Shown here: piece after piece, positions 1 to 64,000 of the stretch | Layout: every line of letters begins with the position of its first letter | Position numbering within the stretch: position 1 is the stretch's first letter | From: Candidatus Latescibacterota bacterium | GTDB taxonomy: Bacteria > Latescibacterota > UBA2968 | Length of the DNA stretch: 64,000 bases | Reading direction: 5' to 3' | NCBI GenBank assembly: GCA_965208125.1 | Contig: OZ242320.1 | Span: 4,224,001 to 4,288,000, forward strand | The notes under the pieces: model-generated | What the model was told of the DNA's origin: nothing | Seen by the model: only the letters and a program-made list of their open reading frames with translations | Database searches by the model: none | Program-made: the position numbers and the translations under genes

Positions 1-83
1 ACATCGGGCACGACCCCACCCATCTCTTTCCCTTCGGGACCTCGCCCCCACCCATCGACAACGCGGTATTGATAAGTTGTCAT
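1..83 (-). CDS. 5' part of a probable NHL-repeat (peptidylglycine lyase-like) protein, running off the window edge
   Basis: RBS AAAGGAG, then ATG at 83; reads MTTYQYRVVDGWGRGPEGKEMGGVVPDV, resembling the Y-x-V-V-x-G-W N-terminus of NHL-repeat proteins. Not in the ORF track. Confidence 0.6.
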   Translation of the reverse strand, partial: MTTYQYRVVDGWGRGPEGKEMGGVVPD

Positions 84-109
84 TGTGTACTCCTTTCAAA
101 TATGCCCGA

Positions 110-937
110 CTACCTGTCCAGTCTAACCCAATCGGGCCAAACGCTGGCAAAAAATGCTCGCTGGATGCCTCGTACGCTCTCCCCGCCGTCAACAACGAGA
201 TTGGAGCCTACACTGAAGTTGCCGGCTTGCGAAGCGAGAAAGATGGCCATGCCTGCGATGTTTTCCTTCTCCCCAACCCGCTTGCCCGGAATGTTCTTCT
301 TCATCTCGTCTGTGTGATCCCGAGCCACCTTATTCAAATCGCTGGGAAAATCGCCAGGGGAGATGGTGTTGACTTGAATCCCTTCCCAGGCCAAACTATC
401 ACCCAGGTGCCGGCCCAAATGGATCACACCTGCTTTGCTGGCTCCGTAGGCATAATTGTAAGCTGTGTTGAGTTTACCACAGCCGTCGATAGACGCGATA
501 TTGATCACATTGCACGGTGTTTCTGGCGAAGCCCCCACGCGCAGGAATGGCAGAAACGCCTGGGTCATAAAAAAGATGCTTTTGAGATTGAGATCCATCA
601 CCGCGTCCCATGTTTCCTCCGTCACATCCTCGATCTCCCTGCGACCATCGCTGATTCCAGCATTGTTGATCAATATATCGAGCGACTGTTCTCGTTCACC
701 GTAGGCCTTTGCCAGCGCCTTGATTCCGGAGACTGAACTTACATCGGCTGCGATATACTCGCAGGAGCCGATTTTTGCCAGCTCCGCCTGTTTCTTTTTC
801 AAGACCTCTTCTCTGCGCGCGACAATGTAAACCTTCGCCCCAAAATTGACAAAGCCTTCAGCGATCATCGCTCCGATGCCAGTCGAACCACCAGTCACCA
901 GTGCGGTTTTTCCCTCCAGTGAAAATAGATCTCTCAT
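110..937 (-). CDS. Short-chain dehydrogenase/reductase (SDR)
   Basis: TGGSTGIG, NNAG and YGASK motifs; start placed at MRDLFSLEGK behind a GGAG RBS. Confidence 0.93.
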   Translation of the reverse strand: MRDLFSLEGKTALVTGGSTGIGAMIAEGFVNFGAKVYIVARREEVLKKKQAELAKIGSCEYIAADVSSVSGIKALAKAYGEREQSLDILINNAGISDGRREIEDVTEETWDAVMDLNLKSIFFMTQAFLPFLRVGASPETPCNVINIASIDGCGKLNTAYNYAYGASKAGVIHLGRHLGDSLAWEGIQVNTISPGDFPSDLNKVARDHTDEMKKNIPGKRVGEKENIAGMAIFLASQAGNFSVGSNLVVDGGESVRGIQRAFFASVWPDWVRLDR

Positions 938-984
938 TTTCGATTCTCCGTAAGTTGGGCAATCTGTGTTCATGTAAATGTCGT

Positions 985-2223
985 TTATTTTATTTGTGTA
1001 TAGTCGGAGGTGAGCGTTAAATCACCCGACTTCACATTAATAAAGCATGCGGTTGTCCCCTCGGGCTGCGTGGCGGTTACCACCCACTGATCGGCCATCC
1101 TCTCCAGCTTTGCAGGTGATTCGATCCACTTCCTTTTGCCGGTTATCCCGGTATCAGCCGTTGATATCAGAAGGACTTCATCCAATGGCCTTGACGATTC
1201 AAAAATCACTGTGAACTGTCCGCCCTCAGTTCTGGACGAAATTTGCCTGGCCCAGGGTTTGCCGTCTTTGACAACGCTGTCTGCAAAGGCATAGCTGTCT
1301 GGAGGATTCATGCCGGCCTGATGCCCGTGTTTCATGCCGGGGATCAGACATACCATGTAGGGCCCAGATACAGTGCGATAGCAGGAGGCCTGCTTGTCCA
1401 ATGGAAAGTGCTGGTCTCCCGGCCAGGAGAGCCAGAGGGTCGGAATTTTCACTTTCTTTAAGCGTAGAATAGGATCCCAGACCTTCTTGTAAAGGTCATT
1501 ATTTCCAAGCGCCCTGCCGTATTGATTGGCCGCCTGGGATAGGTTCCCGCATCCGTACGTGGGAATGGCAAAAGCAAAGCGGTCGTCGATACCGATAATA
1601 GTGCTTGCAATGATGCCGCCCCAGGAGATACCCATCAGACCGACGCTCGTACTATCTACCTGTGGCAAGGAACGAAGGAGCGAGTTCGCCAGGATTGCAT
1701 CGGCAACGGCGTGATACATCCACTGTTCTTCAATCGGTTTGTCGGAGTCACCGTAAATGCCTGTGCGAGTTGGTCCTGGCCAGGGATGTTTTTTCCATCT
1801 GTTGCGCCTATTGTCGCCGGGTTTCCTGGGCACCCGTTCATCTATCTGTCCTTCCACTGCGATACTGATTGCCGCGTATCCGCGGGCATTCCACTTTTCA
1901 ACCCACTCCTTAAAGGCGGTTCCGCCACCGCCATGGACTAATACGATCCCCGGGACCTTGTGGCTCGGCGATGCATCCTCAGGGATACCGATCCATGCAT
2001 AGACGCGGGTTGGTTTTCCCTCGTACATAAGCGCATCAAAGTAGATCGTCTTCAACTCACCAGCATCAATACTGACGATTTGCTCCTTTTCATTGCGGAC
2101 AACTGGCGCATTTGTCAGTTCAGCCAGTGCGCGTATTCTCAATTCCTCATCACGGTAATCAGCTTGCACGTTCAAAGTCCTCAGCATTGCTGTGAAAATA
2201 ACCGTCAATGTAATCATTCTCAT
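985..2223 (-). CDS. Secreted alpha/beta hydrolase (acetylxylan esterase/dienelactone hydrolase-like)
   Basis: HGGGG oxyanion motif, GISWGG nucleophile elbow, hydrophobic signal-like N-terminus; start uncertain. Confidence 0.8.
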   Translation of the reverse strand: MRMITLTVIFTAMLRTLNVQADYRDEELRIRALAELTNAPVVRNEKEQIVSIDAGELKTIYFDALMYEGKPTRVYAWIGIPEDASPSHKVPGIVLVHGGGGTAFKEWVEKWNARGYAAISIAVEGQIDERVPRKPGDNRRNRWKKHPWPGPTRTGIYGDSDKPIEEQWMYHAVADAILANSLLRSLPQVDSTSVGLMGISWGGIIASTIIGIDDRFAFAIPTYGCGNLSQAANQYGRALGNNDLYKKVWDPILRLKKVKIPTLWLSWPGDQHFPLDKQASCYRTVSGPYMVCLIPGMKHGHQAGMNPPDSYAFADSVVKDGKPWARQISSRTEGGQFTVIFESSRPLDEVLLISTADTGITGKRKWIESPAKLERMADQWVVTATQPEGTTACFINVKSGDLTLTSDYTQIK

Positions 2224-2227
2224 TTGA

Positions 2228-2938
2228 TTACACATCCCATCGCCACGTATTGCGACAGGCAAGCCGTGGATACTCATTCACGTTCTTGCTTCCCGCGTGT
2301 ACAAAAAAGTTTTGGTAAAACAGAATGTCTCCACGCTTCGCCACCACTTCCACACCTTCGCCAATATCCACCTTATGCATATCCGAATTCACGTCCCACA
2401 GATAGGGATACTTCTCTGGATTGCTCTCTGCAAGACCCCGCATCTTTTTATGTGAACCCGGCCATCCAAACGTGCAACCTCCATGCGATTCTGTATCACT
2501 CAAATACAAAATTGAATGCACACTGATTGGAATCGGAAACGTCACATTAAACTTCTCCCGGTTGGTTCCGCCATCGAAGTGAGGTTTCTGGTGGCTCCAT
2601 TCACCTTCCGTGGGAAACGTGTTCTGCGTCAGAATATCCTTCGGCGCGTGGATTTCCTCGCGATCCTCATCCGTCAATTCGGAAAGTGCGGTTAAAATAT
2701 CATCCGTATAACACGCTAAGATACCCGGCGCGCCCAATCTTCGATTTTCCGGCAATGCGCGATGCCGTTGATTAATCGCATGCGCTGACACGCGGTCCCA
2801 GGTTTCAGGATCGTCACGGTCCATTCCCAGAGCCGCCCACATCGCGTCTTCACCCTTGCGAGCTACATCCCCAGGAATCAAACCCGACGCCAGCAAATAC
2901 CCTTCTTCGCGAAACTGCTTCTTCTGCTCATTTGTCAT
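2228..2938 (-). CDS. PhyH-family Fe(II)/2OG dioxygenase
   Basis: FREEGYL N-terminus, HFD, WPGSH, RGDILF..VHAG; paralogue of 54041..54808. Confidence 0.88.
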   Translation of the reverse strand: MTNEQKKQFREEGYLLASGLIPGDVARKGEDAMWAALGMDRDDPETWDRVSAHAINQRHRALPENRRLGAPGILACYTDDILTALSELTDEDREEIHAPKDILTQNTFPTEGEWSHQKPHFDGGTNREKFNVTFPIPISVHSILYLSDTESHGGCTFGWPGSHKKMRGLAESNPEKYPYLWDVNSDMHKVDIGEGVEVVAKRGDILFYQNFFVHAGSKNVNEYPRLACRNTWRWDV

Positions 2939-2947
2939 TATTTTCTC

Positions 2948-4294
2948 CTAATTTTGTTGCGCAGGTCTGTTTCTATTTCTCCGACGTCTTCTAATCCTTG
3001 GTGCCATCTGGCTTCTCCAGGCCTTGAATTTTTTTTGTAGCCGCTGAACCATTTCCGGTTGTTGGTTTGCCAGATCGTTTTTCTCACCTATATCTGCATC
3101 CAGATCGTACAATTCCAGCTTCTTAGACCTGCTAAATGTAAGCTTCCATTTCCCTTCTCGAATCGCCCAGGTTCCCGAATCGCCATCCCAATACAACGCA
3201 TCGTGCAATGCCCCTTCTGTTTTACCTTGCAAGACTGGCAACATATTTTTGCCATCGTAGATACGGTCTTCGGGCAATGGAATGCCAACAGCTGCACAGA
3301 CAGTCGGCAAAATATCCATACAAATAACTGGTTCATCACACACACCACCTGCTTCCAAATGCCCTGGCCAGGACACGAGAAACGGCACGCGTAGCCCTCC
3401 CTCATAGACATTCTGCTTGTAACCGCGCAGGGGCATATTGTTTGCATTTGTGGCCCTTGCACCACCATTATCTGAAAAATAAAAGATGAGTGTATTTTCC
3501 CACACGCCATTGGTCTTGAGCGCTGCCACCACATCGCCAACAGCGATATCCATTCTTTTGAGCATGCCCATCAAAATATCGCGTTTGGAGTCTCCTGTAT
3601 TAAATTGTTTGATATCCTCTTCGGGAGCTTGCAATGGCGCATGCACGGCATTAAAGGGAAGATAAAGAAAGAATGGGTCGTTTTTGTTTCGTTCAATGAA
3701 GCCAACAGCCTCTCGAGCCAGATTATCGGTCAAGTACCCGGTATCATTGATGATCTCTTTATTTCGATATATCGCATTATGGGCTCTGTCTTCTTTATAA
3801 TTCAAATCAAAATAGTCGTGCCCCCCATGCCCTAAAAAGCCGTAAAATTCATCAAATCCACGGTTGTTCGGATGATATTCAGGCGTCAAACCCAAATGCC
3901 ATTTTCCAAATACCCCCGTCCTGTACCCCGCTTTTTTGAGTAGATCTGCAAGTGTAATTTCATCAACCGGCATACCGGCGCGTGAGTCACTGGCCGTATA
4001 AAAACCAAAGCGCTGTTGGTATCGACCGGTCATCAAACCCGCCCTGGTGGGCGCACATACAAAGGCACTGGCATATCCATTTGTCATTCGAATGCCCGAG
4101 TTGGCCAGTGCGTCGATATGTGGTGTATAGACTTCCGGGGGATGTGCCTGGTAACTCACATCTCCAAAGCCCTGGTCGTCTGACAAAATCACCACAATAT
4201 TTGGACGTTTGGCATCTTCGGCCCATATAAAAGGACTTGCTATCATTCCAGATACTCCTATTCCCAAAGTTTTTAAAGCGGCGCGTCGATCCAT
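2948..4294 (-). CDS. Arylsulfatase-like sulfatase with Tat signal
   Basis: MDRRAALK twin-arginine start after an AAGGAG RBS; PNIVVILSDD, CAPTR, GKWHLG. Confidence 0.93.
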   Translation of the reverse strand: MDRRAALKTLGIGVSGMIASPFIWAEDAKRPNIVVILSDDQGFGDVSYQAHPPEVYTPHIDALANSGIRMTNGYASAFVCAPTRAGLMTGRYQQRFGFYTASDSRAGMPVDEITLADLLKKAGYRTGVFGKWHLGLTPEYHPNNRGFDEFYGFLGHGGHDYFDLNYKEDRAHNAIYRNKEIINDTGYLTDNLAREAVGFIERNKNDPFFLYLPFNAVHAPLQAPEEDIKQFNTGDSKRDILMGMLKRMDIAVGDVVAALKTNGVWENTLIFYFSDNGGARATNANNMPLRGYKQNVYEGGLRVPFLVSWPGHLEAGGVCDEPVICMDILPTVCAAVGIPLPEDRIYDGKNMLPVLQGKTEGALHDALYWDGDSGTWAIREGKWKLTFSRSKKLELYDLDADIGEKNDLANQQPEMVQRLQKKFKAWRSQMAPRIRRRRRNRNRPAQQN

Positions 4295-4342
4295 ATTGTA
4301 ACGCTCCTTGCTCGTATGCGCATCTCCACCGGCCAGCCAGCC

Positions 4343-4363
4343 GGCAACACGGTATTTTTTCAT
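4343..4363 (-). pseudogene. 5' stub MKKYRVA, resembling the start of a Gfo/Idh/MocA oxidoreductase
   Basis: Purine-rich RBS and ATG 10 nt after the ThuA-like stop; 7 recognisable codons, then unrelated sequence leading to the sulfatase RBS. Confidence 0.45.
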
Positions 4364-4373
4364 AAATTCTCTC

Positions 4374-5045
4374 TTAGACTATCAGCCATGTAATTGCGTT
4401 GTCAATAAGCTTCGCAGTCATTGGATGCATAAGAATAGCCTGATCGTGCCCAGGCACCAGCACCATCACACGTCCACTTCCATACTCGTGACACCAACCT
4501 TGCACATGCCGTCCATTGGTCACAGAATAGCTCTCAAGAAATACAGATGTTTGCGATTCATCCAGGTCCATAATATACTCTTCTTCTTGAACACAATAGG
4601 GTTCAACACCATCGGTCAGTTCGGGTAATACGCCTGTCGGACGGATTTCGACATCGATCCGCTTTGGGTGGTTGTGAAAACGAGACTTTGAGACGCGCTG
4701 AATACCGCCGCCTTCGGAATAAAACGCAACGGCATCGTGGTGAAGAAATAGTCGGCCGCCATTTTGTGCATATGCCTCAATGAGCGTTTCCTCATCTTCA
4801 GAAAGCCACTTGTGTTTATGCCCTTGGTGAAGGGTAAACTGCAACTCACGAGCATTTCGTACATCGTCGAATGCATATCGGCTAATGAGCACCATATCAA
4901 AAGATGAGAGATCGTCCCAGGGCACCGCATTGTCAAATACAATTGTCGGATCATACCCTCGCACATGTAGTGGTCTCACAAGCGCAGTAACCAAATGTGC
5001 CGGGCAGTGGTAAGCGTCTCCAAGAACTGCGAGTAATTTTTTCAA
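4374..5045 (-). CDS. ThuA-like (class I glutamine amidotransferase-like) protein
   Basis: LGDAYH, GGRLFLHH, EEEY, YGSGRV..PGH; TTG start behind AAGGAG. Confidence 0.8.
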   Translation of the reverse strand: MKKLLAVLGDAYHCPAHLVTALVRPLHVRGYDPTIVFDNAVPWDDLSSFDMVLISRYAFDDVRNARELQFTLHQGHKHKWLSEDEETLIEAYAQNGGRLFLHHDAVAFYSEGGGIQRVSKSRFHNHPKRIDVEIRPTGVLPELTDGVEPYCVQEEEYIMDLDESQTSVFLESYSVTNGRHVQGWCHEYGSGRVMVLVPGHDQAILMHPMTAKLIDNAITWLIV

Positions 5046-5092
5046 AACTTGCTCCTTTTGGCGGTCAGGACGGCAACCGCATAACTAAAGCC

Positions 5093-6253
5093 CTACTCAT
5101 AGACCATCTCCCCGGTCTTGTGGTCCTCGATCCAGTCCCGGTCGAACTCCACTCCCAGCCCTGGTCCCTCCGGCACTTCGACGCAGCCGTTCTCGTCAAC
5201 CGAATCCAACTCGTCGAGCCAGCGTCTTTCTGAATAGACCGCTGGCTTGGTATTGGGCACCAGGGGATGCACCAGGCCCAATTCGTAGTAATTGGCGTTG
5301 CGCAGGGTCGCCATGATATGCCGGTGTGCCAGATTGCCGCCGTGCAACTCCACGTCCAGCCCGTGCGCCTCGGCCATAGCAGCGATCTTCATTACCCCGG
5401 TGATGCCGCCGTCGGTCTGGACGTTGGCGCGCACAAAGTCGGTGGCACCGGCAGTAATGGTATCGGCCTTGGCTTCAAGCCCACGCACGTGTTCGCCCAT
5501 CAGCATCGGCGTATTGATCAACTCGCGCAGCTTGGCGTGGGCAAAGCGCGAAAAGCCGCCGCCCCTGAACGGATCTTCGTACCACATATAGCGCGCCTCG
5601 TCACAGGCGCGACCCACCTTGAGCACGTCCTCGAATGTGGGGAAACACCCGGCCGGATCGAGCAACAGATCCATATCGTCGCCCACCGCTTCGCGAATGG
5701 CTAATACCGCTGCCACTTCGCGGTCGATCGGCCCGTTGATCCAACCGTGGATTTTAAAGGCTGGATAGCCGTATTGCTCCTTGCAGCGCAGCGCGAATTG
5801 CGCAAAGTCGTCCGGTGTCGTCAAACCGCCGTTTTCGTCGCCGTGGTAGGTCGAAGCGTAGGCCGGCAACTTCTTGCGCCAACCCCCGCCCAAAAGCTCG
5901 TAGATCGGCGCGTCGTAGAGTTTGCCGGCGAAATCCCACAGCGCGATATCTACTGCGCCCGGCGGCGTGCCGTCCTGCCCGCGACGCGAGCGCTTGAGGT
6001 CGTGCCAGATGATCTCGCGGTCCAGCGGGTTGCGGCCGAGCAGGTACTGCGCCGGGCGGGAATCGATGCCACCGGACGCAATGCCGCTGATGCCGACGCT
6101 GGTCTCGATGGTCAGCAAGCCGCCGCCCAGAGTCAGACGGCCGCCCTTGCGATAGACCGTGTCGAAGCCCAATTGCTCTTCCAACTCCATATCGGCGATT
6201 TCATAGGCGAAACTCGTCGAGGTGATGCGGGTGATCTCAATATCTCGCGCCAT
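5093..6253 (-). CDS. Mandelate racemase/muconate lactonizing enzyme family (enolase superfamily)
   Basis: VDIALWD, FKIH, LLLD/WYEDP/MGE metal ligands, GPGLGVE. Confidence 0.92.
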   Translation of the reverse strand: MARDIEITRITSTSFAYEIADMELEEQLGFDTVYRKGGRLTLGGGLLTIETSVGISGIASGGIDSRPAQYLLGRNPLDREIIWHDLKRSRRGQDGTPPGAVDIALWDFAGKLYDAPIYELLGGGWRKKLPAYASTYHGDENGGLTTPDDFAQFALRCKEQYGYPAFKIHGWINGPIDREVAAVLAIREAVGDDMDLLLDPAGCFPTFEDVLKVGRACDEARYMWYEDPFRGGGFSRFAHAKLRELINTPMLMGEHVRGLEAKADTITAGATDFVRANVQTDGGITGVMKIAAMAEAHGLDVELHGGNLAHRHIMATLRNANYYELGLVHPLVPNTKPAVYSERRWLDELDSVDENGCVEVPEGPGLGVEFDRDWIEDHKTGEMVYE

Positions 6254-6305
6254 GCTGCTCTCTCCTTCACTGTGTGTTTGATTTAAACTTTCGCTCCACG
6301 GCTAC

Positions 6306-7190
6306 TCATCTCACGATCTGAGGTGACGCATAAAGATCGGGCCTGGCTTCGTTCGCTGTGAAGCAACCGGATGACCGCGCGTTCTCTATTAAATCTCTCG
6401 AGACCTCGGTCACGATCATGCCTTCCACTGGCGCGTGTTCGTCGATGAACTGGCCGTTCGGATCGATCGCGAAGGCGAGCCCTGGAAACCAGGCGTTGCC
6501 GCTTTTTCCCGCCTGGTTGGCGTAGAAAATGTAGAGCGCATTGTCCACGGCTCTCGCTGGCAAGATCTGGGCGGCAAGCTGTCGATGTTCGGCTGCCTGT
6601 TCGGTCTGATCGCCGTCAGGGGTGACGTTGTCAGCGCGGCCGCTTGCACCCACGGCGAGGAGGAAAAAGTCCGCGCCCTCCTGTGCGGCGGTTCGGAAGA
6701 TCTCCGGAAACCTCAGGTCGTAGCAGATCCCCACGCCGAAGGTCCAGCCTTGCGATGTCACAATAGGGAGTTGGCTCCCCGGTTCGAACCAGGCCCGCTC
6801 GGTTTCATTCGGGATGTGCAGTTTGGTGAAGGTCGCGAGGTAACCGCTGGGGCCTACGATGTAGGCGCTGTTGCGATAGCGTTCGCCCGCTGGCTCGATG
6901 GTACCGACGACAAGGGTCATGTCGAGTTCGCTGCAGAGCGATTCGAGGAACGGAATTGATTTCTCGGCCGCTGCTTCTGCGATCCGCACGGACTCCTCGG
7001 GAAGAATGTCCGATTTGTTCATCGAGCCCGTGATGCACTCTTCGGGAAAGAGCGCAAACGCGGCACCTTGCCTGTGAGCCTCTCTCGACCACTTGGCAAT
7101 TCGGTCGAGGTTGGTCGTGGGGTCGCCCATCGCGCTGTGCATGGCGACCGATGCGATACGTGTTTTTGTGTTGTTCATGGGATATGCCAT
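6306..7190 (-). CDS. Carbon-nitrogen hydrolase (nitrilase superfamily)
   Basis: E-K-C triad motifs FPEE, KLH, GICYDLRFPE. Confidence 0.92.
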   Translation of the reverse strand: MAYPMNNTKTRIASVAMHSAMGDPTTNLDRIAKWSREAHRQGAAFALFPEECITGSMNKSDILPEESVRIAEAAAEKSIPFLESLCSELDMTLVVGTIEPAGERYRNSAYIVGPSGYLATFTKLHIPNETERAWFEPGSQLPIVTSQGWTFGVGICYDLRFPEIFRTAAQEGADFFLLAVGASGRADNVTPDGDQTEQAAEHRQLAAQILPARAVDNALYIFYANQAGKSGNAWFPGLAFAIDPNGQFIDEHAPVEGMIVTEVSRDLIENARSSGCFTANEARPDLYASPQIVR

Positions 7191-7227
7191 TCGACCCTCT
7201 CTCCGATGCGTGGTTATTCATGTGTAC

Positions 7228-8193
7228 TCATACAGCCGAACGAACCGAATAAACCGCTTCGAGAGAACCGACATTCGGGCGGCGGTTCTCTTCGTTCTGC
7301 CGGATGTTGCGGGCGAAGAAATCGTCGAACAGTTCCAACTCAAATTCTCTCGCAATGTCTATGGCCGAGCGCTTATCCGAATTGCTGTGGATCAAGGCGG
7401 TCCCGAGATAGCTCGGCACGTCGATCGTGACCTCATCCTGGTATTTCTTCTCGATCAGAGGAAACTTGCCGGAGTTTCCAGTGCGTTTGACCAGCACGCG
7501 GTCCAGGTTGATCGTTGCGCACATCGTGCGTGAATAGTTGGTGTTTAGTTTCACGGGCTGGCCGAGAGGATCGATCACCCCGCCTCCGTAGAACCGAAGT
7601 GCGGTCAGATAGTAGCACTGGCATTCGTACGCCCACTGCTGCTGAAGGAATCCGCCGTGATAGGCACTGGGAAATGTGAGGATGTCCGGTTTCAGGTCCC
7701 GGTAATCGAACCGAAGCTGTTCGAATTTCTGGTCGAAACAAACCACCCCTCCAAGGCGACCGATCGCGGTGTCGAAAACTTTGGGGCCGTCACCCGAGCG
7801 CAGCCCTTGTTTTCGCTCGTTATCCGTCAGGAACGTCTTGTGATAGGCACCGATCACTGAACCATCAGGGCCGATATACACAATCGAATTGAACACGTCG
7901 TCGCCTTCGCGGAGCTTGATAGATCCAGCCACGTGGCATGACTCGGCCCTGGCGAAATCCCGGTACATTGACAAAAACGGACCCGGCTGTTCCACGGTCT
8001 CGGCCGTTTCCAGGGTCTGGCCGTATCCTTCGACCAGCTCACAGGTCAACACGAGGTCCAGGTTGTATCCTTTCAATGAATTGAGGTCGTTTCGGGTCAT
8101 GCGCAGTACTTTTTCCATGCTTTCGGGTTCACCCCGCTGCAAATCGGCAAATGCACTGAACTGAATCGATCCAACTCTTACGAATCGTGCCAT
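7228..8193 (-). CDS. Carbon-nitrogen hydrolase
   Basis: LTCE, YHKT, VCFD; true start MARFVRVGSIQ after AAGGAG. The upstream part of the long ORF overlaps the next gene. Confidence 0.85.
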   Translation of the reverse strand: MARFVRVGSIQFSAFADLQRGEPESMEKVLRMTRNDLNSLKGYNLDLVLTCELVEGYGQTLETAETVEQPGPFLSMYRDFARAESCHVAGSIKLREGDDVFNSIVYIGPDGSVIGAYHKTFLTDNERKQGLRSGDGPKVFDTAIGRLGGVVCFDQKFEQLRFDYRDLKPDILTFPSAYHGGFLQQQWAYECQCYYLTALRFYGGGVIDPLGQPVKLNTNYSRTMCATINLDRVLVKRTGNSGKFPLIEKKYQDEVTIDVPSYLGTALIHSNSDKRSAIDIAREFELELFDDFFARNIRQNEENRRPNVGSLEAVYSVRSAV

Positions 8194-8208
8194 ATCTCTC
8201 TCCTTTTC

Positions 8209-8229
8209 AATCACAATGCTAATGTCCAT
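8209..8229 (-). pseudogene. 5' stub MDISIVI, typical of a GT2 glycosyltransferase start
   Basis: ATG coupled TAATG to the upstream stop; 7 codons, then the RBS of the C-N hydrolase. Confidence 0.55.
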
Positions 8230-9518
8230 TAGAGCGCGGCGTCGCCCGCCTCCGTCCGCAAGCTGTGTCGGCCCTCTATATGGGCGTGCCAGTCCATGCC
8301 GATCTCCGGTCGCAGTCGGGTCGGTCTGGGCAGCGCATTCACCTGCTCCGCCACGATCGACGGCAGGCCCACATCGCTCAGCAACTGCGCCAGATACGCC
8401 ATCCGAACCAGCGTCTCGCTCTGGTACAGGCTCATGCCATCGACCCCCGCAGCGTACTGTCGCGCTGCCAGTGCATAGGCCGGTTGCGCCGCGTAAAAAC
8501 CCGTATTCTTCTCTACCCGGTTTTGGATCAGCCCTTTGGATCCCACACCGCCAATGCACAGTTTACCGTGTCGGTGCGCCACCGCTGCGTGATAGCCGAC
8601 GTGCAGGTCCAGATCCTCGCGGGTCAAAGGAAAGGGACTCAACATCAATCCGTCGATCAGATCCTCCTCGCACCAGCGCTCGCTGTCCAGTCCATAGGCC
8701 AGCATCAGCCATCGCGCGTTGTCGGGCACCCGGGCGATGATTGGGCAGCGCCGACCCAATTTGCCCTCCTGGACGCGCACCGCCCGCCGCAGTTCGTTCA
8801 TAAATCCGGTCAGCACATCGGCCCGGTACTGGAACCACGCCCGGTACTGTTCGAAGTCGTCCGAGTCGATTTCGCGCGGATCCACCCCCGTCTCCGCCAT
8901 AAACGGCTCGACCAGCGCCGGATGGTATAGCAGCATCGGCATCTGCCGGCAGAAGTCGAGCACCAGCCCATCGACGCCGATCCTCTGGCACTCGAGCAAA
9001 ATATCGATCCGCTCGCGCCGCACTTCCGCCAGTGCGTAGCACAGCCGGCTGGCATCCTCGTTGCCCGGCTTGGTCACCTCCCTGAAGGCCGGATTGTCCA
9101 GCGCGAATTTGGACGTGACCCCTATCCAGTCCGTCCGGCCATAGTGGCGGTTCATCCCCAGACGACCCCATAGTTGCGCCCCACGATCGCGGCACAGCGC
9201 CAGCGTGTGCCGCAACGGACACACCTCGTCCATCACCTTGCGAACGAAGCTCCAGGATATGCCGCCGACCTGGTCGCCATTTTCGCACATCCGCGTGATA
9301 TGGGGCAATTCGGACCAGTAGTCCACCACCGAACGCCCCAGATTCCAAACCAGATGGTCGCAGCCCGTTTGCAGGTGCAGATCGACGCACTCGTCCAGTG
9401 CTTTGGGTCCCGGGCACGGCTTGTCGTAGTTGGCGTAATAGCACATCCACTCCGAGATGCCGAACACCGGTTTTTCGTTGCTGCTTGCCTCGCGCAATTC
9501 GAGTTGCTCTTGCGCCAT
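8229..9518 (-). CDS. GHL10/DUF187-like TIM-barrel glycoside hydrolase-like protein
   Basis: RLGMNRHY, EVRRERIDIL, GVDGLVLDFCR, YAAGVDGMSLY pattern; AGGAGG RBS. Confidence 0.65.
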   Translation of the reverse strand: MAQEQLELREASSNEKPVFGISEWMCYYANYDKPCPGPKALDECVDLHLQTGCDHLVWNLGRSVVDYWSELPHITRMCENGDQVGGISWSFVRKVMDEVCPLRHTLALCRDRGAQLWGRLGMNRHYGRTDWIGVTSKFALDNPAFREVTKPGNEDASRLCYALAEVRRERIDILLECQRIGVDGLVLDFCRQMPMLLYHPALVEPFMAETGVDPREIDSDDFEQYRAWFQYRADVLTGFMNELRRAVRVQEGKLGRRCPIIARVPDNARWLMLAYGLDSERWCEEDLIDGLMLSPFPLTREDLDLHVGYHAAVAHRHGKLCIGGVGSKGLIQNRVEKNTGFYAAQPAYALAARQYAAGVDGMSLYQSETLVRMAYLAQLLSDVGLPSIVAEQVNALPRPTRLRPEIGMDWHAHIEGRHSLRTEAGDAAL

Positions 9519-9557
9519 CTAAGGTGCCCTCCTGATCGGGTGTATTTATCGAAAGCA

Positions 9558-10493
9558 TTAAGCGGGCCATCGCGCGGTGCCGATGGCGTAATACTTGTGT
9601 ACAAAAGGTGGTTTGGTGCGCGAAGCGTACCACAGGCGCAGGGAGCCGTCGGTTAGGCGCAAGAGCGAATGGCTGGTGGTAAAGTGCGATTCCCATGGCC
9701 GCGAAGGGTCGGGGCCAAAGATCGGATTGTGAGGGCTTTTAGTCCAGTTGAAGCCGTCTTCGCTGATGGCAAATCCGATGGAGGTTTTCATGACCTCGGG
9801 CGGATAGCTGCTATAGCTGCCGTACCACATCAGATAATAACCGTCTTCTTTAAGAACGGCTGGATAGACCAGGCGCTGGAACTCCCATTCCTGGTCCAAT
9901 TCCAACACCGGCTGGGGATGGACTTGCCACTGAAAGCCGTCGTCGCTGTGGGCGGCGCATATGGTCCAGGGGTCGGCGGTCACATCGGTGTACCACAGGC
10001 GGTAGCGGTCGTCTTCCCAAAACAGGGTGGGGGCGTAGGCGTTTTCCAATAGGGGCTCGGAGGGCGTATCCCAGCGAAGCCCGTCGTCGCTGGTCATGGC
10101 GTGCAGGGTGTGGCGTGTGTCGCCAGAGGGAAAATCGGTCGAGGAAAAAAACATACGCAGCTTGCCCGCCTCGCGCCGCAGGGAGCCGTCCGGGTGGCGC
10201 ACCAGGGTAGGGGTGAGGATGGAGTGGTCGGTCATCAGGGTGCAAACCGGGGAGGCAGGGTGTCGTGTAAAATGCAGGCCATCGTCGCTGGTGGCCAGCC
10301 CCAGAGCAAAAACCCGCAGATCTACTTCGCCGCGCGAGCCGCTGTACCACATGTAATAGCGCCCGTTTTCCAAAGCGACACAGGGAGCAAAAATGTGGGT
10401 GTCGTCAAATTGACCGGCTGCGCCCAGGGACAGACAAGGTGCATCAATGTCTCGCTCCCAGGGTTGTGGATCCAGCCATTGGTTTTTGTTCAT
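9558..10493 (-). CDS. Five-bladed beta-propeller glycosidase-like protein (GH32/43/130-like)
   Basis: Repeated YYMWY...GLATSDDGLHF blades. Confidence 0.8.
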   Translation of the reverse strand: MNKNQWLDPQPWERDIDAPCLSLGAAGQFDDTHIFAPCVALENGRYYMWYSGSRGEVDLRVFALGLATSDDGLHFTRHPASPVCTLMTDHSILTPTLVRHPDGSLRREAGKLRMFFSSTDFPSGDTRHTLHAMTSDDGLRWDTPSEPLLENAYAPTLFWEDDRYRLWYTDVTADPWTICAAHSDDGFQWQVHPQPVLELDQEWEFQRLVYPAVLKEDGYYLMWYGSYSSYPPEVMKTSIGFAISEDGFNWTKSPHNPIFGPDPSRPWESHFTTSHSLLRLTDGSLRLWYASRTKPPFVHKYYAIGTARWPA

Positions 10494-10510
10494 GATCTGT
10501 TTTCCTCATT

Positions 10511-11929
10511 TCACCTCGCCGTATAATCCCCCTCCAAAATACAGGGGAGACCATCGCGGGCCATCAGCGCAATCCTCGCCAATCCATGCTGTAAAAAACT
10601 CGGTCCCATCTGCGACTCGTACCAATCAATTCCCGACGCACCCCTCGGCAGATTGCCGTCCATATAAATGGCCATAAGCTTCTCGGCAAGGGCCATGCCC
10701 CCGTCCAGCCACCTGGTTTCTCCCGTCAGATCATATAAATCTGCCAATAGCTCCAACCCCAATCCGGCATCCATCGCCGGTACGGCAATGTCATCCGGGA
10801 AATCGGTTTCCAAATAGCTCTTTCCAACCGCGACGGCCCACTCAAAAAGCCCTTGATGGGGCCGAATGCGATGGCCACACAGGGCAAATAGTGCGGCATA
10901 ACAAGCGGGCCAGTTTCCATATACGCTGCCCCAAATCGGCATCGTTCCTTTCGCTTCGTTGGAACCCCGGTGAAAGGAATTCACATAAATACCCCGTTCC
11001 AGATCGTGGGGGGCTTTTAAAAATCCGTCGATATAAACGGCGGCCCGTTCTCTCATGCGAGTGGCCAGATCTGGTAACGCACCTGCAATCAACTCGGCGG
11101 ATTCAAGCAGGCTCACCCCCAGGGAGAGCGTCTGCCCAGGCGCATTGATTCGATAAAAATCCACATCGTCCTCGGGCGATCTGCTCTCCGTTTGCAGCAG
11201 GCCCAGGTCGTCCCGCTTCTCCCACCAGTAGTCCAGCATGGTTTCGATCTGTTGTACAAAATCCGTTCGACCCGTCTTCAAGTAAGCAAATGCCCAATCG
11301 AAAATGTAAAATCCCCCATGCCTCGGGAAATCGCAGGACCGCTCGCCCCGGGCATAGGGTCGTTTCTCATCGATATATGCATGCCGAATGTATTCCAGCG
11401 GCTCCCCTTCGGTCCAATGTCCGTTGATCCCCTCGGCAAAGCGCTCGACGCATGGCGGATTGAAGGTATACAGTTTTTCCCACAGCCAGAGCGGTGCCTG
11501 TCGCAGGTGATCGTGTGTCGTCTTGCTGGACCTTGCCCCCTCCCGCAATTGATAGCTGTCTGCCACCCGATCTTCCAATAGATGCCAGTACGCGTGTTCT
11601 CCCCAGGGGAAAATACCCGTTATTGTATCTGTACAGTGGGTTGCAAACCGCTGCAAATACCGGTCTGCCGCCTGTGCATAATCCGGGCGGTCCAGCGCCT
11701 CGGCAAGCGCGTACATCGTCTTCAGCGCCGCCTGATCGTGGATCAAATTGCTGCCCAGATGTGACCGGTCGCCGTCTCGCTGTCCCGCAATCCCCGGCGG
11801 CATTTCCGTCATCATCTGATGGGTCGATCGATCAATAATCGAGGGGAACAACCCCTCATAGATCTCTCCCAATGCGATCAGAATATCCAGCGAACGGCAC
11901 ACTTTCTCAAGCATGGTTTCGGGGTTCAT
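10511..11929 (-). CDS. Hypothetical alpha/alpha-toroid protein (lyase-like)
   Basis: Long ORF with GGAGG RBS; shares WGEH, FPxHGG and YE motifs with 46605..48167. Confidence 0.65.
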   Translation of the reverse strand: MNPETMLEKVCRSLDILIALGEIYEGLFPSIIDRSTHQMMTEMPPGIAGQRDGDRSHLGSNLIHDQAALKTMYALAEALDRPDYAQAADRYLQRFATHCTDTITGIFPWGEHAYWHLLEDRVADSYQLREGARSSKTTHDHLRQAPLWLWEKLYTFNPPCVERFAEGINGHWTEGEPLEYIRHAYIDEKRPYARGERSCDFPRHGGFYIFDWAFAYLKTGRTDFVQQIETMLDYWWEKRDDLGLLQTESRSPEDDVDFYRINAPGQTLSLGVSLLESAELIAGALPDLATRMRERAAVYIDGFLKAPHDLERGIYVNSFHRGSNEAKGTMPIWGSVYGNWPACYAALFALCGHRIRPHQGLFEWAVAVGKSYLETDFPDDIAVPAMDAGLGLELLADLYDLTGETRWLDGGMALAEKLMAIYMDGNLPRGASGIDWYESQMGPSFLQHGLARIALMARDGLPCILEGDYTAR

Positions 11930-11955
11930 CCGCGTCCTCCGATCTAAAGAAAAGA

Positions 11956-11986
11956 ATTATATATAGCCTTTTAGGGGTCAGGTCAA
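11956..11986 (-). promoter_or_regulatory. Sigma70-like promoter
   Basis: TTGACC-19 nt-TATAAT upstream of 11929. Confidence 0.5.
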
Positions 11987-12026
11987 GTGGTGTAAGGCGT
12001 GGATTGAAAGGCAGAATTGTAGAGAA

Positions 12027-12055
12027 TCCCCACTGGACAACCTATCCAGTGGGGA
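12027..12055. terminator. Perfect 11-bp stem hairpin (terminator or REP-like) after the RND gene
   Basis: TCCCCACTGGA-7 nt-TCCAGTGGGGA; only a weak U tail. Confidence 0.5.
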
Positions 12056-12087
12056 CCTGTATCCCAATTTATTCACCATTCTGTTTT

Positions 12088-15000
12088 TTAAAATCCGTCC
12101 GTCGAACGGCTCAAGCTGTACCGGGTATTTGTGACCAGAGAGACAGCATCCTCCAGAATCATATACAGACAGGGCACTAACAAAAGAATTATAGACGTCG
12201 CGAAAACAATACCAAATCCGAGAGAGATTGCCATAGGAATGAGATAATAAGCCTGACGGGATGTCTCCAAAATAATCGGTGTCAAACCACCAAATGTTGT
12301 CAATGTAGTCAAAATAATAGGCTTGAAGCGCCGAAGCCCAGCAGTATGAATTGCCTCAAAAGCCGAACTATGGGCACGCCTTTTATTTGCATAATCGATC
12401 ATAATCAGTGAGTCATTTACCACAACACCCGACAGGGCGATCACCCCCATCAAACTGATAAGCGATAAATCATAACCGAGCAAAATATGACCGATCACAG
12501 CGCCCACAATCCCAAACGGAATTGCCGCCATCACAATTAAGGGCTGGACATAGCTACCAAATGCAATGGCGAGTAACATATACACAATGGCCATCGCCAT
12601 GGCAAACCCGCCCCATAGCGCCTGCGTAGATTCACGCATCTCAGCCTGCGTCCCCTGAAACGTCCAGATTAATCCCGGATACTCAGCGCGAATTTGTGGC
12701 AACACATCGGTTTTAATCGCTTCCATAACGCGCGTCATCGCTCGCTTGGGCTCCACATCCATACTCACCGTCACCACGCGCCGACCATCTCGCCGATTAA
12801 TACTTGTAAACGCTTCGCCACGCTTAATATCTACCACATCCATCAAAGGTGCTTCTGTGCCATCAGGTGTACGCACAACAAATTCTTCGAGATGGCGAAT
12901 ATCCTTTCGCTCTGCCATTGGTAATTTCACGCGCATTTCAATTTCATTTGTACCGCGCAACTGACGCATCGCCAGTGCGCCGTAAAACGCATCGCGCAAC
13001 TGACGCCCTACCTCAACCGCCGTCAATCCCAAATTTCTGCCTTCCGGACGCAACACAAAATCAAACTGCGCTTTACCTTTGTTGTAATTGTCACTCACAT
13101 CGTGCGTCTCTTCAAACCCTTCGGCGCGCTCTAAAAATGCCCGACTGGCTTTGGCCAACACGTCAATATCCGAATGGCTCAAATCGACGCTGATATCCTG
13201 TTGCCAACCGCCCGGCCCACTCTCGGCCTCAAACGTAATCTGACTGACACCATCAATATCCCCGATGTTATCGCGCCATAGTGAGATGATCTCTCCTGTC
13301 GTCATATCGTGTTCATCGGGCGGTTTCATCACAATTTCTACATCGATAAAACTCCCCCCGCGCACATTGGTTTTAATCCCTTCGGCCACGCGATAAAGGT
13401 TGTGCGCTTCAAACATGCGATGGGTCGATTCGGTCACATCATGTGCAACCCGCGCAGCTTGGTCCCGCGTGGTCCCCACAGGCAATCGGATACCCGCCTC
13501 AATCTCATCGGCAGAAACTTCGGGCATCATAATCATACCCATATGATCGCTGTATCCATAACCGCCCACCATCATCAGCAAAGCAATAGCAGATGCAATT
13601 GTAACGTACCGATGCCGAATGCATACATCCAGAAACCTGCGATAGTGTTGGTCGATAAACCGATTGAAATGGCTGGCAATAGATCGTTGCCAGCGATGTG
13701 CAGTGCCATTTACCGGCGAAACAGCGCGTTTTGAAAGGTGCCCGAGATGCGCAGGCAAAATAAATAGCGCCTCCAAAAGAGACACGGCCAGCACAGTGAT
13801 CACAACCGCAGGCAATGGCCACCAGAATTTTCCCGTGGTGCCGGGCATAAACAAAAGCGGTAGAAAGGCCACAATCGTAGTCAAAATGCTAAACGTAACC
13901 GGCCTGGCAATATCATGTGTACCCGCAATGGCCGCCTGCATCGGGCTCATACCTTGTTCCCGATATTCATGTACATTTTCTCCCACAACAATCGCGTCAT
14001 CCACGACAATGCCGAGCACCACCAAAAATGCAAACATAGAAACCATATTGATGCTCACATCAATAGCAGGCAGAAACACCAGTCCGCCAATGAAAGAAAT
14101 GGCCATCCCCATCATCACCCAAAATGCAAGCCGAAACTCGAGGAACATCGCCAGAATAAGCAAAACAATCACGACAGCCAGCATCCCGTTTTCGATCAGC
14201 AAAAACAACCGATCTTTGTAATCCTCTGCACTGTTGCTGTCGATCCGATACTTCACACCAGGCGGCAGGGTGGTCTCAAAGTCTGCCATGATATTTTTAA
14301 CAGCCTCGGCAATCTCAAGTGGCGATTGACTCCCAATCCGATAGATATCCACACCAACTGTAAGCTGCCGATTAAACCGTTCGTGAAATCCGCCTTCTTC
14401 AAAGCCATCCGTGATCTTTGCCAGGTCCGCCAGTGTAACCCCACCACCTCCTTCTGAAGGGATAATCACAATACGACTATATTCATCGGCCCACTGCTTG
14501 CGCTCTTTCATGCGCAACAAAATTTCACCCGTACCCGTATCCACAGAACCCGCGGGAATGTCTTCACTCGACGCAACAATCACGCGTGCCACATCGCGTA
14601 GTGTAAGACCGTATTCACGCAACCTGTGCTGAGGAATTTCAATATGCGTCCTGTATTCTGGCACATTGCCAAGCTCAACCTGTGTAATGGTCGGATCGCT
14701 CAGCAATCGATCCCTTAGCTGTTCGGCCAGACTTCTCAGCGTACCGATATCTACATCGCCATACAGCCCAATATCCATCACATTGCGCTGTTGTGCCCTC
14801 AAGCTGACTTCGGGTTGTTCTATATCATCGGGAAATGTCCGAATCCGATTGACTGCCTGATCAATATCCTGAAAGGCTTTCCCCCGGTTGGTGCCAGCCA
14901 CCAGTTCGATGGTTACACTCCCACGCCCCTCGCGAGCCTGCGACGTCATTTCCATGATCCCCTGCACACCGCGCACAGCTTCTTCTATCGGCTGTAAAAT

Positions 15001-15222
15001 CCCCTGCTCCACCTCCGCAGGTGCCGCACCCGGATAGCCCACACTGACCGAGACGATATCCAGTTCATACTGTGGATAGACCTCCTTCTGAATATGAAAA
15101 GCCGTCCAGATCCCGCCCCCAACGAGGATGATCATAAACAGATTAGCCGCAATAGCATTGCGCGCCATCCAGGCAATCGGACCTCGTGCTTCTTCAAATG
15201 TATCCTGTGTGTCATTCATCAC
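12088..15222 (-). CDS. RND efflux permease (AcrB/AcrD/AcrF family)
   Basis: 1044 aa; [33 protein letters not shown]. Confidence 0.96.
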
Positions 15223-16418
15223 CGGGTGTCTCCCAGGGTTTTAGGATCTTCCTTCCCAACACTTTTCACACGCAATTCTGCACCATCAGCAACTCGAGAT
15301 AAATTGGTCGTAACCACCCGATCCTTATCCTGCAACCCATCCGATATATAAGCATAGTCGGCATCTTGAAAAACGATCTCGACAGACCGAATCCGCAACA
15401 GACCGTCTTTCATCACCCAGACCGTATTGCCAGCCCGGATATAATCGCGTGCCAGACGCACCACATTGGGAATTTCTTTGGCCTCAATATACGTCTCAAC
15501 AAATGCGCCAATCATCAACGGAGACAGATGATCAGATCCATCCTGATGAGCAAGCGGATCAGAAACAGAAACCAGCACCCGCGCCATACGCGTCTTTTCT
15601 GCCAAAGCACCAATGAGTCTGTGAAGAGAGCCTGTGCGATAAGCACCTTTCTTTTCCGTCACACGATTGCGAATCTGCACCAGCGATCCCTTTTCTTCCT
15701 CGCTGTTGGGAAAAGAAAGCCACGGAATTTTGGAAAGCGGAATGGTCGTCACCACCCAGTATGTATCCAGACCAACCAGACGCCCGAGATTATCGCGTGG
15801 AGAAACCAGAGAACCCACATTGGCATTGCGACTTAAAATGTGCGCGTCAAAAGGCGCTTTAATGGTTGTTCTCTGCAATTCCAGTTCAGCCTGATTCACT
15901 GCCGCCTGCGCCGCTTCTACCCGTGCCCGAGTTGCATTGAGTTGAGGTTGGCGCAGCACAAGCGCCTCAAGCTCACCCGACAGCGTCTCATTCAGAATCT
16001 GATAATCTTTCTGCGCCACATTCTGCCGTCCCATCTCAATATTCAAATCAGCAGTGGCACGACGCAGATCGCTCTTTTTTTGCAAAAGTGCATTCTGATA
16101 ATCTGCCGGATCAATCTGCAACAGTACCTGACCCTTTTTGACAAACCCACCCGGCGTAAAAGTTGATGACAGCGAAAGTACCCGTCCACCGACTTGTGGA
16201 CTCAAGATGATATCCTGTTCTGCTTCAACCGTCCCCGTCGCCACAATCACGGGGCGATACGTACCGCGTTGCACCTCAAACACATCGACGAGCATCGCGG
16301 TTTTCTTAGTCGCCGCAACGCGAGTCGCCGTAGGCTCCGTCATAAAAATCAACGCAGTAATACCTGCACCCACAACCAGAATACAAAAACAAATAATCAG
16401 CCCTTTTTTGCTATCCAC
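15219..16418 (-). CDS. RND periplasmic adaptor (membrane fusion protein)
   Basis: N-terminal TM segment, lipoyl half-motifs [15 protein letters not shown] and IKAPFDA; 4-nt overlap with the permease. Confidence 0.95.
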
Positions 16419-16425
16419 GTTATGC

Positions 16426-17805
16426 CTATCCGTTTATGTTATTACGAGCAATTTCAAAACCACCTGCGAGCGCCCGATAAAGCGCAATGCGGAATTCCAG
16501 CAAATCGAGTTTCGCAGAAATCAACGCTCGTCGGAGCCTCTGTTCGTTTGTCAGCGCGGTAAGCACGTCGAGATAATCGCTGATGCCATTTAAATACTCC
16601 AGCCTTAACTGATCATACGTCTGCCTCACCAGAGCGACCTGCGCTTCGAGACTCGCGATGCGTTCAACCTGTTTTTGTTCTTGAACCAATGCATTTTCCA
16701 CTTCGACAAATGCCGTCAAAACCGTCTGCCCATAAGCCGAGAGTTGCGCGCTTTTGTTGGCTTTATTGCGCTTGATTTCTGCCCCCCGTTCACCACCATC
16801 GATAACAGGTAGCAAAAGATTGCCTATCAGATTGCCTACCCAATCTTTAAACAGACCACCGCGATCATCACCCGATGCCAATGCTGTCAGACTCAAACGC
16901 GGATACCGATTGCTGATAGCAACCGCCACATCGCGATCCGCCGCCAGCAGCAGGTTATAAGCCCTTTTGACATCTGGACGTCGCTGAATCAACTCAACAG
17001 GCAAACCCGTATCCGGCAGAGGTGGCAGATCTGGCAAAGCGCGATGCGTATAGGCAATTCCATCCTGAGGGGCATAGCCCGACAAAACAGCGAGTTGGTG
17101 TTCTAACACCTCGATTCTGGATTCTGTCGCGATTTTTTGTTCGCGTGTGGATTCGATCAATTGCCTTTGTCGCAAAATATCCACACTGCGAATCTGCCCA
17201 CTGCCAAAACGCGCTCGAATCAGACTCAGCACTTGCTGATTGGTCTCGATCTGATGCTCAAAAAGTTCGCGCTGACTTTGTGCTTCCATCAACTGAAAAT
17301 AAGTACGCACGACCTCTGCTGAAAGCGACAATGCCGCAGTCTGATAATCAGCCTCAGTCGCCCGCATTCGATAACGCGCGGCATCCACACCCGAACGAAT
17401 CCGCCCCCACAGATCTATTTCGTATTCGGACGTGATGCCCAAACGGATCTGTGCATTATTTTCAGAATCGGGACGTTGAACCTCACCGCGCCCAGATACT
17501 TCCAGCGTTGGAAACCGACCAGCCCCTTCGCGATCTACAACAGCCTGTGCACTTCGCAACCGATGCCACGCCGTCTCCAAATTGAAATTGGACTGCAATG
17601 CGCGATTGACCAGGCTGTCCATACGCGCATCTCCAAAAGCGGTCCACCACCGTTCAGAAAGTGCCTGTGAGGCATGACTGGAAAAAGCTTTGGGAGGTTC
17701 AAAAGGAAGGGTAAGATTTGCAGACCTGGGCGAACACCCAAAAACAAACACGGGCCAGATCAAAAGAAACAAGCGAACATATAGCATGTGTAGGATAATT
17801 TCCAA
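16426..17805 (-). CDS. Outer membrane efflux lipoprotein (NodT/OprM-like)
   Basis: Lipobox VFGC, WWTAFGD, YEIDLWG, RRPDV, LYRALAGG; start may be ATG 17787. Confidence 0.95.
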   Translation of the reverse strand: MEIILHMLYVRLFLLIWPVFVFGCSPRSANLTLPFEPPKAFSSHASQALSERWWTAFGDARMDSLVNRALQSNFNLETAWHRLRSAQAVVDREGAGRFPTLEVSGRGEVQRPDSENNAQIRLGITSEYEIDLWGRIRSGVDAARYRMRATEADYQTAALSLSAEVVRTYFQLMEAQSQRELFEHQIETNQQVLSLIRARFGSGQIRSVDILRQRQLIESTREQKIATESRIEVLEHQLAVLSGYAPQDGIAYTHRALPDLPPLPDTGLPVELIQRRPDVKRAYNLLLAADRDVAVAISNRYPRLSLTALASGDDRGGLFKDWVGNLIGNLLLPVIDGGERGAEIKRNKANKSAQLSAYGQTVLTAFVEVENALVQEQKQVERIASLEAQVALVRQTYDQLRLEYLNGISDYLDVLTALTNEQRLRRALISAKLDLLEFRIALYRALAGGFEIARNNING

Positions 17806-17864
17806 ATGGTCACAAACATCCGTTTCAATACAAAATGACAGCCTGTAATGTAAACCGTCACAAT

Positions 17865-17893
17865 ATAATAACCAAATAGGATTATGGGATCAA
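17865..17893 (-). promoter_or_regulatory. Sigma70-like promoter of the RND operon
   Basis: TTGATC-17 nt-TATTAT. Confidence 0.55.
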
Positions 17894-17916
17894 GTAACCA
17901 CTTACTTATTTGCCAA

Positions 17917-17988
17917 TTATTTTCCAGGCGGGCAGATCGGGTCTATCTTGTCCGCTTTATCGAACTCGCCGTCGGCAACATTCTGTTT
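17917..17988 (-). pseudogene. 3' remnant of an aldo/keto reductase
   Basis: KQNVADGEFDKADKIDPICPPGK* aligns with KQNATAADGELDQATLKKIDAICPPGKSA* of 29906..30844. Confidence 0.9.
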
Positions 17989-17997
17989 GGAGCGGCC

Positions 17998-19086
17998 TTA
18001 CCTGGCCAGGCCTTGCTCGACCTTCTGCTCAAAATCGCGCATCTGATCCGCCCCATCTAACACGCCGATTTCCATGTTGAATTCGCGCACTTCGCCCGGT
18101 TCAATGTACTGCAAGGTCCCGTGCTTGCGGTTCCAGGCGCGACCAAGTACCGAGCAGTTGCCCGGTTCAATGCCGGTGACGTAGGTGCCTTTGTGGAAGT
18201 GCTGCCAGTGGTTGACGATGGGGATCTCGCTGTGCTTGAACCGCCAATACAATCCCAGGCCGAGCTTTTCGTTGAGCAGGCCGATGTAGATGCGTCCCTG
18301 GCGATCGGTGCGGGGCCGATGTACGTACACATCGTCGTGGGCGCGCGGTTGCGGTCCTTTGGCCACGGTGTAGTCCTCGGGGCCGACAAGGCGGTCCTCG
18401 GTCCACTCGGTGCTCCCGCGGCTGTGGAGGACGAGGCGCGTTCCTTCGTCGAGGAGGGGGAAGCCAGGGTTGCAGTGATACACGAACATGAGAGGTGAAC
18501 GGTCAACGGCGAGGTTTTCGATGCGGTCGCGGATGTGGATGCTCCGCTCGCCGAGTACGGTCGAAATCTCGCGCGACAGTTCTAAATTTTCAGCAAAGAC
18601 CTCGGCCTGGCGCATTTGGCCGCGGATGCGCACGACGTAATCCGAGCCCTCCCAGCCCGCCTCAATGCCGACGTTCTTCGCGGGTATGTAAGAGAGGCGA
18701 CCGTGCAGTGGCATCTCGGCGTTTTCTTCTTCGGGATCAACCTCTGGGTGGCCGACAAAGTCGAGGCCGCAAGAGGTTACCAGTCCGCCGAACCAGCCGC
18801 GTCCCCATTTGAAGCCCTCTGGCTCGTAGAAGGCCGGCCCGACGTCTCCGGGTCCGGAGCGGAAGCACAACGACTGGCCCTTGTAGTGGGCCGAGGCAAT
18901 GTCGAGGGCGCGGCCGGGCAAGACGGAAAACCCCAGGCCCGAAGCGTTGAATACGTCGATGAGGTCGGCGCCGCGCTCGAATCCTTCGCTGCGCTCGGCG
19001 CGGCGGGCGTACATGAGTTGGCTGATGTCGCCGACGCGGTTGAGCAGTTGGCGGCGAGTGAAGTTGCGGCCAAAGAGCCTGGGCAT
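17998..19086 (-). CDS. Aldose 1-epimerase-like protein (DUF4432)
   Basis: LPGRALDI, GGLVTSCGL, PLHGR, YHCNPG, TGIEPGN. Confidence 0.88.
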   Translation of the reverse strand: MPRLFGRNFTRRQLLNRVGDISQLMYARRAERSEGFERGADLIDVFNASGLGFSVLPGRALDIASAHYKGQSLCFRSGPGDVGPAFYEPEGFKWGRGWFGGLVTSCGLDFVGHPEVDPEEENAEMPLHGRLSYIPAKNVGIEAGWEGSDYVVRIRGQMRQAEVFAENLELSREISTVLGERSIHIRDRIENLAVDRSPLMFVYHCNPGFPLLDEGTRLVLHSRGSTEWTEDRLVGPEDYTVAKGPQPRAHDDVYVHRPRTDRQGRIYIGLLNEKLGLGLYWRFKHSEIPIVNHWQHFHKGTYVTGIEPGNCSVLGRAWNRKHGTLQYIEPGEVREFNMEIGVLDGADQMRDFEQKVEQGLAR

Positions 19087-19119
19087 GGGGGACCTCCTGT
19101 AGCAAATGCTGATCGGTAG

Positions 19120-19944
19120 TTAACGGACAAGGATCTGAAATTCGACCTGAACCGGTTTATGGTCGGATGGATAAACACCGTCGATATTGTAGTCCACGAC
19201 CTCATACGAGCGGACCTCAACGTCCCCTCTGAACAAAATCCAGTCGATTCCGTTGCCGCCTTCTATACTGTCTGTCAGTACGCCAGGCTCTCCCGAGCCT
19301 TTATCCCCGACAAATGTTCTATAGACATCGCTCCCCGGTCTTGCGTTGAAATCTGCCAACAGAAATACAGGGCGGGGCCTGGTCCACTCACCAAACCGGT
19401 CGAGCGCATGGACCCGCTCGACAATTAGTCTTGCACTATTCAGCCTTGCCAGAGCCATTCCCTCGCCTGGGGCCAGATGCGTGTTGAAGACATAAAACTC
19501 CTGAGTATTCTCCCAGTGCCCCCTGTAGTCCATTGGGTAGGGACTCGTTTCTCTATCTGCCGGTCTGTTGATGATCGCGAGACGGGCCCATGTGACCATA
19601 CGGGGATTGTTAGCAGGGCCGCTACCGATGACTTCCGGCGTTTCCGATAGCTGAAAACTGCCCATTTCCCTGAGTCGGAATCTATCTCGCTTGAAGAAGA
19701 TGGCCATATGCTCGTCATCATCCCCTCCCTTTCGGCCTTCTCCGATGACCACGTATTCAGGCAAATGATCCATCAGATAGTCTATCTGCTCCTTCAAGCC
19801 TTCCTGGCTACCAATGATGTCAGGACTGTGTTTGCGAATCAGTGCCACTTGCATATCGCGCCGCACTTCCCAGGGCGGCTCAAACGTGGGACTGGCATAT
19901 TTCAGGTTGTAAGTCATAAACTTGATCGTCTTCTCGTCGGTCAT
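19120..19944 (-). CDS. Endonuclease/exonuclease/phosphatase family protein
   Basis: MTYNL, QEG, NTHL, DFN, IDWI, SDH. Confidence 0.9.
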   Translation of the reverse strand: MTDEKTIKFMTYNLKYASPTFEPPWEVRRDMQVALIRKHSPDIIGSQEGLKEQIDYLMDHLPEYVVIGEGRKGGDDDEHMAIFFKRDRFRLREMGSFQLSETPEVIGSGPANNPRMVTWARLAIINRPADRETSPYPMDYRGHWENTQEFYVFNTHLAPGEGMALARLNSARLIVERVHALDRFGEWTRPRPVFLLADFNARPGSDVYRTFVGDKGSGEPGVLTDSIEGGNGIDWILFRGDVEVRSYEVVDYNIDGVYPSDHKPVQVEFQILVR

Positions 19945-19957
19945 CGGATTTCCTCAT

Positions 19958-22063
19958 TCAATCTTTGATTAGCACGGTGTCCATCGCCGGAACCTGGACC
20001 GATCTGCCCGCCAGTTCTATGGACTCGGACACTGTGGTGAAGTTTGCAATGGCGATTACGTCACCCGTACGGGACCGGAAGCGATAGGCTCTGACCCCGT
20101 CCTGAGTTGTTTGCAGTCTCTCTACACCTTGGCCTATGCGGCGCGTTCCGGCACGTCCCTGGCGTATGACACATGCGTAGTCCCGGACGTTTTCTCCGCT
20201 TGATCCGGGACGCAGGAATACGCGGTCCTGTAGTAGATTCCTCCACCGCTCGGGTGTATTTCTCTCCGAGGCATCTTCATAGAAAAGCTGCTCGCCGCAC
20301 GTCTCGATCCCCAAACATCCCGCGATCTTGATCCAGGTCGAACCGGTTTCGATCACCCGTGCTCGTCCGCCGACGCCTCGTATGGTGCGACGACCGCCTT
20401 CGAAGGAGATCGGGACCCGGTTGCCGTTCAGGAAATCGTTCATGATATAGACGCCAAATCCCTCGTTCAGCGAGAGCGCGACATCCGCGACGGTCCAGTC
20501 TATTACGAACGAAGTTTCCCCGTCTTCGAGCGCGACGACGGCGATTGATTGTCGAATGCGGCCGTCCGCGTACTCGATTGCGCCCGTGGTTGTGAAGCCT
20601 TTCTCCGATGTGTGATCGGTGTGGAAGAGCGGTGTGGGATTCAGTCGCTCGCCGTTGACTTCGAAACGTCCTGTGAAGGCGTCCTGGTCCGATCCCAGCG
20701 TGTCCTCTCCGCCGGCTGGTACGACCATCCCCATCACGCTGTGCGCGAGGGATCGCCAGGCGAATGAGAACAGGCCCTGCTTGCTGCGGCGAACCTGCAG
20801 CCAGACATAGGGATAGGTCTCAGTTCCGACCTGCTCGCGTCTGAATTCCTCGACGGATATCGGCGAGACATCGGGTACGCCGGCAATCACGAGAGCGCCC
20901 AGCTGCCCCATGATGCCCGTTTCGAACTGAAAGTAGCGCCCCCCAGCCGCGTGAGGCATTCGGGCGTTGAATCGGCCGTCTTCTGCGTCCCGCATTGACC
21001 CGTCCAGATACACGAAGTTCTGCCACAGCATATGACCTGCAAATCGGTCGCCGAATTCCTCGAACATGACGGCGTGCTGGAAGTTGATGTCGGGTTCGTG
21101 GTAGGTCCAGTCCTGGCCGGATGGGTAGGCCGTAAATCCGTTATAGAGAAAGAAACGTCTCAGCACCTTCCAGGCGTCGTGGACGTGGTGCAGGTAGTGG
21201 GGGGGAGGTGTCTTGCCTGTCAGTGTAAAGGCGAGGCGCCCCATCATCAGGAGGACGCCACAGGCGAGGTACCCCGGATGGAAGGAGCCGTGGTTCTCCA
21301 CGGTGAGGTCGGGGTGGGACGTTTGCGTGCAGATCCAGTCTTTCAGCGACCTACCGTCAAAGAGTCGCGTATCGACTCGATCGAGGTCGGTGGTGAAGGT
21401 GTTGATGGCAAATAGCTTGCCCCGATAGAGCCATTCGTCCGCGTGGGGATGGTCGGGAAGGAGGCAATACGCCCAGGCGAGAAGATAGCTGTCCCACGCA
21501 TTTTCCTCCTCCTTTGTGTCGTGCCAGCGTCCGTCCGGGGGATCGACCCCGAGAAATCGGTCTGCTTCAAAGGCGAGCACGCGATGGACGGCTTCGAGCA
21601 CGTCCGGATCCAGTTCGTCTGCAACGTGGTTGGCTGCCATTGCGATGTCCGCGATCCAGAGGGACGATTCCCAGTCGTCGCCCCACTGGCCATTCCATTC
21701 GAGCGGCTCCGTTCTTCGCGATCCGCTCAGGTGATGTGCGCAGATCCAGCGGAGGCATCGGTTCAATCGGTCGAGCAGGACGGGTTTTTCGATTCCGGCG
21801 ACCGAGGGGTCGAAGAACGCGCTTTGATGGAGGGCGGCGTAGCCTCGAAGTTCATCGCCCAGGGATCGGATGATCATTTCGTTGATCGGTCCGCCCGGGG
21901 GTTGAAACGCGTTCTCATTGAGGGTTCCGAAGTAGCCGTGTTCCTCGTCTTCATCGACCCAGTACTTCTCGATGTAGGGCACGTGCCGGCACATCAGGTG
22001 AACGAGGTCGGCCTCGGACGGAAAAGTCGGCGCGCTCGTGTCGAGTGGGGGGTAGTCGATCAT
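19958..22063 (-). CDS. Hypothetical protein (helical N-domain plus beta C-domain, lyase-like)
   Basis: 701-aa ORF with protein-like composition; no family recognised with certainty. Confidence 0.7.
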   Translation of the reverse strand: MIDYPPLDTSAPTFPSEADLVHLMCRHVPYIEKYWVDEDEEHGYFGTLNENAFQPPGGPINEMIIRSLGDELRGYAALHQSAFFDPSVAGIEKPVLLDRLNRCLRWICAHHLSGSRRTEPLEWNGQWGDDWESSLWIADIAMAANHVADELDPDVLEAVHRVLAFEADRFLGVDPPDGRWHDTKEEENAWDSYLLAWAYCLLPDHPHADEWLYRGKLFAINTFTTDLDRVDTRLFDGRSLKDWICTQTSHPDLTVENHGSFHPGYLACGVLLMMGRLAFTLTGKTPPPHYLHHVHDAWKVLRRFFLYNGFTAYPSGQDWTYHEPDINFQHAVMFEEFGDRFAGHMLWQNFVYLDGSMRDAEDGRFNARMPHAAGGRYFQFETGIMGQLGALVIAGVPDVSPISVEEFRREQVGTETYPYVWLQVRRSKQGLFSFAWRSLAHSVMGMVVPAGGEDTLGSDQDAFTGRFEVNGERLNPTPLFHTDHTSEKGFTTTGAIEYADGRIRQSIAVVALEDGETSFVIDWTVADVALSLNEGFGVYIMNDFLNGNRVPISFEGGRRTIRGVGGRARVIETGSTWIKIAGCLGIETCGEQLFYEDASERNTPERWRNLLQDRVFLRPGSSGENVRDYACVIRQGRAGTRRIGQGVERLQTTQDGVRAYRFRSRTGDVIAIANFTTVSESIELAGRSVQVPAMDTVLIKD

Positions 22064-22299
22064 ACGGACGCTCCCGACTCTACGGTTTCGTGTGGTTCGT
22101 CGCAGCGAAAAACGACGAGTTTGCCGCTGTCGATGCGGTTTTTCACATCCCGCACAAATTCACGGGCGAGGTTGGTGTCGTAGAGTACTAGAGCACCCGG
22201 TGACTGTATGTGGGTTTGGAGGCGCTCCGATTTTTCACTCCAGGTCGATTGAAGTGTGTCGGATGCATCTCCTTCTGCGATAAGTATGACGAATGCCAT
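22060..22299 (-). CDS. Small hypothetical protein
   Basis: AGGA RBS; ATGA overlap with 19958..22063. Confidence 0.55.
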   Translation of the reverse strand: MAFVILIAEGDASDTLQSTWSEKSERLQTHIQSPGALVLYDTNLAREFVRDVKNRIDSGKLVVFRCDEPHETVESGASV

Positions 22300-22332
22300 G
22301 TGGTTTCTTCCTATTGTGTCCTCATAGAAGCG

Positions 22333-23175
22333 TCAGGTGAGGTAGTGCGAGGGTGTCCTGAATTCGTGAGATTTCTCGTATTCGCTCGAGGGATTCGCAT
22401 TCCGAACCTCCTCGGGTACGTCACCTTCCCACCAACTGGGTGGATCGGGAAATGAAAAGACGTCGTGCCAGGCAAGGAGTAGCGTTCGGCGTTCAGCCGT
22501 CTGGTTGGGCCACGCACCGTGGAGGACGCGCGCGTCTGCGATGACCAGATCTCCTGCGTTTAAGGGGATATCTACCGCATCGGGGTAGTCTGCGAACGCG
22601 GGATGCGACAGGTCGTTGATCGCCTGAATCTCTGATCCGTGAGCCCTGGGCAGGATATCGTGCAGTTCGTGGCGTTTCCGATGGCTGCCGGGGATCATGC
22701 GCAGGCATCCATTCTCGCGCGTGGTGTCCGTCAGGTAGTAGGACAAGAAGATGCGTATCGGCCAGGGAGTTGCGGCTTCGGGGCTCTGCCATTTCATGAA
22801 GTCCTGATGCCAGTAGAGGGGCGGACCATATCCTGGCTTGGACAGGATGATCACGGTGTCGTCCGATACGAGATTCTCGAGCCCAATTTGTCGGCAGGCT
22901 TTGAGTTGCGCAGGCTGATCGATGATCTCCTCGGCGATCGGGTCGGGAAACCGATTCTCGGCTGTCGGTCTTCCCTCTTGCCATCGGCGTTCCGTGCTGA
23001 CGAAGATATCGCTGCCCTGGTACCGGATTTTGTGGGGAACTGTCACGCGTTCGAAGATGCGGTCGGACCATGTCCTGAGCCTGTCCAGCAGATCCTTATC
23101 CATCACACCAGGTACGATGGTGTAGCCCAACTCGACCAACTCCCGCCGCTTTGCCAGCGCCTGCTCACTCGTCAT
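22333..23175 (-). CDS. PhyH-family dioxygenase
   Basis: GYTIV, WHQD, ENGCLRMIPGSH, LHGA. Confidence 0.92.
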   Translation of the reverse strand: MTSEQALAKRRELVELGYTIVPGVMDKDLLDRLRTWSDRIFERVTVPHKIRYQGSDIFVSTERRWQEGRPTAENRFPDPIAEEIIDQPAQLKACRQIGLENLVSDDTVIILSKPGYGPPLYWHQDFMKWQSPEAATPWPIRIFLSYYLTDTTRENGCLRMIPGSHRKRHELHDILPRAHGSEIQAINDLSHPAFADYPDAVDIPLNAGDLVIADARVLHGAWPNQTAERRTLLLAWHDVFSFPDPPSWWEGDVPEEVRNANPSSEYEKSHEFRTPSHYLT

Positions 23176-23202
23176 GTCTCAATCCTTTCGGTTATCAGGG
23201 GT

Positions 23203-23233
23203 ATTATACCTAATTATGCGAATCTGTGTTCAA
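23203..23233 (-). promoter_or_regulatory. Sigma70-like promoter
   Basis: TTGAAC-19 nt-TATAAT upstream of 23175. Confidence 0.45.
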
Positions 23234-23361
23234 AAAATACGTCGGTTGCATGATGGATCAAAAAATGGCAGCAGGCCCGTCAAAAGTCAGTTGGTAGCCA
23301 ACGCCATTGAGCGTATCTTCCGTACGAAATGAGCCGTCTTTAGCCATTGAGGAGGTCAACT

Positions 23362-25215
23362 ATGGAAGCGGATACAGAACTCCGCAAACAGCACCAGCGT
23401 GATGCGATCCTGCGAGATCGTATGCGGAAGGCATTTGATATGGCGTACGACACGGACGCTGCGCTGATTGTCCGCTGGAATCCGTTCTTTCCCCGTTTCA
23501 ACGGCCACACCGTCGCCCAGCAATCCCTGGACTACGCCATCCTCCTGCTTCTGTCCGACGACCGCACCTACGGGACGGACGATGCCGGTGAGGCCAACCG
23601 AATCATTCGCCGAATCCTGGACCACCAGGACCTGCGACCGAAGTCCGAGACCTTCGGCAATTTCTTCTGGATGACCCACTGGGACCGGGTCAAAGACAAA
23701 AACGCCGTCTCCTTCCTCACGATCGGGCTGGTCTTCACGTACGTCAACTTCCAGGACAAGCTGGAGGATGACACGAAGGCTGCGCTCGAGCGCGCCTTTC
23801 CAAACGTGTTGCTCGGCATCCGTGACCACAAAGTCCGATGGCAGTACACCAACATCTACTTTCTCAACCTCGGCGGCCTGGTCGGTCTTGCCCGCGTGCT
23901 GGACGATCCATCGATCCACGCCGAAGCGGTGGCCGACTTCAACACCTGGGTCGAAGGCACTTCGGAGGACGGCTTCCACGAATTCAACAGCCCGACGTAC
24001 ACACCCGTTACGCTCTCAGGTATGGAAGCGACGTGGGCTTACACGCCAGATGGCGAGTTCAAAGACAGACTGCGGCGCACCATGGATTTGATAACCTATC
24101 AGATGGCGCTCAATCTGATGCCCGGTGGATTTCTGGCGGGTGCTGCCGCAAGGGCTTACCAGGGAGATGTGCTGAACGGTTCAATCGGGGCTGCTTCGTA
24201 TGCCCACGTTAAATTCGGCACCCCTGCTCCGGCCGAGCCTGCGGTCCTGATACCGAGCCTGTTCGACTACGTGCCGCCGGAACCTGTTCGATCCCTGGCG
24301 AACGAGATGGCGGACGGAGCCGAGATACTCGATCGGGGAATCTCGCTGGGTAGCCGACGAACCCACGTCATTACGCAGGCTTATGGGCTGGCATCTCAGA
24401 GTTTACAATCTGTGGGCGGCCACTCGCCTCCGTCGTATATCCTGCTGGTCCGGAACAGCAAGACCCTGCGACCCAGTGTCCCGTTCCTTCCGGACGAATC
24501 CTTTACGCATCAGCCGTGCGCCACATTCCTGTCGCGTCAGAACGGCAGTCAGGTGGTCGGCAGACTGTACTACGATCTGCAGGAGGAGCAACGAAGTAAG
24601 TTTCTGGACGATCCTACGTTCATTTGTGAACCTCGCGTCCTGTTCGGACTGAGGGACCAAATCGAGTCCGTTCGCATCGGCAATGTGGATTGGGGCGGAA
24701 AACCCGTGAGCCTTTTGCCAGGACAATCCGTGGCTGTTTCCTATGGAGATATCTACCTGGGTGTTGTCGTCCTGCTCCTAGACTGCGACGGTCAAGCGAT
24801 TCGTGGTCGCGCGACGCTGGCCTATGGCGAAGACGGTGAACTGCGCCTGCGAGTCAGACTCCACGGGGGAGAGGACATGCAGCAGGAAGATAACCCGCTC
24901 GTCGCTCTGCTCTACGTCGAAGTTCAGGTTCCCAAGGAGAGACATCCGCTCGAGACATTTGCCGACCAGTTGTCGGGCTGGCAGCTTTCCGATCAGAGCG
25001 ACGGAGAGACGGTCTCTTTCTTGGCCGAGCACGAAGATGACGCAACCATCGCCTATCCCTACACAGAGGCGGATCCGGATCCGATGGGCGATGCTCTGCA
25101 CCTATCGCCCTGGCTCGCGCTCCAGCCGGGAGACTTTGTCAAGCTGGTGAACGGGGAGAAGCCTTTGCTTTTCGACTCTGCACAGCAAAACCGGCTTTTT
25201 CGAGAAAGTGTATGA
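23362..25215 (+). CDS. Hypothetical protein, heparinase II/III-like architecture
   Basis: GAGGAGG RBS; YTNI and EFNSPTY motifs, the latter echoing ENGSPTY in 62363..64000. Confidence 0.7.
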   Translation: MEADTELRKQHQRDAILRDRMRKAFDMAYDTDAALIVRWNPFFPRFNGHTVAQQSLDYAILLLLSDDRTYGTDDAGEANRIIRRILDHQDLRPKSETFGNFFWMTHWDRVKDKNAVSFLTIGLVFTYVNFQDKLEDDTKAALERAFPNVLLGIRDHKVRWQYTNIYFLNLGGLVGLARVLDDPSIHAEAVADFNTWVEGTSEDGFHEFNSPTYTPVTLSGMEATWAYTPDGEFKDRLRRTMDLITYQMALNLMPGGFLAGAAARAYQGDVLNGSIGAASYAHVKFGTPAPAEPAVLIPSLFDYVPPEPVRSLANEMADGAEILDRGISLGSRRTHVITQAYGLASQSLQSVGGHSPPSYILLVRNSKTLRPSVPFLPDESFTHQPCATFLSRQNGSQVVGRLYYDLQEEQRSKFLDDPTFICEPRVLFGLRDQIESVRIGNVDWGGKPVSLLPGQSVAVSYGDIYLGVVVLLLDCDGQAIRGRATLAYGEDGELRLRVRLHGGEDMQQEDNPLVALLYVEVQVPKERHPLETFADQLSGWQLSDQSDGETVSFLAEHEDDATIAYPYTEADPDPMGDALHLSPWLALQPGDFVKLVNGEKPLLFDSAQQNRLFRESV

Positions 25216-25309
25216 TTCGGTTGGCAGCTTTAATGTAGTTCTCTCGGCCGGATCAAAGCCCTTCGCCATGCGACCCAAAACTAAAGCATTGGGACTTACG
25301 GGCTTAAAG

Positions 25310-25345
25310 TTAATTTTTGAGGTCAGTAGCGTCTTCAGCAATCCA
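25310..25345 (-). pseudogene. 3' remnant of a PhyH-family gene
   Basis: WIAEDATDLKN* versus WIAEDAAALKE* ending 34350..35192; begins at the first base after the sulfatase stop. Confidence 0.85.
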
Positions 25346-26917
25346 CTAATGCGCCCCGATCACCACCAGGTCACGTGGTGGTAGCGGGAATTCCTGGAGC
25401 ATGACGCGGTGCATCATTTCCTTTATCAGTTGCTGACGCGTCTGCTGGTACGCCGGATCATGCACGACGTTGACCAATTCGTCGGGGTCCCTGGTGAGAT
25501 CAAAGAGTTCTTCCCCGTCATCGCGCCCCGGCGTGACCGAATAGCGGAACTCGCGGTTTCGCAGTGTCTCTTTCCAGGGGAACTTCATGATCCCTTCATG
25601 GAAGGGCGACTCGCACAGGCCGCCGAATGACTCGGAGAATGCCGCCAGCCGCCAGTCTGAAACCCGCTCTCCCTTGCACAGGGGCATCAGCGAACGGCCG
25701 GCACATAGCGGATGGCCATCGCCGACTCCACGCCGCGACAGGGGCCTCGGGTGCTGTGCCAGAAGTGTTTCGTGCATATCCAATATGGTCGGACAGATGT
25801 CCTCGTGCTGCACGATGAGGTCGCAAGTGCTGTCCTGCTTCAGGCCTGGTCCGGCTACAATCAGCGGGATGCGGATGACGGCGTCGTAGTGTCTGGCGGA
25901 TTTTCCGCCCAGATTGTGGTCCATGAGCATCTCGCCGTGGTCAGACACAAAGATGAAGTAGCTGTTCTCCATCCTGCCGACCTGTTCCAATCGCTCCAGG
26001 ATGCGGCCGATCTGTTCGTCGAGGTGGATAAAATCGGCAAAGTAGAGCTTGCGGTAATAGCGCCAGTTGGGGATCCTGTCAGGTCCATTCCAGTGGTCCG
26101 TGTCGTAACCGACAGGATCGGGGATGAGATCCTCGTTGACCCTCTCCAGAAATCGCTCCGGCGGATGGAATGGGGGATGGGGCTGTACATAGCTGATGTG
26201 GGTGTATAGAGGTTGATCGGCGGGCGTTTCATCGATGAAATTCAGGGCATGTTCCGTGATCCAGTTGGTCTGCGAGATCTCTTCGGGGAAGGGCAGGGGG
26301 TAGTAGCCTTCGGTTCGGGTTTTGTTCCCTCCGTCATCGCCTTTAGACCACGCCATTTTCTTCTTTGCCCGGCGCATCCTTTCGGTCAGGTTGACTTTCC
26401 GCTCGCCATACGAATCGTAATAAGGCAACTGAGAATTCCAGTTTGCCGGGGTTGCCATGATTGCATCATAGTGTTCGGGATGCTCTCTTTCGATCCAGTC
26501 ATGCCACTCGCCGGTCCGGTTGTCCTCGGTGTTGTGGACAACATCCCAGCCGTACTCCCGGTAGTCCGGGTATGGGTAGTATTCAGAGTCAAAGGGATAG
26601 AAGTGGATCTTGCCGAACGCGCCGGTTCGCCATCCAGCCATCTGCAATGTCTTCATGAAGGTGGGGATGTCGGGATTGAGCCGGTAGCCATTGGAGAGCA
26701 GGCCGTGGCCGCGGCTGGTGAGTCCCGTGGCAATGCCCGCCCGGGCCGGGCAGCAGACCGGGTTGTTGGAAAACGCATTGGTGAAGGTTACGCCCATGCT
26801 CTGGAGGCGTTTCAGGTTGGGCAGGTCGCAGATGCCGTTCATAGCCGCTTCCAGCCACTTGGCCCCCATCTGATCGACCATGAGGAAGATGACGTTGGGT
26901 TTGTTCTTTGAGTTCAT
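25346..26917 (-). CDS. Sulfatase (choline-sulfatase-like)
   Basis: PNVIFLMVDQ, CCPAR, GKIH, SDHG. Confidence 0.93.
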   Translation of the reverse strand: MNSKNKPNVIFLMVDQMGAKWLEAAMNGICDLPNLKRLQSMGVTFTNAFSNNPVCCPARAGIATGLTSRGHGLLSNGYRLNPDIPTFMKTLQMAGWRTGAFGKIHFYPFDSEYYPYPDYREYGWDVVHNTEDNRTGEWHDWIEREHPEHYDAIMATPANWNSQLPYYDSYGERKVNLTERMRRAKKKMAWSKGDDGGNKTRTEGYYPLPFPEEISQTNWITEHALNFIDETPADQPLYTHISYVQPHPPFHPPERFLERVNEDLIPDPVGYDTDHWNGPDRIPNWRYYRKLYFADFIHLDEQIGRILERLEQVGRMENSYFIFVSDHGEMLMDHNLGGKSARHYDAVIRIPLIVAGPGLKQDSTCDLIVQHEDICPTILDMHETLLAQHPRPLSRRGVGDGHPLCAGRSLMPLCKGERVSDWRLAAFSESFGGLCESPFHEGIMKFPWKETLRNREFRYSVTPGRDDGEELFDLTRDPDELVNVVHDPAYQQTRQQLIKEMMHRVMLQEFPLPPRDLVVIGAH

Positions 26918-26945
26918 CGATAAATCTCTTTTTTGTAAAATTTTT

Positions 26946-28580
26946 TTAGTGAATACCAAACCAGAACAGATCACGCGGAGACACAGGATAATCCTGACGG
27001 ATAATCTGTTCCATCAGGCGATCTTTCATCTCCCGGCGTAAAGCGGCATGCTCCGGATCATTGACAAGATTCTTCTGCTCGTCCGGATCCGACTCGAGAT
27101 CGAAAAGCTGCTCGCCGTGTCCATTGGGGTAAAACGTGTATCGGTATCTGGATGTGCGTACGGTGCGCGCCCAGGCTCCCAGAGTCCCTGGACCGAAGCA
27201 TGGAAAAGATTCAACATACGCCTCCTCCCGCCAATCGTCCGGCATCTCTCCACGGCAAAGCTCGACCAATGACCTTCCTGAAATCGCTGGCGCACTGTCA
27301 TCCAGGCGGCCACCAAAATGGCGAAAGCGCAGGTGAGGCAGGGGCACGCCGGTCATGTTGAGAATAGTGGGACAGACGTCTTCCAGTTGCACGATTTCCT
27401 GGCATATGGCGTTCTTCTGCAGGCCGGGACCCACAATGATTAGTGGCACCCGAATACCGCCATCGTAGTGGCGCTCCTGTTTTTGCCAGAAGCCGTGATC
27501 ACCGAGAAATTCACCGTGATCAGACACAAAAATGATGTACGTGCTGTCAAGACGCCCGGTGTCTTGCAAAGCCTTCCTGACCCGACCCAGTTGTTCGTCC
27601 AGGTGGGTAATGTCGGCGAAGTAGCAATGACGCTCGTGGCTGAGATCCGGTATCACGGGGGGCTGTCCATCCGAACCGGATGTAACAGCTATATCTTTCA
27701 TCCAGGATGGTCGGTCGTCGCTCTCGCCGTGCAACACCCGCGCCACTTTCTGAAAGTATTCGGGCGCGTCAGCATCGTTGAGCCAATCCGCCGGGACAGG
27801 AGCAGGGATTTTCTCCGGGTTGACGCGATCCATGAATTCGCTTGGGGGACAAAACGGGCCGTGGGGTGCCACGTAGCTGATATGGGCAAAGAAAGACTGC
27901 TCCGAATGGGTGTCGCGGATGAAATCCAGTGCCCTTGCGGTTATCCACGATGACTGCGATACCTCCTCGGGAAACGGCAGCGTATAGGCCTTGGGAGAGT
28001 TCCTGGGCCATGCCTCAGTAGGGTGTGGATAACGCTCTTTAGCGGCGCGTATGGCCGGTCTCAGATCGACGCCGTCGGGACCGTATTCGGCGTAACCCGG
28101 AACAGCGGGCCAGGCCGTTGAAAGGGCCGCTTCATAATGTTCAGGATGCGCCTCTTTGACCCAGTCGAGCCACTCGCCGGCGCGGTCATCCTCAGTGCCG
28201 TGTACGACATCGAAACCATAGGGGTGGTAGTCGTGTACGAGGCTTTCGTGATGCGGCCTGAGGTGTAGCTTTCCGAAAGCGCCAGTCCGCCACCCTTCCT
28301 TTTGCAGCGCTTGCATAAAGGTTGGAATCTCAGGGTTGAGCGCGTACCCGTTCATGATCAAACCATGCGCTCTCGAACAAAGCCCGGTGGCAATCGTTGC
28401 CCGGGTAGGTGAGCATACCGGATTGCTGGAGAATGTCCGGGTAAAGGACGTGCCGTTTTCACGCAGCCAGTCCAGGTTCGGCAGGGCACAGATTCCTCTG
28501 TCCCGAGCCACTTCGAGCCACCTGGCCGACAACTGATCGACCATAAAAAGGATGACGTTGGATTTGTTTTGTGACTGCAT
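26946..28580 (-). CDS. Sulfatase, paralogue of 25346..26917
   Basis: FMVDQ, CSPTR, GKLH, SDHG. Confidence 0.93.
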   Translation of the reverse strand: MQSQNKSNVILFMVDQLSARWLEVARDRGICALPNLDWLRENGTSFTRTFSSNPVCSPTRATIATGLCSRAHGLIMNGYALNPEIPTFMQALQKEGWRTGAFGKLHLRPHHESLVHDYHPYGFDVVHGTEDDRAGEWLDWVKEAHPEHYEAALSTAWPAVPGYAEYGPDGVDLRPAIRAAKERYPHPTEAWPRNSPKAYTLPFPEEVSQSSWITARALDFIRDTHSEQSFFAHISYVAPHGPFCPPSEFMDRVNPEKIPAPVPADWLNDADAPEYFQKVARVLHGESDDRPSWMKDIAVTSGSDGQPPVIPDLSHERHCYFADITHLDEQLGRVRKALQDTGRLDSTYIIFVSDHGEFLGDHGFWQKQERHYDGGIRVPLIIVGPGLQKNAICQEIVQLEDVCPTILNMTGVPLPHLRFRHFGGRLDDSAPAISGRSLVELCRGEMPDDWREEAYVESFPCFGPGTLGAWARTVRTSRYRYTFYPNGHGEQLFDLESDPDEQKNLVNDPEHAALRREMKDRLMEQIIRQDYPVSPRDLFWFGIH

Positions 28581-28611
28581 AATGACCGCCCTAATGCGCT
28601 GTTTGAGCTTT

Positions 28612-29766
28612 TTAGTCGATAATCTTTGTTCCTACAGTCATTTTATTTATTGCATCCCAATTCCACTCTACGCCCATCCCGGGTCCATCTGGTACATCTA
28701 CATTACCATCTGCATCCACCGCTTCAAGCCCATCCTCATATCCTTCGAGAAAAATGTCAGAAGTCAGTTGCAAACATTCTGTATCGGGATGGACCCAAAC
28801 CATTTCATAATAATTCGAATTGCCTATGGCAGACATCACATGTCTTTGCGCTGGACCAACGCCGTGAATTTCAATATCTGCGCCTACCGTTTCAGCCGCT
28901 GACGCCAGTTTCTTCGTTCCCGTGATTCCATCTCCATTTACATTGCCCCTGATAAAATCTGTTGATCCGGACAACAGCATATTCATCTTTCCAGAGATGC
29001 CCGTAACTTTTTCCCCTTGAAGAAGTGGTGTATCGAGAAACTCTTTTAGTCTCTGGTGTCCGTTCTCAGTCGTGCCGTCCCCAACAAAATAAGGATCCTC
29101 TATCCAATAAAAACCGGCTTCATCGCAGGCTCTTCCAACCTTTAAAGCATCCGCAAATGTTGAATAATAGTTAAATGCATCCAGCATTAAATCCATCTTT
29201 CCTCCGACTCTATCGGCCACAGCGTGTATCAAGTTTATATGGTCTTGGATATCAGGTCTGGGAAATGGATGGATCTTAAATCCTTTATAACCGATTTCTA
29301 AGCATTGTTCAGCAAAATCAGCGTACGATTCTGGCGTGGATAAGCCCCCTTTTAATCCTTCTTCTCCTCCGTTCATCGTACTGGCATAAGCGGGCAATTT
29401 TTTTCTATATCCTCCCAATAACTCAGATACGGAGAGGTCCGTCATTTTTCCAAGGATATCCCATAATATGATGTCAACAGATGCGTGCAACCCACCCAGA
29501 TGAAACTTATTGAAATCTTGCCATATTTCTTCCCTTGCAAGCGGATTTCGTCCCAATAAGTCGTGAGCAATGCGAGAAATATCATGGCTAATCGGATAGG
29601 TTCCGACGACTCCACAATCAGTATAAATACTGGTCATGTGTTTACCCATTGAAAGATTCACGCCCGGGTTATAGGTCATCCACGAAGAATATGTGCCAGG
29701 TCCACAATCTTTGATTTGCCACTGAATCCTTTTTATTTCAATCTTTTTTATTTTAGGCGATTTCAT
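28612..29766 (-). CDS. Mandelate racemase/MLE family protein (AT-rich paralogue of 5093..6253)
   Basis: LPAYAST, FKIH, WIEDP, GPGMGVE; start MKSPKIKK after AGGAG. Confidence 0.9.
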   Translation of the reverse strand: MKSPKIKKIEIKRIQWQIKDCGPGTYSSWMTYNPGVNLSMGKHMTSIYTDCGVVGTYPISHDISRIAHDLLGRNPLAREEIWQDFNKFHLGGLHASVDIILWDILGKMTDLSVSELLGGYRKKLPAYASTMNGGEEGLKGGLSTPESYADFAEQCLEIGYKGFKIHPFPRPDIQDHINLIHAVADRVGGKMDLMLDAFNYYSTFADALKVGRACDEAGFYWIEDPYFVGDGTTENGHQRLKEFLDTPLLQGEKVTGISGKMNMLLSGSTDFIRGNVNGDGITGTKKLASAAETVGADIEIHGVGPAQRHVMSAIGNSNYYEMVWVHPDTECLQLTSDIFLEGYEDGLEAVDADGNVDVPDGPGMGVEWNWDAINKMTVGTKIID

Positions 29767-29905
29767 TTCTATCTCCTGGTCTGAAACTATCGCAGGAAAG
29801 ACGGTTAGCTTTAGCAGGTTTTTCAATCAACCTGCATAGGTAACGGTTAAACGTTGACAAATAACCTTATACTGAGTATGGACTTGACCCGTTTTGGTGA
29901 GTATC

Positions 29906-30844
29906 TTATGCTGATTTTCCGGGCGGGCAGATCGCGTCTATTTTTTTCAGAGTAGCTTGATCGAGCTCGCCGTCGGCAGCGGTAGCGTTCTGTTTTGCCT
30001 GCTCGGGTGTCTTCATTCCGGGAATGGGGCAGGTAACGGCAGGATTGGCGAGGGTGAACCTGAGCGCGAAATTAACCATGTTCATGCCTTCGGGTACTAA
30101 CTCGCGCAGTGCCGCGACCTTGTCGAGTTTGGCGAGGAAATCATCGCGTTGACTTCCCCCTGGATTCCAGTGATCTCGAACCGAGTCTTCGAACCTTGTA
30201 TCTGCCGTGAATTTATCCGCCAAAAGACCCTGAGCGATTGGGCCTCGCAATAACACCCCGATATTGTTGTCCAGGCAGTAGGGGAGGATGTCATTCTCAG
30301 GTCGCCGGTTAAAGAGCGAGTAGTTGATCTGACACGATGCACATGCGCCCTCTGAGTTGAGCGCTTTGAGCGAATTTAGGTCGTTGGTAGATATCGCGTA
30401 GTGACGGATCTTTCCCTCTTTCTTTAACAACTCAAAGGCTTCGACAAAGATCTCGGGATGTTCCGGGGTTCCGATGTGACATTGATACAGATCGATATAA
30501 TCTGTATCGAGACGGTAAAGGCTTGCGTGACAGCAATTGATGATGCTGTATATCGTCTTGTACCCAAGAGGATCTCCCTGACGGCGTCCCCAGTTGCCGA
30601 CCTTTGTCGCGATATAGACCTCAGATCGTTTGCTTTTCAGTGCTTTGCCTGTGTAGATTTCACTCTGACCACAACCGTAGCCATCCGCGGTATCAAACAA
30701 ATTAACGCCCGCATCGAGAGCCGCGCTGATGGTGTCGAGGGCCTGCTTTTCTTCAACCGGCCCCCACTGTCCGCCGATGCCCCAGCATCCCATGGAGACA
30801 GCGCTTACATTCCACCCAGTTTTCCCAAGCGTTCTATACTGCAT
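29906..30844 (-). CDS. Aldo/keto reductase
   Basis: MQYRTLGKTG, FDTADGYG, ATK, IDLYQCH. Confidence 0.95.
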   Translation of the reverse strand: MQYRTLGKTGWNVSAVSMGCWGIGGQWGPVEEKQALDTISAALDAGVNLFDTADGYGCGQSEIYTGKALKSKRSEVYIATKVGNWGRRQGDPLGYKTIYSIINCCHASLYRLDTDYIDLYQCHIGTPEHPEIFVEAFELLKKEGKIRHYAISTNDLNSLKALNSEGACASCQINYSLFNRRPENDILPYCLDNNIGVLLRGPIAQGLLADKFTADTRFEDSVRDHWNPGGSQRDDFLAKLDKVAALRELVPEGMNMVNFALRFTLANPAVTCPIPGMKTPEQAKQNATAADGELDQATLKKIDAICPPGKSA

Positions 30845-30857
30845 GGTATTCCTCCGT

Positions 30858-31706
30858 TTATGATTTTTCCCGACGAGGCGTCACGCGCCAGTCGGTTCGC
30901 AGTTTGGCAACGCGGTCGGCTGACGGCTGCAGGAAGCGCTTGACCCTTTCACTGGCTTTCGCTTGCAACTCAGGCCCGGCCAGTTCCCAGGCATTGTAGA
31001 ACAGCCGGTCGCTGTTTGGTACGATGCGGATGTTCAGGGTGCGTCGGGGCTTGTGAGTCTGATTTACGCCTGCGCAATGCAGGCCCCCCGCGTTTACAAT
31101 CAGTAAATCACCCGGATCGCCGGTCGCCTGGATCTTGTTGCTGTCTGAATCCGGCTCGGGATCCATCATTTCGGGTTCGTCGGCTTTGAAACAATGCGTG
31201 CGCGGAATCAACCGGGTGCCGCCATTTTCCGCTGAATAGCCGTCGAGCATAAAGAAGAACCACAGACCGTTGTGCTTGCCTTCGTCCGTGAGGCCGGGCC
31301 TGAAGTCGCGATGGAAGTGCCCCTGTCGCGCTTCCGGGTGATAGCGTACGGTGTTGGCAACGAGATCTAAAAAATGGTAGGTGCCCAGAGCGCGTTCGCA
31401 GATCCCGTGAACAGTGTCGTGGTCGAGCAAATCCATGGCTGCTTTACCCCACATGAAACAGGCGCGGGCGTTCGGATTGATTGTGAAGTTGCGTTTCCCC
31501 TTTCCGTCGAGAATACGCACTTCGGGCAACTTCATTCCTCCTCGCCACTCGGCGATGTAATCATCCGCAGCACGCTGGGCGATATCCCGAAGAGGGTCGA
31601 GATACTCGGGTGCGATTTGCTCCCGCAGAATGACATAACCGTTTTCTTGCAGATCGGCTACGCGTGCGTCCAATTCCCCGTCGCTTATTGAATGGACTGG
31701 TTGCAT
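30858..31706 (-). CDS. PhyH-family dioxygenase
   Basis: ENGYVIL, FHRD, NGGTRLIPRTH, LHCA. Confidence 0.88.
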   Translation of the reverse strand: MQPVHSISDGELDARVADLQENGYVILREQIAPEYLDPLRDIAQRAADDYIAEWRGGMKLPEVRILDGKGKRNFTINPNARACFMWGKAAMDLLDHDTVHGICERALGTYHFLDLVANTVRYHPEARQGHFHRDFRPGLTDEGKHNGLWFFFMLDGYSAENGGTRLIPRTHCFKADEPEMMDPEPDSDSNKIQATGDPGDLLIVNAGGLHCAGVNQTHKPRRTLNIRIVPNSDRLFYNAWELAGPELQAKASERVKRFLQPSADRVAKLRTDWRVTPRREKS

Positions 31707-31744
31707 AGGTTGACTCCTTATTGTTCGTCCACAATGTTTGTCCT

Positions 31745-34252
31745 TCAGTCTTTTTTTAACTCGGGAATATTGTTCGGCATAAAAGATATCTCTCGCATAC
31801 CTTCGTCGCCCAAAAACTGAATTGTAACACCACCTATGGATAGCATGTGCTGCAAATCCTCAATATTTCTCACCTTCTCATTGTCCACAGACAAAATCAC
31901 AGTATCGCCTAATAACCCTACTTGAGCGGCTTCTGACTCTGCTGGAACATCAATTACCAAAACACCATCATTGTGCTCTAATTCCACAGCCCCGCTCACC
32001 GCAGATTCCCGACCATAATTTACCAGACTACGCAAGGTCGCCCCCATCCAGTCATACAGATCAGCATTGACATAGGTGCCCCAAAACTTAGCGTTTTTAT
32101 CAAACGCTTGCCCCAGACCAGACCAGATGCGCACGTCAGATTTGAACCTCGAATTTTGCACACCAAATTGATCCATAAGGAAATTTTCAAATCCGACCTC
32201 AGATCCAAATTTCGCCCGATAATCTCCAGATGATGGATTGTAAAAACCTGGATCACATGTTTTCGAATGCACGTCCAGACCCAACGCCCTGTGATCTTCC
32301 GGAGGCTCATAAACCGCAAACAGATTTTCATCCACCAAATTATCTTCTCCCCGGCAACCCGCCATTCCCATTCCGCGCGGTGAATAAGCTTCTCGACGAA
32401 CAAGAATATTTCGCCGAACCACATCGCCGCTATTGGGATACCAAACGTGTGGGCTGAATAAGGTAGAAATATTGTTCTCTACAGTTCGAAAAAAGCCTTC
32501 ACGCAACTTGATACCACCTTGCAAGCACAAATTGCCATAAATGTGATAATGCCCAGACCCATCGTCTAAATCAATATCGTATCCATGCGCACATTGAATC
32601 CGATTGTGGCGCAAAACAATTGGATCGACACAATCCAGCTTCGCCATCGTGCGCATGCGGGCGAATTCTTCAGGTGTTGCCTCGCCCTTTAGCTTCATCC
32701 AGTACCGATCCCGTCCCCACGAATTATAAGCTCCGTGTTCTCGCGTGGCCATTGACGTATCAAAAATATCGTTCCATTCAATCACATGTCCACCCCAACA
32801 TCCATCGTTCACATTGATCGCAGCACGCGGCACATCGTAAATACTATTATGACTGACTGTAATCTCTTTGGCCTTAGAAATGAACACACCTGCAATCTGT
32901 TTCTCTACACTGCCCAACTGCGTCATCAAATTGTCGTGAATCACACACCGGGCCGGATAATTATTGTTCTGAGGCCCTGCTTCTAAATCGACCAACTCAT
33001 GTCCTTCATCCAGCATTTCAGACGGCAACTTTGCCATACTCTCATTCTCAAATGGCTTGCCATTTACCATCGGTGTTTCACCCCGCATACCTTCAGGCCA
33101 CCCCCACCAATGTGCCCATCGCGACCTCACGGCAGAATTATTTCCCTCAAGTAAAACAGCACTCGCACCCGTCTTTACAAACCGACACCCGCTCACAGTG
33201 ACGTCCCGACTATAATCTTGAATAAAAACCCCATTCCCACCTATGCGCTCAAACGAGCAATTTTGAACGGTGCATAATTCAGCGCCTTCAAAAACAATAA
33301 CGCCTCCCCGATACACCTTCCAATCGCCACCACTTGGTATGACATCCGTTTCCATAAACGTGTAAGACGTATGGGTCAGTGTCAGCCCATCCAGAGTGAT
33401 ATAACAAACGGGGTTGTCCTCCGACCCTCGAAACTCAAACAAATGCCTCAGCACCACGACTTCCACTGTGGCATCGTCAAGAGTCTGTCCTTCTTCAGGC
33501 TTGAAATACAGTGTATGAGTTTCTCGATCTAAAAACCATTCTTTAGGCGCGTCCAATTCTTCAAACACGTTTTCAATAAACATCCGCCCTTCAGCCAACA
33601 CATCATACGGATTGGTTCTTCGCCCACTGTTTTGCCACCCACCTTCTACTTTCCGATCCTTCTCGTACTCAAAGGTGTAAACCCCATCTGGATCTTTTTC
33701 CAAAATACGAAAGTGCAATGTACCCCACCCCATCGACATCATCCCGTGTACAAAAGCACCCACCGGATTGGCATATCCTTTTAAGCGCGCCGAATCAATG
33801 GCATCTTGAGAGGTCTCTGGCGAAACCCATCGAATGCTGCCATCAAAAAACCCATCTCGCGGATCAGCATTTGGATAGCGACAGCGAACCATCTTTTCAC
33901 CATTGATAAAAAGCTGATCAAAATCCAAGCCCTCAGGCACCTTAGCCTTCACCAGCCCATCTCCGGCGTCTTCCCAAATCAAGTCCACGGACTCTGCCCC
34001 ACTAACAACAACCTCTTCGTCCTCATAAGCCCGATAAACAATGGGCGCATCTTTCGTCCCAGAATCTTCTGCACCAAAAATGAGCGTCTCGTTCAAATAG
34101 TAAGTTCCCTGTCTCAAACACACTGTTATCGGCCCGTTTTGTTTGCATGCACGAACAACCTCTTGCGCCCGTTTTAGCGTAGCAAGAGGTTGTTCTTCGG
34201 TGCCAGAATTTCTATCATCGCCTTTAGATGAAACAAAAAGCGTCTGCCCCAT
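31745..34252 (-). CDS. Right-handed beta-helix glycan-active protein with C-terminal PDZ-like domain
   Basis: GDDRNSGT..PLATL, LRQGTYYL, WDIDLDDGS-like YDIDLDDGS, SEAAQVGL..DTVILSVD. Confidence 0.8.
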   Translation of the reverse strand: MGQTLFVSSKGDDRNSGTEEQPLATLKRAQEVVRACKQNGPITVCLRQGTYYLNETLIFGAEDSGTKDAPIVYRAYEDEEVVVSGAESVDLIWEDAGDGLVKAKVPEGLDFDQLFINGEKMVRCRYPNADPRDGFFDGSIRWVSPETSQDAIDSARLKGYANPVGAFVHGMMSMGWGTLHFRILEKDPDGVYTFEYEKDRKVEGGWQNSGRRTNPYDVLAEGRMFIENVFEELDAPKEWFLDRETHTLYFKPEEGQTLDDATVEVVVLRHLFEFRGSEDNPVCYITLDGLTLTHTSYTFMETDVIPSGGDWKVYRGGVIVFEGAELCTVQNCSFERIGGNGVFIQDYSRDVTVSGCRFVKTGASAVLLEGNNSAVRSRWAHWWGWPEGMRGETPMVNGKPFENESMAKLPSEMLDEGHELVDLEAGPQNNNYPARCVIHDNLMTQLGSVEKQIAGVFISKAKEITVSHNSIYDVPRAAINVNDGCWGGHVIEWNDIFDTSMATREHGAYNSWGRDRYWMKLKGEATPEEFARMRTMAKLDCVDPIVLRHNRIQCAHGYDIDLDDGSGHYHIYGNLCLQGGIKLREGFFRTVENNISTLFSPHVWYPNSGDVVRRNILVRREAYSPRGMGMAGCRGEDNLVDENLFAVYEPPEDHRALGLDVHSKTCDPGFYNPSSGDYRAKFGSEVGFENFLMDQFGVQNSRFKSDVRIWSGLGQAFDKNAKFWGTYVNADLYDWMGATLRSLVNYGRESAVSGAVELEHNDGVLVIDVPAESEAAQVGLLGDTVILSVDNEKVRNIEDLQHMLSIGGVTIQFLGDEGMREISFMPNNIPELKKD

Positions 34253-34288
34253 AAAATCACTCCTTATCATATTCCTTATCTTTTTTTT

Positions 34289-34307
34289 CAAGCGTTCTGT
34301 ACTGCAT
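34289..34307 (-). pseudogene. 5' stub of an aldo/keto reductase (MQYRTL)
   Basis: ATGCAGTACAGAACGCTTG matches the first 19 nt of 29906..30844 at 18/19 positions. Confidence 0.8.
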
Positions 34308-34349
34308 AAAAATTGTCAGAGTAACAAAAAGACTAATTGAAATCCAAGA

Positions 34350-35192
34350 TCATTCCTTGAGTGCGGCAGCATCCTCAGCGATCCACTCTTCCCATCTCTC
34401 TTCGTCGGGTTGCATAAATCCACTGTTGGCTCGCCGAAATACATTTGCATCTTCGCCCAGGAGGCGCAGTAGGCGACGATTGCCAGTCGCTCGTGCTCGC
34501 GCTTTGACTGCTTGAGAAATTGGGCCTGAATAATTGGCTCTGTGTTTAAGCCAGGAGTGATTCATCGTTAAAAAGAAAAGATACCGATAGTTCTTTGAAT
34601 AATTGGCTGTTCCCGAGTGTACAATCGCATTGTGGAATACGGCTATATCTCCAGATTTGGGATAAAGGATCACTTCGTCGGGATGGGGTTGTTTTCTTTC
34701 TTCTTGTGTTAAAGTCAGGGCTTTCATGTGAGAACCTGGAATAATTCGCAGGGGGCCAATTTCATCATCGAGATCCTGTAAATAGCTCAGGGCATTGAAG
34801 AGTAAGGGTCTATGGTAGATGCCTTCTTGAGGAAATTCGGCAAACATGTCCCGGTGAAAACCCAGTACCGGGTTTGTGTTTGGGTCCTGTGGTGCCGTGC
34901 GCCGGTATGTGATGGATTCAAGCTGGACATGAGGGCCGACGATCATTTCAGTAAAGTCCAGGAGGCGCTTATTTGACAGGGCAGAGAGAATGAGATCGGG
35001 TTTGTGTTCTAACACATCGACAAAGACCTGGGGTCGGCTGCCATCGGGATTGGGGAGGCGATCACCGATTTCTTCAAATGAATCTCGCATGGCTTTGACC
35101 CAGACATCGTCCAGCATTTTTGGGAAAAGTGTAAATCCAACTGTTTTGAATTCTTCCAGGTGTTCTTCGAGGGATTTGGGATCTTTTTGCAT
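34350..35192 (-). CDS. PhyH-family dioxygenase
   Basis: FHRD, GPLRIIPGSH, VHSG. Confidence 0.9.
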   Translation of the reverse strand: MQKDPKSLEEHLEEFKTVGFTLFPKMLDDVWVKAMRDSFEEIGDRLPNPDGSRPQVFVDVLEHKPDLILSALSNKRLLDFTEMIVGPHVQLESITYRRTAPQDPNTNPVLGFHRDMFAEFPQEGIYHRPLLFNALSYLQDLDDEIGPLRIIPGSHMKALTLTQEERKQPHPDEVILYPKSGDIAVFHNAIVHSGTANYSKNYRYLFFLTMNHSWLKHRANYSGPISQAVKARARATGNRRLLRLLGEDANVFRRANSGFMQPDEERWEEWIAEDAAALKE

Positions 35193-35235
35193 TTCAGCCT
35201 CCTGGTGTTTCAGTTTTCTTCATTTTTGGCAGAAA

Positions 35236-36582
35236 TCAGGATTGGAAAATTGTCCCGGGCCACGGGTAAGCGTTGGATCCAGCATCATCATCGATGGGGC
35301 CTTCCGGCAGTGTGGCTTGCCAATCCATGACCTGCTCTGACATCTGCTTGACCAGGATCTCTTCAAATTTGGTGTGATTGACGAGCTCCATCGGATCTGC
35401 AGGAATGTTGTACAGCTCGACACGACTTCTGTCCGGGTTGAGAAGCAGCTTCCAGTCACCCTCGCGGATTGAAAGGATCGGGCTTTTGTGAAGGCAATGG
35501 CCGTGAACCCGAAATCGCCACTCCCACATCAACGGCGTCGTGCGATCTACCGAGTTACCTCGAAAGGCGGCCGTCATATCCTCACCCTGCAGACCAATGT
35601 TGTCGGGAATGGCTACGCCAGCGATGGAACAAAAAGTAGGCAACAGGTCTATGGCACATAAGGGCGTCGTGTTGTCAACTTTGCCTTTTGGTCCGCCACT
35701 GCCTGGCCATCGAAGAATGAAAGGGGTTCGCACACCGCCTTCGTAGAGGCTTCTTTTTCGACCTCGAAAGGGACCAGAGGAACCGACGCCACTGTGTGAC
35801 GCATTTCGAAAGTGGATATCCTCAGGGCCGTTGTCAGCTGAGAAGATGACAATCGTGTTGTCGGAAAGGCCCAGTTGATCCAGCCGATCCATGAGCCGTC
35901 CAATGTGGTAATCTGCGTTGGTAACGACAGAATAGTAGATGCGTAGTGCACCTTTGTGTTTGTCTTCCAGGCCTTGAGCGGTAAGATTCATATAGGGTTC
36001 CATCTGCTCCTCTGTAGGATCCAGAGTGGCGTGGGTGTCAAGCAACCACGCTTGAACAAAGAAAGGCTCATCCCGATGTCTTTCGATGAAGGATATGGTT
36101 TCATCTATAATTACCTCTGTAGATTGAGATCTGCCTTCGGGAATCTCAATGGCGGGTCCGACCGCATTGAATGTTTTGGATTCGTCAATCCCATAAGCTG
36201 TGGTATTGGGTGCTTCTTCGCCACTTCCCAGGTGCCACTTGCCAAAGTGGCCAACAGCATAGCCACTTTGTTGCAGGAGACCCGTGATGGTCGTTGCATC
36301 GGGATCCAACCAGTCTGGCATGCCGCGTAGGGCGTTCTGCTCGTGACGGGCAAAATGGCCATGTATGCCCCAGTGGGCAGGAAAACGACCCGTCATGACC
36401 GCTGCCCGGCTGGGTGAGCACACACCCGAGCAAACATAGAATTGTGAGAAGAGAATGCCCTGCGAAGCGAGCCGATCCAGATTTGGCGTTTTTACAAACT
36501 GGTGGCCGTAGCAACTCAAGTCACCCCACCCCCAATCGTCGGCGAAGACAAATACGATATTGGGTCTTTTCGATTCAGCCAT
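35236..36582 (-). CDS. Sulfatase (GALNS/arylsulfatase-like)
   Basis: FADDWGWGD, CSPSR, GKWHLG, DNG. Confidence 0.94.
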   Translation of the reverse strand: MAESKRPNIVFVFADDWGWGDLSCYGHQFVKTPNLDRLASQGILFSQFYVCSGVCSPSRAAVMTGRFPAHWGIHGHFARHEQNALRGMPDWLDPDATTITGLLQQSGYAVGHFGKWHLGSGEEAPNTTAYGIDESKTFNAVGPAIEIPEGRSQSTEVIIDETISFIERHRDEPFFVQAWLLDTHATLDPTEEQMEPYMNLTAQGLEDKHKGALRIYYSVVTNADYHIGRLMDRLDQLGLSDNTIVIFSADNGPEDIHFRNASHSGVGSSGPFRGRKRSLYEGGVRTPFILRWPGSGGPKGKVDNTTPLCAIDLLPTFCSIAGVAIPDNIGLQGEDMTAAFRGNSVDRTTPLMWEWRFRVHGHCLHKSPILSIREGDWKLLLNPDRSRVELYNIPADPMELVNHTKFEEILVKQMSEQVMDWQATLPEGPIDDDAGSNAYPWPGTIFQS

Positions 36583-36604
36583 TGCGGTTCTCCTTAATAT
36601 CGAT

Positions 36605-37753
36605 TCACGAATTCAGTGCATTGCAGATGACGGCAGGTGGCGCAACTGTTACCGTTTCGCTCAAGGCAAACGGTGCATCCACTGGTGCCGCCACCCAGGA
36701 CTGATCCGGTTGGACATCGTCCAGCGCCGACCAGAAGCCGCGCTCGAGGCGGGGCGACGACGATGCTTTGATCTCCACCGCGACGAGCTTATTTCTCCGT
36801 CGGATCAGCAGGTCGATCTCAGCGCCAGCCGAGGTCCGGTAGAAGCTCAGTTCGGCGTCGGGCACCGCCGCGGCGATTTGCTCGATGACGTATCCTTCCC
36901 AGGAGTTGCCGCGAACCGGATGGCCATCCAGGTCGTCGAAAGAATCCAAACGCAGCAACCGGTGAAGGATGCCGGTATCTCTGAGATAAACACGGGGGCT
37001 CTTCACAAGGCGCTTCTTGACGTTGGCCGCGCAGGGCGAAAGCCGCCTTACCATGTAGGCCTGCTCAAGGATGCGGAGGTAATGTCCAACCGTCTTGCCC
37101 GTTACGCCCAGGGAAGAAGCCACTTTGGCGTGGTTCCACAGATCCCCGTGCAGGTGAGCGCACATCTCCCAGAATTGTCGTAGCGTTATCGCGGGTACGC
37201 GGATACCCAGTTGAGGAATGTCGCGTTCGAGAAACGTCTGGATGAAACTGTCCAGCCACGCCCGGCTCATTCCGTCTGATGGGGCCAGATAGCTTCGCGG
37301 GAATCCGCCTCGCAGCCAGAGCCTTGACTGATTCTCCACCCCGATCTCTTCTTCGACAAAGGGCGCCAGTTCGATGAAACCGATGCGACCGGCGAGCGTC
37401 TCAGACGACTGTTGGAGCAGATCTGGAGAAGCCGATCCCAGCACCATAAACTGTCCCGGAGAACCGGTCTCATCGCAGAGCCCGCGAAGTACGCGGAACA
37501 ATTCGGGGACGCGCTGGATCTCGTCGAGGCAGACGATGTGATCCCGATGGCGGCGGAGGTAATCTTCAGGCTCGGCCAGACGTGCGACGTCGGAGGGGAG
37601 CTCAAGGTCGAGATAGTGTGACGCCGGCTGTTCAGCAAGCCACGTCTTGGCCAGGGTGGTCTTTCCACACTGGCGAGGCCCCAGAATTGCCGTGACAGGG
37701 AAGTACCTCGCGTATTCAGAGACCTTTGTCTGAATTTTTCTGTTGATGTTCAT
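36605..37753 (-). CDS. AAA_14 ATPase with DUF4143 and PD-(D/E)xK-like C-terminus
   Basis: GPRQCGKTT, LDEIQ, LAGR, DTG, EIDLL..VEIK. Confidence 0.92.
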   Translation of the reverse strand: MNINRKIQTKVSEYARYFPVTAILGPRQCGKTTLAKTWLAEQPASHYLDLELPSDVARLAEPEDYLRRHRDHIVCLDEIQRVPELFRVLRGLCDETGSPGQFMVLGSASPDLLQQSSETLAGRIGFIELAPFVEEEIGVENQSRLWLRGGFPRSYLAPSDGMSRAWLDSFIQTFLERDIPQLGIRVPAITLRQFWEMCAHLHGDLWNHAKVASSLGVTGKTVGHYLRILEQAYMVRRLSPCAANVKKRLVKSPRVYLRDTGILHRLLRLDSFDDLDGHPVRGNSWEGYVIEQIAAAVPDAELSFYRTSAGAEIDLLIRRRNKLVAVEIKASSSPRLERGFWSALDDVQPDQSWVAAPVDAPFALSETVTVAPPAVICNALNS

Positions 37754-37754
37754 T

Positions 37755-37789
37755 CTTGTAATATGGGAGTCTGACTCCCGATTTGCAAG
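37755..37789 (-). promoter_or_regulatory. Leaderless promoter with palindromic operator
   Basis: TTGCAA-17 nt-CATATT-6 nt-ATG; GGGAGTC-A-GACTCCC palindrome in the spacer; no RBS. Confidence 0.65.
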
Positions 37790-37823
37790 GATAAAACACA
37801 GTAGGCGGTAAGCCTTTACGCCA

Positions 37824-39164
37824 CTACGATGCCAGGGCTTTCAGGTAGGTGGTGCCTTGCGTGTCGGCGTGTGCCTGGACCCAATCAGATAGTCGGTCTC
37901 GGTGATCCGTCAGGATCTGAATGAATTCAGGATCATTGGCGAGGTTCTTTGTTTCAGTAGGATCCGAAACCATATCGACAAGCATTTCTTCCGACGTACC
38001 ATTGTAGTGGAAAATGGAGTACTTGTACCTGGCAGACCTTACCATTCTACCGCCAACAGTTTCGGCAACGACGAATTCCCGCCAATCGGGTTGCTCGCCC
38101 AGAGCAAGGGGTTTCAAGCTTCTACCGGGTAGTGAATCTGGAATTTCTCCTTCGGCAAAGTCGCATAACGTCGGAAGCAGATCGATCCCATTATTGACCA
38201 AAGCATCGATCTGACCTGGAGAAACTCTTCCAGGCCAGCTGATTGTGAGCGGTACGTGTGACGACGCTTCGTAGAACGACCGCTTCATTGTCAATCCGTG
38301 TTCCCCATCATGATCGCCATGGTCACTTGTAAATATGACAACCGTACTCTCCCGCAGACCGGCGTCATCGAGCGCATCCAGTATCACACCCAACTGTTGG
38401 TCCAGGTCCTCCATATAAAAACGGTAAGCCGCACGGTAGATCCGCCACTCGTGTTCGGTCCAGTGGATTGCACGCTGACCGAATCTTCGGTTGAGGCCGA
38501 TTTCGATTGTCTCCTCGTCTCCCAGCGTCCCATCACGGAATCTCTGCATCCACTTTGGCTCATCCTGAGGGGGTGCGTGATTATCCGGCAAGGGAGGCAA
38601 GTTGTCTCCTGGATCCGAAGGATGTGTCGGCTTCCCATCCTCATCCAGAACTTTACATATATCGTGTGGATTAATGAACGATGCCCAGAGGAAGAACGGG
38701 CGATCGGAATCTCTGTTTTTGAGAAAATCAGCAGATCTCTCCGCAAGCTCATCCCTCTGATCGGTTGTGATCGACTTAAATCCGAATTCCTCTGCCTTTT
38801 CTTTCGTGAAAACCTGGGTGCCCTCTACGTGCAGCTTACCGCCGGCGTACGTATCATATCCACAATTTCGGAGGAGTGTCCCCATCAATGGCGTATCAAT
38901 ATGGTCCAAAATCCGCGGATGTTCCGAAGCCATCCCCTTGGAGTTATGCTCCAGGCCATCAAAAGTGTGCGGCATATGGCCTGAGACCAGGGCGTACCTG
39001 AATGGGACACAAACTGGATTGGAAACGTAGGTGAGTTCGAATCTCTTACCACCTGCAGCCAGTTTATCCAAATTGGGCGTACTGACATAAGGATCACCGG
39101 AATAACTCGCCATTCTGTGATGTTGTTGGTCCGTTGTTATGAGAATGATATGCGGTCGTTCCAT
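37824..39164 (-). CDS. Sulfatase
   Basis: ILITTDQ, CVPFR, GKLH, SDHG. Confidence 0.92.
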   Translation of the reverse strand: MERPHIILITTDQQHHRMASYSGDPYVSTPNLDKLAAGGKRFELTYVSNPVCVPFRYALVSGHMPHTFDGLEHNSKGMASEHPRILDHIDTPLMGTLLRNCGYDTYAGGKLHVEGTQVFTKEKAEEFGFKSITTDQRDELAERSADFLKNRDSDRPFFLWASFINPHDICKVLDEDGKPTHPSDPGDNLPPLPDNHAPPQDEPKWMQRFRDGTLGDEETIEIGLNRRFGQRAIHWTEHEWRIYRAAYRFYMEDLDQQLGVILDALDDAGLRESTVVIFTSDHGDHDGEHGLTMKRSFYEASSHVPLTISWPGRVSPGQIDALVNNGIDLLPTLCDFAEGEIPDSLPGRSLKPLALGEQPDWREFVVAETVGGRMVRSARYKYSIFHYNGTSEEMLVDMVSDPTETKNLANDPEFIQILTDHRDRLSDWVQAHADTQGTTYLKALAS

Positions 39165-39204
39165 ATCTGTTCCTTTCGCGTTGCGGACGAATTGTAGCAA
39201 GATG

Positions 39205-40677
39205 TCAACGAGGGTCGCCAGCTTCAATTGTTCGTTCCAGCAGCCTGCTGCGCATGGCTTCTTCCCGATCTCGATAGTCCGGATTTCCTGCCAGATTCAC
39301 GAGTTCGCCCGGGTCGTTCTGCAAGTCGTAAAGTTCAGAACGATCATTCACATAATGTGCGTATTTCCACTTCTCGTTTCGAACCATGCGACCCCGAGAA
39401 AGGAAGAATGTTCCCGACTCAACCAGCGGCAATTCAGGTACGGGTTCAGTCCGACTTATGCCGGCTTTCAGCGCGTCCAATTCTGCTTCTGGTCCTCCCT
39501 CTGGCAAAGGCTGACGGCTGCCAACTTCTGCATAGGTACAGTCTCTTTCTGGAGCCATACCCGACATCATATCTGTCACACTTCTACCCTGAACACCCGG
39601 CGGGATCGAGATTCCGCTACTCTGGAGTAATGTAGGCATCAAGTCGATTTGCTCAATTTGCAGTGCGTTGGTTGCACCATCCCGTGCATGTTCCAAACCC
39701 CTTACGATCAATGGGACCTGGACAATGCAGTCGTAGAATGCAGCTGTTTTCCGAATGAGTCCGTGTTCGCCCAGGTACTCACCGTGGTCACCTGTGGCAA
39801 CAATGATGGTGTCGTCCCAACGACCAAGCGCTTTTAGTCCATCAAAGAATTTGCCCAGGCATTCATCCAGGTGCCTGAGCATGCCATAGTAATACGCCAT
39901 TGTCTGCCGCAGTTGCTCGTCATCCATGAGATGCAGCCACCCGCCGTGATAATAGACTTGCTGAACGAATGGTTTTGAGTCCAATTCACCCTCAGGTCTA
40001 TGTGGGAGAGGCATGTCCTCTGGTCTGTACATCGTGGCAAAAGGTTCGGGTGCCCGATAGGGCGGATGAACATCGGAAAAGCTCAACCACACAAACGAAG
40101 GCTCGTCACCCTTCCGTTCGAGATAATCGAGGGCATGATTCACATTGGCTCTTGCTGGAGATTCAGCAGGATCGAAAGGGTAGGTTCCGCCATACCAGAT
40201 TGGGTTTGGGTGATCTCCCCAACGGAAACGTCTTGTTTGTGATTCGAACACGGATGGGTCGATGGGTATTGCAGGCCCAGGAAATGGCTTCCCATAGGCT
40301 TCTCGCTGCTTTTGTCGAAGTGGCGACTCTTCAATACACGCTTCAAATCCTGCAGTTTCGGCATCTGGAAAGCAGTGGTTTTTCCCAAATAGGCCACAGC
40401 CGACACCAGCATCTTTCAATAGTCCTGGCAGATGAAACGCTTCCTTTTCTTGCATCAACAGCGTGTTGTCTCTGGAACCTGTAACGCTGGGATAACGACC
40501 CGTGAAAAATGCGACCCGTGATGCGACGCAGAGCGGAGAAGGTACGGTGCAGTTTTCAAACCTGATGGCTTCGCTGGCAAAGCGATCCAGATGAGGTGTC
40601 GCTCCGACGGGATTGCCATAGCATCCCAATGCGCGAGCGGCAAGATGCTCAATGGTGATTACGACAATGTTTTTCAT
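39205..40677 (-). CDS. Sulfatase (CxAxR variant)
   Basis: VITIEH, CVASR, GKNH, GDHG. Confidence 0.9.
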   Translation of the reverse strand: MKNIVVITIEHLAARALGCYGNPVGATPHLDRFASEAIRFENCTVPSPLCVASRVAFFTGRYPSVTGSRDNTLLMQEKEAFHLPGLLKDAGVGCGLFGKNHCFPDAETAGFEACIEESPLRQKQREAYGKPFPGPAIPIDPSVFESQTRRFRWGDHPNPIWYGGTYPFDPAESPARANVNHALDYLERKGDEPSFVWLSFSDVHPPYRAPEPFATMYRPEDMPLPHRPEGELDSKPFVQQVYYHGGWLHLMDDEQLRQTMAYYYGMLRHLDECLGKFFDGLKALGRWDDTIIVATGDHGEYLGEHGLIRKTAAFYDCIVQVPLIVRGLEHARDGATNALQIEQIDLMPTLLQSSGISIPPGVQGRSVTDMMSGMAPERDCTYAEVGSRQPLPEGGPEAELDALKAGISRTEPVPELPLVESGTFFLSRGRMVRNEKWKYAHYVNDRSELYDLQNDPGELVNLAGNPDYRDREEAMRSRLLERTIEAGDPR

Positions 40678-40680
40678 CTC

Positions 40681-42066
40681 TTAGCTCCCATCGACTTCCT
40701 CAGACCAGGCCGCGTACAGATCCTTCAGGCGCTCAACGACCTTGGGATGCTGATCAAGATCTTGACTCTCGGAGGGATCTTCCTTCAGGTTAAACAGGCA
40801 GGTATTCTGGAGAAGCTCTGTGCGTTCAACGATCCCATCGCAGGACGGCTCTTGACCTCTCCTGCCACCTTTATGCAATAGTTTCCAATCACCAGAGCGC
40901 ACGGCATAACTGTCGCCCCAGCGCCAGAAGAGGTCTCGCTTGTCTGCGATTTTTGTGACATCTTTTGGGATGGGTTGACCGTCCAATCCTTCGGGCAGTT
41001 CGATGCCTGCCGCCTGTAAACAGGTCGGAAGAATATCGAGCGTTGAGATCGTCCTGTCACAGATCGTTCCAGACGCCGACTCATTTGGACGGGCGAGGAT
41101 AAATGGCACGCGAATCCCGCCCTCCCAGAGCGTAAACTTGCTCCCGGCAAGCGGCAGGTTGCAGGCACCGGTGTTCGGTGCGCCTCCGTTGTCTGAAAAC
41201 ATGATCACGATGGTGTTGTCGGCAAGCGATAGCTGATCCAACGTGTCCAGAAGGCGACCGATATTGTTGTCGAGGCAGTTGAGGTTCGCCAGATAGTATC
41301 TGCGAAACTCGTCGGCATTGATCTCGCCGAGGGTGACATACCTTTTGAACCAGTCCTCATACCCGCCCATGGTCTCCGGATCGTAGTTTGGGATCTCCCT
41401 TACGCCGTGCTTGTCGAGGTATCGCTTTGGCACCTGGTGAATCAGGTGATGCACGGAGTTGTAAGAGAGTGTTACAAAGAAAGGTTCTTCCTGATGGCCT
41501 TCGAGAAAATCGATTGTCGCATCGGTGAAGATCTCCGTCAGATAACCTTCTCCAAATTCTTTGTAACCCTGGTTGTGCATAAGCGGTCCAACAACCGCGC
41601 TGTGCCCTTTTGGATCGGGCGTGCGATCTTCGATATCTCTGGTGAGCAGAAAATAGTCGTGGCCGTGTGCCGAAAAACCGAGAAACTCGTCATAGCCGTG
41701 GTTCAGCGGGTATTCGTGAGCTTCGTGATCGTGAAAGCCCAGGCCGTAGTCATTCTTGCCAAAGCGCGCTGTGGTATAGCCGTTAGCCTTCATGATTTCG
41801 GCGATGTTCTTTTCTGTTTCTGGATGTCCGCATAAAAAGGAGGATTTCGGATCCCAGCGCACCTGGTGCCGTCCCGTATTCCATCCAGCACGCGAAGGGC
41901 TGCATACGGGAGCTGTCACATAGGCCTGTGAAAAGAGAACGCCGCGCTCAGCGAGCCGGTCCATGTTTGGCGTTTGCACGTCCGGCGCATGATGATTGAA
42001 TGCGGTCAGATCGCCGTAGCCCTGATCGTCTGTAACAATGATGAGAAAATTTGGTTTTGTGCCCAT
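40681..42066 (-). CDS. Sulfatase (arylsulfatase-like)
   Basis: VTDDQGYGD, CSPSR, SDNGG. Confidence 0.93.
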   Translation of the reverse strand: MGTKPNFLIIVTDDQGYGDLTAFNHHAPDVQTPNMDRLAERGVLFSQAYVTAPVCSPSRAGWNTGRHQVRWDPKSSFLCGHPETEKNIAEIMKANGYTTARFGKNDYGLGFHDHEAHEYPLNHGYDEFLGFSAHGHDYFLLTRDIEDRTPDPKGHSAVVGPLMHNQGYKEFGEGYLTEIFTDATIDFLEGHQEEPFFVTLSYNSVHHLIHQVPKRYLDKHGVREIPNYDPETMGGYEDWFKRYVTLGEINADEFRRYYLANLNCLDNNIGRLLDTLDQLSLADNTIVIMFSDNGGAPNTGACNLPLAGSKFTLWEGGIRVPFILARPNESASGTICDRTISTLDILPTCLQAAGIELPEGLDGQPIPKDVTKIADKRDLFWRWGDSYAVRSGDWKLLHKGGRRGQEPSCDGIVERTELLQNTCLFNLKEDPSESQDLDQHPKVVERLKDLYAAWSEEVDGS

Positions 42067-42167
42067 AATGATCTACCCGGTAATCTTGAACCGGTTGTCG
42101 ATTTTCCCAGATAGCCGGTTTTTATTTCGTTTGAAACGCCTGGGTTTTTACCAGAATGTGGAAGAAC

Positions 42168-43646
42168 TCACGCAAACCCGCCGAGAAGCTGCTCTCTGGT
42201 CATTACCTTGATTGGTGGCAGGTTATCGACCATTCCCGCGTCCGTGCGTCGAAGCTCATCAATGGTTCCTTGCCGCAATTGGGCGAGCAACTCGTGGTAA
42301 TCGGATTCCAAAGCGAGGTTTTCCAGTTCCTCGGGGTCATTCTCGAGATCGTACATCTCTTCGATCTCCCCGGGGACGAGCCAGCGGATATATTTGTACT
42401 TTCCCGTGCACAGAGATACCCACCAGGGGATAGGAGGATTGCCTATTGGCTCGCCACAGCCGACATCGGTGTCTTCTCCAAAATAATGACCCGTACACTC
42501 CATCAGCAGCGGGCGATCCCATTCGGCGTTGGGATCGGAGAGCAATGGTGTCAGGTCCTCCCCGTGCATCTTCCAGGGTTGTTCCATGCCGATCAACGAG
42601 AGAAAGGTAGGCGGGATATCCTGGCCACCGATTGGCACATCGCATACTGTGCCTGCGGGAATCCGTCCCGGCAGCCGCATGATCATCGGTGCTTTGATAT
42701 TGGCATCATAGGGCGCCACCTTGAGTCGAAAGCCGTGCTGTCCCCAGGCAAATCCCTGGTCCGACGTAAAGACGACCAGGGTATCATCTAATTGCCCCAT
42801 CTCCTCTATGGCGCCGATCACCCTGCCAACCCCTTCATCCAGGGCGCGCACGCCCCGGTTGTATTGTTGTTCCCAATCGGTGAGGGTCCGTCCATCCCGG
42901 ATGCCTACCGGTTGGCCGTGATCTCCCTCGCGCCAAACACCATAGTCCCGCATATGTGTCGCCTTGGTCGGGCGCGGCGGATAGATGTCTTCTGGCGTGG
43001 GGACCTGGGAAACATCTGGATAATCCTGGAGATGGCGGTCAGCCACTTTCCAGGGGCCGTGTACTGCGTCATAGCACAGCCAGAGGTGCCAGGGCTTATC
43101 CGGTTCTTCTGCCCGTCCACGGAGAAATTCAAGTGCATACTCCGTGTAGTTATCGGTAGAATAGCCGCCAACCGGTTCCGGCGGCCCCCCGTTGATGCTC
43201 ATATTCTGATTGACATAGTAGGGCCCGTATTTCTCGGGTTGGCTGTGGTCCCAGATGGCAGAAAAATCCCAGTACCGACCGTGACCATGATCGGGACCTG
43301 TGTGCCATTTGCCGACGATGCCTGTGTACCAACCGTTCTCACGGAGATTCTCGAGCCAGTACGGACACTGGTCTGGATCGCGGACATAGTTTGGGTAGCT
43401 CGTGGGCAGGTGCATGCTCATCACGCCATGCGGCAATTTTCCGGTCAGGTACGTGGCGCGTGAAGGCGCACACCAGGCACTGGTATAGCAGTTGGAAAAA
43501 CGCATCCCCTCATGGGCGAGACGATCAATGTTTGGCGTACTGATCCACGAATGCGCCTCGGGATAGCAACTCACAGACCGAAAGCTCTGATCGTCGGTGA
43601 AGATGTATAAAATGTTGCTCGGATGGTTCGATTGATCATGGTTCAT
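42168..43646 (-). CDS. Sulfatase
   Basis: IFTDDQ, CAPSR, GKWH, SDQG. Confidence 0.93.
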   Translation of the reverse strand: MNHDQSNHPSNILYIFTDDQSFRSVSCYPEAHSWISTPNIDRLAHEGMRFSNCYTSAWCAPSRATYLTGKLPHGVMSMHLPTSYPNYVRDPDQCPYWLENLRENGWYTGIVGKWHTGPDHGHGRYWDFSAIWDHSQPEKYGPYYVNQNMSINGGPPEPVGGYSTDNYTEYALEFLRGRAEEPDKPWHLWLCYDAVHGPWKVADRHLQDYPDVSQVPTPEDIYPPRPTKATHMRDYGVWREGDHGQPVGIRDGRTLTDWEQQYNRGVRALDEGVGRVIGAIEEMGQLDDTLVVFTSDQGFAWGQHGFRLKVAPYDANIKAPMIMRLPGRIPAGTVCDVPIGGQDIPPTFLSLIGMEQPWKMHGEDLTPLLSDPNAEWDRPLLMECTGHYFGEDTDVGCGEPIGNPPIPWWVSLCTGKYKYIRWLVPGEIEEMYDLENDPEELENLALESDYHELLAQLRQGTIDELRRTDAGMVDNLPPIKVMTREQLLGGFA

Positions 43647-43691
43647 TTGTTTGTTCTCCTGTCTTTTAAATTGGGTCGAAAATCCATCAGC

Positions 43692-45161
43692 TCAGCGTTT
43701 CACCTGGGTATAGGGGCTTGAAATATACTGCTTGTAGCCGTTAACCTCTCGTCCATGATTGCTGAAGAAATCGATCTGGGAAAACCCATCCTTTAACGGT
43801 ATGGTTGCAGTCCAGGCACCAGTCTTTGCATCGCGTTCCATATCCATCCATTGGTCTGCGGGGATTTGCTCGTGCAAGAAGGGGGCGGAACCTGCCGGAG
43901 CGCGATCATAGATCCACCATATGCGTCCGTTTATCGGCTGAGGTCCTTCATTAAAACGCACGCTGACACTTAGTTTGTCCTTGGAGATTTTATAATTTGA
44001 CTTCGGAGGCTGTAGCAAAGGCTCGCCACCAAAGAAGTGATGCCAGAGGAAGGCGTCTTTATTCTGTTCGTCCTTTGCAGCAGCGACATGCGGCGTTTGC
44101 GAGTGCCCACCGTTAGGTTCGTAATAGACTGGCAACTGGGGATGGTTTTGCGCTCCCCAGAGAATATCGTAGGCGACATAGTCATGCGTTCCCGGCTGAA
44201 AAAGAATATCAACGCCGCGCTCCATCAGACGATCCCAATTCTCCGTAACGCTCACCCCGGGCCGTAAGCGATCCGCAAAGCTTTGCATATCGTCCAGGGA
44301 TTTCCCCATTTTCAGCGCCATCTTACCCATACTGCGCTCAGATCCCACCATAACGCCTTGATACCATTTGGCGCGTTTTGGATCCAGGTCGATATCGCCG
44401 GCCTTTACAGCCTCAAAGAATGCTTTGTTTGCCTCTTCAGCTTTCGCCGTTGCTTCCCTGTCGGCTCTTCGAGTCGGCGAAAAGTAAGCAAACGCATGGT
44501 TGGAGCATGTCGCGGTAAAACGCTCGTCATGTATCAAGGCGACCGCAGGCGACATGCCGTTCTTGGAGCTGCCCGAACCGGCCACTTTGCCTTTTTCGAA
44601 GTAGTCGGTTTCCGCATACGCCGCGGTGGTTGCCCGCATTAAGGTCATCGACCAAATCCAGAGAGTCGTGTATCGAGGATTCAGGTCTTTCATGAACCTG
44701 CGCATCATTTTTTGCTCCAAACCCTGTTTCCCCGGAATCTGCCTAAACGCCTTGACGTGCGTCTTAACGAGGCCAACGCCACCTGCCAGCAGTTTTGCCT
44801 GAAAGTCGGTTGGGCGCGAGTCTTTCATCAACGTCTCATAGGGATTGGCTCCCGTAATGCTAAAGCCCTTCGCCTTGCCTTCGAGCGGCACAATCATACG
44901 CACCGGGATCCGATAATCTTGTCCCGGCCACCATTCGGCGACGTTGATTTCGATGAGCTTCTGTCGCGTCGTGCCTATCACCTCATCTACATGCCAGTCC
45001 TTCAACGTCTTTATATCCAGCGTGCTTTCGTCAAGAATCTCTTCAATATTGAACATGTCGCAATTCATACCAGAATCCTTCTCAGAATCGGCAGCAAACG
45101 CTACGGAAATCGCAAAAGTCGCGAGAATAACCAGCGATGCCATTATTCTAATTCTATCCAT
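43692..45161 (-). CDS. Secreted PqaA-like alpha/beta hydrolase, copy 1
   Basis: Signal peptide (AFA), GSSKNG elbow, GTHD, NGGH. Confidence 0.7.
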   Translation of the reverse strand: MDRIRIMASLVILATFAISVAFAADSEKDSGMNCDMFNIEEILDESTLDIKTLKDWHVDEVIGTTRQKLIEINVAEWWPGQDYRIPVRMIVPLEGKAKGFSITGANPYETLMKDSRPTDFQAKLLAGGVGLVKTHVKAFRQIPGKQGLEQKMMRRFMKDLNPRYTTLWIWSMTLMRATTAAYAETDYFEKGKVAGSGSSKNGMSPAVALIHDERFTATCSNHAFAYFSPTRRADREATAKAEEANKAFFEAVKAGDIDLDPKRAKWYQGVMVGSERSMGKMALKMGKSLDDMQSFADRLRPGVSVTENWDRLMERGVDILFQPGTHDYVAYDILWGAQNHPQLPVYYEPNGGHSQTPHVAAAKDEQNKDAFLWHHFFGGEPLLQPPKSNYKISKDKLSVSVRFNEGPQPINGRIWWIYDRAPAGSAPFLHEQIPADQWMDMERDAKTGAWTATIPLKDGFSQIDFFSNHGREVNGYKQYISSPYTQVKR

Positions 45162-45173
45162 TGCCTTCTCCTT
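45003..45173. repeat. 171-bp direct repeat with 49862..50032
   Basis: 2 mismatches by manual alignment; covers the RBS and first ~53 codons of the duplicated hydrolase. Confidence 0.9.
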
Positions 45174-45223
45174 TGCAGATTTGGTGTGGCTCGCTAAGAC
45201 CTATTTTGGTTCCAGGCTGTCTC

Positions 45224-45256
45224 TTAGACAACCGGCCTGATTTCAGGTGCTCCGTC
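45224..45256 (-). pseudogene. 3' remnant of a PhyH gene (DGAPEIRPVV*)
   Basis: Matches NGAPEIRPVV* ending 54885..55739; 24 nt identical to 50867..50890. Confidence 0.88.
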
Positions 45257-46337
45257 TCGCCGATGGCCTCGATGCGAAAGAAGCTGCAACCGTGCGAACA
45301 GCCTCGCTCCAATCATCCCAAAGCCCCGGACCTTCCGGGCGAGGCTCTGGCGGGGGAACTTCTGGCCCAAGTTCAAGTTCGTGGAGTTTTCTCACGTTGG
45401 GCGGTGGCGATGGTCGTGGCCCTTTGACATAACGGCCGTTATATACTCTGTCATATACAGATTTTTTGTAAGCATCATAAAGAATCATCTGTCGAATCTG
45501 CGGAGGATTGCTGTAGTTCCGCGTTGCCGAGTGGAACATTCGCCCGTGCCACAAAACCACATCGCCCTCGTCACCAAAAAACTCAAAGGGTTCAATGTCG
45601 GCGAGTGCGTCCTTGAGTCCTGCAGGCTGCGGCAAAACAAATGCCGCAGCGCCGCTTTCCGGATGGGGCGAATGTAGAATTGAATAGCGGGCAAGATCTA
45701 CAGAGTCCGGCTCTGCTTCGTAGAGCAAGCGGTGACTGCCGGGAAAAAGGGCGATGCCACCTCCACCCCTGGGAACCTGATCAACGTATGCGCTTGCCAC
45801 CAGATGCACCGGCTCGGGATCAATGTGTGCACCGGCACGGACGGCATCCGCCAGAGCAGGTGAGTCGCCAGGACGCTCTCTCGGCAGCACGCAATACATA
45901 CCGCGCAACTCCTTGCCACCCCAGACTGGCCAACCACGCAACCGACTTCCACGCGGATCTGGATCGGCCGCGGAGGAAGTTACCTCTGGTGTCACAACTT
46001 CACCTTCGCCGAGAAGTTGCTCAAACCACGGGAATACACGGCGTGGAAGCAAGTTGATTAAGTCCTCGTCGCCAGAGAGTTCACGCAATCGCCAGCCGTG
46101 GTCACCGGTGCGATCATTCATGCCATCAGGCGTGCTTTGACGATCTGCCTCCGGAAGACCGTTTAGCCAGGTTTGAGGATCGTCTCGGCGCAAATGACTT
46201 GAGGTGTTTCCCGCCCACAGCCTGTCCCGCGCTGCAGCACAAAGTTTGGGGTCGAGAATATTTCGTTTAACGAGGAATCCGTTCGTAATAAATTGTTGGA
46301 TCTCTTCTGTACTCAGTGCTGCCAATGCTGTATTCAT
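45243..46337 (-). CDS. PhyH-family dioxygenase
   Basis: FITNGFLV, HID, FPGSH, GDVVLWH..FHSA; its stop codon lies inside the remnant at 45224..45256. Confidence 0.85.
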   Translation of the reverse strand: MNTALAALSTEEIQQFITNGFLVKRNILDPKLCAAARDRLWAGNTSSHLRRDDPQTWLNGLPEADRQSTPDGMNDRTGDHGWRLRELSGDEDLINLLPRRVFPWFEQLLGEGEVVTPEVTSSAADPDPRGSRLRGWPVWGGKELRGMYCVLPRERPGDSPALADAVRAGAHIDPEPVHLVASAYVDQVPRGGGGIALFPGSHRLLYEAEPDSVDLARYSILHSPHPESGAAAFVLPQPAGLKDALADIEPFEFFGDEGDVVLWHGRMFHSATRNYSNPPQIRQMILYDAYKKSVYDRVYNGRYVKGPRPSPPPNVRKLHELELGPEVPPPEPRPEGPGLWDDWSEAVRTVAASFASRPSARRST

Positions 46338-46354
46338 GGAAATAACCCTTCTTT

Positions 46355-46401
46355 CTTCAATACTGAACCATTGTACGGACTTCAATACCGAACCATTGTA
46401 C
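46355..46401. repeat. Tandem 22-bp direct repeat, period 25
   Basis: CTTCAATACTGAACCATTGTAC / CTTCAATACCGAACCATTGTAC. Confidence 0.85.
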
Positions 46402-46604
46402 AAAAAAAAGAGTTGGATTTCAACAATTCTTAAAAGACAGGTACTTACGGAAGGCGATATATGTTATTGGGATTTTGCTCGAAAATCACCCTGAACAAAT
46501 TCGCTTGCTTCATGTCTGTCTCTTTTTGTAGTATGCATCCGAATCCTGCCCCTGGACACCAGCAGTAGTTTTGGTGATTTCAAATACATTGAGGAGGAAG
46601 AAAA

Positions 46605-48167
46605 ATGAAAGCAAGACCATTCAAAGGTGCGAAGATAGGCAGGGCTCTGACCATTGCATTGCTATTGGCTTTGACCGCGGGCAACGTCGCGGCCCAAAGC
46701 CCCACCGAGCTGCCGGCCAAAGATTTGAGCACGATTGATTTGTCAAAATCGGAAGGTGCTAAATACTTTCTCATAGTAAAGGCTTATGCCGATTATATGA
46801 TTATCCACGGGCGCGACCGTTACGGAAGAGAACATTCGCCCCTTTTTGCCACAACGCTTAACCGGGAAACCGGAAATGTATATCGCGAAAATCCTCCCGA
46901 TGCACCCAAAGGTATCCGCAATGGCGATCGCACTTGGCGTGGTTCAAATACGTCAAAAGATAATGGTTTATACAGCATACTTTATCATTTGACAGAAATC
47001 ACCGGAGATGACAAGTATGCACGGGAAGCGGATAAAGCAATCAAATGGTTTTTTGCCAACTGCCAAAGTCCTGAAACGGGATTTATGGCCTGGGGAGAAC
47101 ACATCGGTTGGGATTTTTTTACAGAGGCGCCTATTAAAATGGGTACTCGATCTTTGACACACGAGTACAAAATTTTCAATTATTGGGACAAGGTGTGGGA
47201 ATTTAATCCGGAAGCTGCTGAAAAGTTTGCACTGGGATTATGGGAACACCAGATTTATGCGCACGAAGGACCAGAAGCGGGCGAGTTTAGCCGACATGCC
47301 AGTTATGACACGCATAGTCCTGGAAAAGGAAGAGCTTTTCCCGCACATGGCGGCAATTATATCTATGTTTGGACAAAAGCATATCGGGAAACTGGCAAAG
47401 AAGTTTTTTTAACCGCCATTGAAACCGTATTGAATTATTATGAGCGAAATACAACCGATAAAGGTGCGATCTTATATGCATCAGATTTTCCTGAGCAATA
47501 TTCTTTGAAACAAAGTATGAATCTGGCATCCAATCTTTATCGCGCAAAGGATTTTATGCCCGCAGACCTTGCAAATAGGATGAAGAAATTGTCAGAAGGA
47601 ACAGATTCTTTGTATTTAAGTTTTGATCACGATCCGTCAAAAGGCGGAAAAGGATTTCTTGAATCCGCCAATCTTATGACCCTTGTACCGGGGAATTTTC
47701 GGAGGTCAAGTACTGGAACGGATGCCTGGACTGAAATGTGGTCGGCTGGTTATGGGGTGGGATCGGGAAGTACCGAGCAGGCAAACAAATGTTATGCGCG
47801 GTATAAACTAACAGGTATTGAAGGCTATAGAATCCTTTTTATGAAAGCGGTGAATGCCTATTACAACGAAGATCCTCCGCCGTCAGCAGTACTTTATCCC
47901 AGCAATTATTCCAGCATATTTAATATGATGATGAGTGCGTATGAATTAACAGGGGCAGAACGTTTTTTAAGCAAAGCAAAAACGTATATGGACTTATCGG
48001 TAGAAACTTTTCTGAGTGATCAATCCCCTCTGCCAAAAGCATCAAACCAAAGTGAACATTATGAAGCCATAACAGGTGGCCCAGAATTAATGGAAAATGT
48101 GCTGCGTTTATGGATGGTGATGAATCCTCAGGATCGTGCTGGCGAAACTGAAATAGGTGAAAAATAA
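46605..48167 (+). CDS. Secreted alpha/alpha-toroid protein (lyase-like), homologue of 10511..11929
   Basis: GAGGAGG RBS, signal peptide, GRDRYG, WGEH, FSRHA, FPAHGG. Confidence 0.75.
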   Translation: MKARPFKGAKIGRALTIALLLALTAGNVAAQSPTELPAKDLSTIDLSKSEGAKYFLIVKAYADYMIIHGRDRYGREHSPLFATTLNRETGNVYRENPPDAPKGIRNGDRTWRGSNTSKDNGLYSILYHLTEITGDDKYAREADKAIKWFFANCQSPETGFMAWGEHIGWDFFTEAPIKMGTRSLTHEYKIFNYWDKVWEFNPEAAEKFALGLWEHQIYAHEGPEAGEFSRHASYDTHSPGKGRAFPAHGGNYIYVWTKAYRETGKEVFLTAIETVLNYYERNTTDKGAILYASDFPEQYSLKQSMNLASNLYRAKDFMPADLANRMKKLSEGTDSLYLSFDHDPSKGGKGFLESANLMTLVPGNFRRSSTGTDAWTEMWSAGYGVGSGSTEQANKCYARYKLTGIEGYRILFMKAVNAYYNEDPPPSAVLYPSNYSSIFNMMMSAYELTGAERFLSKAKTYMDLSVETFLSDQSPLPKASNQSEHYEAITGGPELMENVLRLWMVMNPQDRAGETEIGEK

Positions 48168-48342
48168 ATACAATTTCAACTTACAGAGAAATAGGGAAGT
48201 GACCATGCAAAAAACTAAAACCACCTGATTGGAGGAGCACAATATGGGACTGGAAGTTTACGATTCAATACGGTGGAATCACATCAGTAAAACCAGTTTT
48301 TTCATTTGGAGAAAATCAATCAGTCAGGAGTCTAACAGATGA

Positions 48343-48468
48343 ACAATACCAACTGAGCCTGGTTTGGGTATTAGCATCGATGAAGATAAACTCATGGCAC
48401 AGGTTGGCGAACCCCGGCCCCGCAGCACCAGTTACGGTCTCGATGATGGATCGGTTGTAGACTGGTAG
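48343..48468 (+). pseudogene. 3' remnant of a galactonate dehydratase (DgoD)-like enolase-superfamily gene
   Basis: TIPTEPGLGISIDEDKL...DDGSVVDW*; PGLG and terminal DGSVxxW are characteristic of this family. Confidence 0.8.
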
Positions 48469-48535
48469 GATTTGCCATAATTTTTAGGAAAACGAACGCG
48501 CAACCCCAATGATCCCATTTGCTTCACCTCAGCCA

Positions 48536-50020
48536 TCAATGCTGAGATGGCGAAAGTTCCACTCGGGTATAAGGGCATGAAAGATACTGCTTGTAGCCGT
48601 TAACCTCTCGTCCATAATTGCTAAAGAAATCGATCCGAGAAAACCCCTCCTTTAACGGTATGGCTGCCGTCCATACGCCAGTCTTTGCATCATATTCCAT
48701 CTCCATCCATTGGTCTTCGGGGATTTGCTCGTGCAAGAATGGGGCGGAACCTGCCGGAGCGCGGTCGTAGATCCACCATATGCGTCCACTTTTCGGCTGA
48801 GGTCCTTCATTAAAACTCACGCTGACACTTAGTTTGTCCTTGTCGACTTTATGGCTCGACTTCGGAGGCTGTAGCAAGGGCTCGCCGCCAAAGAAGTGAT
48901 GCCAGAGGAAGGCATTGAGATTCTGATTATTTTTTGCTGCCGCGCTATGCGGTGTTTGTCTGTGTCCACCATTGGGTTCGTAATAGACCGGCAACTGAGG
49001 ATGGTTTTGCGCGCCCCAAAGAATGTCAAATGCAACATAGTCATGTGTTCCCGGCTGAAAAAGCATATCGACGCCTCGCTCCGTTAGCCGATCCCAATTC
49101 TCTGTCACACACAATCTGCTAAGAATGCAATCTGCCAGGTTGTGTATTTCGTCCCAGGATCTTCCCGCTTTCAACGCAAGTTCATGCAGACTCCTCTTTC
49201 CTCCCACCATATTGGCTTGATACCAACGCGCGCGTTGTTTGTTTAAATCGACATTGCCTGCCTTGACAGCCTCAAAGAATGCTTTGTTTGCCGCTCGCAC
49301 GTTATCCATCTCTTCCCTGTCAAATCTTCGAGTCGGCGAATAGTAAGCAAAGGCTCTATTGGAACATGTCGCGGTAAAACGCTCGTCATTAATCAAGGCG
49401 GTAGCAGGCGATATGCCGTTCTTGGAGCCGCCTGAGCCGGCCACTTTGCCTTTTTCAAAATGATCGGTTTCCGCATACGCGGCGGTTACAGCCCGCATTA
49501 AAGTCATCGACCAAATCCAGACCGTCGTGTATCGCGGGTTAAGGTCTTTCAGAAACAATTGTCCCACCTCTTGTTCCAGTCCCTGTTTTCCCGGGATCTG
49601 ATTGAACACCTTGACAACAGTCCTGACAATGCCAACGCCATTGGCTAACAGTTTTGCCTGAAAGGCGTTTGGTTTCGAATCTTTCATCAGTGCTTCATAT
49701 GGACTTCCTCCTGTGATATGAAAGCCCTTTGCTTTACCTTCGAGCGGCACAATCATGCGCACTGGAATCCGATAATCTTGTCCAGGCCACCATTCGGCGA
49801 CGTTGATTTCGATTAGCTTCTGTCGCGTCGTGCCTGTCGGCTTGTCCGTGTGCCAATCTTCCAACGTCTTTATATCCAGCGTGCTTTCGTCAAGAATCTC
49901 TTCAATATTGAACATGTCGCAATTCATACCAGAATCCTTCTCGGAATCGGCAGCAAACGCTACGGAAATCGTAAAAGTCGCGAGAATAACCAGCGATGCC
50001 ATTATTCTAATTCTATCCAT
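48536..50020 (-). CDS. Secreted PqaA-like alpha/beta hydrolase, copy 2
   Basis: Colinear paralogue of 43692..45161; GGSKNG. Confidence 0.7.
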   Translation of the reverse strand: MDRIRIMASLVILATFTISVAFAADSEKDSGMNCDMFNIEEILDESTLDIKTLEDWHTDKPTGTTRQKLIEINVAEWWPGQDYRIPVRMIVPLEGKAKGFHITGGSPYEALMKDSKPNAFQAKLLANGVGIVRTVVKVFNQIPGKQGLEQEVGQLFLKDLNPRYTTVWIWSMTLMRAVTAAYAETDHFEKGKVAGSGGSKNGISPATALINDERFTATCSNRAFAYYSPTRRFDREEMDNVRAANKAFFEAVKAGNVDLNKQRARWYQANMVGGKRSLHELALKAGRSWDEIHNLADCILSRLCVTENWDRLTERGVDMLFQPGTHDYVAFDILWGAQNHPQLPVYYEPNGGHRQTPHSAAAKNNQNLNAFLWHHFFGGEPLLQPPKSSHKVDKDKLSVSVSFNEGPQPKSGRIWWIYDRAPAGSAPFLHEQIPEDQWMEMEYDAKTGVWTAAIPLKEGFSRIDFFSNYGREVNGYKQYLSCPYTRVELSPSQH

Positions 50021-50039
50021 TGCCTTCTCCTTGCTGTCT

Positions 50040-50786
50040 CTATGCCGTTTCCACTACGTTAGGACGGCGGACGGATGGGGGCGTGAGAACGCGTTTTTGT
50101 TGCTCGGTCAGGTCTTCGTAGTCTTCGTGATTGTAGTATATTGATGCGTAGGAAGCGTGGCCGGGGGTGAATTTGTAGAGTAGGGTTCTGCGTTCGTTTT
50201 CAGCAGTCCAGGGCAAGGTTCCGTGCATCGTCGCTTCTGTGAAGATGAGGGCGTCGCCTGTTTCTGCACTTGGATTGGCGAGGTAGTGAGGGATGCGCTT
50301 AAAGGAGCGAACCTCTTCAGGGACGTTGAGGGCAAAATTGGATTTGTGTGAACCGGGTACGCAGCAGAATCCGCCAGAACCTGGGGGGGCGGGTGCAAGG
50401 AAGTAGACGACTACGGTCAAGCCATTGCGCATGACGCCGTCGCGATATTTGTAATAGTGCGTACCTGCACGATGGTCCCCACCATGGAGGCCACCTTTGC
50501 GCCCACCTTGACGCATAAAGATGCCGTAGTCGTGGTCGGCACGAAATTGGGGGCCGAGGAGTTCGCTGAGGTAAGGAATCATGTTGGGGTGGTCAAACAG
50601 ATTTTGGAAGGGTTTGCCCCAGAGCGAGACTCTGCGGGGAATCTTGAGTCCGTTATTCACTTCCTCTTGGTCGGCCATTTTTTGATCGGCAATTGCATTG
50701 AGTTCGTCTACTTCGGCTTGAGAGAGTACATTTTTGACAACGATGTATCCTTGCAGGTCAAATATGAATTTTTCTTCAAGTGTCAC
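50040..50786 (-). CDS. PhyH-family Fe(II)/2OG enzyme with an HxG motif
   Basis: FDLQGYIVV, LHGG, VPGSHK, MHGT; GTG start after GGGAG. Confidence 0.88.
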   Translation of the reverse strand: MTLEEKFIFDLQGYIVVKNVLSQAEVDELNAIADQKMADQEEVNNGLKIPRRVSLWGKPFQNLFDHPNMIPYLSELLGPQFRADHDYGIFMRQGGRKGGLHGGDHRAGTHYYKYRDGVMRNGLTVVVYFLAPAPPGSGGFCCVPGSHKSNFALNVPEEVRSFKRIPHYLANPSAETGDALIFTEATMHGTLPWTAENERRTLLYKFTPGHASYASIYYNHEDYEDLTEQQKRVLTPPSVRRPNVVETA

Positions 50787-50866
50787 GGAGAATCTCCCTT
50801 TCTATATGGTCAGGTAAACCAGACCCTGGTTCGCTTCTATTTCCTCTGTTCCGTTCCCTATCTTTT

Positions 50867-50929
50867 TTAGACAACCGGCCTGATTTCAGGCGCGCGTTCC
50901 ACTTGTTCCTGCGTTAATATTTGCTCCAT
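50867..50929 (-). pseudogene. 20-codon ghost gene: PhyH-like head fused in frame to a PhyH tail
   Basis: GGAG RBS, then MEQILTQEQVERAPEIRPVV*. Confidence 0.85.
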
Positions 50930-50973
50930 TACATCTCCAGAAAATCAGTATTGATAAAAACACAGAGGGGATT

Positions 50974-52401
50974 CTAAACACTTGGCAAAGGCACAGTATC
51001 TCCTGTTTCATGTTGCCACAATCGAATCTTCGCCGCCATATCGCGAATGCGATCGCGATGTTCAGGAACATCAAACAGATTGTTTTCTTCATAAGGATCT
51101 GTATTAAGGTCGAACAACTCACACTGATCACCAGCACACAAATTCAACTTCCAGCGATCACCCGTCACCACAGATCGCCAGGGCAATGTCGCCATCAAGT
51201 TAATGCTTGGATTCCCTAAATTGCGATCGCCAATCCCATTCCACTCCATAAATGCAACGTGATCCTTCAAATCGCGCTCACCGGTGAGTGCACCAGCCAA
51301 ACTCTCCCCTTCACACTGATCTGAAACTTCAACGCCCGCCAGATCCAAAAGCGTCGGCACCAAATCCGCATGCCCAAACACACCATCGATTCGTTTCTGT
51401 TCCTTATTCAACCACGGCACACTGAGCAAAAACGGCACTCGCGCAGACTCTTCGTAAAAAGTCCGCTTTTCCATCATCGCATGATCGCCCACCATTTCTC
51501 CATGATCACTCGTGTAAGCAATAATCGTATTCTCCAGTTGCCCTGTCTCTTCCAATGCCTGAATGATCCGCCCCACAGCATCATCCACAATCTTCATATT
51601 TCCGAAGTATTGCGATCTCACTTTCCGCCATCCCAATTCCGTACTTAAATCTTCACCTGCCTCCTTCTTCGTTGCATAATGCTCTGCTCGCACCCGATTA
51701 AATCGCGAATGCCCTTCAGGCTGTTTCAAAAACGTCGGGCCAACCGGCAATTCCTCAGGATCATACAAACCGTCATACGGCCCTGTATATGGAGGGTGCG
51801 GTTCAAACGTACTGCACACCAGCAACCAGGGCTGATCGACATTTGCTCGAATAAACCGATCCGCTTCCTGCGCGACAAACGCCCCGACCTGTTGTTCCGC
51901 TGGCAAACGCGCGCGATCTCCTGCAGAAAATTGTTTCAAGTCCGGTGCCAAATGCGAGGGTGGTTCAACGCCCTGCGCCACCAACCACTCATAGTGGGAA
52001 CTCATCGGCGCATCTTGAATCGTATTCAAATGCCGCAAATTATCCTGAATACTGATCCACTCATCAAACCCATGTTGGCGAACGGTATCGTTGCCCAAAT
52101 GCCATTTGCCCATATATGCCTTGCGATATGTATCTGGCATCATTTCCGCAATCGACTTTGTATCTTCTCGTAGATGAATCCCATTCGCCACACATCCGTG
52201 CGAATGAGGGTACAACCCAGACATCAGCGTACCCCGCGATGGCGTACACACAGCCTGACCAACATACGCATTCTCAAAAACAAAAGACCGCTCCGAAAGC
52301 GCATTCAAATGCGGCGATTGAATCCAATCATTGCCGTAACACGACATGGTATCTGTGCGTTGCTGATCTGTGAACACAAAAAGAATGTTCGGTTGATTCA
52401 T
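50974..52401 (-). CDS. Sulfatase
   Basis: FTDQQR, CTPSR, GKWHLG, SDHG. Confidence 0.94.
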   Translation of the reverse strand: MNQPNILFVFTDQQRTDTMSCYGNDWIQSPHLNALSERSFVFENAYVGQAVCTPSRGTLMSGLYPHSHGCVANGIHLREDTKSIAEMMPDTYRKAYMGKWHLGNDTVRQHGFDEWISIQDNLRHLNTIQDAPMSSHYEWLVAQGVEPPSHLAPDLKQFSAGDRARLPAEQQVGAFVAQEADRFIRANVDQPWLLVCSTFEPHPPYTGPYDGLYDPEELPVGPTFLKQPEGHSRFNRVRAEHYATKKEAGEDLSTELGWRKVRSQYFGNMKIVDDAVGRIIQALEETGQLENTIIAYTSDHGEMVGDHAMMEKRTFYEESARVPFLLSVPWLNKEQKRIDGVFGHADLVPTLLDLAGVEVSDQCEGESLAGALTGERDLKDHVAFMEWNGIGDRNLGNPSINLMATLPWRSVVTGDRWKLNLCAGDQCELFDLNTDPYEENNLFDVPEHRDRIRDMAAKIRLWQHETGDTVPLPSV

Positions 52402-52496
52402 ATCTATCCCTCAAATTTGTCGTTCGCGGTATTCCCTACTTGTTAAACCAAAGAAGCTGCAATCCGTTTTCGCTCACAGTACTTTTTAATTTTCGT

Positions 52497-53846
52497 TTAC
52501 ATTTGTTTCCTGCGAAATGCGTGGGGATTTACCATTTCATATCCCCATCGATCCAACAATTCCTGCCCGTTCTCAAACGCGTCGTTCTGTTCCTTCAACA
52601 GATCCGAAAGCAAACCTTCCAGATGCGTTTCAACAGATTCTACCTCAGGCCGACCACAAAGGTTCTCCAACTGATAAGGATCTGCCTCATTGTCATACAG
52701 CAACCAGGACCCCTCCAGGTCACGCACATAAGTATAACGGCTCGTGCGAACGCCTCGATATTCCCTGCCACCATGTTCATAAGAATAATTGGCAAACGGA
52801 ACGTAGCATCCAAAAAGTGAAGCCTCCAAAGGCGCATCGGCTTCACCGAGCATGTGTTTGGCAAAACTCACCCCTTCGACGCCTTCCGGTACAGGCGCGC
52901 CCACCAGATCCAACAACGTCGGCATCATATCTGGTATGCCAAAAGGGGTGTCGATTTGGCGACTCGTCCCATCTGGCAATCGCAACAGAAAGGGAACAAG
53001 AATGGATTCATCCCAGGGCCGTATTTTCCGATCATGGCCTTGCGACCCATTCATTTCACCGTGGTCAGACGTAAACACAAGAATTGTATCCTCTGTCATC
53101 CCGAGGCGTTCAAGTGCTTCTTCAACACGCCCAACACAGTGATCAAGTGCCGTAATATGCGCATAATAACCCCACATATCATTCCGGGCAGTCGCTTCAC
53201 TCTCAGCAGGCACATTGTCTCTCAATACGATTTCATCTTCATTGTAGAGCGCTCTGTATTCTTCCGGCACTTTGTGGAAAGGGTTATGAGGCGGGCCATA
53301 TGAAACAAAAAGGAAAAAGGGATCGTCTTCATCCTGCCTGCCCTCCAGATACTCAATCGCACAATCGGTCTGTGCAAACGCATCGTATCCTTCCCACTTT
53401 TTCATAATACCCGAGTCATCATAATAGGGCGAATCGTAATAATTGTGCGAGCATTCGTGCGCGCGCCAAAAGTCAAAGCCCAACCGTCGCTCAGGTGGGA
53501 TGAAATTTTGCTCGTGGGTATCTCCGTCCAAATGCCACTTGCCAATGTATGCGGTGTCATAACCGTGTGACTTTAGAACCTCAGCGAATGTGGTCGTATT
53601 GGGCTCAAGCCGAATCTGGTTTAAAAAGATCCCATGCGTCAGTGGATATTGCCCGGTCAAAAGACAGGCACGAGCCGGACAACAAACCGGGCACGTTGAC
53701 ACAGTCGTATCCAACCGAATACTCTTTTGAGCCAGGGCATCGAGATTGGGTGTCTTAACATTTGGATCTCCCGCATACCCCGTCGCCTGTGCGCGCCACT
53801 GATCGGTCAAAATGAATACAATATTGGGCTTCTCTTTGTTGGCCAC
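52497..53846 (-). CDS. Sulfatase
   Basis: GTG start after GGGAGG; LTDQWR, CCPAR, GKWH, SDHG. Confidence 0.93.
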   Translation of the reverse strand: MANKEKPNIVFILTDQWRAQATGYAGDPNVKTPNLDALAQKSIRLDTTVSTCPVCCPARACLLTGQYPLTHGIFLNQIRLEPNTTTFAEVLKSHGYDTAYIGKWHLDGDTHEQNFIPPERRLGFDFWRAHECSHNYYDSPYYDDSGIMKKWEGYDAFAQTDCAIEYLEGRQDEDDPFFLFVSYGPPHNPFHKVPEEYRALYNEDEIVLRDNVPAESEATARNDMWGYYAHITALDHCVGRVEEALERLGMTEDTILVFTSDHGEMNGSQGHDRKIRPWDESILVPFLLRLPDGTSRQIDTPFGIPDMMPTLLDLVGAPVPEGVEGVSFAKHMLGEADAPLEASLFGCYVPFANYSYEHGGREYRGVRTSRYTYVRDLEGSWLLYDNEADPYQLENLCGRPEVESVETHLEGLLSDLLKEQNDAFENGQELLDRWGYEMVNPHAFRRKQM

Positions 53847-54040
53847 AAAAACCTCCCTACTTAATTGCACAACAATCAGAATGCAATCACGATACGAAAA
53901 AGTTGTCCATACCTCATGATAATCAAACAAATATTGATAATCAATATAGCCCAAAAAAACAATATTTGCCGTAGTTCAGAAATTAACTATTATGGGACAT
54001 GGCAGAAAAGGCTTGTAAACCATCGAATGAGGAATACCCT

Positions 54041-54808
54041 ATGGCTCTAAACGAAGATCAGCTCACCTTTTACCGACAAAACGGCTACTTGCTGGCCTCC
54101 GGCCTGATTTCTGATCAGATCGCGGCTCAAGCCGAAGCGGCGATGTGGAAGCTGATGGACATGGACGCGGGGGATGCGTCCACCTGGTCGACGGTGCCGG
54201 AGACCGCCGATACGTATAACAAAGGCAGCGGTGCGGTGATCTTTAACGGAGTGCAGGATCCCGATTTGATGGCCTGCGCCACAGACGACTACCTCAACGC
54301 TGTAGCGCAGCTGCTGGGCGAACCGATTGATTCGTTGCACTCACCCGAAGCGATCTTTGCACTAAATTTGTTGGGGCGTCCGGGGCAATGGACCATGCCA
54401 CAGCACCCGCACATCGACGGCCTCAACCCGAAGCATGTGCCCAAGACCTTTCCCGGGCCCTATCGCATCACCAGCCTCCTCTATCTAAGCGATATCGAAC
54501 CGCAGGGCGGCGGGACCTGTGTTTGGCCTGGTTCGCCCAGCAAGATACGCGCCCTGGCTGAATCCGATCCGGTCAAGTACGAGCACCTGAAAGATCTGAA
54601 CAAGGACATCCCTTCGTTAGATCTGGAACCCGGTATCGAACTGACACCGAAGCGCGGTGATATCCTTTTTTTTCAACACTTGTTCGGCCACAATGGGTCG
54701 GTCAATACTGCGGCTAAACCACGTTTTATGATGCGCTTTTTTTGTTCGTGCGAAAAATGCTACACGACTTGGTCCAAGGCGGGTCATTGGGGTTTTTGGA
54801 CGCCATAG
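54041..54808 (+). CDS. PhyH-family dioxygenase
   Basis: NGYLL, HID, WPGS, RGDILF..GHNG. Confidence 0.88.
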   Translation: MALNEDQLTFYRQNGYLLASGLISDQIAAQAEAAMWKLMDMDAGDASTWSTVPETADTYNKGSGAVIFNGVQDPDLMACATDDYLNAVAQLLGEPIDSLHSPEAIFALNLLGRPGQWTMPQHPHIDGLNPKHVPKTFPGPYRITSLLYLSDIEPQGGGTCVWPGSPSKIRALAESDPVKYEHLKDLNKDIPSLDLEPGIELTPKRGDILFFQHLFGHNGSVNTAAKPRFMMRFFCSCEKCYTTWSKAGHWGFWTP

Positions 54809-54884
54809 GCCTCATCCCATAATACCGCGTTACACAAAAGCGCGTCAACGAATCACAGAAATATCAAAAAGATTTGATTCCTTC

Positions 54885-55739
54885 TTAAACAACCGGTCTA
54901 ATCTCTGGCGCACCGTTCTCTTCACACCACGGCGTAAGTGGGCTATCTCCACCGCCAGCTTTGTACCCCTCTATCTTTGGATATCTTTCACCTACCAAAT
55001 ACCGACCCAATTCATCCAGTTTATCCATAAAGGCAGGCTCCTGGCTTCGATAATCCAGCGGCATAACCCAACGATAGCCATAACCAATCATGATCGCCTT
55101 TCGCATGTTACCCGATGTGTTTATACCTGCTGCATGCCCGGTTCGATTTTCAAAGAATAGGCAATCACCCGCCTTTAAAGAAGCTTCAACATAACCTTTT
55201 GGTCCAGGCTCTCCTTCAGGGACTTCAATGGGGTTGCTGTGGCGATTGGAGCCAGGCGCAACCAGCGTCATACCCGAGTTTGGTTCGGTCAGATCATTGA
55301 GATAAAACGCGCACTTTAACAAAACACGGGGCACATGATTTCCCAATACTTTTGTCGCTGCACCATAATCGCGATGCCATCCGACCCGCCGAACTTTCTT
55401 CGAGGGATCGGAAGAGCCTCTATAAGCAAGTTGTGATACCATCAGTTGGATGTGTGCACCCAAAAGCTGTACCGCAATCGACAGCGATTTGGCGTGGGTT
55501 AGCAGTGGAATAAAAGCATCATCTTTCACAATACAATTCTTAAAGCCCAGTCGTCCCGTGCGCATGTGTTGGTCGTCACTCGCAATCAACCGATCAGCAG
55601 CCTCAACGACCCGGTCAATCATGTCCTGATCGAGCACGTCGCGCACGATGAGATAGCCTTGCTCATCAAACTGCCTGATTTCTTGTTCTGAAAGCGCATG
55701 CCAGTCCAGATCAATCGACGATTCTGTCATCTGAGCCAT
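54885..55739 (-). CDS. PhyH-family dioxygenase
   Basis: FDEQGYL, WHRD, APGS, GHAA; ends APEIRPVV. Confidence 0.9.
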   Translation of the reverse strand: MAQMTESSIDLDWHALSEQEIRQFDEQGYLIVRDVLDQDMIDRVVEAADRLIASDDQHMRTGRLGFKNCIVKDDAFIPLLTHAKSLSIAVQLLGAHIQLMVSQLAYRGSSDPSKKVRRVGWHRDYGAATKVLGNHVPRVLLKCAFYLNDLTEPNSGMTLVAPGSNRHSNPIEVPEGEPGPKGYVEASLKAGDCLFFENRTGHAAGINTSGNMRKAIMIGYGYRWVMPLDYRSQEPAFMDKLDELGRYLVGERYPKIEGYKAGGGDSPLTPWCEENGAPEIRPVV

Positions 55740-55785
55740 TGTTTGTCCTCCATTCAACAATTTTTAAAATATAAGTTTATCGCTT

Positions 55786-57780
55786 CTATGCAGGGTTAGC
55801 GGACAGTTCAATTCTCTTCATCACCCGCTCCAATACCCACACCCTGACGATGCCGTCCCGCTGCCCACCAAGCCCGCTTGTGTAATTGTTCTTTTCGAGT
55901 TGCGCATTGTGTTCCGGTCCGAACATCTCCTGTTTATTTATGGCCTGCTCCAGGGCGGGAATAAGCGGTTTCATGGGCTGGAGTTCTTCGCGGCTGCGGT
56001 ATGACAGATAGGCACCGGCTCGTAGCCGCGCCCAGAGGATATCGCTCGACAGCGCGCGCTCAAAAGCAGGCAGGGCAAGGGCGCCTTCGCCTGCCCGCAC
56101 CAGATAGTCCCCAGCGGCCAGGCTGACGCTGATTGAGGGATCGTCAAGGAGGGGGGATAGGTGCTCGATCATCTCGCGTTCCACACCAAGTGAGCACAGG
56201 CCGGTGACAGCCCAGAAACGCACGGCGCTGTCGGGATCACCAAGTCGTTTTGCGAGTTCTTCCTTTGCTTCTTCGCCCATGCGCGCCAGGTCCGCTGTTT
56301 CCAGGATCCGCTCGTAATTATCACAGTGCGCACCGACTGCCTGACTCACACCATTGAACTGCTCAGCTCGCGCAGCAATTTCCGGTTCATCAATCAACCC
56401 CAGATCGCGGGTCTCGATCATCCAGCCGAACAATTTTTGCCGCAACTCATCCACGACGTCGCTGAAAGCGGGGTCATCTGCAAGGTTATTTATCTCTTCG
56501 GGATCGTTCTCGATGTCATACAATTCTTCAGCCGGTTTGTGATCCTGCCAGATTTGGAACTGCTGGTAGTGCTCAGGCAACCCGTCCTGTTTGATCATGA
56601 CCGGCGGGCCGAGCATCAGAAACACGCCGTCGGGGTCGTGGACCTTCTGTTTGCCCGGTAGGCAAGAGGTCTCCCAGAAGGCGCGTTCCGGCGTTCCTTC
56701 CTCGGGGACCTTCGCGAAGAACCCACCGTCTGGATAGAACGAAGCGTATGGCTGGTGGGGGAGGAAGTTGCGAAAGTAACGGTATTTTTGGGTGCGGATT
56801 GTACGGATTACTTCCGGGTTGTTGTCCAGCCGATCCCTGGCACTGCAGACGAATTCTCTCGGTTCATCTCTATTGGGACCGCACAAATTTCGGCTCTGGA
56901 TGTGTTTGGGTACAGGAACGCCTGATAGCTGCAGGGTCGTCGCACACAGGTCCATGTGCAAGACGGGTTCATCAACCGCGGTGCCGGGTTCTGCCGGAGC
57001 CAGGTGCCGGTACTTCTCCGGGAATCGCATGATCAGCGGGATATTCAGTCCGTCGTCGTAGGCGTGGATTTTGCCCCGGGGATAACCCGTGCCATGGTCT
57101 CCCCAATAGACCACAATAGTGTCTTCACTGTGCCCCTGCGCTTCAAGCTCGTCCAGGATCTCTCCTACTTGCTTATCGACGTTGGTAAGGGCGTCGTAGA
57201 AGAGCGCCATCCGTTCCCTGAACAGGGGGGTGTCGGGAACAAAGCTCGGAACCGGCACATCATTCGGGTCGTGCAACTCGTCGTCGCTCAAGAGCGAGGA
57301 ACGCGCTTTCCGCGCATCCTCGGGCGTCAGTTTGAATACACTGGCGTGGGAACTGCCCAGTCTGTAATACATGAAGAACGGCTTGTCTTCAGGGCGATTC
57401 TCCCAAAAATCTTCAGCGTTGTAATACTGTTCACGCTCATCTTTGGAGACGTATAGATTGATGTCATTGTCCGGCTGCGTGCAGGCATAACCGGCGTTTG
57501 TCAGCATTGTGTTTAACAGCTCAACCCCTGCAGGGCGGATGACCGCGCTGCGGTGATGATGCGTGCCCAGCGTGGTCGGATGCATACCGGTATAGATGCC
57601 GGTGCGCGACGGTGAGCAGATTGGGCCAGCGGTGAACGCGTTTGTGTAGCGCACACCTTCTGCCGATAGGCGGTCAATATTTGGGGTATCCGCATATTGA
57701 TCTCCGTAGCAACCGTAGTTCCAGGCACTGGAGTCGTGGTTGCTGATCCACAGGAAATTGGGTCTGTCTTGTTTTGTCAT
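55786..57780 (-). CDS. Sulfatase with C-terminal HEAT-like repeats
   Basis: CSPSR, GDHG, RDRLD; tail LGDPDSAVRFWA. Confidence 0.9.
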   Translation of the reverse strand: MTKQDRPNFLWISNHDSSAWNYGCYGDQYADTPNIDRLSAEGVRYTNAFTAGPICSPSRTGIYTGMHPTTLGTHHHRSAVIRPAGVELLNTMLTNAGYACTQPDNDINLYVSKDEREQYYNAEDFWENRPEDKPFFMYYRLGSSHASVFKLTPEDARKARSSLLSDDELHDPNDVPVPSFVPDTPLFRERMALFYDALTNVDKQVGEILDELEAQGHSEDTIVVYWGDHGTGYPRGKIHAYDDGLNIPLIMRFPEKYRHLAPAEPGTAVDEPVLHMDLCATTLQLSGVPVPKHIQSRNLCGPNRDEPREFVCSARDRLDNNPEVIRTIRTQKYRYFRNFLPHQPYASFYPDGGFFAKVPEEGTPERAFWETSCLPGKQKVHDPDGVFLMLGPPVMIKQDGLPEHYQQFQIWQDHKPAEELYDIENDPEEINNLADDPAFSDVVDELRQKLFGWMIETRDLGLIDEPEIAARAEQFNGVSQAVGAHCDNYERILETADLARMGEEAKEELAKRLGDPDSAVRFWAVTGLCSLGVEREMIEHLSPLLDDPSISVSLAAGDYLVRAGEGALALPAFERALSSDILWARLRAGAYLSYRSREELQPMKPLIPALEQAINKQEMFGPEHNAQLEKNNYTSGLGGQRDGIVRVWVLERVMKRIELSANPA

Positions 57781-57874
57781 ATATCCGATTCTCCAAAAAA
57801 AAGATTTTGTGATGATTGGGTATCAATATGCATCAGGCGATAAAAATGCTAACTGTCAATCGCGTTGTAACCCC

Positions 57875-59302
57875 TCACCATTTCTGATCTATAATCAGAA
57901 ATCCTTTCGCTTTACACAGTTCACTGTCTTTCCATCCGTAAAAGAGGAGCATGCCATCTCTTATATTTCCTTTTGGATCTTTAATCGGTTGAATATTGTT
58001 AAATTTCCAACCGGCATACTCCGGGGCACGTGGCGTCAAATCTCTCACTCTTTGCCAGGTGAATCCACTATCTGTGGAGATCCACTCTTCAATATCTCCT
58101 CCACCTCTGGAGTCCATGTTGCCACGTTTTCCTTTTATAAATTTGTGATCACCTACTATCAGATAAGCATGTAGTGTGCCACTTTCATCCTGCCTGAGAT
58201 AGCAACTGTTCCAATCATCAGTGGCAGGGGTGATAACCGTCTGTATCCATTCATGATTAATATACCTCACATAATAGTAATTGCACCTGTCGGGCACATC
58301 TTCCGATAGCACATGCAAAAAGGCCGGATTGTCATTTTCATCTATGACAATATCAGGTGGAACGCCTGCGCCTCTCCAATCGGTATTCCAAATCTTGCAT
58401 TTGTCATTTGCAGTGCCAATATCAATGGGCGTTCTGACTGTCTCGCCATCAAAATTCGCGACCTCATGCGTTTGAAGGTTGATTTTTACATAATAGAGAT
58501 TGTATTTGATCCCGAGATTCTTTTTGGTTCCATAACGAGGATTGTAAAACTTTTCTGGGATATCCTTCTTATTGTCATCATAAGAACAAAATACGGCGTG
58601 CAAAAACTTTCCATCTTTACTCGGAAAGCAAGTGTGATAAGAAGACCACTCATTCAAGTCCATCGGATCATCTACTGTTGCTGTTTCTTCCCCCATGTTT
58701 AAATCTGTGACATCATTTTCAGGCCCTGACCAGGTTTTACCTTCATTGTCTGAAATTAAATATGACCACGAACTTCTGTGTTCTCCTGTTCGGAAATAAA
58801 TCACTTGTCTATTGTCGTATATGTGATAAACCGTAGGATAAGAAAGCGAGTTTCTTATTTCAGGGGCTGGAGACCAGTCTTTTACACTGTTTCCAATATC
58901 CGCTACCTTTTTTGAGATTAAATGTGTTCCTGGCGTTCTGTGACAACCTGACAAAATATGTAAAAAGTCATCATTATCAGCCCAGATTATAGGGCAATAA
59001 TGCTGGTCGTTTGAGCCTTTGGTTCCCAGTTGTAGGGGAGACGAAAAGGACTTTGTCTCGGGGTTAAAAGAGATAACAAAAGGATATGTCTTTTCCCTGA
59101 TCTCAGCATCCATTGGTGCCCCGCCATTATAGACGATATATACTCGATTGTTGATAAAGATGGCTTGAGGGCGCTGCCTTCTGTCATAGATCATTTTTAA
59201 TTGTCCCCCACTTCCAAAGGGGACAACAGAAAAATCCATTTGTTTCTCAGTATCCACAGCCTGACCTCCAAATACAATCGGTGAAATAAGAAGGACGCTC
59301 AA
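57875..59302 (-). CDS. BNR_4 beta-propeller protein, probably 5'-truncated
   Basis: DQHYCP, SYP, Asp-boxes SDNEGKTW and STDSGFTW; begins mid-signal-peptide with no RBS. Confidence 0.75.
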   Translation of the reverse strand: MSVLLISPIVFGGQAVDTEKQMDFSVVPFGSGGQLKMIYDRRQRPQAIFINNRVYIVYNGGAPMDAEIREKTYPFVISFNPETKSFSSPLQLGTKGSNDQHYCPIIWADNDDFLHILSGCHRTPGTHLISKKVADIGNSVKDWSPAPEIRNSLSYPTVYHIYDNRQVIYFRTGEHRSSWSYLISDNEGKTWSGPENDVTDLNMGEETATVDDPMDLNEWSSYHTCFPSKDGKFLHAVFCSYDDNKKDIPEKFYNPRYGTKKNLGIKYNLYYVKINLQTHEVANFDGETVRTPIDIGTANDKCKIWNTDWRGAGVPPDIVIDENDNPAFLHVLSEDVPDRCNYYYVRYINHEWIQTVITPATDDWNSCYLRQDESGTLHAYLIVGDHKFIKGKRGNMDSRGGGDIEEWISTDSGFTWQRVRDLTPRAPEYAGWKFNNIQPIKDPKGNIRDGMLLFYGWKDSELCKAKGFLIIDQKW

Positions 59303-59321
59303 TTTCCAGGAGTGCCACCAT

Positions 59322-62000
59322 CTACTTCCTGGTGGGGGGTCCTTCAGGATTTACTGTAGCGCCTGTTACAAACAATAAGGCATCTTTGGAAAGCTTTTTG
59401 CCGCCCACGTACATACCCCATCGAAAGGTACTGCGCCCACTGGGTCTTTCCCAGTCGTGGCGTCCTACAAACTCCCCATTGATGTAGCATTCAGATGTAT
59501 GGCCGTTGTCGCGAATGCGGACATCAAAAGACTTGCCTTCCATGTTCTTTAATACTGTCTTAGAAGTCGCTCTGCGCGGCTGGAATACGATGTCACCATC
59601 AGCGGTCATAACCAACATTATAGACCAGTCTTCACCACTGTTTTTCACCTGAAAGATGCCACACCCCTGCGCTTTCACAATCGTGTAGGTGCCAATCCAT
59701 TCATGCCAGGTACCGCGGTTCCATCTCTTTTTGCTAAACGCCTCAATCCGAGCCGCATTGGCACGTGCATTGCGCACATTGTGCTCACCATCAAAAAGGC
59801 GAAACACCTGTGTGCTTCCGTCCTCCTGATACCATCGCGACCATTTGTGAAAATCGCGTCGAGGAATCAAACTGTTGCCCAGTGTGTGAATGTTGATTTC
59901 CCTTTCTATGGGGCGAAAGGCATGAGGTCCCTTTTCTACCACCTCGTTATTGACGTCAATTATTGAACCTGTTATTCCCACATATGAGTTCGTACCGATC
60001 GGAATCTGTTTCTCTTCGAGAATGGACGACCAGGAAGGATCACTGCCCTGCCTGGTGTAAAGGAACCGGTCGGGGTTGTCTTCTGCCTGTTTTGTAAAAT
60101 CGAGGATCTTCTTTCGCGTCCCTTTGCTGATGGTGACAACCCCGCTGTTCCACTCAGCATTGAGAAAGGGGCTTTCAAAGACTTTTTTGGGGGCGTAGTC
60201 GATCGGCTTGCCATTGATTGAGGGTACCGCTTTGGCACTGGTATCAAAGGTCAACTGATCGCCATAGATGGTTTTGTAGCGCAGCACCGTCCCATCTATA
60301 TGAACTTCACAGGCTTTTACCTTTTTTTTGAAAGCGTCGAAACTCGTGACATCGCTCCTGGCCATGACTTCGATGATCACCGGTGCGTATTCATCATTGG
60401 GGATCATGGTCGCGTTTTCGGGAACAAAGCGATCCGTTTCAAACTCGCCATCCATCCACTTGAAATCGCCTGTGACCACGCGGATCGCCGCATAAGCGCC
60501 TTTGGCCTCCACATAGACCACGCCATCCTCTTCCACTGGCGCGCTCAACCCGCTCTTCGACATCCAGATGATCATCTCGGCACCGTCCTTATGGTGCTTG
60601 AGCTTCTGGGTAATTAAGCTTCCCTTGCTCTGCACAGACCACTGTGCGTTCATGGCCACCCGGTTGTCTTTGGGGCGAACGATGGGAACAATACGCGCAT
60701 CGTGTTCGCCGGCAAAGATCACGCCTTGCCAGCGGTTTTGCGCACTGATCGCAGCCCAATCCTTCAGAGGCCTCGCTTCCGTCATCGGCGTTCCCATGAT
60801 GAAGGCGGGATCACAGTAGCTGTAGCGCAGAATACCACCTCCATCGGTTCGCATCCTGGTCGGCACTTTTGTAGCAGCAATCTTCAAAGGGCGACCTGTT
60901 TTTCCCAGACCCTGGGGACGCTGCCGCACCTCGTAGCGTCCTCGTCCTGCCACGTCGATTGCGATATCGGCTACCACGGCTGGCGGACGGTAGTCGCTGA
61001 GAGCCGCGTTCATGTCATGACCATAAACAGCAGGTTGCTTGCCGATGCCAAAGTAGAACCAGGCCAGCGGCGCATTGCCATGCTCCCGGTTTTGCTTAAG
61101 CCCTTTCCAGAAATAGATGCGCGACCGCCCGCCTCCTTGAACGCCGTCAATCTGTTCCTGCGCCCAATAGGCAAAATAAAGATCGAGCAACAGCCCGGCC
61201 GACTGTCTCACCTGCGGGTCACCAAAGTCGTAGAAATTGTAGAATCCTTTGATCAATGTGCTGTTATAGTCGTCGCACATCATCTCGATGCACAGGCTTT
61301 TGCGCGCACGTTCACGGCAGTAAACCACAAAATACGCATTCCAGGCCCGATAATGTTCTGCCGCCGTAGCGCCGTCATCATACTTGAGATTCTTGTATTC
61401 GGGCCGATCTTTCGCGATTTTGGCAAATTGCCAGCAGACCGTAAAACTCATGGCATGATGATTCTCTGACAGGTAGATGTACCAGGTCTTAGATTTCTCG
61501 TATTCCGCCTTATCAAGCCGGGAAACCTTCCTGACGTATTCCCAAATTGGCTTGAGAGCGAGGGCTTCGGTTTTTTTGGTGATGCGATTACTGCCGTTGG
61601 TGCCGTACATCTCAATCAGCCGCATGACGACCTCCGCATGCCAGTGAAAACTGTCGCGGTCATTGATGTCCAGGGGGTTGTCGAGATAATGCTGGGCATT
61701 TTCGGCAAGTGCGGCATTGGCTTCTTCCAGCATCTCGTTCAGGTAGAGGCAGCGTGCGGCAAACCCCACCATGGAATAGGAATAGGCCCGCACATAATTT
61801 CCTCGCCCGGGATCGAGTGGCTTCTGTTTCTTTGCCCGCACCAACGGCTTGCCGGATTCAGCGCGAAACATCGCATCCACGCGTTGTTCAAAGCCAGCCA
61901 CGACCGCTTCGGAGGTAAAATTCTTCTTCACCGGTTCCGCTCCTTGTGTCTGCCCAGTTATAAGTATAACGACCAGCATTATGCGGTTGATGATTCGCAT
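59322..62000 (-). CDS. Secreted heparinase-like toroid/beta protein fused to a C-terminal PL7-like jelly-roll domain
   Basis: Signal MRIINRIML; SENH motif; N-part homologous to 62363..64000; C-domain has RIEAF, IFQVK, FRWGMY. Confidence 0.7.
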   Translation of the reverse strand: MRIINRIMLVVILITGQTQGAEPVKKNFTSEAVVAGFEQRVDAMFRAESGKPLVRAKKQKPLDPGRGNYVRAYSYSMVGFAARCLYLNEMLEEANAALAENAQHYLDNPLDINDRDSFHWHAEVVMRLIEMYGTNGSNRITKKTEALALKPIWEYVRKVSRLDKAEYEKSKTWYIYLSENHHAMSFTVCWQFAKIAKDRPEYKNLKYDDGATAAEHYRAWNAYFVVYCRERARKSLCIEMMCDDYNSTLIKGFYNFYDFGDPQVRQSAGLLLDLYFAYWAQEQIDGVQGGGRSRIYFWKGLKQNREHGNAPLAWFYFGIGKQPAVYGHDMNAALSDYRPPAVVADIAIDVAGRGRYEVRQRPQGLGKTGRPLKIAATKVPTRMRTDGGGILRYSYCDPAFIMGTPMTEARPLKDWAAISAQNRWQGVIFAGEHDARIVPIVRPKDNRVAMNAQWSVQSKGSLITQKLKHHKDGAEMIIWMSKSGLSAPVEEDGVVYVEAKGAYAAIRVVTGDFKWMDGEFETDRFVPENATMIPNDEYAPVIIEVMARSDVTSFDAFKKKVKACEVHIDGTVLRYKTIYGDQLTFDTSAKAVPSINGKPIDYAPKKVFESPFLNAEWNSGVVTISKGTRKKILDFTKQAEDNPDRFLYTRQGSDPSWSSILEEKQIPIGTNSYVGITGSIIDVNNEVVEKGPHAFRPIEREINIHTLGNSLIPRRDFHKWSRWYQEDGSTQVFRLFDGEHNVRNARANAARIEAFSKKRWNRGTWHEWIGTYTIVKAQGCGIFQVKNSGEDWSIMLVMTADGDIVFQPRRATSKTVLKNMEGKSFDVRIRDNGHTSECYINGEFVGRHDWERPSGRSTFRWGMYVGGKKLSKDALLFVTGATVNPEGPPTRK

Positions 62001-62013
62001 TATAAACACTCTG

Positions 62014-62328
62014 CTAATCCTGGTGAAAAACTTCCTGCAGCGGTATGCAGATCGGCGAGTTGTCGGGGTTGGTGTCCATGATATCGGCCATGTAGGCCCA
62101 CCATTTTTTGACGATTGCGGTCTCCGGCAACTCATCTGCAGTATTGTCGTCGGTCAGCTTCTGCACGGCAAAGAGTGTCAGCGTCTCCTCATCGAGAAAA
62201 ATTGAATAGTCCGAGACGCCAGCTTTGCCCAATTCTTCAGCCAGTTCGGGCCAAATTTCGTCGTGGCGCTTTTTGTACTCGGCCTCGTAACCGGGCTTTA
62301 GCTGCATCTTGAAAGCATTGCGTTGCAT
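62014..62328 (-). CDS. rhaM: L-rhamnose mutarotase
   Basis: AFKMQLKPG, EYKKRHDEIWPE, DYSIFL, KWWAYMADIM, EVFH. Confidence 0.95.
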   Translation of the reverse strand: MQRNAFKMQLKPGYEAEYKKRHDEIWPELAEELGKAGVSDYSIFLDEETLTLFAVQKLTDDNTADELPETAIVKKWWAYMADIMDTNPDNSPICIPLQEVFHQD

Positions 62329-62362
62329 GATATTTTACTCCTGACTTTGAGGATGAAGGGTG

Positions 62363-64000
62363 TTAGCATTCGTCCCTTAAATTATTGTTAAAGTCGAGGT
62401 TGAGTTTGTAATCGCCTTTGCAAATTTCAATCTGGCCGCTATCATAATTGGATTGGATATAAGGGCTGTCGAAAACTTTTGGGTGCTCATAATCGACATA
62501 CTTTCCACCAATTGCAGGCACATCGCTTGTATTGGCCGCATTAAATACTATTTCTGCCATTTCAGGCGCGGCACTCTTGTAAACAACAACAATGCCTGTT
62601 TCTCTTGTTACCACGGTTCTATAGAGTGTGAGTTCGCCCTGCAAAATCATACGCTTAAAATTTTCCAATGTTGGGTGATCTGCCTTGCGACCTGCTTCTA
62701 TCAGAACGGGACTGTATCTGTTGGTCAGTTGCAAAATCGTCTGATCGTTATTGAATCTATAGCTGTCGTTTCTAAGAACCACGTTGCCCCGGTATCTGTC
62801 GGTCCCTTTTGCCCAGGCTTTGGCATCGGCCTCTGCTTCCAAAAGAATAACCCGTATTGCCACATAGACATTTCTCTTCTCTGCAAATATCCATCCATCT
62901 GTTTCATCAATACGATCCCATCCGTTGCCTAAGAATAACCCGAATTCCCGATCATACCGATTGTCATTGGCTGGATACCAGTCTGGATTGGATTGTGCCC
63001 AACGTCTTCTTTGTTGGGTGATCAGCACTTGCTTATGCTGGACGCTGTGATACACCAATTCCATATCGTAGATATTTTCACCTTCGCGTTCTCCTTCTGG
63101 CGTATCCAGTGCAATGGTTGCCAGACGGGTGTTGGGATCTTTGGTCACCAGACCTTGCCAGCGCCCGGCGGTTGATAGGTGGTTGTAAAGCGCATAAGGG
63201 TGATCCATCTGAGTACCCAGCACATAATCTGGCGTTACCCATGTGTATTTGACAAACCGCGATGGCGTATCTCCCATCACGGTGCGCTCCGTGCCCAATG
63301 GACGAGGGCTGGTAGGTTCTTCTTCTCCAATGCCCCGAGAGAGATATGCAAATGACCCGAGCCCTTTTCGATCCAGAGCCAATTCCCATACGATTCTTGG
63401 CCAGGCATAGTCGCTTAAGAGTTGTTGCGGATAGTTGAACGAGGTTTTGCCCTCACCACCCAGATAGAAAATGGCGAGATCCGACATAGAATCGTATCCA
63501 CCAGCAGTCTTGTGGTGGCGCGTTTTGGGACCACCTCGTAAACCTGCAATTTGTAGCTGTGCCCAATCGGCCCACATCAGATCTAAAAACATGCCAATTT
63601 TCTTTTTTAGCCCCTCATCACCACAGAAATTGTAGAGCATAAGAATATAACTGATGGTGTACTTCATATAGGTAGGCGAACCATTTTCAAGAAAGAATCC
63701 CCGCTTTGCACGCTCAGTGAAATAGTCATTGAGATAGGGCAACCAGGCATCGTAATGATCGGCTGCGTTATAAGATTTTCCGTCCGCCCAATTTGCGCGC
63801 CCACCACCGTGTCGATCATTGCTGCCCTGCCCACAATAGCCCGACTCGCCGTATCCGATGCCATCTCCATAACCGAGGTCGGGATAAATGCGGTCAACAT
63901 ACTCGGGTTCATTGGCAAAAATACGCGCACTTAAAAGATTACAGGCTTTTGTATTCAGGTCGTGATTCTCACTACCCGCGATCCACCAGGTGCTCTTTTT
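62363..64000 (-). CDS. Heparinase-like hypothetical protein; 5' end lies outside the window
   Basis: Frame stays open to 64000 (KKSTWWIAGSENHDL...); shares SENH, HYxAW, RWQG, VQ.K..LITQ and VFxSP with 59322..62000. Confidence 0.8.
   Translation of the reverse strand, partial: KKSTWWIAGSENHDLNTKACNLLSARIFANEPEYVDRIYPDLGYGDGIGYGESGYCGQGSNDRHGGGRANWADGKSYNAADHYDAWLPYLNDYFTERAKRGFFLENGSPTYMKYTISYILMLYNFCGDEGLKKKIGMFLDLMWADWAQLQIAGLRGGPKTRHHKTAGGYDSMSDLAIFYLGGEGKTSFNYPQQLLSDYAWPRIVWELALDRKGLGSFAYLSRGIGEEEPTSPRPLGTERTVMGDTPSRFVKYTWVTPDYVLGTQMDHPYALYNHLSTAGRWQGLVTKDPNTRLATIALDTPEGEREGENIYDMELVYHSVQHKQVLITQQRRRWAQSNPDWYPANDNRYDREFGLFLGNGWDRIDETDGWIFAEKRNVYVAIRVILLEAEADAKAWAKGTDRYRGNVVLRNDSYRFNNDQTILQLTNRYSPVLIEAGRKADHPTLENFKRMILQGELTLYRTVVTRETGIVVVYKSAAPEMAEIVFNAANTSDVPAIGGKYVDYEHPKVFDSPYIQSNYDSGQIEICKGDYKLNLDFNNNLRDEC

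What the first reader, a model, noticed from the sequence alone, without database searches (positions are those of the whole stretch)
1..64000. Candidate attC-free gene capture and replacement array of catabolic enzymes
Seen: 45 of ~48 genes are co-oriented, mostly functionally unrelated singletons with short spacers. Composition changes abruptly at gene boundaries. At least eight spacers contain 5' or 3' stubs of genes that are otherwise gone, and five stubs match the termini of intact paralogues in this window. There is no attC/attI, IS, integrase or repeated spacer motif. Established: integrons give similar co-oriented mosaic arrays but leave attC sites and clean cassette ends. Inference: gene-sized DNA pieces are repeatedly inserted in one orientation, overwriting resident genes, and non-coding debris is trimmed. 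The result is a high-turnover enzyme library for sulfated or recalcitrant organic matter. The responsible machinery is not visible here; it could be host recombination plus strong deletion bias rather than a dedicated system.
Basis: partly seen in the sequence, partly recalled or inferred. Interest (0 to 1): 0.9.

Follow-up and report, generated by a model that had tools for sequence, protein, structure and literature searches.

The report
Hotspot of gene-by-gene enzyme turnover
A long one-directional run of sulfatase, dioxygenase and other breakdown-enzyme genes in an uncultured marine Latescibacterota bacterium is gained, lost and re-ordered one gene at a time between sister species, most likely by ordinary recombination and deletion rather than by an integron-like machine.

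Summary
42 of 45 genes lie on one strand. Per-gene GC3 runs from 0.39 to 0.78, in the top 1% of blocks of this genome. Five spacers hold gene stubs. There is no attC, integrase, tRNA or intact IS.

Four same-genus genomes show what the region is. The window appears in them as 111 blocks of 85-99% identity, none inverted, with genes present, absent or relocated one at a time. 35 of 44 gene boundaries are rearrangement breakpoints in at least one of the four relatives, against 9 of 27 in two control regions. 89 of 106 distinct breakpoints lie within 60 nt of an ORF end. Window genes are 95-96% identical to the relatives, the controls 90-92%. Contigs from four public runs show the same gene-skipping joints.

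The window is not a bounded array. The pattern runs over at least 135 kb and occurs at lower density elsewhere. Stubs are no commoner here than genome-wide. Junction offsets vary. One deletion shows microhomology. IS605/TnpB traces are present.

Best reading: the hottest part of a largely mobile-element-free hotspot of gene turnover and inter-species recombination. Selection keeps ORFs and ribosome-binding sites intact. A dedicated capture mechanism is not supported, but it is not excluded.

The parts
1..64000 (-). Part of a ~152-kb run of co-oriented genes (G000 4,220,004-4,372,410). 42 of 45 genes are on the minus strand, which is head-on to replication.
110..937 (-). g1, short-chain dehydrogenase. 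The true ATG is near 937, behind a GGAG ribosome-binding site.
985..2224 (-). g2, esterase-like (AXE1/DLH). It is a single-gene insertion (968-2224), absent here in G015, G008 and G017. In those genomes the gene lies 60-90 kb away at 92% identity. G014 has both copies.
2228..2938 (-). g3, PhyH dioxygenase. Its order with g4 is swapped in G014, in the same orientation.
2948..4297 (-). g4, sulfatase. The true start is near 4297, behind AAGGAG. In three different contexts, homology begins at this ribosome-binding site.
4298..4363 (-). Possible 5' stub (an ATG plus 21 codons) carried in with g5. No match to any N-terminus was found.
4374..5045 (-). g5, ThuA-like. It is a single-gene indel (4310-5070), absent in G015 and G014 and skipped by contigs of 3 runs.
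5093..11929 (-). g6-g11: MR/MLE enolase-like, two CN-hydrolases (6306-7190, 7228-8229), unknown 429-aa protein g9 (8229-9518), GH130/43-like (9558-10493), pectate-lyase-2-like (10511-11929). GC3 is 0.61-0.78.
12088..17805 (-). g12-g14, an RND efflux operon (pump, membrane-fusion protein, outer-membrane factor). It moves as a block: relocated in G008 and skipped by contigs of 3 runs.
17919..17977 (-). 3' stub of an aldo/keto reductase, about 90% identical to 29914-29978. An intact reductase sits at this spot in G014.
17998..23175 (-). g15-g18: DUF4432, Exo_endo_phos, unknown 701-aa protein, PhyH.
23347..25215 (+). g19, unknown 622-aa protein, one of 3 plus-strand genes. It is reduced to end stubs in G008, G017 and G014.
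25216..25252 (-). 3' stub (12 codons) of an AP_endonuc_2 (sugar-phosphate isomerase-like) gene that is intact at this place in G015, G008 and G014.
25253..25313 (.). Fragment of the end of an IS605-family (TnpB) element. It matches DNA beside TnpB copies elsewhere in G000.
25346..28580 (-). g20 and g21, two sulfatases that share 75-104-nt patches at 72-80% identity.
28612..29826 (-). g22, MR/MLE enolase-like, GC3 0.39. It is a single-gene indel (28586-29906) set between the stop codon of g23 and 6 nt before the ATG of g21. Absent in G015, G017 and G014.
29906..36582 (-). g23-g27: aldo/keto reductase, PhyH, beta-helix protein, PhyH (g26, relocated in G015, G017 and G014), sulfatase.
36605..37753 (-). 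g28, AAA_14/DUF4143 ATPase. It is a single-gene indel (36600-37799), present only in G017 among the 4 relatives.
37824..43646 (-). g29-g32, four consecutive sulfatases. They are 31-38% identical to their nearest paralogues, so they are not recent duplicates.
43692..45161 (-). g33, unknown 489-aa protein, a duplicate of g36 (89% nt, 80% aa). The shared unit is the ribosome-binding site plus the ORF. Absent in G015, G008 and G017.
45224..45250 (-). 3' stub resembling the end of PhyH gene g41 (78% identical to 54885-54911, 96% to the other stub).
45243..46403 (-). g34, PhyH-domain protein.
46605..48167 (+). g35, pectate-lyase-2-like, GC3 0.39, on the plus strand.
48346..48465 (+). 3' stub matching the C-terminal 40 aa of a ~400-aa protein family (E 5e-6).
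48536..50786 (-). g36 (unknown 494-aa protein) and g37 (PhyH).
50867..50893 (-). Second 3' stub of a g41-like PhyH gene.
50974..64000 (-). g38-g45: sulfatase, sulfatase, PhyH (53999-54808, plus strand), PhyH, sulfatase-HEAT, BNR_4 (GC3 0.39), unknown 937-aa protein, unknown protein running off the window.

Best explanation
The window is the densest part of a hotspot of gene turnover at least 135 kb long and largely free of mobile elements. It lies in the chromosome of a Candidatus Latescibacterota MAG whose genome holds at least 150 sulfatase and at least 154 PhyH matches.

SHOWN. Sister species carry the same pool of genes, but with single genes or small operons present, absent, duplicated or moved. 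Orientation is always kept, and breakpoints lie at ORF ends.

INFERRED MECHANISM, in three parts.
1. Illegitimate events arise anywhere: microhomology deletions, small duplications or insertions, and occasional IS605-associated losses.
2. Selection keeps only the events that leave neighbouring ORFs and their ribosome-binding sites intact and that place a promoterless gene in the sense direction of the co-transcribed run. Deletion removes the debris and leaves short stubs.
3. The resulting presence/absence alleles spread between co-occurring species by homologous recombination through the roughly 95%-identical flanking genes. This explains why the region is more similar between species than the rest of the genome.

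The functional outcome is a rapidly varying repertoire of enzymes, plausibly for sulfated glycans. That function is inferred from family names only.
For: MOSAIC STRUCTURE.
- The window matches four relatives as 111 blocks of 85% identity or more, none inverted.
- 0 of 79 blocks of 500 nt or more are on the reverse strand, yet there are 19 backward steps in gene order.
- All 137 relatives' genes whose best match lies in the window are in the same orientation.

BREAKPOINTS.
- 35 of 44 gene boundaries are broken in at least 1 of 4 relatives.
- 89 of 106 distinct breakpoints lie within 60 nt of an ORF end, although 86.7% of the window is deeper in genes than that.
- Junctions read base by base show variable offsets: 0-14 nt upstream of the ATG or at the ribosome-binding site, and -20 to +50 nt around stop codons. 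There is no target duplication and no shared motif.

GENERIC DELETION.
- The second site of g2 in G000 keeps a ~20-nt 3' stub, and the deletion lies between short CTATYT-like repeats.
- The reductase stub at 17919-17977 corresponds to an intact gene in G014.
- G014, G017 and G008 carry many stubs and internal deletions.

GENOME-WIDE PROCESS.
- In the controls, 9 of 27 boundaries are broken and 0 of 24 breakpoints are deep in genes.
- 220 of 2016 spacers genome-wide hold stub-like matches.

GENE FLOW.
- Window genes are 94.9-96.2% identical to the relatives. Two control regions run through the same pipeline give 90.0-92.5%. The long blocks of a third control give 86-93%.
- Adjacent genes differ sharply. 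Against G015, g35 is 99.2%, g36 90.4% and g37 99.7%. g24 is 88.3% against G015 but about 96.5% against G008 and G017.
- g9 is 89% aa identical in a genome of another family.

INDEPENDENT ASSEMBLIES.
- Contigs of four runs from four studies show joints at 967|2225, 4309|5071, 11997|17987 and 8208|9556.
- One run holds both the g5-containing form (904 nt, 0 differences) and the g5-less form.

NO LOCAL MACHINERY.
- No recombinase among 28 flanking ORFs within +-20 kb.
- The nearest of 5 tyrosine recombinases lies 80 kb away.
- No tRNA and no Rfam hit.
- No reverse transcriptase in the genome.
Against: - PRECISION. Some insertions are strikingly exact. g2 shares homology with its other copy from exactly the ATG to 9 nt past the stop. 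g22 sits between a stop codon and 6 nt before the next ATG. Selection plus trimming must then work fast, within less than 5-8% divergence. I did not model whether that is quantitatively plausible.
- ORIENTATION. Strict conservation of orientation could reflect mechanism rather than selection.
- RECOMBINATION NOT TESTED FORMALLY. The higher identity rests on only three control regions of 20 kb, two of them run through the same pipeline. It could partly reflect local constraint.
- COMPOSITION. Jumps in GC3 are no larger at broken than at unbroken boundaries (0.108 vs 0.109, p 0.73). Composition is therefore not tied to the recent events.
- MAG STATUS. G000 is estimated 96.4% complete with 5.0% contamination, and record titles of close relatives mark them as MAGs.
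- UNCONFIRMED ADJACENCIES. Four window boundaries (g2|g3, g32|g33, g33|g34, g41|g42) are broken in all four relatives and are confirmed by no other assembly.
Confidence: 0.62

Rival explanations
1. A dedicated, integron-like but attC-free system moves units made of a ribosome-binding site plus an ORF in one orientation into a long expression array. The recombinase would be encoded elsewhere or be of an unrecognised kind.
For: - Units shared between contexts are the ORF plus 0-15 nt upstream and at most about 20 nt downstream, as seen for g2, g3, g4 and g33/g36.
- 0 of 79 blocks are inverted.
- 35 of 44 boundaries are active.
- Neighbours are unrelated genes rather than tandem duplicates.
Against: - Junction offsets vary and no motif, target duplication or hairpin is shared. 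Hairpins occur in 7 of 32 spacers against 4.2+-1.6 in the coding control.
- 17 of 106 breakpoints lie deep in genes, and many stubs show imprecise events.
- The same boundary precision is seen in control regions.
- No recombinase lies within +-20 kb and the genome has no reverse transcriptase.
Confidence: 0.1
2. Tandem duplication of multi-gene segments, followed by random loss of one copy of each gene, is the main generator of the order changes. Unequal crossing-over in a co-oriented array would drive it. This process keeps orientation and leaves stubs.
For: - Order permutations keep orientation, for example the g3/g4 swap in G014, the efflux block in G008 and the g38/g39 swap.
- G014 holds many partial duplicates and stubs.
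- g33/g36 are duplicates 4.9 kb apart.
Against: - Only 1 recent duplicate pair exists among the 45 genes.
- The two sites of g2 are 60-91 kb apart, which would need a very large duplication and near-total loss.
- Relatives hold 5, 3, 7 and 19 genes in this region with no DNA match anywhere in G000, so true gain or loss dominates.
Confidence: 0.12
3. The whole region of 135 kb or more is, or lies in, a large mobile island that spread recently between species. That would explain its higher identity. The internal mosaic would be secondary.
For: - 93-99% identical blocks continue from G000 4.2195 to 4.354 Mb, against 90-92% in the controls.
- Defence-like and toxin-antitoxin-like genes and TnpB elements sit in the region in relatives.
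Against: - No integrase, relaxase or conjugation family was found among the 45 window genes and 28 flanking ORFs.
- There is no tRNA between 4.011 and 4.524 Mb.
- The nearest tyrosine recombinase is 80 kb beyond the window.
- Identity varies gene by gene from 88 to 99.7%, not uniformly.
- The island ends were not mapped.
Confidence: 0.08
4. IS200/IS605-family (TnpB) elements drive the rearrangements.
For: - A 374-aa TnpB element is inserted at window position 62001|62002 in G015, and in inverted orientation at 16437|16443 in G008.
- An element-end fragment at 25253-25313 replaces a gene that is intact in three relatives.
Against: - Only 1 of the window's 45 spacers carries such a fragment.
- G000 has 5 close copies, none of them in the window.
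- The other junctions that I read show no element ends.
Confidence: 0.05
5. The mosaic is an artefact of metagenome assembly or binning, that is, chimeric joins between co-existing strains.
For: - Record titles of close relatives mark them as MAGs.
- Related strains co-occur in one run.
- Four window adjacencies are shared with none of the 4 relatives.
Against: - The same alternative joints recur in single-contig relatives and in contigs of four runs from four studies.
- A 904-nt contig with 0 differences spans both g5 junctions, and an 8722-nt contig is collinear over 9460-18181.
- G014 shares the local g2 context.
Confidence: 0.03

Closest known systems
Hotspots of horizontal gene transfer that lack mobile genetic elements (Oliveira, Touchon, Cury & Rocha 2017, PMC5635113; abstract read)
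   Same: Gene-repertoire change is concentrated in a small part of the chromosome, with rapid turnover. There are no recognisable mobile elements. There are signs of homologous recombination in the conserved flanks.
   Different: Here there is not one interval between two core genes. It is a co-oriented run of at least 135 kb in which 35 of 44 gene boundaries are active. All relocations keep orientation. The genes are head-on to replication. Recombination was inferred from identity contrasts only.
Integron gene-cassette arrays, such as chromosomal super-integrons (features recalled from memory)
   Same: Co-oriented, mostly promoterless single-gene units of unrelated origin with short spacers. 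Cassette-wise presence, absence and re-ordering between relatives.
   Different: There are no attC sites: 27 of 45 spacers are shorter than the smallest attC, and 0 attC-like core pairs lie in spacers. There is no IntI nearby. Junction offsets vary. Stubs and broken genes are present.
Flexible genomic islands and hypervariable regions of marine bacteria (recalled; no paper read here)
   Same: The region occupies the same position in related genomes but differs in gene content. It carries niche-specific functions and is exchanged across lineages.
   Different: The content is catabolic enzymes of two hugely expanded families rather than surface-glycan genes. The resolution of change is the single gene.
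Sulfatase-rich polysaccharide-degradation loci of Latescibacteria/PAUC34f, Poribacteria and PVC bacteria (PMC4454575, search listing only; PMC7081726, passages read)
   Same: Many sulfatases lie with glycan-active enzymes. The passages read report that sulfatases are relatively enriched in PAUC34f and Poribacteria compared with Latescibacteria.
   Different: The passages I read say nothing about gene-by-gene mosaicism, co-orientation or the PhyH expansion. No SusC/SusD-type pair appears among the window's Pfam hits.
Homology-facilitated illegitimate recombination after DNA uptake (recalled; not read here)
   Same: It would insert foreign DNA using one homologous anchor and one microhomology end. 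That fits variable junctions next to conserved genes.
   Different: It is untested here. ComEC and DprA homologues exist, but they are found in most bacteria.

Membership tests
Integron | IntI-type tyrosine recombinase next to the array | tested here: not met
   No PF00589 among the 45 window genes or the 28 ORFs within +-20 kb. The genome has 5 matches, the nearest at G000 4,368,171, 80 kb beyond the window.
Integron | attC recombination site (57-141 nt imperfect hairpin, figures recalled) at the 3' end of each cassette | tested here: not met
   27 of 45 spacers are shorter than 57 nt. The window holds 4 attC-like core pairs (shuffles give 8.4+-3.9), and 0 lie inside a spacer. Caveat: this was a regex on a recalled consensus, not IntegronFinder's covariance model.
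Integron | Co-oriented single-gene cassettes that vary cassette-wise between relatives | tested here: met
   42 of 45 genes are co-oriented. 35 of 44 boundaries are broken in at least 1 of 4 relatives.
Mobile-element-poor hotspot of gene turnover (sensu PMC5635113) | Gene gain and loss concentrated above the genome's background | tested here: met
   35 of 44 boundaries are broken against 9 of 27 in two controls, Fisher p 1.5e-4. Only two control regions of 20 kb were used.
Mobile-element-poor hotspot of gene turnover (sensu PMC5635113) | No recognisable mobile-element genes | tested here: met
   No integrase, transposase or phage family in the window. There is one IS605-end fragment at 25253-25313, and TnpB insertions occur in two relatives.
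Mobile-element-poor hotspot of gene turnover (sensu PMC5635113) | Elevated homologous recombination in flanking conserved genes | tested here: inconclusive
   Identity is 94.9-96.2% against 90.0-92.5% in controls, and adjacent genes differ by up to 9 points. No formal recombination inference was run.
Polysaccharide utilisation locus (Bacteroidota type) | SusC/SusD-like transporter pair | tested here: not met
   No SusD or TonB-dependent receptor family among the Pfam hits of the 45 genes.
IS200/IS605 element | TnpB and/or TnpA gene between element ends | tested here: not met
   No TnpB copy lies in the window. tblastn finds 10 hit segments elsewhere in G000: 5 close copies, one of them split into two segments by a frameshift, and 4 distant ones. 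Only an end fragment remains at 25253-25313.
Tandem duplication-random loss | Recent duplicates and partial copies next to relocated genes | tested here: inconclusive
   1 duplicate pair (g33/g36) among the 45 genes. G014 has many partial duplicates. The two sites of g2 are 60-91 kb apart.

The most novel reading that the evidence does not exclude
ORFs with their ribosome-binding sites are the real unit of exchange. On this reading, a recombinase-independent or not-yet-recognised process inserts promoterless genes, sense-oriented, into a very long head-on transcription array. Candidates are template switching at replication-transcription conflicts, or homology-anchored illegitimate recombination after DNA uptake between co-resident symbiont species. 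The array would then work as an integron-like enzyme library without attC or IntI.
Probability: 0.12. Interest if true: 0.8.

Novelty: new variant of a known kind. Interest (0 to 1): 0.45.

Why it matters
The region shows, at single-gene resolution, how an uncultured lineage diversifies a huge catabolic repertoire without visible mobile elements. The genome carries at least 150 sulfatase and at least 154 PhyH matches.

Nearly every gene boundary in the window is a point of exchange, and orientation is always kept. The region is also more similar between species than the genome backbone. Together these suggest a gene pool shared across species boundaries.

That makes the genus a good natural system for separating selection from mechanism in 'gene-precise' indels. 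At least 19 species genomes are held, many of them single contigs. It is also a source of co-varying enzyme sets for sulfated-glycan breakdown.

The case is a caution as well. An integron-like appearance can arise without an integron.

Tried and rejected
- attC scan by recalled core consensus: 4 pairs against 8.4+-3.9 in shuffles, none in a spacer.
- Rfam at gathering thresholds: 0 hits.
- tRNA scan: 0 in the window.
- Reverse transcriptase PF00078 in G000: 0 matches. A retro-copy route is therefore unsupported.
- Perfect hairpins in spacers: 7 of 32 against 4.2+-1.6 in the coding control, not convincing.
- Link between GC3 jumps and breakpoints: none (0.108 vs 0.109, p 0.73).
- Empty-site fillers (18 and 23 nt) as leftovers of the inserted genes: no meaningful match.
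- The 4298-4363 '5' stub' against all N-termini: no match.
- Stub enrichment: the window has 2 against a genome mean of 2.44 per 64 kb. One of the 2 is an artefact of my crude gene call at 9697-9849.
- Dispersed repeats seen in relatives (window 29868-29910 and 25253-25313): low copy in G000, with 1 and 4 hits.
- ComEC and DprA: present but uninformative, since the controls ring in 10-11 of 14 genomes.
- Leading-strand bias as the cause of co-orientation: rejected. Only 49% of all genes are co-directional with replication, and this run is head-on.
- ORF 8563-9696: rejected as a gene (GC3 0.44 at 61% GC). The real gene is 8229-9518.
- Literature: 'phytanoyl-CoA dioxygenase'+sulfatase+sponge+symbiont gave 0 papers. 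Latescibacteria+sulfatase+sponge found 4 papers, of which 3 were listed; I read passages of one of them, and those say nothing about such mosaicism. I did not search for the phenomenon under other names, so I make no claim that it is unpublished. Supplements were not consulted.
- Sequencing runs: none held more than 0.41 of the sampled words, so the source sample was not among those served.
- No run was on record as RNA, so transcription was not examined.

Full report
WHAT THE WINDOW IS

The window is G000:C1:4,224,001-4,288,000 of a single-contig genome of 5.75 Mb with 51.2% GC. The genome is estimated 96.4% complete with 5.0% contamination. Record titles of the closest relatives of its RND pump name them Candidatus Latescibacterota MAGs.

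ORF listing and Pfam give 45 genes, 42 on the minus strand:
- 11 sulfatases and 8 PhyH-type Fe/2OG dioxygenases
- 2 MR/MLE enolase-like enzymes and 2 CN-hydrolases
- 2 pectate-lyase-2-like proteins
- one aldo/keto reductase, one SDR and one ThuA-like protein
- a three-gene RND efflux operon
- an AAA_14/DUF4143 ATPase
- DUF4432, BNR_4 and beta-helix proteins
- 7 proteins with no Pfam or NCBIfam family

One long ORF (8563-9696) is spurious. Position-specific GC shows that the real gene is 8229-9518, coupled by an ATGA overlap to the CN-hydrolase gene 7228-8229.

The genome as a whole holds at least 150 sulfatase matches (193 candidates) and at least 154 PhyH matches (189 candidates).

CHECKING THE OBSERVATION

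Co-orientation is real and rare. Only 0.98% of equal-sized gene blocks in the genome are as one-sided. The run extends from 4,220,004 to 4,372,410.

It is not leading-strand bias. dnaA lies at 1,986,403, at the GC-skew minimum, and the skew maximum is near 5.0 Mb. The plus strand is therefore the leading strand here, and the run is head-on to replication. Only 49% of all genes are co-directional with replication.

Compositional heterogeneity is also real. GC3 ranges from 0.386 to 0.784 with SD 0.108, in the top 0.73% of 45-gene blocks. The mean difference between neighbours is 0.108, in the top 0.24%. Spacers are short (median 35 nt), but the genome median is 25 nt.

I verify stubs in five spacers:
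- An aldo/keto reductase 3' end at 17919-17977, about 90% identical to the end of the intact reductase at 29906-30844. An intact reductase sits at that very spot in G014.
- A 12-codon 3' end of an AP_endonuc_2 gene at 25216-25252. The gene is intact there in G015, G008 and G014.
- Two copies of a PhyH 3' end at 45224-45250 and 50867-50893, resembling the end of g41.
- A C-terminal 40-aa remnant on the plus strand at 48346-48465.

A candidate 5' stub at 4298-4363 found no match. Stubs are not a speciality of the window. By blastx, 220 of 2016 mid-sized spacers genome-wide carry one, a mean of 2.44 per 64 kb, and the window has 2.

There is no tRNA, no Rfam family, no attC-like site in a spacer and no recombinase within +-20 kb. 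The one trace of a mobile element is a fragment of an IS605-family element end at 25253-25313.

WHAT THE RELATIVES SHOW

A DNA search of 18 same-genus genomes found window pieces at 92-97% identity in different arrangements. I fetched 100 kb of the syntenic region from four single-contig relatives, G015, G008, G017 and G014.

The window maps onto them as 19, 22, 21 and 49 blocks of 85% identity or more, 111 in all, and none is inverted. Of the 45 window genes, 42, 34, 29 and 29 are present at 80% coverage or more. Conversely, the relatives hold 5, 3, 7 and 19 genes in this region with no DNA match anywhere in G000. These are more sulfatases, reductases, GH10, GH125 and TauD, and also defence-like and toxin-antitoxin-like genes.

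Gene order is permuted. There are 3, 4, 3 and 9 backward steps along the four relatives, while 0 of 79 blocks of 500 nt or more change strand. All 137 relatives' genes whose best match lies in the window are in the same orientation.

35 of 44 gene boundaries are rearrangement breakpoints in at least one of the four relatives. Of 106 distinct breakpoint coordinates, 89 lie within 60 nt of an ORF end, although 86.7% of the window is deeper in genes than that.

JUNCTIONS READ BASE BY BASE

- g2 is an insertion of 1257 nt that replaces an 18-nt filler. Its homology to the copy that lies 60-90 kb away in three relatives runs from exactly its ATG to 9 nt past its stop. G014 has both copies. At the distant site, G000 retains a ~20-nt 3' stub, left by a deletion between short CTATYT-like repeats.
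- g4 keeps homology from its AAGGAG ribosome-binding site onward in three different contexts.
- g22 sits between the stop codon of g23 and 6 nt before the ATG of g21.
- g28 sits between a small hairpin after the stop codon of g29 and the ribosome-binding site of g27.
- g33 is an 89% copy of g36 that comprises the ribosome-binding site plus the ORF.

Offsets differ from junction to junction. There are no target duplications and no shared motif.

Imprecise events are also plentiful. They include an internal deletion of g9 in G017, end-stubs of g19 in three relatives, fused or truncated genes in G017 and G014, and alternative last codons in several genes.

IS IT SPECIAL?

I ran the same pipeline on two 20-kb control regions against the same four relatives. 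It gave 6 of 10 and 3 of 17 boundaries broken, 0 of 24 breakpoints deep in genes, and 90.0-92.5% identity. A third control showed 86-93% in its long blocks.

Gene-boundary indels are therefore a genome-wide habit of this genus. The window is a hot extreme of it: 35 of 44 against 9 of 27, Fisher p 1.5e-4.

The window also differs in being more similar between species. Length-weighted identity is 94.9-96.2%, with neighbouring genes ranging from 88% to 99.7%. The mosaic, the co-orientation and the 93-99% identity continue at least to G000 4.354 Mb.

Two genes without paralogues were traced through 150 genomes of the phylum.
- The low-GC3 BNR_4 gene is 94-97% identical in 12 of 19 sampled genus genomes and 81% in one other genus. 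Everywhere else it is 40% or less.
- g9 is intact in 5 of 19 genus genomes and broken in four. It is 89% identical in a genome of another family.

Outside the close (96-98% identical) relatives, the pump's best match is another Latescibacterota MAG at 80% identity. The next are Calditrichota, Bacteroidota and Desulfobacterota records at 70-77%.

INDEPENDENT ASSEMBLIES

Twenty public runs from 10 studies, many labelled sponge or marine metagenome, hold 0.28-0.41 of the sampled words of window 1-10000. This points to relatives rather than the source sample.

I laid contigs of four runs from four studies on window 1-20000. They show joints that skip exactly g2 (967|2225, in 4 runs counting variants), g5 (4309|5071, 3 runs), the efflux operon (11997|17987, 3 runs) and g9 (8208|9556, 2 runs).

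One run holds a 904-nt contig with 0 differences across both g5 junctions at depth 5, beside the g5-less form at depth 119. It also holds an 8722-nt contig collinear with 9460-18181.

The mosaic is therefore not an artefact of one assembly. Four window adjacencies (g2|g3, g32|g33, g33|g34, g41|g42) are nevertheless shared with none of the four relatives and remain unconfirmed.

MECHANISM

No integron features are present, and the genome has no reverse transcriptase. Nearest paralogues are distant (25-45% aa, megabases away) for all genes but g33/g36. Recent tandem amplification therefore did not build the array.

IS605/TnpB elements insert in the region in two relatives and probably took out one gene here. 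They account for very few junctions.

The variable offsets, the microhomology deletion, the stubs and the equal boundary precision in control regions point to generic illegitimate events filtered by selection. The events that survive spare ORFs and ribosome-binding sites, and they place promoterless genes in the sense direction.

The elevated and patchy identity points to spread of the resulting alleles by homologous recombination between co-occurring species. These last steps are inference. I ran no formal recombination test, had no transcription data and made no simulation of the selection filter.

The exactness of some insertions and the absolute conservation of orientation keep a mechanistic bias, or an unrecognised system, alive at roughly one chance in eight.

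COMPARISON WITH KNOWN SYSTEMS, AND VERDICT

The region works like an integron array in outcome but fails the defining features that I tested (IntI, attC). It fits the described class of mobile-element-poor hotspots of gene turnover (PMC5635113, abstract read). It is unusual within that class for four reasons: its length, its single-gene granularity, its strict orientation, and its head-on placement.

I rate it a new variant of a known kind and of moderate interest. The cautious half of its interpretation is supported. The idea of a discrete capture array is not.

Noticed in passing
whole genome G000: Extreme expansion of two families in a 5.75-Mb genome: at least 150 sulfatase matches (193 candidates) and at least 154 PhyH dioxygenase matches (189 candidates). 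None of the 14 control genomes has a PhyH match. The two families are often adjacent, which hints at a shared but unknown pathway.
   Followed up: partly
window 26946-28580, 35236-36582, 39205-40677, 40681-42066, 42168-43646, 50974-52401, 55786-57780: In 7 of 11 sulfatases the Pfam domain starts at residue 2-10 of the longest possible ORF. This leaves no room for a signal peptide, so these sulfatases may be cytoplasmic.
   Followed up: no
G000 1,986,403 (dnaA); window: GC skew and dnaA place the origin near 1.99 Mb and the terminus near 5.0 Mb. The ~152-kb co-oriented run that includes the window is therefore head-on to replication, in a genome with no overall strand bias (49% co-directional).
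   Followed up: yes
L012:7802-8926 (G015) and L015:5345-6484 (G008); window 62001|62002 and 16437|16443: A 374-379-aa TnpB (OrfB_IS605 / Cas12f1-like TNB) element is inserted at two different places of the region in two relatives. One insertion splits the efflux operon. G000 has 5 close and 4 distant copies elsewhere.
   Followed up: partly
L019:8179-13355 (G017), inserted between window positions 4309 and 4343: A 5.6-kb insertion carries an AAA ATPase, a PD-(D/E)XK nuclease and a WYL/WCX-HTH regulator. It looks like a defence-type module inside the catabolic run.
   Followed up: no
L027:16735-17973 (G014): A small HTH_3 plus Gp49-like (HigB/HigA-type) pair and a DUF3467 gene are inserted in the region in G014.
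   Followed up: no
window 8229-9518: This 429-aa protein with no Pfam or NCBIfam family is 89% identical in a genome of another family (G122) and 77-80% in three more. Yet it is intact in only 5 of 19 sampled genus genomes and broken in four. This is a clear case of patchy, cross-family spread.
   Followed up: partly
window 12088-15222: Outside the close (96-98% identical) relatives, the RND pump's best match is another Latescibacterota MAG at 80% identity. The next best are Calditrichota, Bacteroidota and Desulfobacterota records at 70-77% aa identity. That is high for different phyla.
   Followed up: no
window 26843-26917 vs 28506-28580, and 26463-26566 vs 28129-28232: The adjacent sulfatase genes g20 and g21 share short patches at 72-80% nt identity, including their first 75 nt. 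Yet in blastp the best paralogue of each lies elsewhere, at 28-29% aa. This may reflect partial gene conversion.
   Followed up: no
L114:512-2746: A 744-aa fusion of an alginate lyase domain with a PhyH dioxygenase domain lies just beyond the window's right end.
   Followed up: no
window 19958-22063, 23347-25215, 43692-45161, 48536-50020, 59322-62135, 62363-64000: Six large proteins (489 to 937 aa) have no Pfam or NCBIfam family. Together with g9 that makes 7. Their context suggests undescribed glycan-active enzymes.
   Followed up: no
G008:C1:3583085-3584497: The G008 orthologue of the BNR_4 gene (window 57875-59302) carries one in-frame TAG. It is a fresh pseudogene or a sequencing error.
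   Followed up: no
window 29868-29910: About 30-40 nt in the spacer after the reductase gene match the end of a ~150-nt sequence that is dispersed in many copies in relatives but rare in G000.
   Followed up: partly

Follow-up and report, generated by a model that had tools for sequence, protein, structure and literature searches.

The two sites upstream of the duplicated hydrolase gene in the 64-kb window (the whole stretch of 64,000 nucleotides analysed here) are best explained as differently eroded descendants of one stretch of an older, co-directional catabolic array, produced by duplication and by differential deletion trimmed by selection; from sequence comparison we give this reading a probability of roughly two in three. 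What had been described as a snapshot of a cassette entering or leaving a site is, on this reading, a deletion scar, and the argument for a new mobile element at this place falls away.

Results

Two homologous sites that differ by one cistron

Both hydrolase genes lie on the minus strand. Copy 1 (43692-45161, 489 aa, secreted) is 98% identical in amino acid sequence to the hydrolases of G007, G003 and G009, which have one copy each, and copy 2 (48536-50020, 494 aa) is 80% identical to copy 1. Upstream of each lies the 23-mer TAGACAACCGGCCTGATTTCAGG, at 45225-45247 and 50868-50890, which with up to three mismatches occurs at no other place in the window (0 expected from 100 shuffles versus 2 observed) and only at these two sites in the whole 5,747,750-bp genome; the true shared stretch is 27 nt with one mismatch (45224-45250 and 50867-50893). 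The 9-mer GCTGTCTCT lies at 45216-45224 and 50033-50041, exactly where the homology between copy 1 and copy 2 breaks. With a third copy on the minus strand at 12139, it is found three times in the window, where 0.46 copies are expected and none of 100 shuffles held three.

In copy 2 the two shared sequences are separated by 826 bp (50042-50867) with one PhyH gene inside, PhyH248 (50040-50786, minus strand), whose TAG stop codon (50040-50042) shares two bases with the 9-mer. In copy 1 they abut, and 42 extra bases (45174-45215) stand between the 9-mer and the point at which hydrolase homology resumes (45173 and 50032). Subtracting 50042-50867 from copy 2 yields the copy-1 joint, identical at every base, with a single nucleotide assignable to either side (microhomology of 1 nt). 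The indel spans one cistron, running from just past one stop codon to just past the next. All coordinates stated in the preliminary description hold, for the 23-mer and the 9-mer as well as for the gap of 826 bp. Alignment also agrees with its view of two homologous sites differing by a single-cistron indel and with its remark that copy 2 lacks 42 bp of spacer, 45174-45215 being present in copy 1 only. Its phrase "same site" is true of the remnant, the start of the leader and the hydrolase; the left flanks are unrelated. Both junction forms were found in other assemblies, the copy-2 form in G015 and the copy-1 form in G007, the read-level evidence being assembled contigs, which rare excision products could escape.

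The shared remnant and its flanks

Extended by one base, the 23-mer reads as the last eight codons and stop of a deleted PhyH291-type gene. The copy-1 ghost (45224-45255, minus strand; 24-mer at 45224-45247) comprises the last ~10 codons and a TAA and reads ..GAPEIRPVV* in a frame that differs from that of the neighbouring PhyH364; compared with the resident PhyH291 (3' end at 54885-..) it is changed at synonymous third positions only, and its closest match is the C-terminal PhyH291 fragment of G004 and G014, with two mismatches. The copy-2 ghost (50867-50893, minus strand) comprises the last eight codons and TAA, and G015 carries the same ghost with a GC indel. The exact 24-mer occurs at six places in 5 of 21 genomes, all of them remnants or fragments, and no intact gene ending in it was found among the 21 genomes sampled.

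The sequences to the left of the two remnants have different sources. Next to the copy-2 ghost lies the native 3' trailer of sulfatase D (50905-50973, minus strand), which runs into PhyH291 in G019 and G006, leads into sulfatase E in G009, and in G004 is cut at ..GGAGATGTA and joined straight to the hydrolase ribosome-binding site; an assignment of 50905-50973 as a small ORF or gene start was rejected. Next to the copy-1 ghost lies a probable 21-nt ghost from the interior of a sulfatase gene (45256-45276, minus strand; blastn-short E 0.013), of which 20/21 nt match an internal stretch of a 536-aa sulfatase-like gene in G007 and 17/17 nt match in G015 and G014, and this source gene adjoins PhyH291 in all three genomes. 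Beyond it is a truncated PhyH364 gene (45243-46337, minus strand; Pfam PhyH, E 2.3e-7), which takes its final codons and its stop from the ghosts: PhyH364 ends three codons past ..GCTTCTTT in G003 and G009, and in G000 and G007 it runs through the ghosts to a TGA within the 24-mer. Because the left flanks are unlike, the remnants would derive from two PhyH291-type genes at different array positions, a point against the reading favoured here.

These unrelated flanks (sulfatase D trailer versus sulfatase ghost and PhyH364), together with at least three further independent origins of PhyH291 ghosts in the genus, are what one would expect had two different PhyH291-type genes suffered unrelated deletions, the 9-mer being there by chance and the two places never having been a common site. 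We consider this very unlikely, and largely refuted. Both remnants carry CCT GAA, a derived state, where G004, G014, G019 and G006 have CCG GAG, and 24 nt identical with two shared derived bases indicate one allele type, against the independent origins of the two APEIRPVV remnants that had been offered as a refutation. Chance also does not account for the 9-mer, which exceeds its expectation and sits at the homology boundary, nor for the base-exact agreement of the joint, and G019 identifies the 9-mer as the true start of the hydrolase leader.

PhyH248 and the leaders on either side

The copy-1 hydrolase carries a full 5' leader (45162-45223, minus strand) that consists of its start (the 9-mer, 45216-45224), a 42-bp middle (45174-45215) and a ribosome-binding site (45162-45173). 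The same leader follows PhyH248 in G019, where PhyH248 and a short trailer are followed by the full sequence including the 42 bp; it reaches unbroken from the end of PhyH248 to the hydrolase start codon and differs by one base. On this comparison the 9-mer is the start of the hydrolase's own leader, preserved whole after PhyH248 in G019, and the suspicion that a 9-bp anchor might be coincidental is answered. Copy 2 retains a leader remnant (50021-50041, minus strand) made of the ribosome-binding site (50021-50032) and the 9-mer (50033-50041) without the 42-bp middle, so that PhyH248 stop codon and hydrolase start codon are 19 nt apart; the remnant is identical in G015, and G019 is intermediate. 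Stepwise shorter 3' parts of the leader lie upstream of the hydrolase in G006, G020 and G014.

PhyH248 is a predicted member of the PhyH family (Pfam PF05721; 46.3 bits versus a cut-off of 22, E 8e-12, residues 9-200). It is 96-99.6% identical in amino acid sequence in G015, G019, G020, G004 and G014, and this genome holds one 100% copy, the nearest paralogue being 58% identical. The module comprises the gene, which starts with GTG, and its own ribosome-binding stretch (50787-50800), together 50040-50800 on the minus strand. The preliminary description had the 826 bp holding exactly one PhyH gene plus its leader, with the stop codon at the left junction. The single gene and the stop codon stand; the leader does not. 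The ~81 bp upstream of the gene (50787-50866) were rejected as its leader, since PhyH248 has another one in four genomes (G019, G020, G004, G014), where homology starts only at the ribosome-binding site. In four other genomes the ~81-bp stretch is the intergenic DNA after a PhyH291-type gene and before sulfatase C. Its outer part (50801-50866, minus strand) is a sulfatase C leader fused here to PhyH248. In G004 and G014 it directly adjoins the stop codon of PhyH291 type and leads into sulfatase C, and it also precedes sulfatase C in G007, G003, G009, G015, G020, G013 and G011. Since 65-81 bp are natively contiguous with the 23-mer, these alignments place the real copy-2 junction at ~50800/50801, at the PhyH248 ribosome-binding site, and none at 50867|50868; the 826 bp are not a discrete inserted unit.

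The polarity of the indel

The most reasonable explanation of this contiguity is that the filled form is older. In G004 and G014 the 24-mer and the next 65 nt are contiguous and lead to sulfatase C, and in G019 and G006 the leader, in shortened form, stands between an intact PhyH291-type gene and sulfatase C. The copy-2 joint between remnant and leader thus appears native and the copy-1 joint between remnant and hydrolase leader derived, and copy 1 is probably a deletion scar, a polarity read by parsimony from related genomes that are not independent of one another. Of the insertion or excision first suggested, this favours deletion from a filled ancestor; a gene entering a site that was empty is not supported.

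PhyH248 upstream of the hydrolase is also a point of difference between G019 and G006. The junctions of this second presence or absence are quite unlike those of the first and include a short direct repeat (ACC within GGCACC/GGAACC), which argues for illegitimate deletion and not for a defined cassette. Short direct repeats also occur at the deletion between G015 and G007 (GTGTTTTT), between sulfatase E and sulfatase D (TTGCAG) and in the leader of G019 and G006 (ATAGA). The TTGCAG repeat bounds a deletion in the window that left a PhyH364 3'-end ghost between sulfatases E and D (52439-52460, minus strand). It matches the end of PhyH364 in G003 and G009, and in G009 sulfatase E is still followed by PhyH364 in intact order. 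The repeats at these sister events are 3-8 nt long versus 1 nt at the copy-1 joint.

The two hydrolase copies

The hydrolase copies are 82.8% identical in nucleotide sequence overall. Counted per 100 nt, identity starts at 98% and then lies between 65 and 93%, and past the first ~170 nt it is only ~80%, so the copies are not simple recent duplicates. Copy 2 is 86-88% identical in amino acid sequence to the hydrolases of G015, G019 and G006. The 65-98% mosaic fits, as far as alignment can tell, either a duplication of long standing or an import from another lineage with later exchange; the deletion reading requires a later allelic replacement of the hydrolase, which the mosaic allele of G015 supports only indirectly.

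The near-identical flanks (27 nt with one mismatch on the remnant side, 98% identity in the initial 100 nt of the hydrolase on the other) might instead have served as arms for homologous replacement, by which an empty, copy-1-like site would have received leader and PhyH248 from another strain or copy. The mosaic alleles indicate that homologous exchange happens here, and the G000 arrangement, with its two hydrolase copies, is a G007-like and a G015-like arrangement combined. We nevertheless find this unlikely. It leaves the first origin of the empty joint unexplained, and the contiguity of remnant and leader is ancestral. An arm of 27 nt is around the lower limit for RecA-dependent exchange, and in the first 100 nt the hydrolases of different genomes resemble one another as closely as the two copies of G000 do, so that there is no sign of a private conversion tract.

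The putative hydrolase itself had no sequence match in Pfam, NCBIfam or the PDB, nor a profile match to PF10142 (PhoPQ-activated pathogenicity-related), and its AlphaFold model (pLDDT 39.8) was too poor for a fold search. The sole lead, to alpha/beta-type hydrolases, comes from language-model neighbours, 16% of whose members carry PF10142, and is correspondingly tentative. Its relatives in Pirellulaceae, Rubripirellula and Verrucomicrobiales MAGs are 67-75% identical.

Tests for a mobile element

A domain scan of the 45 ORFs of the window detected no integrase, including no Phage_integrase domain, no transposase and no reverse transcriptase. The genome has five tyrosine-recombinase matches, the nearest at 4,368,171, 80 kb beyond the end of the window, and no match to RVT_1. 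Neither inverted repeats nor a target duplication were found at 50042/50867 or at 45224, as had been noted from the start for the flanks of 50042-50867, and no attC-like inverted repeat flanks or ends this segment. We therefore rejected an integron gene cassette (no attC-like repeat, no integrase in or beside the array) as well as an IS element, transposon or MITE (no terminal inverted repeats, target duplication, transposase or multiple copies). By these features, and by the origin of the 23-mer, the 9-mer and the ~81 bp set out above, the PhyH248 indel is not a mobile cassette.

An array shuffled without inversion

The surroundings are more interesting than the indel. Thirteen Latescibacterota genomes of the same genus hold the same genes, about a dozen enzyme genes at 85-99% protein identity, in 13 different arrangements. 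Comparison of the window with four of them (G015, G019, G020, G004) resolved 73 blocks with 63 non-collinear joins; no block is inverted. Of 65 block-end sites, 55 fall in a spacer or no more than 30 nt from a gene end, against 11% for random positions; the other breakpoints (10/65) are mid-gene. Among the 26 sites nearest a start codon, seven cluster at -12 to -16. PL520 and PhyH269 stand on the opposite strand in every locus holding them, and a single control region from another part of the genome keeps its collinearity far better than the array does.

Ghosts and duplicates are frequent. G013 and G011 have lost PhyH291 from between sulfatases D and E, and the gene survives as C-terminal fragments in G004 and G014 and as an N-terminal fragment in G014. 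A 37-nt hydrolase fragment follows PhyH248 in G020, G004 and G014, an ATGACA start ghost occurs in G019, and other fragments derive from the hydrolase, sulfatase-HEAT, sulfatase B and PhyH248. Duplicated fragments occur in G014 and G011.

This gene-level modularity is extreme, and could suggest a dedicated, orientation-preserving mechanism, integron-like or of an unknown kind, that moves single cistrons and is anchored at stop codons and ribosome-binding sites: five upstream contexts meet the hydrolase, all at one identical ribosome-binding sequence, and the control region is much more collinear. Against it, no recombinase or reverse transcriptase lies in or near the array, the junctions have no repeats, attC-like hairpins or target duplications, and many spacers are too short for a site. 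Independent events at the same gene used different junctions (G019/G006 versus copy 1/copy 2), and the partial-gene ghosts and mid-gene breakpoints are traces of imprecise deletion. We regard such a mechanism as highly improbable. It is also very doubtful that the co-directional array of sulfatase, PhyH and accessory genes in these sponge-associated bacteria, of at least 64 kb, is reshuffled cistron by cistron with orientation kept and anchored at ribosome-binding sites and stop codons. Such reshuffling would proceed, for example, by template switching between the purine-rich ribosome-binding sequences that successive cistrons share, or by an unrecognised trans-acting recombination system, with the PhyH248 indel as one product.

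Discussion

Comparison of the genomes establishes several points: which sequences are homologous, that remnant and leader were contiguous ancestrally, that G019 has an intermediate leader, and that there are many other ghosts. In the reading by duplication and differential deletion, the ancestral stretch would have held a PhyH291-type gene, its intergenic leader, possibly further genes, PhyH248, the hydrolase 5' leader and the hydrolase. In both copies the PhyH291-type gene would have been cut down to its last 8-10 codons, the 23/24-mer. Copy 2 would have kept PhyH248 behind the sulfatase C leader, fused at its ribosome-binding site, with 42 bp gone from the hydrolase leader. In copy 1 everything from just past the stop codon of the ghost to just past that of PhyH248 would have been lost, so that the ghost abuts an intact hydrolase leader. 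The events were presumably illegitimate deletions that did not depend on RecA, used little or no microhomology and struck segments already duplicated or recombined, and the two-copy state of G000 may be a duplication intermediate or a recombinant of G007-like and G015-like arrangements. Selection would have kept only products with a stop codon and a ribosome-binding site on each remaining cistron, which is why the indel looks gene-precise. A joint with 1 nt of microhomology proves no mechanism from sequence alone, and the shared joining at one ribosome-binding sequence, like the clustering at -12 to -16, is more regular than random deletion by itself predicts.

The process itself is most likely ordinary gene deletion, and the density of events is what is unusual. 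Selection on stop codons and ribosome-binding sites can give ordinary deletions a gene-precise look. With gene order different in each genome, no inversions and ghost-filled spacers, the array is a natural, densely sampled system for operon-like rearrangement through duplication and differential loss, and could reveal whether ribosome-binding sequences serve as recombination microhomologies.

Among known systems, integron cassettes share with this locus gene-sized modules in a single orientation and presence or absence at a given array position; here, unlike in integrons, there is no common core site, junctions vary between events and gene fragments are left behind. Judged by Pfam content, the array probably breaks down sulfated polysaccharides of a sponge host, and it resembles the mosaic polysaccharide-utilisation and sulfatase clusters of marine and host-associated bacteria, in which arrays of sulfatase, lyase-like and accessory genes vary among close relatives. 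It differs from them in that single genes, not whole loci, are permuted and mobile-element genes are lacking, a combination for which we found no report from Latescibacterota in the accessible portions of the literature on Latescibacteria, sulfatases and sponges. Microhomology-mediated deletion and pseudogene erosion likewise feature direct repeats of 3-8 nt, as at the sister junctions, and partial-gene ghosts with no recombinase or site, although the copy-1 joint has 1 nt only, and events here are unusually dense and unusually concentrated at cistron boundaries. Finally, tandem duplication-random loss, a model of gene-order change in animal mitochondrial genomes (PMC5745709, PMC4223735), likewise permutes order without inversion, leaves pseudogene remnants in spacers and has duplicated genes as intermediates, as in the array, where none of the 73 blocks is inverted, ghosts lie in the spacers and G000 holds two hydrolase copies. 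The setting is different, a bacterial chromosomal array of protein genes of more than 64 kb and not a mitochondrial genome, and since the duplicates are only 80% identical, exchange between lineages was probably involved too.

Two related sites in an array of sulfatase and PhyH genes

The source genome (G000) is one contig of 5.75 Mb, and the window (G000:C1:4224001-4288000) is a stretch that is also present in sponge metagenome runs. Nearly all genes near PhyH248 (genes are named by family and length in amino acids) lie on the minus strand: sulfatases C, B and A (39205-43646), hydrolase 1 (43692-45161), PhyH364 (45243-46337), hydrolase 2 (48536-50020), PhyH248 itself (50040-50786), sulfatase D (50974-52401), sulfatase E (52497-53954), PhyH291 (54885-55760, with the C-terminus GAPEIRPVV before its stop codon) and a sulfatase with HEAT repeats (55786-57780). 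The pectate-lyase-like gene PL520 (46605-48167) and PhyH269 (53999-54808) are on the plus strand. Rfam gave no matches at E ≤ 0.1 over 43000-56000, and promoter-like and terminator-like sites were in no excess over shuffles. The non-coding DNA that separates PL520 from hydrolase 2 contains an open stretch (48343-48465, plus strand) that is weakly similar to the far C-terminal end of enolase-superfamily MR_MLE_C proteins (E 0.27) and has no significant match to the two MR_MLE genes of the window; it is a possible ghost, or leftover fragment, of an enolase-superfamily C-terminus.

The preliminary description compared the sites upstream of hydrolase 1 (copy 1) and hydrolase 2 (copy 2) and took 50042-50867 to be a gene-precise insertion or excision of a PhyH gene with its leader. 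Its coordinates and counts are all correct. The shared 23-mer occurs at two places genome-wide with none further at up to three mismatches, the shared 9-mer sits in copy 2 (50033-50041) exactly at the edge of hydrolase homology and 826 bp from the 23-mer, copy 1 has 42 extra bases, and inverted repeats and a target duplication are absent. When 50042-50867 is excised from copy 2 in silico, the copy-1 joint results, identical base for base. In a read check limited to contigs assembled from public metagenomes of sponges and marine samples, both the joint of 50041 to 50868 and the back-joint of 50042-50867 were absent from four runs (X1, X15, X4 and X6); since contigs cannot show rare forms, the missing excision joint and circles are evidence neither way. 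The remnant 24-mer discussed below had no match in metagenome contigs, and a 19-mer of the hydrolase leader had five, every one in an unrelated coding sequence. One X6 contig (record 27; window 46706-50583) holds yet another arrangement, in which PL520, 168 nt of hydrolase 2 (49453-49620) and PhyH248 are joined and the rest of hydrolase 2 is mostly deleted.

Remnants of a PhyH291-type gene

Read on the minus strand, the 24-mer (45224-45247 in copy 1, 50867-50890 in copy 2) encodes PEIRPVV and a TAA stop codon, the same terminal residues as the resident PhyH291. Differences from PhyH291 DNA are confined to synonymous third positions, which indicates that the remnants represent the 3' end of a divergent gene of PhyH291 type, formerly under selection. 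Allowing up to three mismatches, the 24-mer is found at six places in five of 21 genomes of the genus: at both G000 sites, in G015 (in the copy-2 form), in G007 (in the copy-1 form), and in G004 and G014, where it ends a C-terminal PhyH291 fragment upstream of sulfatase C. Both G000 remnants read CCT GAA where G004, G014, G019 and G006 read CCG GAG, so they descend from one allele type; no intact gene carrying the exact 24-mer was found among the genomes sampled.

The copy-2 remnant adjoins the native trailer of sulfatase D, which also precedes PhyH291 in G019 and G006 and sulfatase E in G009. Two other readings of the stretch upstream of this remnant, a 20-codon open reading frame and a PhyH gene start fused in frame to a PhyH end, were ruled out because the stretch is that trailer. 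Upstream of the copy-1 remnant, 21 nt match an internal stretch of a sulfatase-like gene (536 aa) at 20 of 21 positions, and this gene adjoins PhyH291 in G007, G015 and G014. PhyH364, upstream of the 21-nt ghost, is cut three codons short of its normal end and reads on through the ghosts to a TGA within the 24-mer. The copy-1 upstream flank appears to be a patchwork of ghosts. The PhyH364 proteins of G000 (45243-45276) and G007 have a new 12-residue C-terminal tail, and ghost DNA contributes their stop codon; the gene of G003 and G009 continues for three codons past the break point.

Leaders and the position of the copy-2 junction

The 826 bp do not correspond to a PhyH gene with its own leader. 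The 65 nt that come after the remnant's stop codon in copy 2 stand at the same position in G004 and G014, where the ribosome-binding site and start of sulfatase C come next. G019 and G006 have a shortened form of this 65-nt leader between an intact PhyH291-type gene and sulfatase C. PhyH248 of G019, G020, G004 and G014 has another leader, whose likeness to copy 2 starts only at the ribosome-binding stretch. Because remnant and leader are contiguous before sulfatase C elsewhere and the PhyH248 leader is different elsewhere, the true copy-2 junction lies at about 50800/50801 and not at 50867/50868, and the contiguity of remnant and leader is ancestral. The start codon of PhyH248 is GTG in G000 and G015 (50784-50786) and ATG in the four genomes with the other leader. 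In G006 (L030) the PhyH291-type stop codon is GAA instead of TAA, and the frame continues into the sulfatase C leader.

The other end of the segment is clarified by G019, in which the DNA after PhyH248 consists of a 9-nt trailer, the complete hydrolase leader including the 42 bp (with one base different in the region of the 9-mer) and the hydrolase start. The 9-mer (45216-45224 in copy 1) thus very probably opens the leader that belongs to the hydrolase itself, shorter 3' parts of which stand ahead of the hydrolase in G006, G020 and G014, and the 42-bp gap that copy 2 has in common with G015 is a secondary deletion. Homology of the 9-mer to the last three codons of PhyH248 (ETA) was dropped, as the leader of G019 begins past the stop codon of that gene. 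The idea that the hydrolase leader of copy 1 is a diverged paralogue of that of copy 2 was rejected, with a local alignment score of 13 against 14.2 ± 2.4 for 2000 shuffles.

Copy 1 as a probable deletion

Since the joint of remnant and leader is native and that of remnant and hydrolase leader is derived, the best reading of copy 1 is a deletion that runs from just past one stop codon to just past the next. A mobile gene cassette is unsupported. The window holds no integrase, transposase or reverse transcriptase genes; the genome has five tyrosine-recombinase matches, the nearest 80 kb away, and no RVT_1 match. Two repeated elements of G000 1.00-1.02 Mb (L073), an element of 50-85 nt with dozens of copies per genome (L073:19418-19504) and one of about 230 nt with 67-83% identity (L073:16212-16446), are present in G015, G019, G020 and G004 and were not seen at the junctions studied.

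Microhomology at the copy-1 joint is 1 nt only. Short direct repeats are present at sister events of this locus. G019 and G006 differ a second time in the presence or absence of PhyH248, with different end points, at ACC within GGCACC/GGAACC; in G007 the entire copy-2 module is missing between two GTGTTTTT repeats; and at ATAGA a stretch of the sulfatase C leader is missing from G019 and G006. The loss of PhyH364 from between sulfatases E and D took place at TTGCAG and left a 22-nt ghost of its 3' end (52439-52460, minus strand), and G009 keeps sulfatase E followed by an intact PhyH364. In G020, G004 and G014 a 37-nt piece of the hydrolase 3' part is left after PhyH248.

The hydrolase and its mosaic alleles

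G000 has only these two copies of the hydrolase. Their alignment begins at the ribosome-binding site, extends almost to the 3' end and has 82.8% nucleotide identity, a divergence that seems too great for a simple recent duplication. By 100-nt window, identity is 98% in the first and 65-93% later; a private gene conversion between the two G000 copies is unsupported, as the first 100 nt are 96-100% alike across most genomes too. Hydrolase alleles in the genus are mosaics of segments on a 100-nt scale. That of G015 combines windows resembling copy 1 with windows resembling copy 2, which indicates that exchange between lineages occurs, and G000 may be a recombinant of G007-like and G015-like arrangements.

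Of 20 other genomes of the genus that were searched, 12 have the gene, and it was absent from all 20 searched from other genera; MAGs of Pirellulaceae, Rubripirellula and Verrucomicrobiales contain relatives with 67-75% identity. Searches of Pfam, NCBIfam and the PDB gave no sequence match and the name hydrolase is putative. Structure prediction was poor (mean pLDDT 39.8 from a 10-sequence alignment), and language-model neighbours point weakly to PhoPQ-related proteins. Five different upstream contexts are joined to the hydrolase at one same ribosome-binding sequence, and in two of them the upstream part is another gene's leader up to that gene's own ribosome-binding site, namely that of sulfatase D (G003 and G009) or of the HEAT-sulfatase (G013, G002 and G011).

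Gene-precise reshuffling across the array

Thirteen loci from 12 other genomes, together with G000, contain the same genes (85-99% amino acid identity) in an arrangement that is different in every genome. We compared 64 kb of G015, G019, G020 and G004 (L057-L072) with the window using blocks of at least 150 bp and at least 85% identity, which yielded 73 blocks, none inverted, with 63 non-collinear joins and 65 distinct block-end sites. No more than 30 nt from a gene end or in a spacer lie 55 of the 65 sites, compared with 11% of random positions, and the remaining 10 are deep in genes, compared with 89%; the median distance to a gene boundary is 15 nt versus 307 nt. The offsets are concentrated at -12 to -16 relative to start codons, where 7 of the 26 sites closest to a start lie, and immediately past stop codons. 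One 20-kb control region elsewhere in the genome is far more collinear, its match in G015 being a single 15.3-kb piece.

Permutation gene by gene without inversion extends over the whole window (1-64000), beyond the hydrolase region. The order of a PhyH gene (2228-2938) and a sulfatase (2948-4363) is swapped in G019 and G004, with an ATGACA start-codon ghost at the old position in G019. An AAA_14/DUF4143 ATPase gene (36605-37753) shows another gene-precise presence/absence: G020 and G004 have the gene, and G015 lacks it, with break points at 36599 and 37800.

By itself the PhyH248 indel is ordinary, and it is best read as the scar of a gene-sized deletion in an array that is exceptionally plastic and keeps gene orientation; what is noteworthy is the gene-precise reshuffling of the array as a whole. 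Selection for intact cistrons would trim deletion scars, and microhomology at the purine-rich ribosome-binding sequences that the cistrons share may make the junctions more regular still. With its conserved orientation, ghosts at former positions and duplicates as intermediates, the array resembles the product of duplication and differential loss, a model described for mitochondrial gene order.

Follow-up and report, generated by a model that had tools for sequence, protein, structure and literature searches.

Introduction

Leader or upstream ORFs with translational coupling occur in operons. Gene remnants in bacterial intergenic spacers have been described for Buchnera (PMC3164680), and remnants and pseudogene fragments have been covered by pseudogene surveys and tools (PMC522871, PMC9336565). 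Here we analyse a short ORF from the window, a stretch of 64,000 nt of a Candidatus Latescibacterota genome. The ORF shares with such remnants homology to part of an intact gene, the presence of the intact syntenic gene in four of nine related loci and, in the one genome pair compared, an unconstrained reading frame. We conclude that it is in all likelihood not a gene but the scar that recombination or deletion left when a PhyH gene was lost.

Results

A short ORF between a sulfatase gene and a PhyH gene

The ORF lies in a spacer of 187 nt that separates a sulfatase gene (50974..52401) from a downstream PhyH gene of 248 aa (50040..50786). The features of this region and the intact paralogue used for comparison are listed below.

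50974..52401, minus strand: sulfatase gene sulf475, the anchor of the locus (PF00884, E 6.9e-55)
50904..50966, minus strand: type I leader, 63 nt, holding GGAG, the ATG and the first 8-9 codons of the small ORF (defined by identity to L001-L004)
50867..50929, minus strand: 20-codon ORF, MEQILTQEQVERAPEIRPVV followed by a stop codon; a fusion of leader ORF and PhyH tail in the window
50894..50903, minus strand: joint, 10 nt assigned to neither leader nor tail (window compared with L001, L002, L003 and L043)
50867..50893, minus strand: last eight codons and stop codon of a 54885-type PhyH gene (APEIRPVV, stop), with only synonymous differences from intact genes
50802..50866, minus strand: 3' flank, 65 nt, which travelled with the tail (matches in L043 and others)
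50040..50801, minus strand: 248-aa PhyH gene, PhyH248 (PF05721, E 8e-12), including its own RBS (50787-50801)
54885..55760, minus strand: intact paralogue PhyH291, a 291-aa ORF (PF05721, E 5.4e-16)

The 20-aa ORF with an RBS-like site that had been predicted originally is indeed present, with GGAG at 50935-50938, 5 nt upstream of the ATG (50927-50929). Its 20 residues include none of the PhyH domain (≈ 210 residues), which in the intact paralogue spans residues 31-222. With nothing left of the catalytic domain, the product cannot be an enzyme. A comparison of the spacer with Rfam gave no notable match, only two sub-threshold eukaryotic ones (E 0.58 and 0.67). We found no terminator-like site on the coding strand of the spacer, and its fold was unremarkable (z = −0.05).

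The spacer is part of a co-oriented array of sulfatases, four PhyH-family genes, a BNR-repeat protein and two paralogues of 489 and 494 aa that are 80% identical (43692..45161 and 48536..50020, minus strand). A genome scan anchored on an alignment of these two paralogues yielded 46 loci; all relatives are MAGs. Nine of the 46 are Latescibacterota MAG loci that carry sulf475 (L001-L007, L015 and L043); gene content was listed for 12 of the 46. Motif and anchor searches covered all 46 loci, head and tail motifs being sought in these and in the window. The context of the sulf475 stop codon was present in the window and in nine of the 46 loci.

Repeated loss of the PhyH gene downstream of sulf475

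sulf475 is conserved at 98-99.8% amino acid identity in the nine related loci, and in all nine a variable spot opens a few bases 3' of its stop codon. Directly 3' of sulf475, four of the nine (L002, L003, L005 and L043) carry a full 54885-type PhyH gene of 283-293 aa, 83-97% identical to the 54885 gene of the window. The arrangements were as follows.

L002, L003: sulf475, type I leader, intact PhyH gene (283 or 293 aa, 83-85% identical to the 291-aa gene)
L005, L043: sulf475, a different, shorter leader, intact PhyH gene of 284 aa (97% identical)
Window, L001: sulf475, type I leader, short joint, PhyH tail, 65-nt flank, 248-aa PhyH gene
L004: type I leader cut after eight codons and joined directly to the next sulfatase gene; no tail
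L007, L015: true PhyH head (MAQMTE.SID, 10 codons) and the last ≈ 40 nt of the gene, out of frame
L006: PhyH gene gone, no remnant

The joint differs between four groups (the window with L001; L004; L006; L007 with L015), which implies independent deletions. On this comparison, the ten close genomes record at least four separate losses of the PhyH gene at this spot. Relative to the gene order of the L043 or L002 type, the window lacks at this spot both the body of the PhyH gene and the sulfatase gene sulf492; the copy of sulf492 that it does have follows the 489-aa gene, at 42168..43646.

Several further irregularities were seen in these loci. In the other leader type (L005:5990-6045, L043 and L015) the PhyH start is nearly duplicated: ATGGCTCA occurs twice, 29 nt apart, and the duplicated start creates the in-frame extension MAQTKGEQT. 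L007:8460-8480 has lost exactly the stretch between the ATGGCTCA repeats, a small direct-repeat deletion. L043 contains two gene fragments, one with the first 139 residues of a 664-aa sulfatase (5258-5674) and one with only residues 289-488 of the 494-aa protein (10001-10600). An extra ORF of ≈ 265 codons lies between sulf492 and the 248-aa PhyH gene in L002 (8264-9062) and is not at that place in the window.

The tail is a relic of a PhyH gene

The C-terminus of PhyH291 reads NGAPEIRPVV, followed by the stop codon. Its true start is likely the ATG at 55739 (MAQMTESS), which would give a protein of 284 aa; two homologues of this length, P0001 and P0002, begin at MAQMTESS. The assignment of APEIRPVV to the tail of this type of PhyH gene, made in the original prediction, is confirmed. 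The tail of the small ORF differs from that of PhyH291 at five of 27 nt, and all five differences are at synonymous third positions. It is also identical at the protein level to six intact copies, with synonymous differences only in the DNA. This is the pattern expected of a relic that was once coding. None of 100 dinucleotide-preserving shuffles of the window contained the tail match, which places it far beyond chance. Among the 120 homologues of PhyH291 listed, 20 have GAP[EA][IV]RP within their last 30 residues and three end in exactly APEIRPVV. The body of the gene is gone, as had been proposed; the genuine relic that is left consists of the last 27 nt and the 65-nt flank.

The best match to the tail and flank together is L043:12556-12632 (92% over 77 nt). 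This segment belongs to a longer PhyH 3' remnant of ≈ 130 nt with an in-frame stop (within L043:12400-12590), which is followed by the flank, sulf492 and the 248-aa PhyH gene. The distal two-thirds of the flank correspond to a module found just upstream of sulf492 in sister genomes (95-96% over 38-51 nt to L001, L004, L005 and L015). In the window, the junction of the flank lies 15 nt 5' of the start codon of the 248-aa PhyH gene, and the sequence beyond this point matches genomes with a different upstream neighbour: compared with L002, L005 and L043, similarity upstream of PhyH248 begins just 15 nt before the start codon.

The module of the flank, ≈ 45 nt long, includes a 6-bp hairpin (AACCAG...CTGGTT) at window positions 50817-50831 and recurs 5' of sulf492 in L001, L004, L005, L015 and L043. 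In the window it adjoins the upstream side of the 248-aa PhyH gene; there is no T-run on the coding strand. At L003:7503-7560 the stop codon of the PhyH gene reads GAA, and the protein continues for 10 codons into the spacer (ending in PVVEKRYGIDYGG); P0003 has the same kind of C-terminal extension. Read in the frame of the L003 extension, the 3' flank of the small ORF gives stop-KR-stop-G, which confirms the homology of the flank.

The head is a leader of the spacer

The type I leader of the window is 100% identical over 63 nt to those of L002 and L003, 100% identical over 61 nt to that of L004 and 98% identical over 64 nt to that of L001. We found no other copy in the window or in the 46 loci, and throughout this set the head of the small ORF occurs only downstream of sulf475. 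L002 and L003 have this GGAG, this ATG and the first nine codons (MEQILTQEQ) in identical form 5' of an intact PhyH gene. Here the leader ORF has 17 codons (MEQILTQEQKESKQ[CW]LR); it runs in a frame that differs from that of the PhyH gene and overlaps the start of the latter, which has its own RBS and start (MPQMTES or MAQMTES) downstream of the leader. The true RBS and start of the PhyH gene are seen in L002, L003, L005 and L043 and are absent from the window. It had been proposed that the RBS and head of the small ORF were retained from a PhyH gene; this was not borne out, as the leader already exists in the sulfatase-PhyH spacer of L002 and L003. The fallback proposal, that head and tail come from two different genes, is nearly right: the two have different sources, that of the head being a spacer leader.

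The reading frame of the fusion is not maintained

L001, the nearest relative, shares gene order and scar with the window, but its scar has two extra bases, which put the tail out of frame. The resulting ORF of 51 codons has another C-terminus and ends 10 nt inside the 248-aa PhyH gene. Comparison of the spacers of the window and L001 revealed four substitutions and three gap columns in 189 aligned columns, as against 10 differences in 1428 nt and two in 747 nt for the flanking genes. In this single genome pair, constraint on the spacer thus looks relaxed, with divergence several-fold faster than in the flanking genes. The suggestion that an in-frame ORF was kept to avoid polarity on downstream genes is unsupported, given the out-of-frame scar of L001, and the other losses are out of frame (L007, L015), devoid of a tail (L004) or scarless (L006).

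The short ORF could nevertheless be a functional leader or upstream ORF in which translation matters and not the peptide, for instance by keeping ribosomes on the spacer, by counteracting Rho-dependent polarity or by coupling. GGAG, the 5-nt gap, the ATG and the first eight codons are identical in all five genomes with a type I leader (window and L001-L004), two of which have an intact PhyH gene, and GGAG-type RBSs are present at neighbouring genes, such that a short ORF may be translated from this predicted site. The stop codon of the ORF overlaps the PhyH start region in L002 and L003, and the L001 ORF ends within PhyH248. However, ORF length and end point vary with the arrangement (8 codons in L004, 17, 20 and 51), and the ORF of the window stops 80 nt before the next start and hence lacks a geometry for coupling. 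The ORF is missing from L005, L043 and L015, which have the other leader type, and from L006 and L007, and the spacer revealed no attenuator-like structure or terminator. Nor does the identity of the leaders speak for the ORF: it may reflect recent common ancestry, as the adjacent sulfatase is ≈ 98-100% identical, and with so little divergence the five copies say nothing about selection. We consider this explanation unlikely; the small ORF is probably a scar without function.

The head does not resemble a PhyH N-terminus

The main reading of the original prediction was that the small ORF is what an internal in-frame deletion left of a single PhyH gene, with RBS, N-terminus and C-terminus all retained from that gene. 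This reading gains from the fact that the tail is truly PhyH-derived. In addition, a six-frame translation of the window contains just three instances of the pattern L[ST]x[EQ][EQ][IVL], two of them at PhyH N-termini and the third in the small ORF, but the pattern was drawn up from the very three sequences that it finds. To judge the similarity of the head, we aligned the 27-nt leader ORF, and separately its nine residues, with the first 32 codons of an intact neighbouring PhyH gene. A score at least as high as that of the real sequence was reached by 4373 of 5000 DNA shuffles and by 2100 of 5000 protein shuffles. The likeness of MEQILTQEQVE to a PhyH opening, and to LSEQEIRQF and LSTEEIQQF, is thus at chance level, and synteny identifies the head as leader sequence. 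The check proposed, a search for homologues starting with MEQILTQEQV, points the same way within the window, the 46 loci and the 120 PhyH homologues listed: the words MEQI, EQILT, QILTQ, ILTQE and LTQEQ were found in none of the 120. Moreover, in L002 and L003 the head stands in another frame and 5' of a complete PhyH gene, which brings its own RBS, start and N-terminus, and the scars that do combine a true head with a tail (L007, L015) start with MAQMTE. An internal deletion of this kind is thus very improbable.

An older origin of the leader as a relic of a PhyH head was also considered and rejected, since the alignment was no better than the shuffles. By eye, the two leader types are alike in that both open with ATGG..CAAA and both end at the PhyH RBS; we do not claim a likeness.

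That the small ORF encodes a conserved standalone small protein is next to negligible in probability, having an RBS-like site and an open frame in its favour, and against it a peptide that is not conserved even in L001, a head confined to the position after sulf475 and a tail confined to PhyH ends and relics in the window and the 46 loci.

Proposed origin of the scar

A scar formed by loss of a PhyH gene would have arisen as follows. The ancestral order, still present in sister genomes, would have been sulf475, a short leader and a full 54885-type PhyH gene. In one version of the leader, the RBS-like GGAG and the ATG would open a short upstream ORF beginning MEQILTQEQ. In the lineage that led to the window and L001, illegitimate recombination would then have removed the sequence between codon 9 of the leader ORF and a point 8-9 codons short of the PhyH stop, and with it the RBS, the start codon and ≈ 270 codons of the PhyH gene. 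As a consequence of the deletion, the leader ORF now runs into the surviving PhyH tail. The sulfatase gene that comes next in the L043- or L002-type order is also missing, and the 3' flank that survives now ends 15 nt upstream of the 248-aa PhyH gene. In-frame fusion in the window, giving 20 codons, would be a matter of chance, the fusion in L001 being out of frame.

L002 and L003 contain an 8-nt direct repeat, GAACAGAA, in the leader and in the PhyH 3' end, in the same codon phase, and the two repeat sites are the places that are joined in the window. Such a repeat would fit a microhomology-mediated deletion that by itself gives an in-frame fusion, although an 8-nt match between two regions of ≈ 60 nt is not rare (≈ 4% by our own estimate). 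A simple product of the GAACAGAA repeat was rejected: relative to that product, the joint has a net excess of 3 nt in the window and of 5 nt in L001. Within the joint lies a short CG run to which L001 adds 2 nt. The donor allele, with the tail codons CCT GAA ATC AGG ... GTC, was not found intact in any of the fetched loci. Because of these two observations, we infer the mechanism, and we place the breakpoint to within ≈ 10 nt. P0001-P0004 are PhyH proteins that are 82-99% identical, and one of the contigs encoding them could hold the donor allele.

A 10-nt string, GAAATCAGGC, occurs both in the N-terminal PhyH motif EQEIRQF (window 55667-55689) and in the ghost-type tail APEIRPV (50872-50894 and 45229-45251). 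It is a potential microhomology within such genes, unused in the scars seen here. Deletion between two GAAATCAGGC copies was rejected for the present scar, which keeps the tail-specific GCG CCT upstream of the string.

A second scar in the window

A second relic, ghost A, was found at the end of another PhyH gene of the array.

45224..45276, minus strand: ghost A, 26 nt of foreign sequence and a PhyH tail (45224-45250) (shuffles and comparison of six loci)

The tail of ghost A has one mismatch to that of the small ORF (24 nt identical). Ghost A replaces the last two codons and the stop codon of a 386-aa PhyH gene (ORF 45243..46403), which thereby gains 13 out-of-frame residues and ends at a TGA inside the relic. 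In six related loci the 386-aa gene ends with AGSEV or AASLA and a stop codon; the window diverges after 45277. The 26 nt include a match to the interior of a 537-aa sulfatase gene (17 of 17 nt; 23 of 27 by eye; BLAST E ≈ 0.001-0.005). This gene is absent from the window and lies directly upstream of a 291-aa-type PhyH gene in L001. The match is borderline, and a former sulfatase-PhyH pair may have been deleted at the site of ghost A. The sequence after the stop codon of the ghost A tail corresponds to the 5' flank of the 494-aa-type gene in L002 and L003 (95-98% over 45-57 nt).

At the 5' end of the 386-aa ORF, for which a TTG start is listed, two 22-nt direct repeats that are 95% identical lie 25 nt apart (window 46355-46401). 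The true start of this gene may be further downstream.

Organisation of the sulfatase-PhyH array

Across window positions 42000-60000 and the nine related loci, gene order in the array differs in nearly every one of the ten genomes, and the shared genes are 90-99% identical. Similarity on the downstream side repeatedly begins 11-21 nt before start codons, as seen for p489/p494, PhyH248, sulf492, PhyH291 and sulf485. Judged by gene order, the array is a very fluid mosaic among near-identical genomes. Integron-like cassettes were considered on the basis of spacer length and set aside; the gap between sulf664 and sulf475, for example, is 17 nt in L005, which would be too short for attC sites.

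The two paralogues of 489 and 494 aa have an N-terminal hydrophobic stretch that by eye resembles a signal peptide, and no Pfam match. Their relatives, at 56-88% identity, come from MAGs labelled Latescibacterota, Planctomycetota, Verrucomicrobiota, Acidobacteriota, Chloroflexota, Myxococcales, Bacteroidales and others. By these identities, conservation of this unnamed family across phyla is unusually high.

Discussion

Gene remnants are familiar objects, and the small ORF is an ordinary example; the relic should not be annotated as a protein. It also calls for caution, as the accidental fusion of a leader ORF to the end of a lost gene can produce an RBS, an ATG, an open frame and a tail like that of a family member. 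The scar records a former PhyH dioxygenase gene 3' of sulf475, a gene that this lineage has been able to do without on several occasions. The comparison suggests that sulfatase-associated dioxygenases are rapidly gained, lost and reshuffled between genomes that are nearly identical, which may interest research on polysaccharide degradation. In the literature, as far as the search reached, no paper combining Latescibacteria, sulfatase and PhyH was found.

A more far-reaching idea is that the scar is the trace of an unusually active, cassette-like turnover driven by a dedicated recombination mechanism, or that the type I leader is part of one. We regard this as doubtful. If true, and not the outcome of illegitimate recombination and selection, it would be a new route to diversify repertoires for glycan degradation.

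As compared with leader-ORF systems, the small ORF is similar in having an RBS-like site, an ATG and a short frame between co-oriented genes, and in L002 and L003 its stop codon overlaps the next start region. It differs in that neither length, peptide nor stop position is conserved, that there is no attenuator and that the ORF is missing from half of the related loci; the RBS and start are shared by the window and L001-L004. With the PhyH family (PF05721) it has in common the last eight residues, which are the C-terminus of the 291-aa member of the window and belong to the GAP[EA][IV]RP tails that recur in the subfamily, but it retains no part of the catalytic domain and no detectable homology to the PhyH N-terminus.

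The closest likeness is to gene remnants of the kind cited above: a short stretch is homologous to the end of an intact gene at a place where relatives have the whole gene, and constraint is relaxed. Unlike the Buchnera remnants, the scar resides in a free-living-type, sulfatase-rich Latescibacterota genome, not in that of a reduced symbiont. It also differs from known remnants in being very short (27 nt and the flank) and in lying in frame on a pre-existing leader ORF, which gives it the look of a mini-gene.
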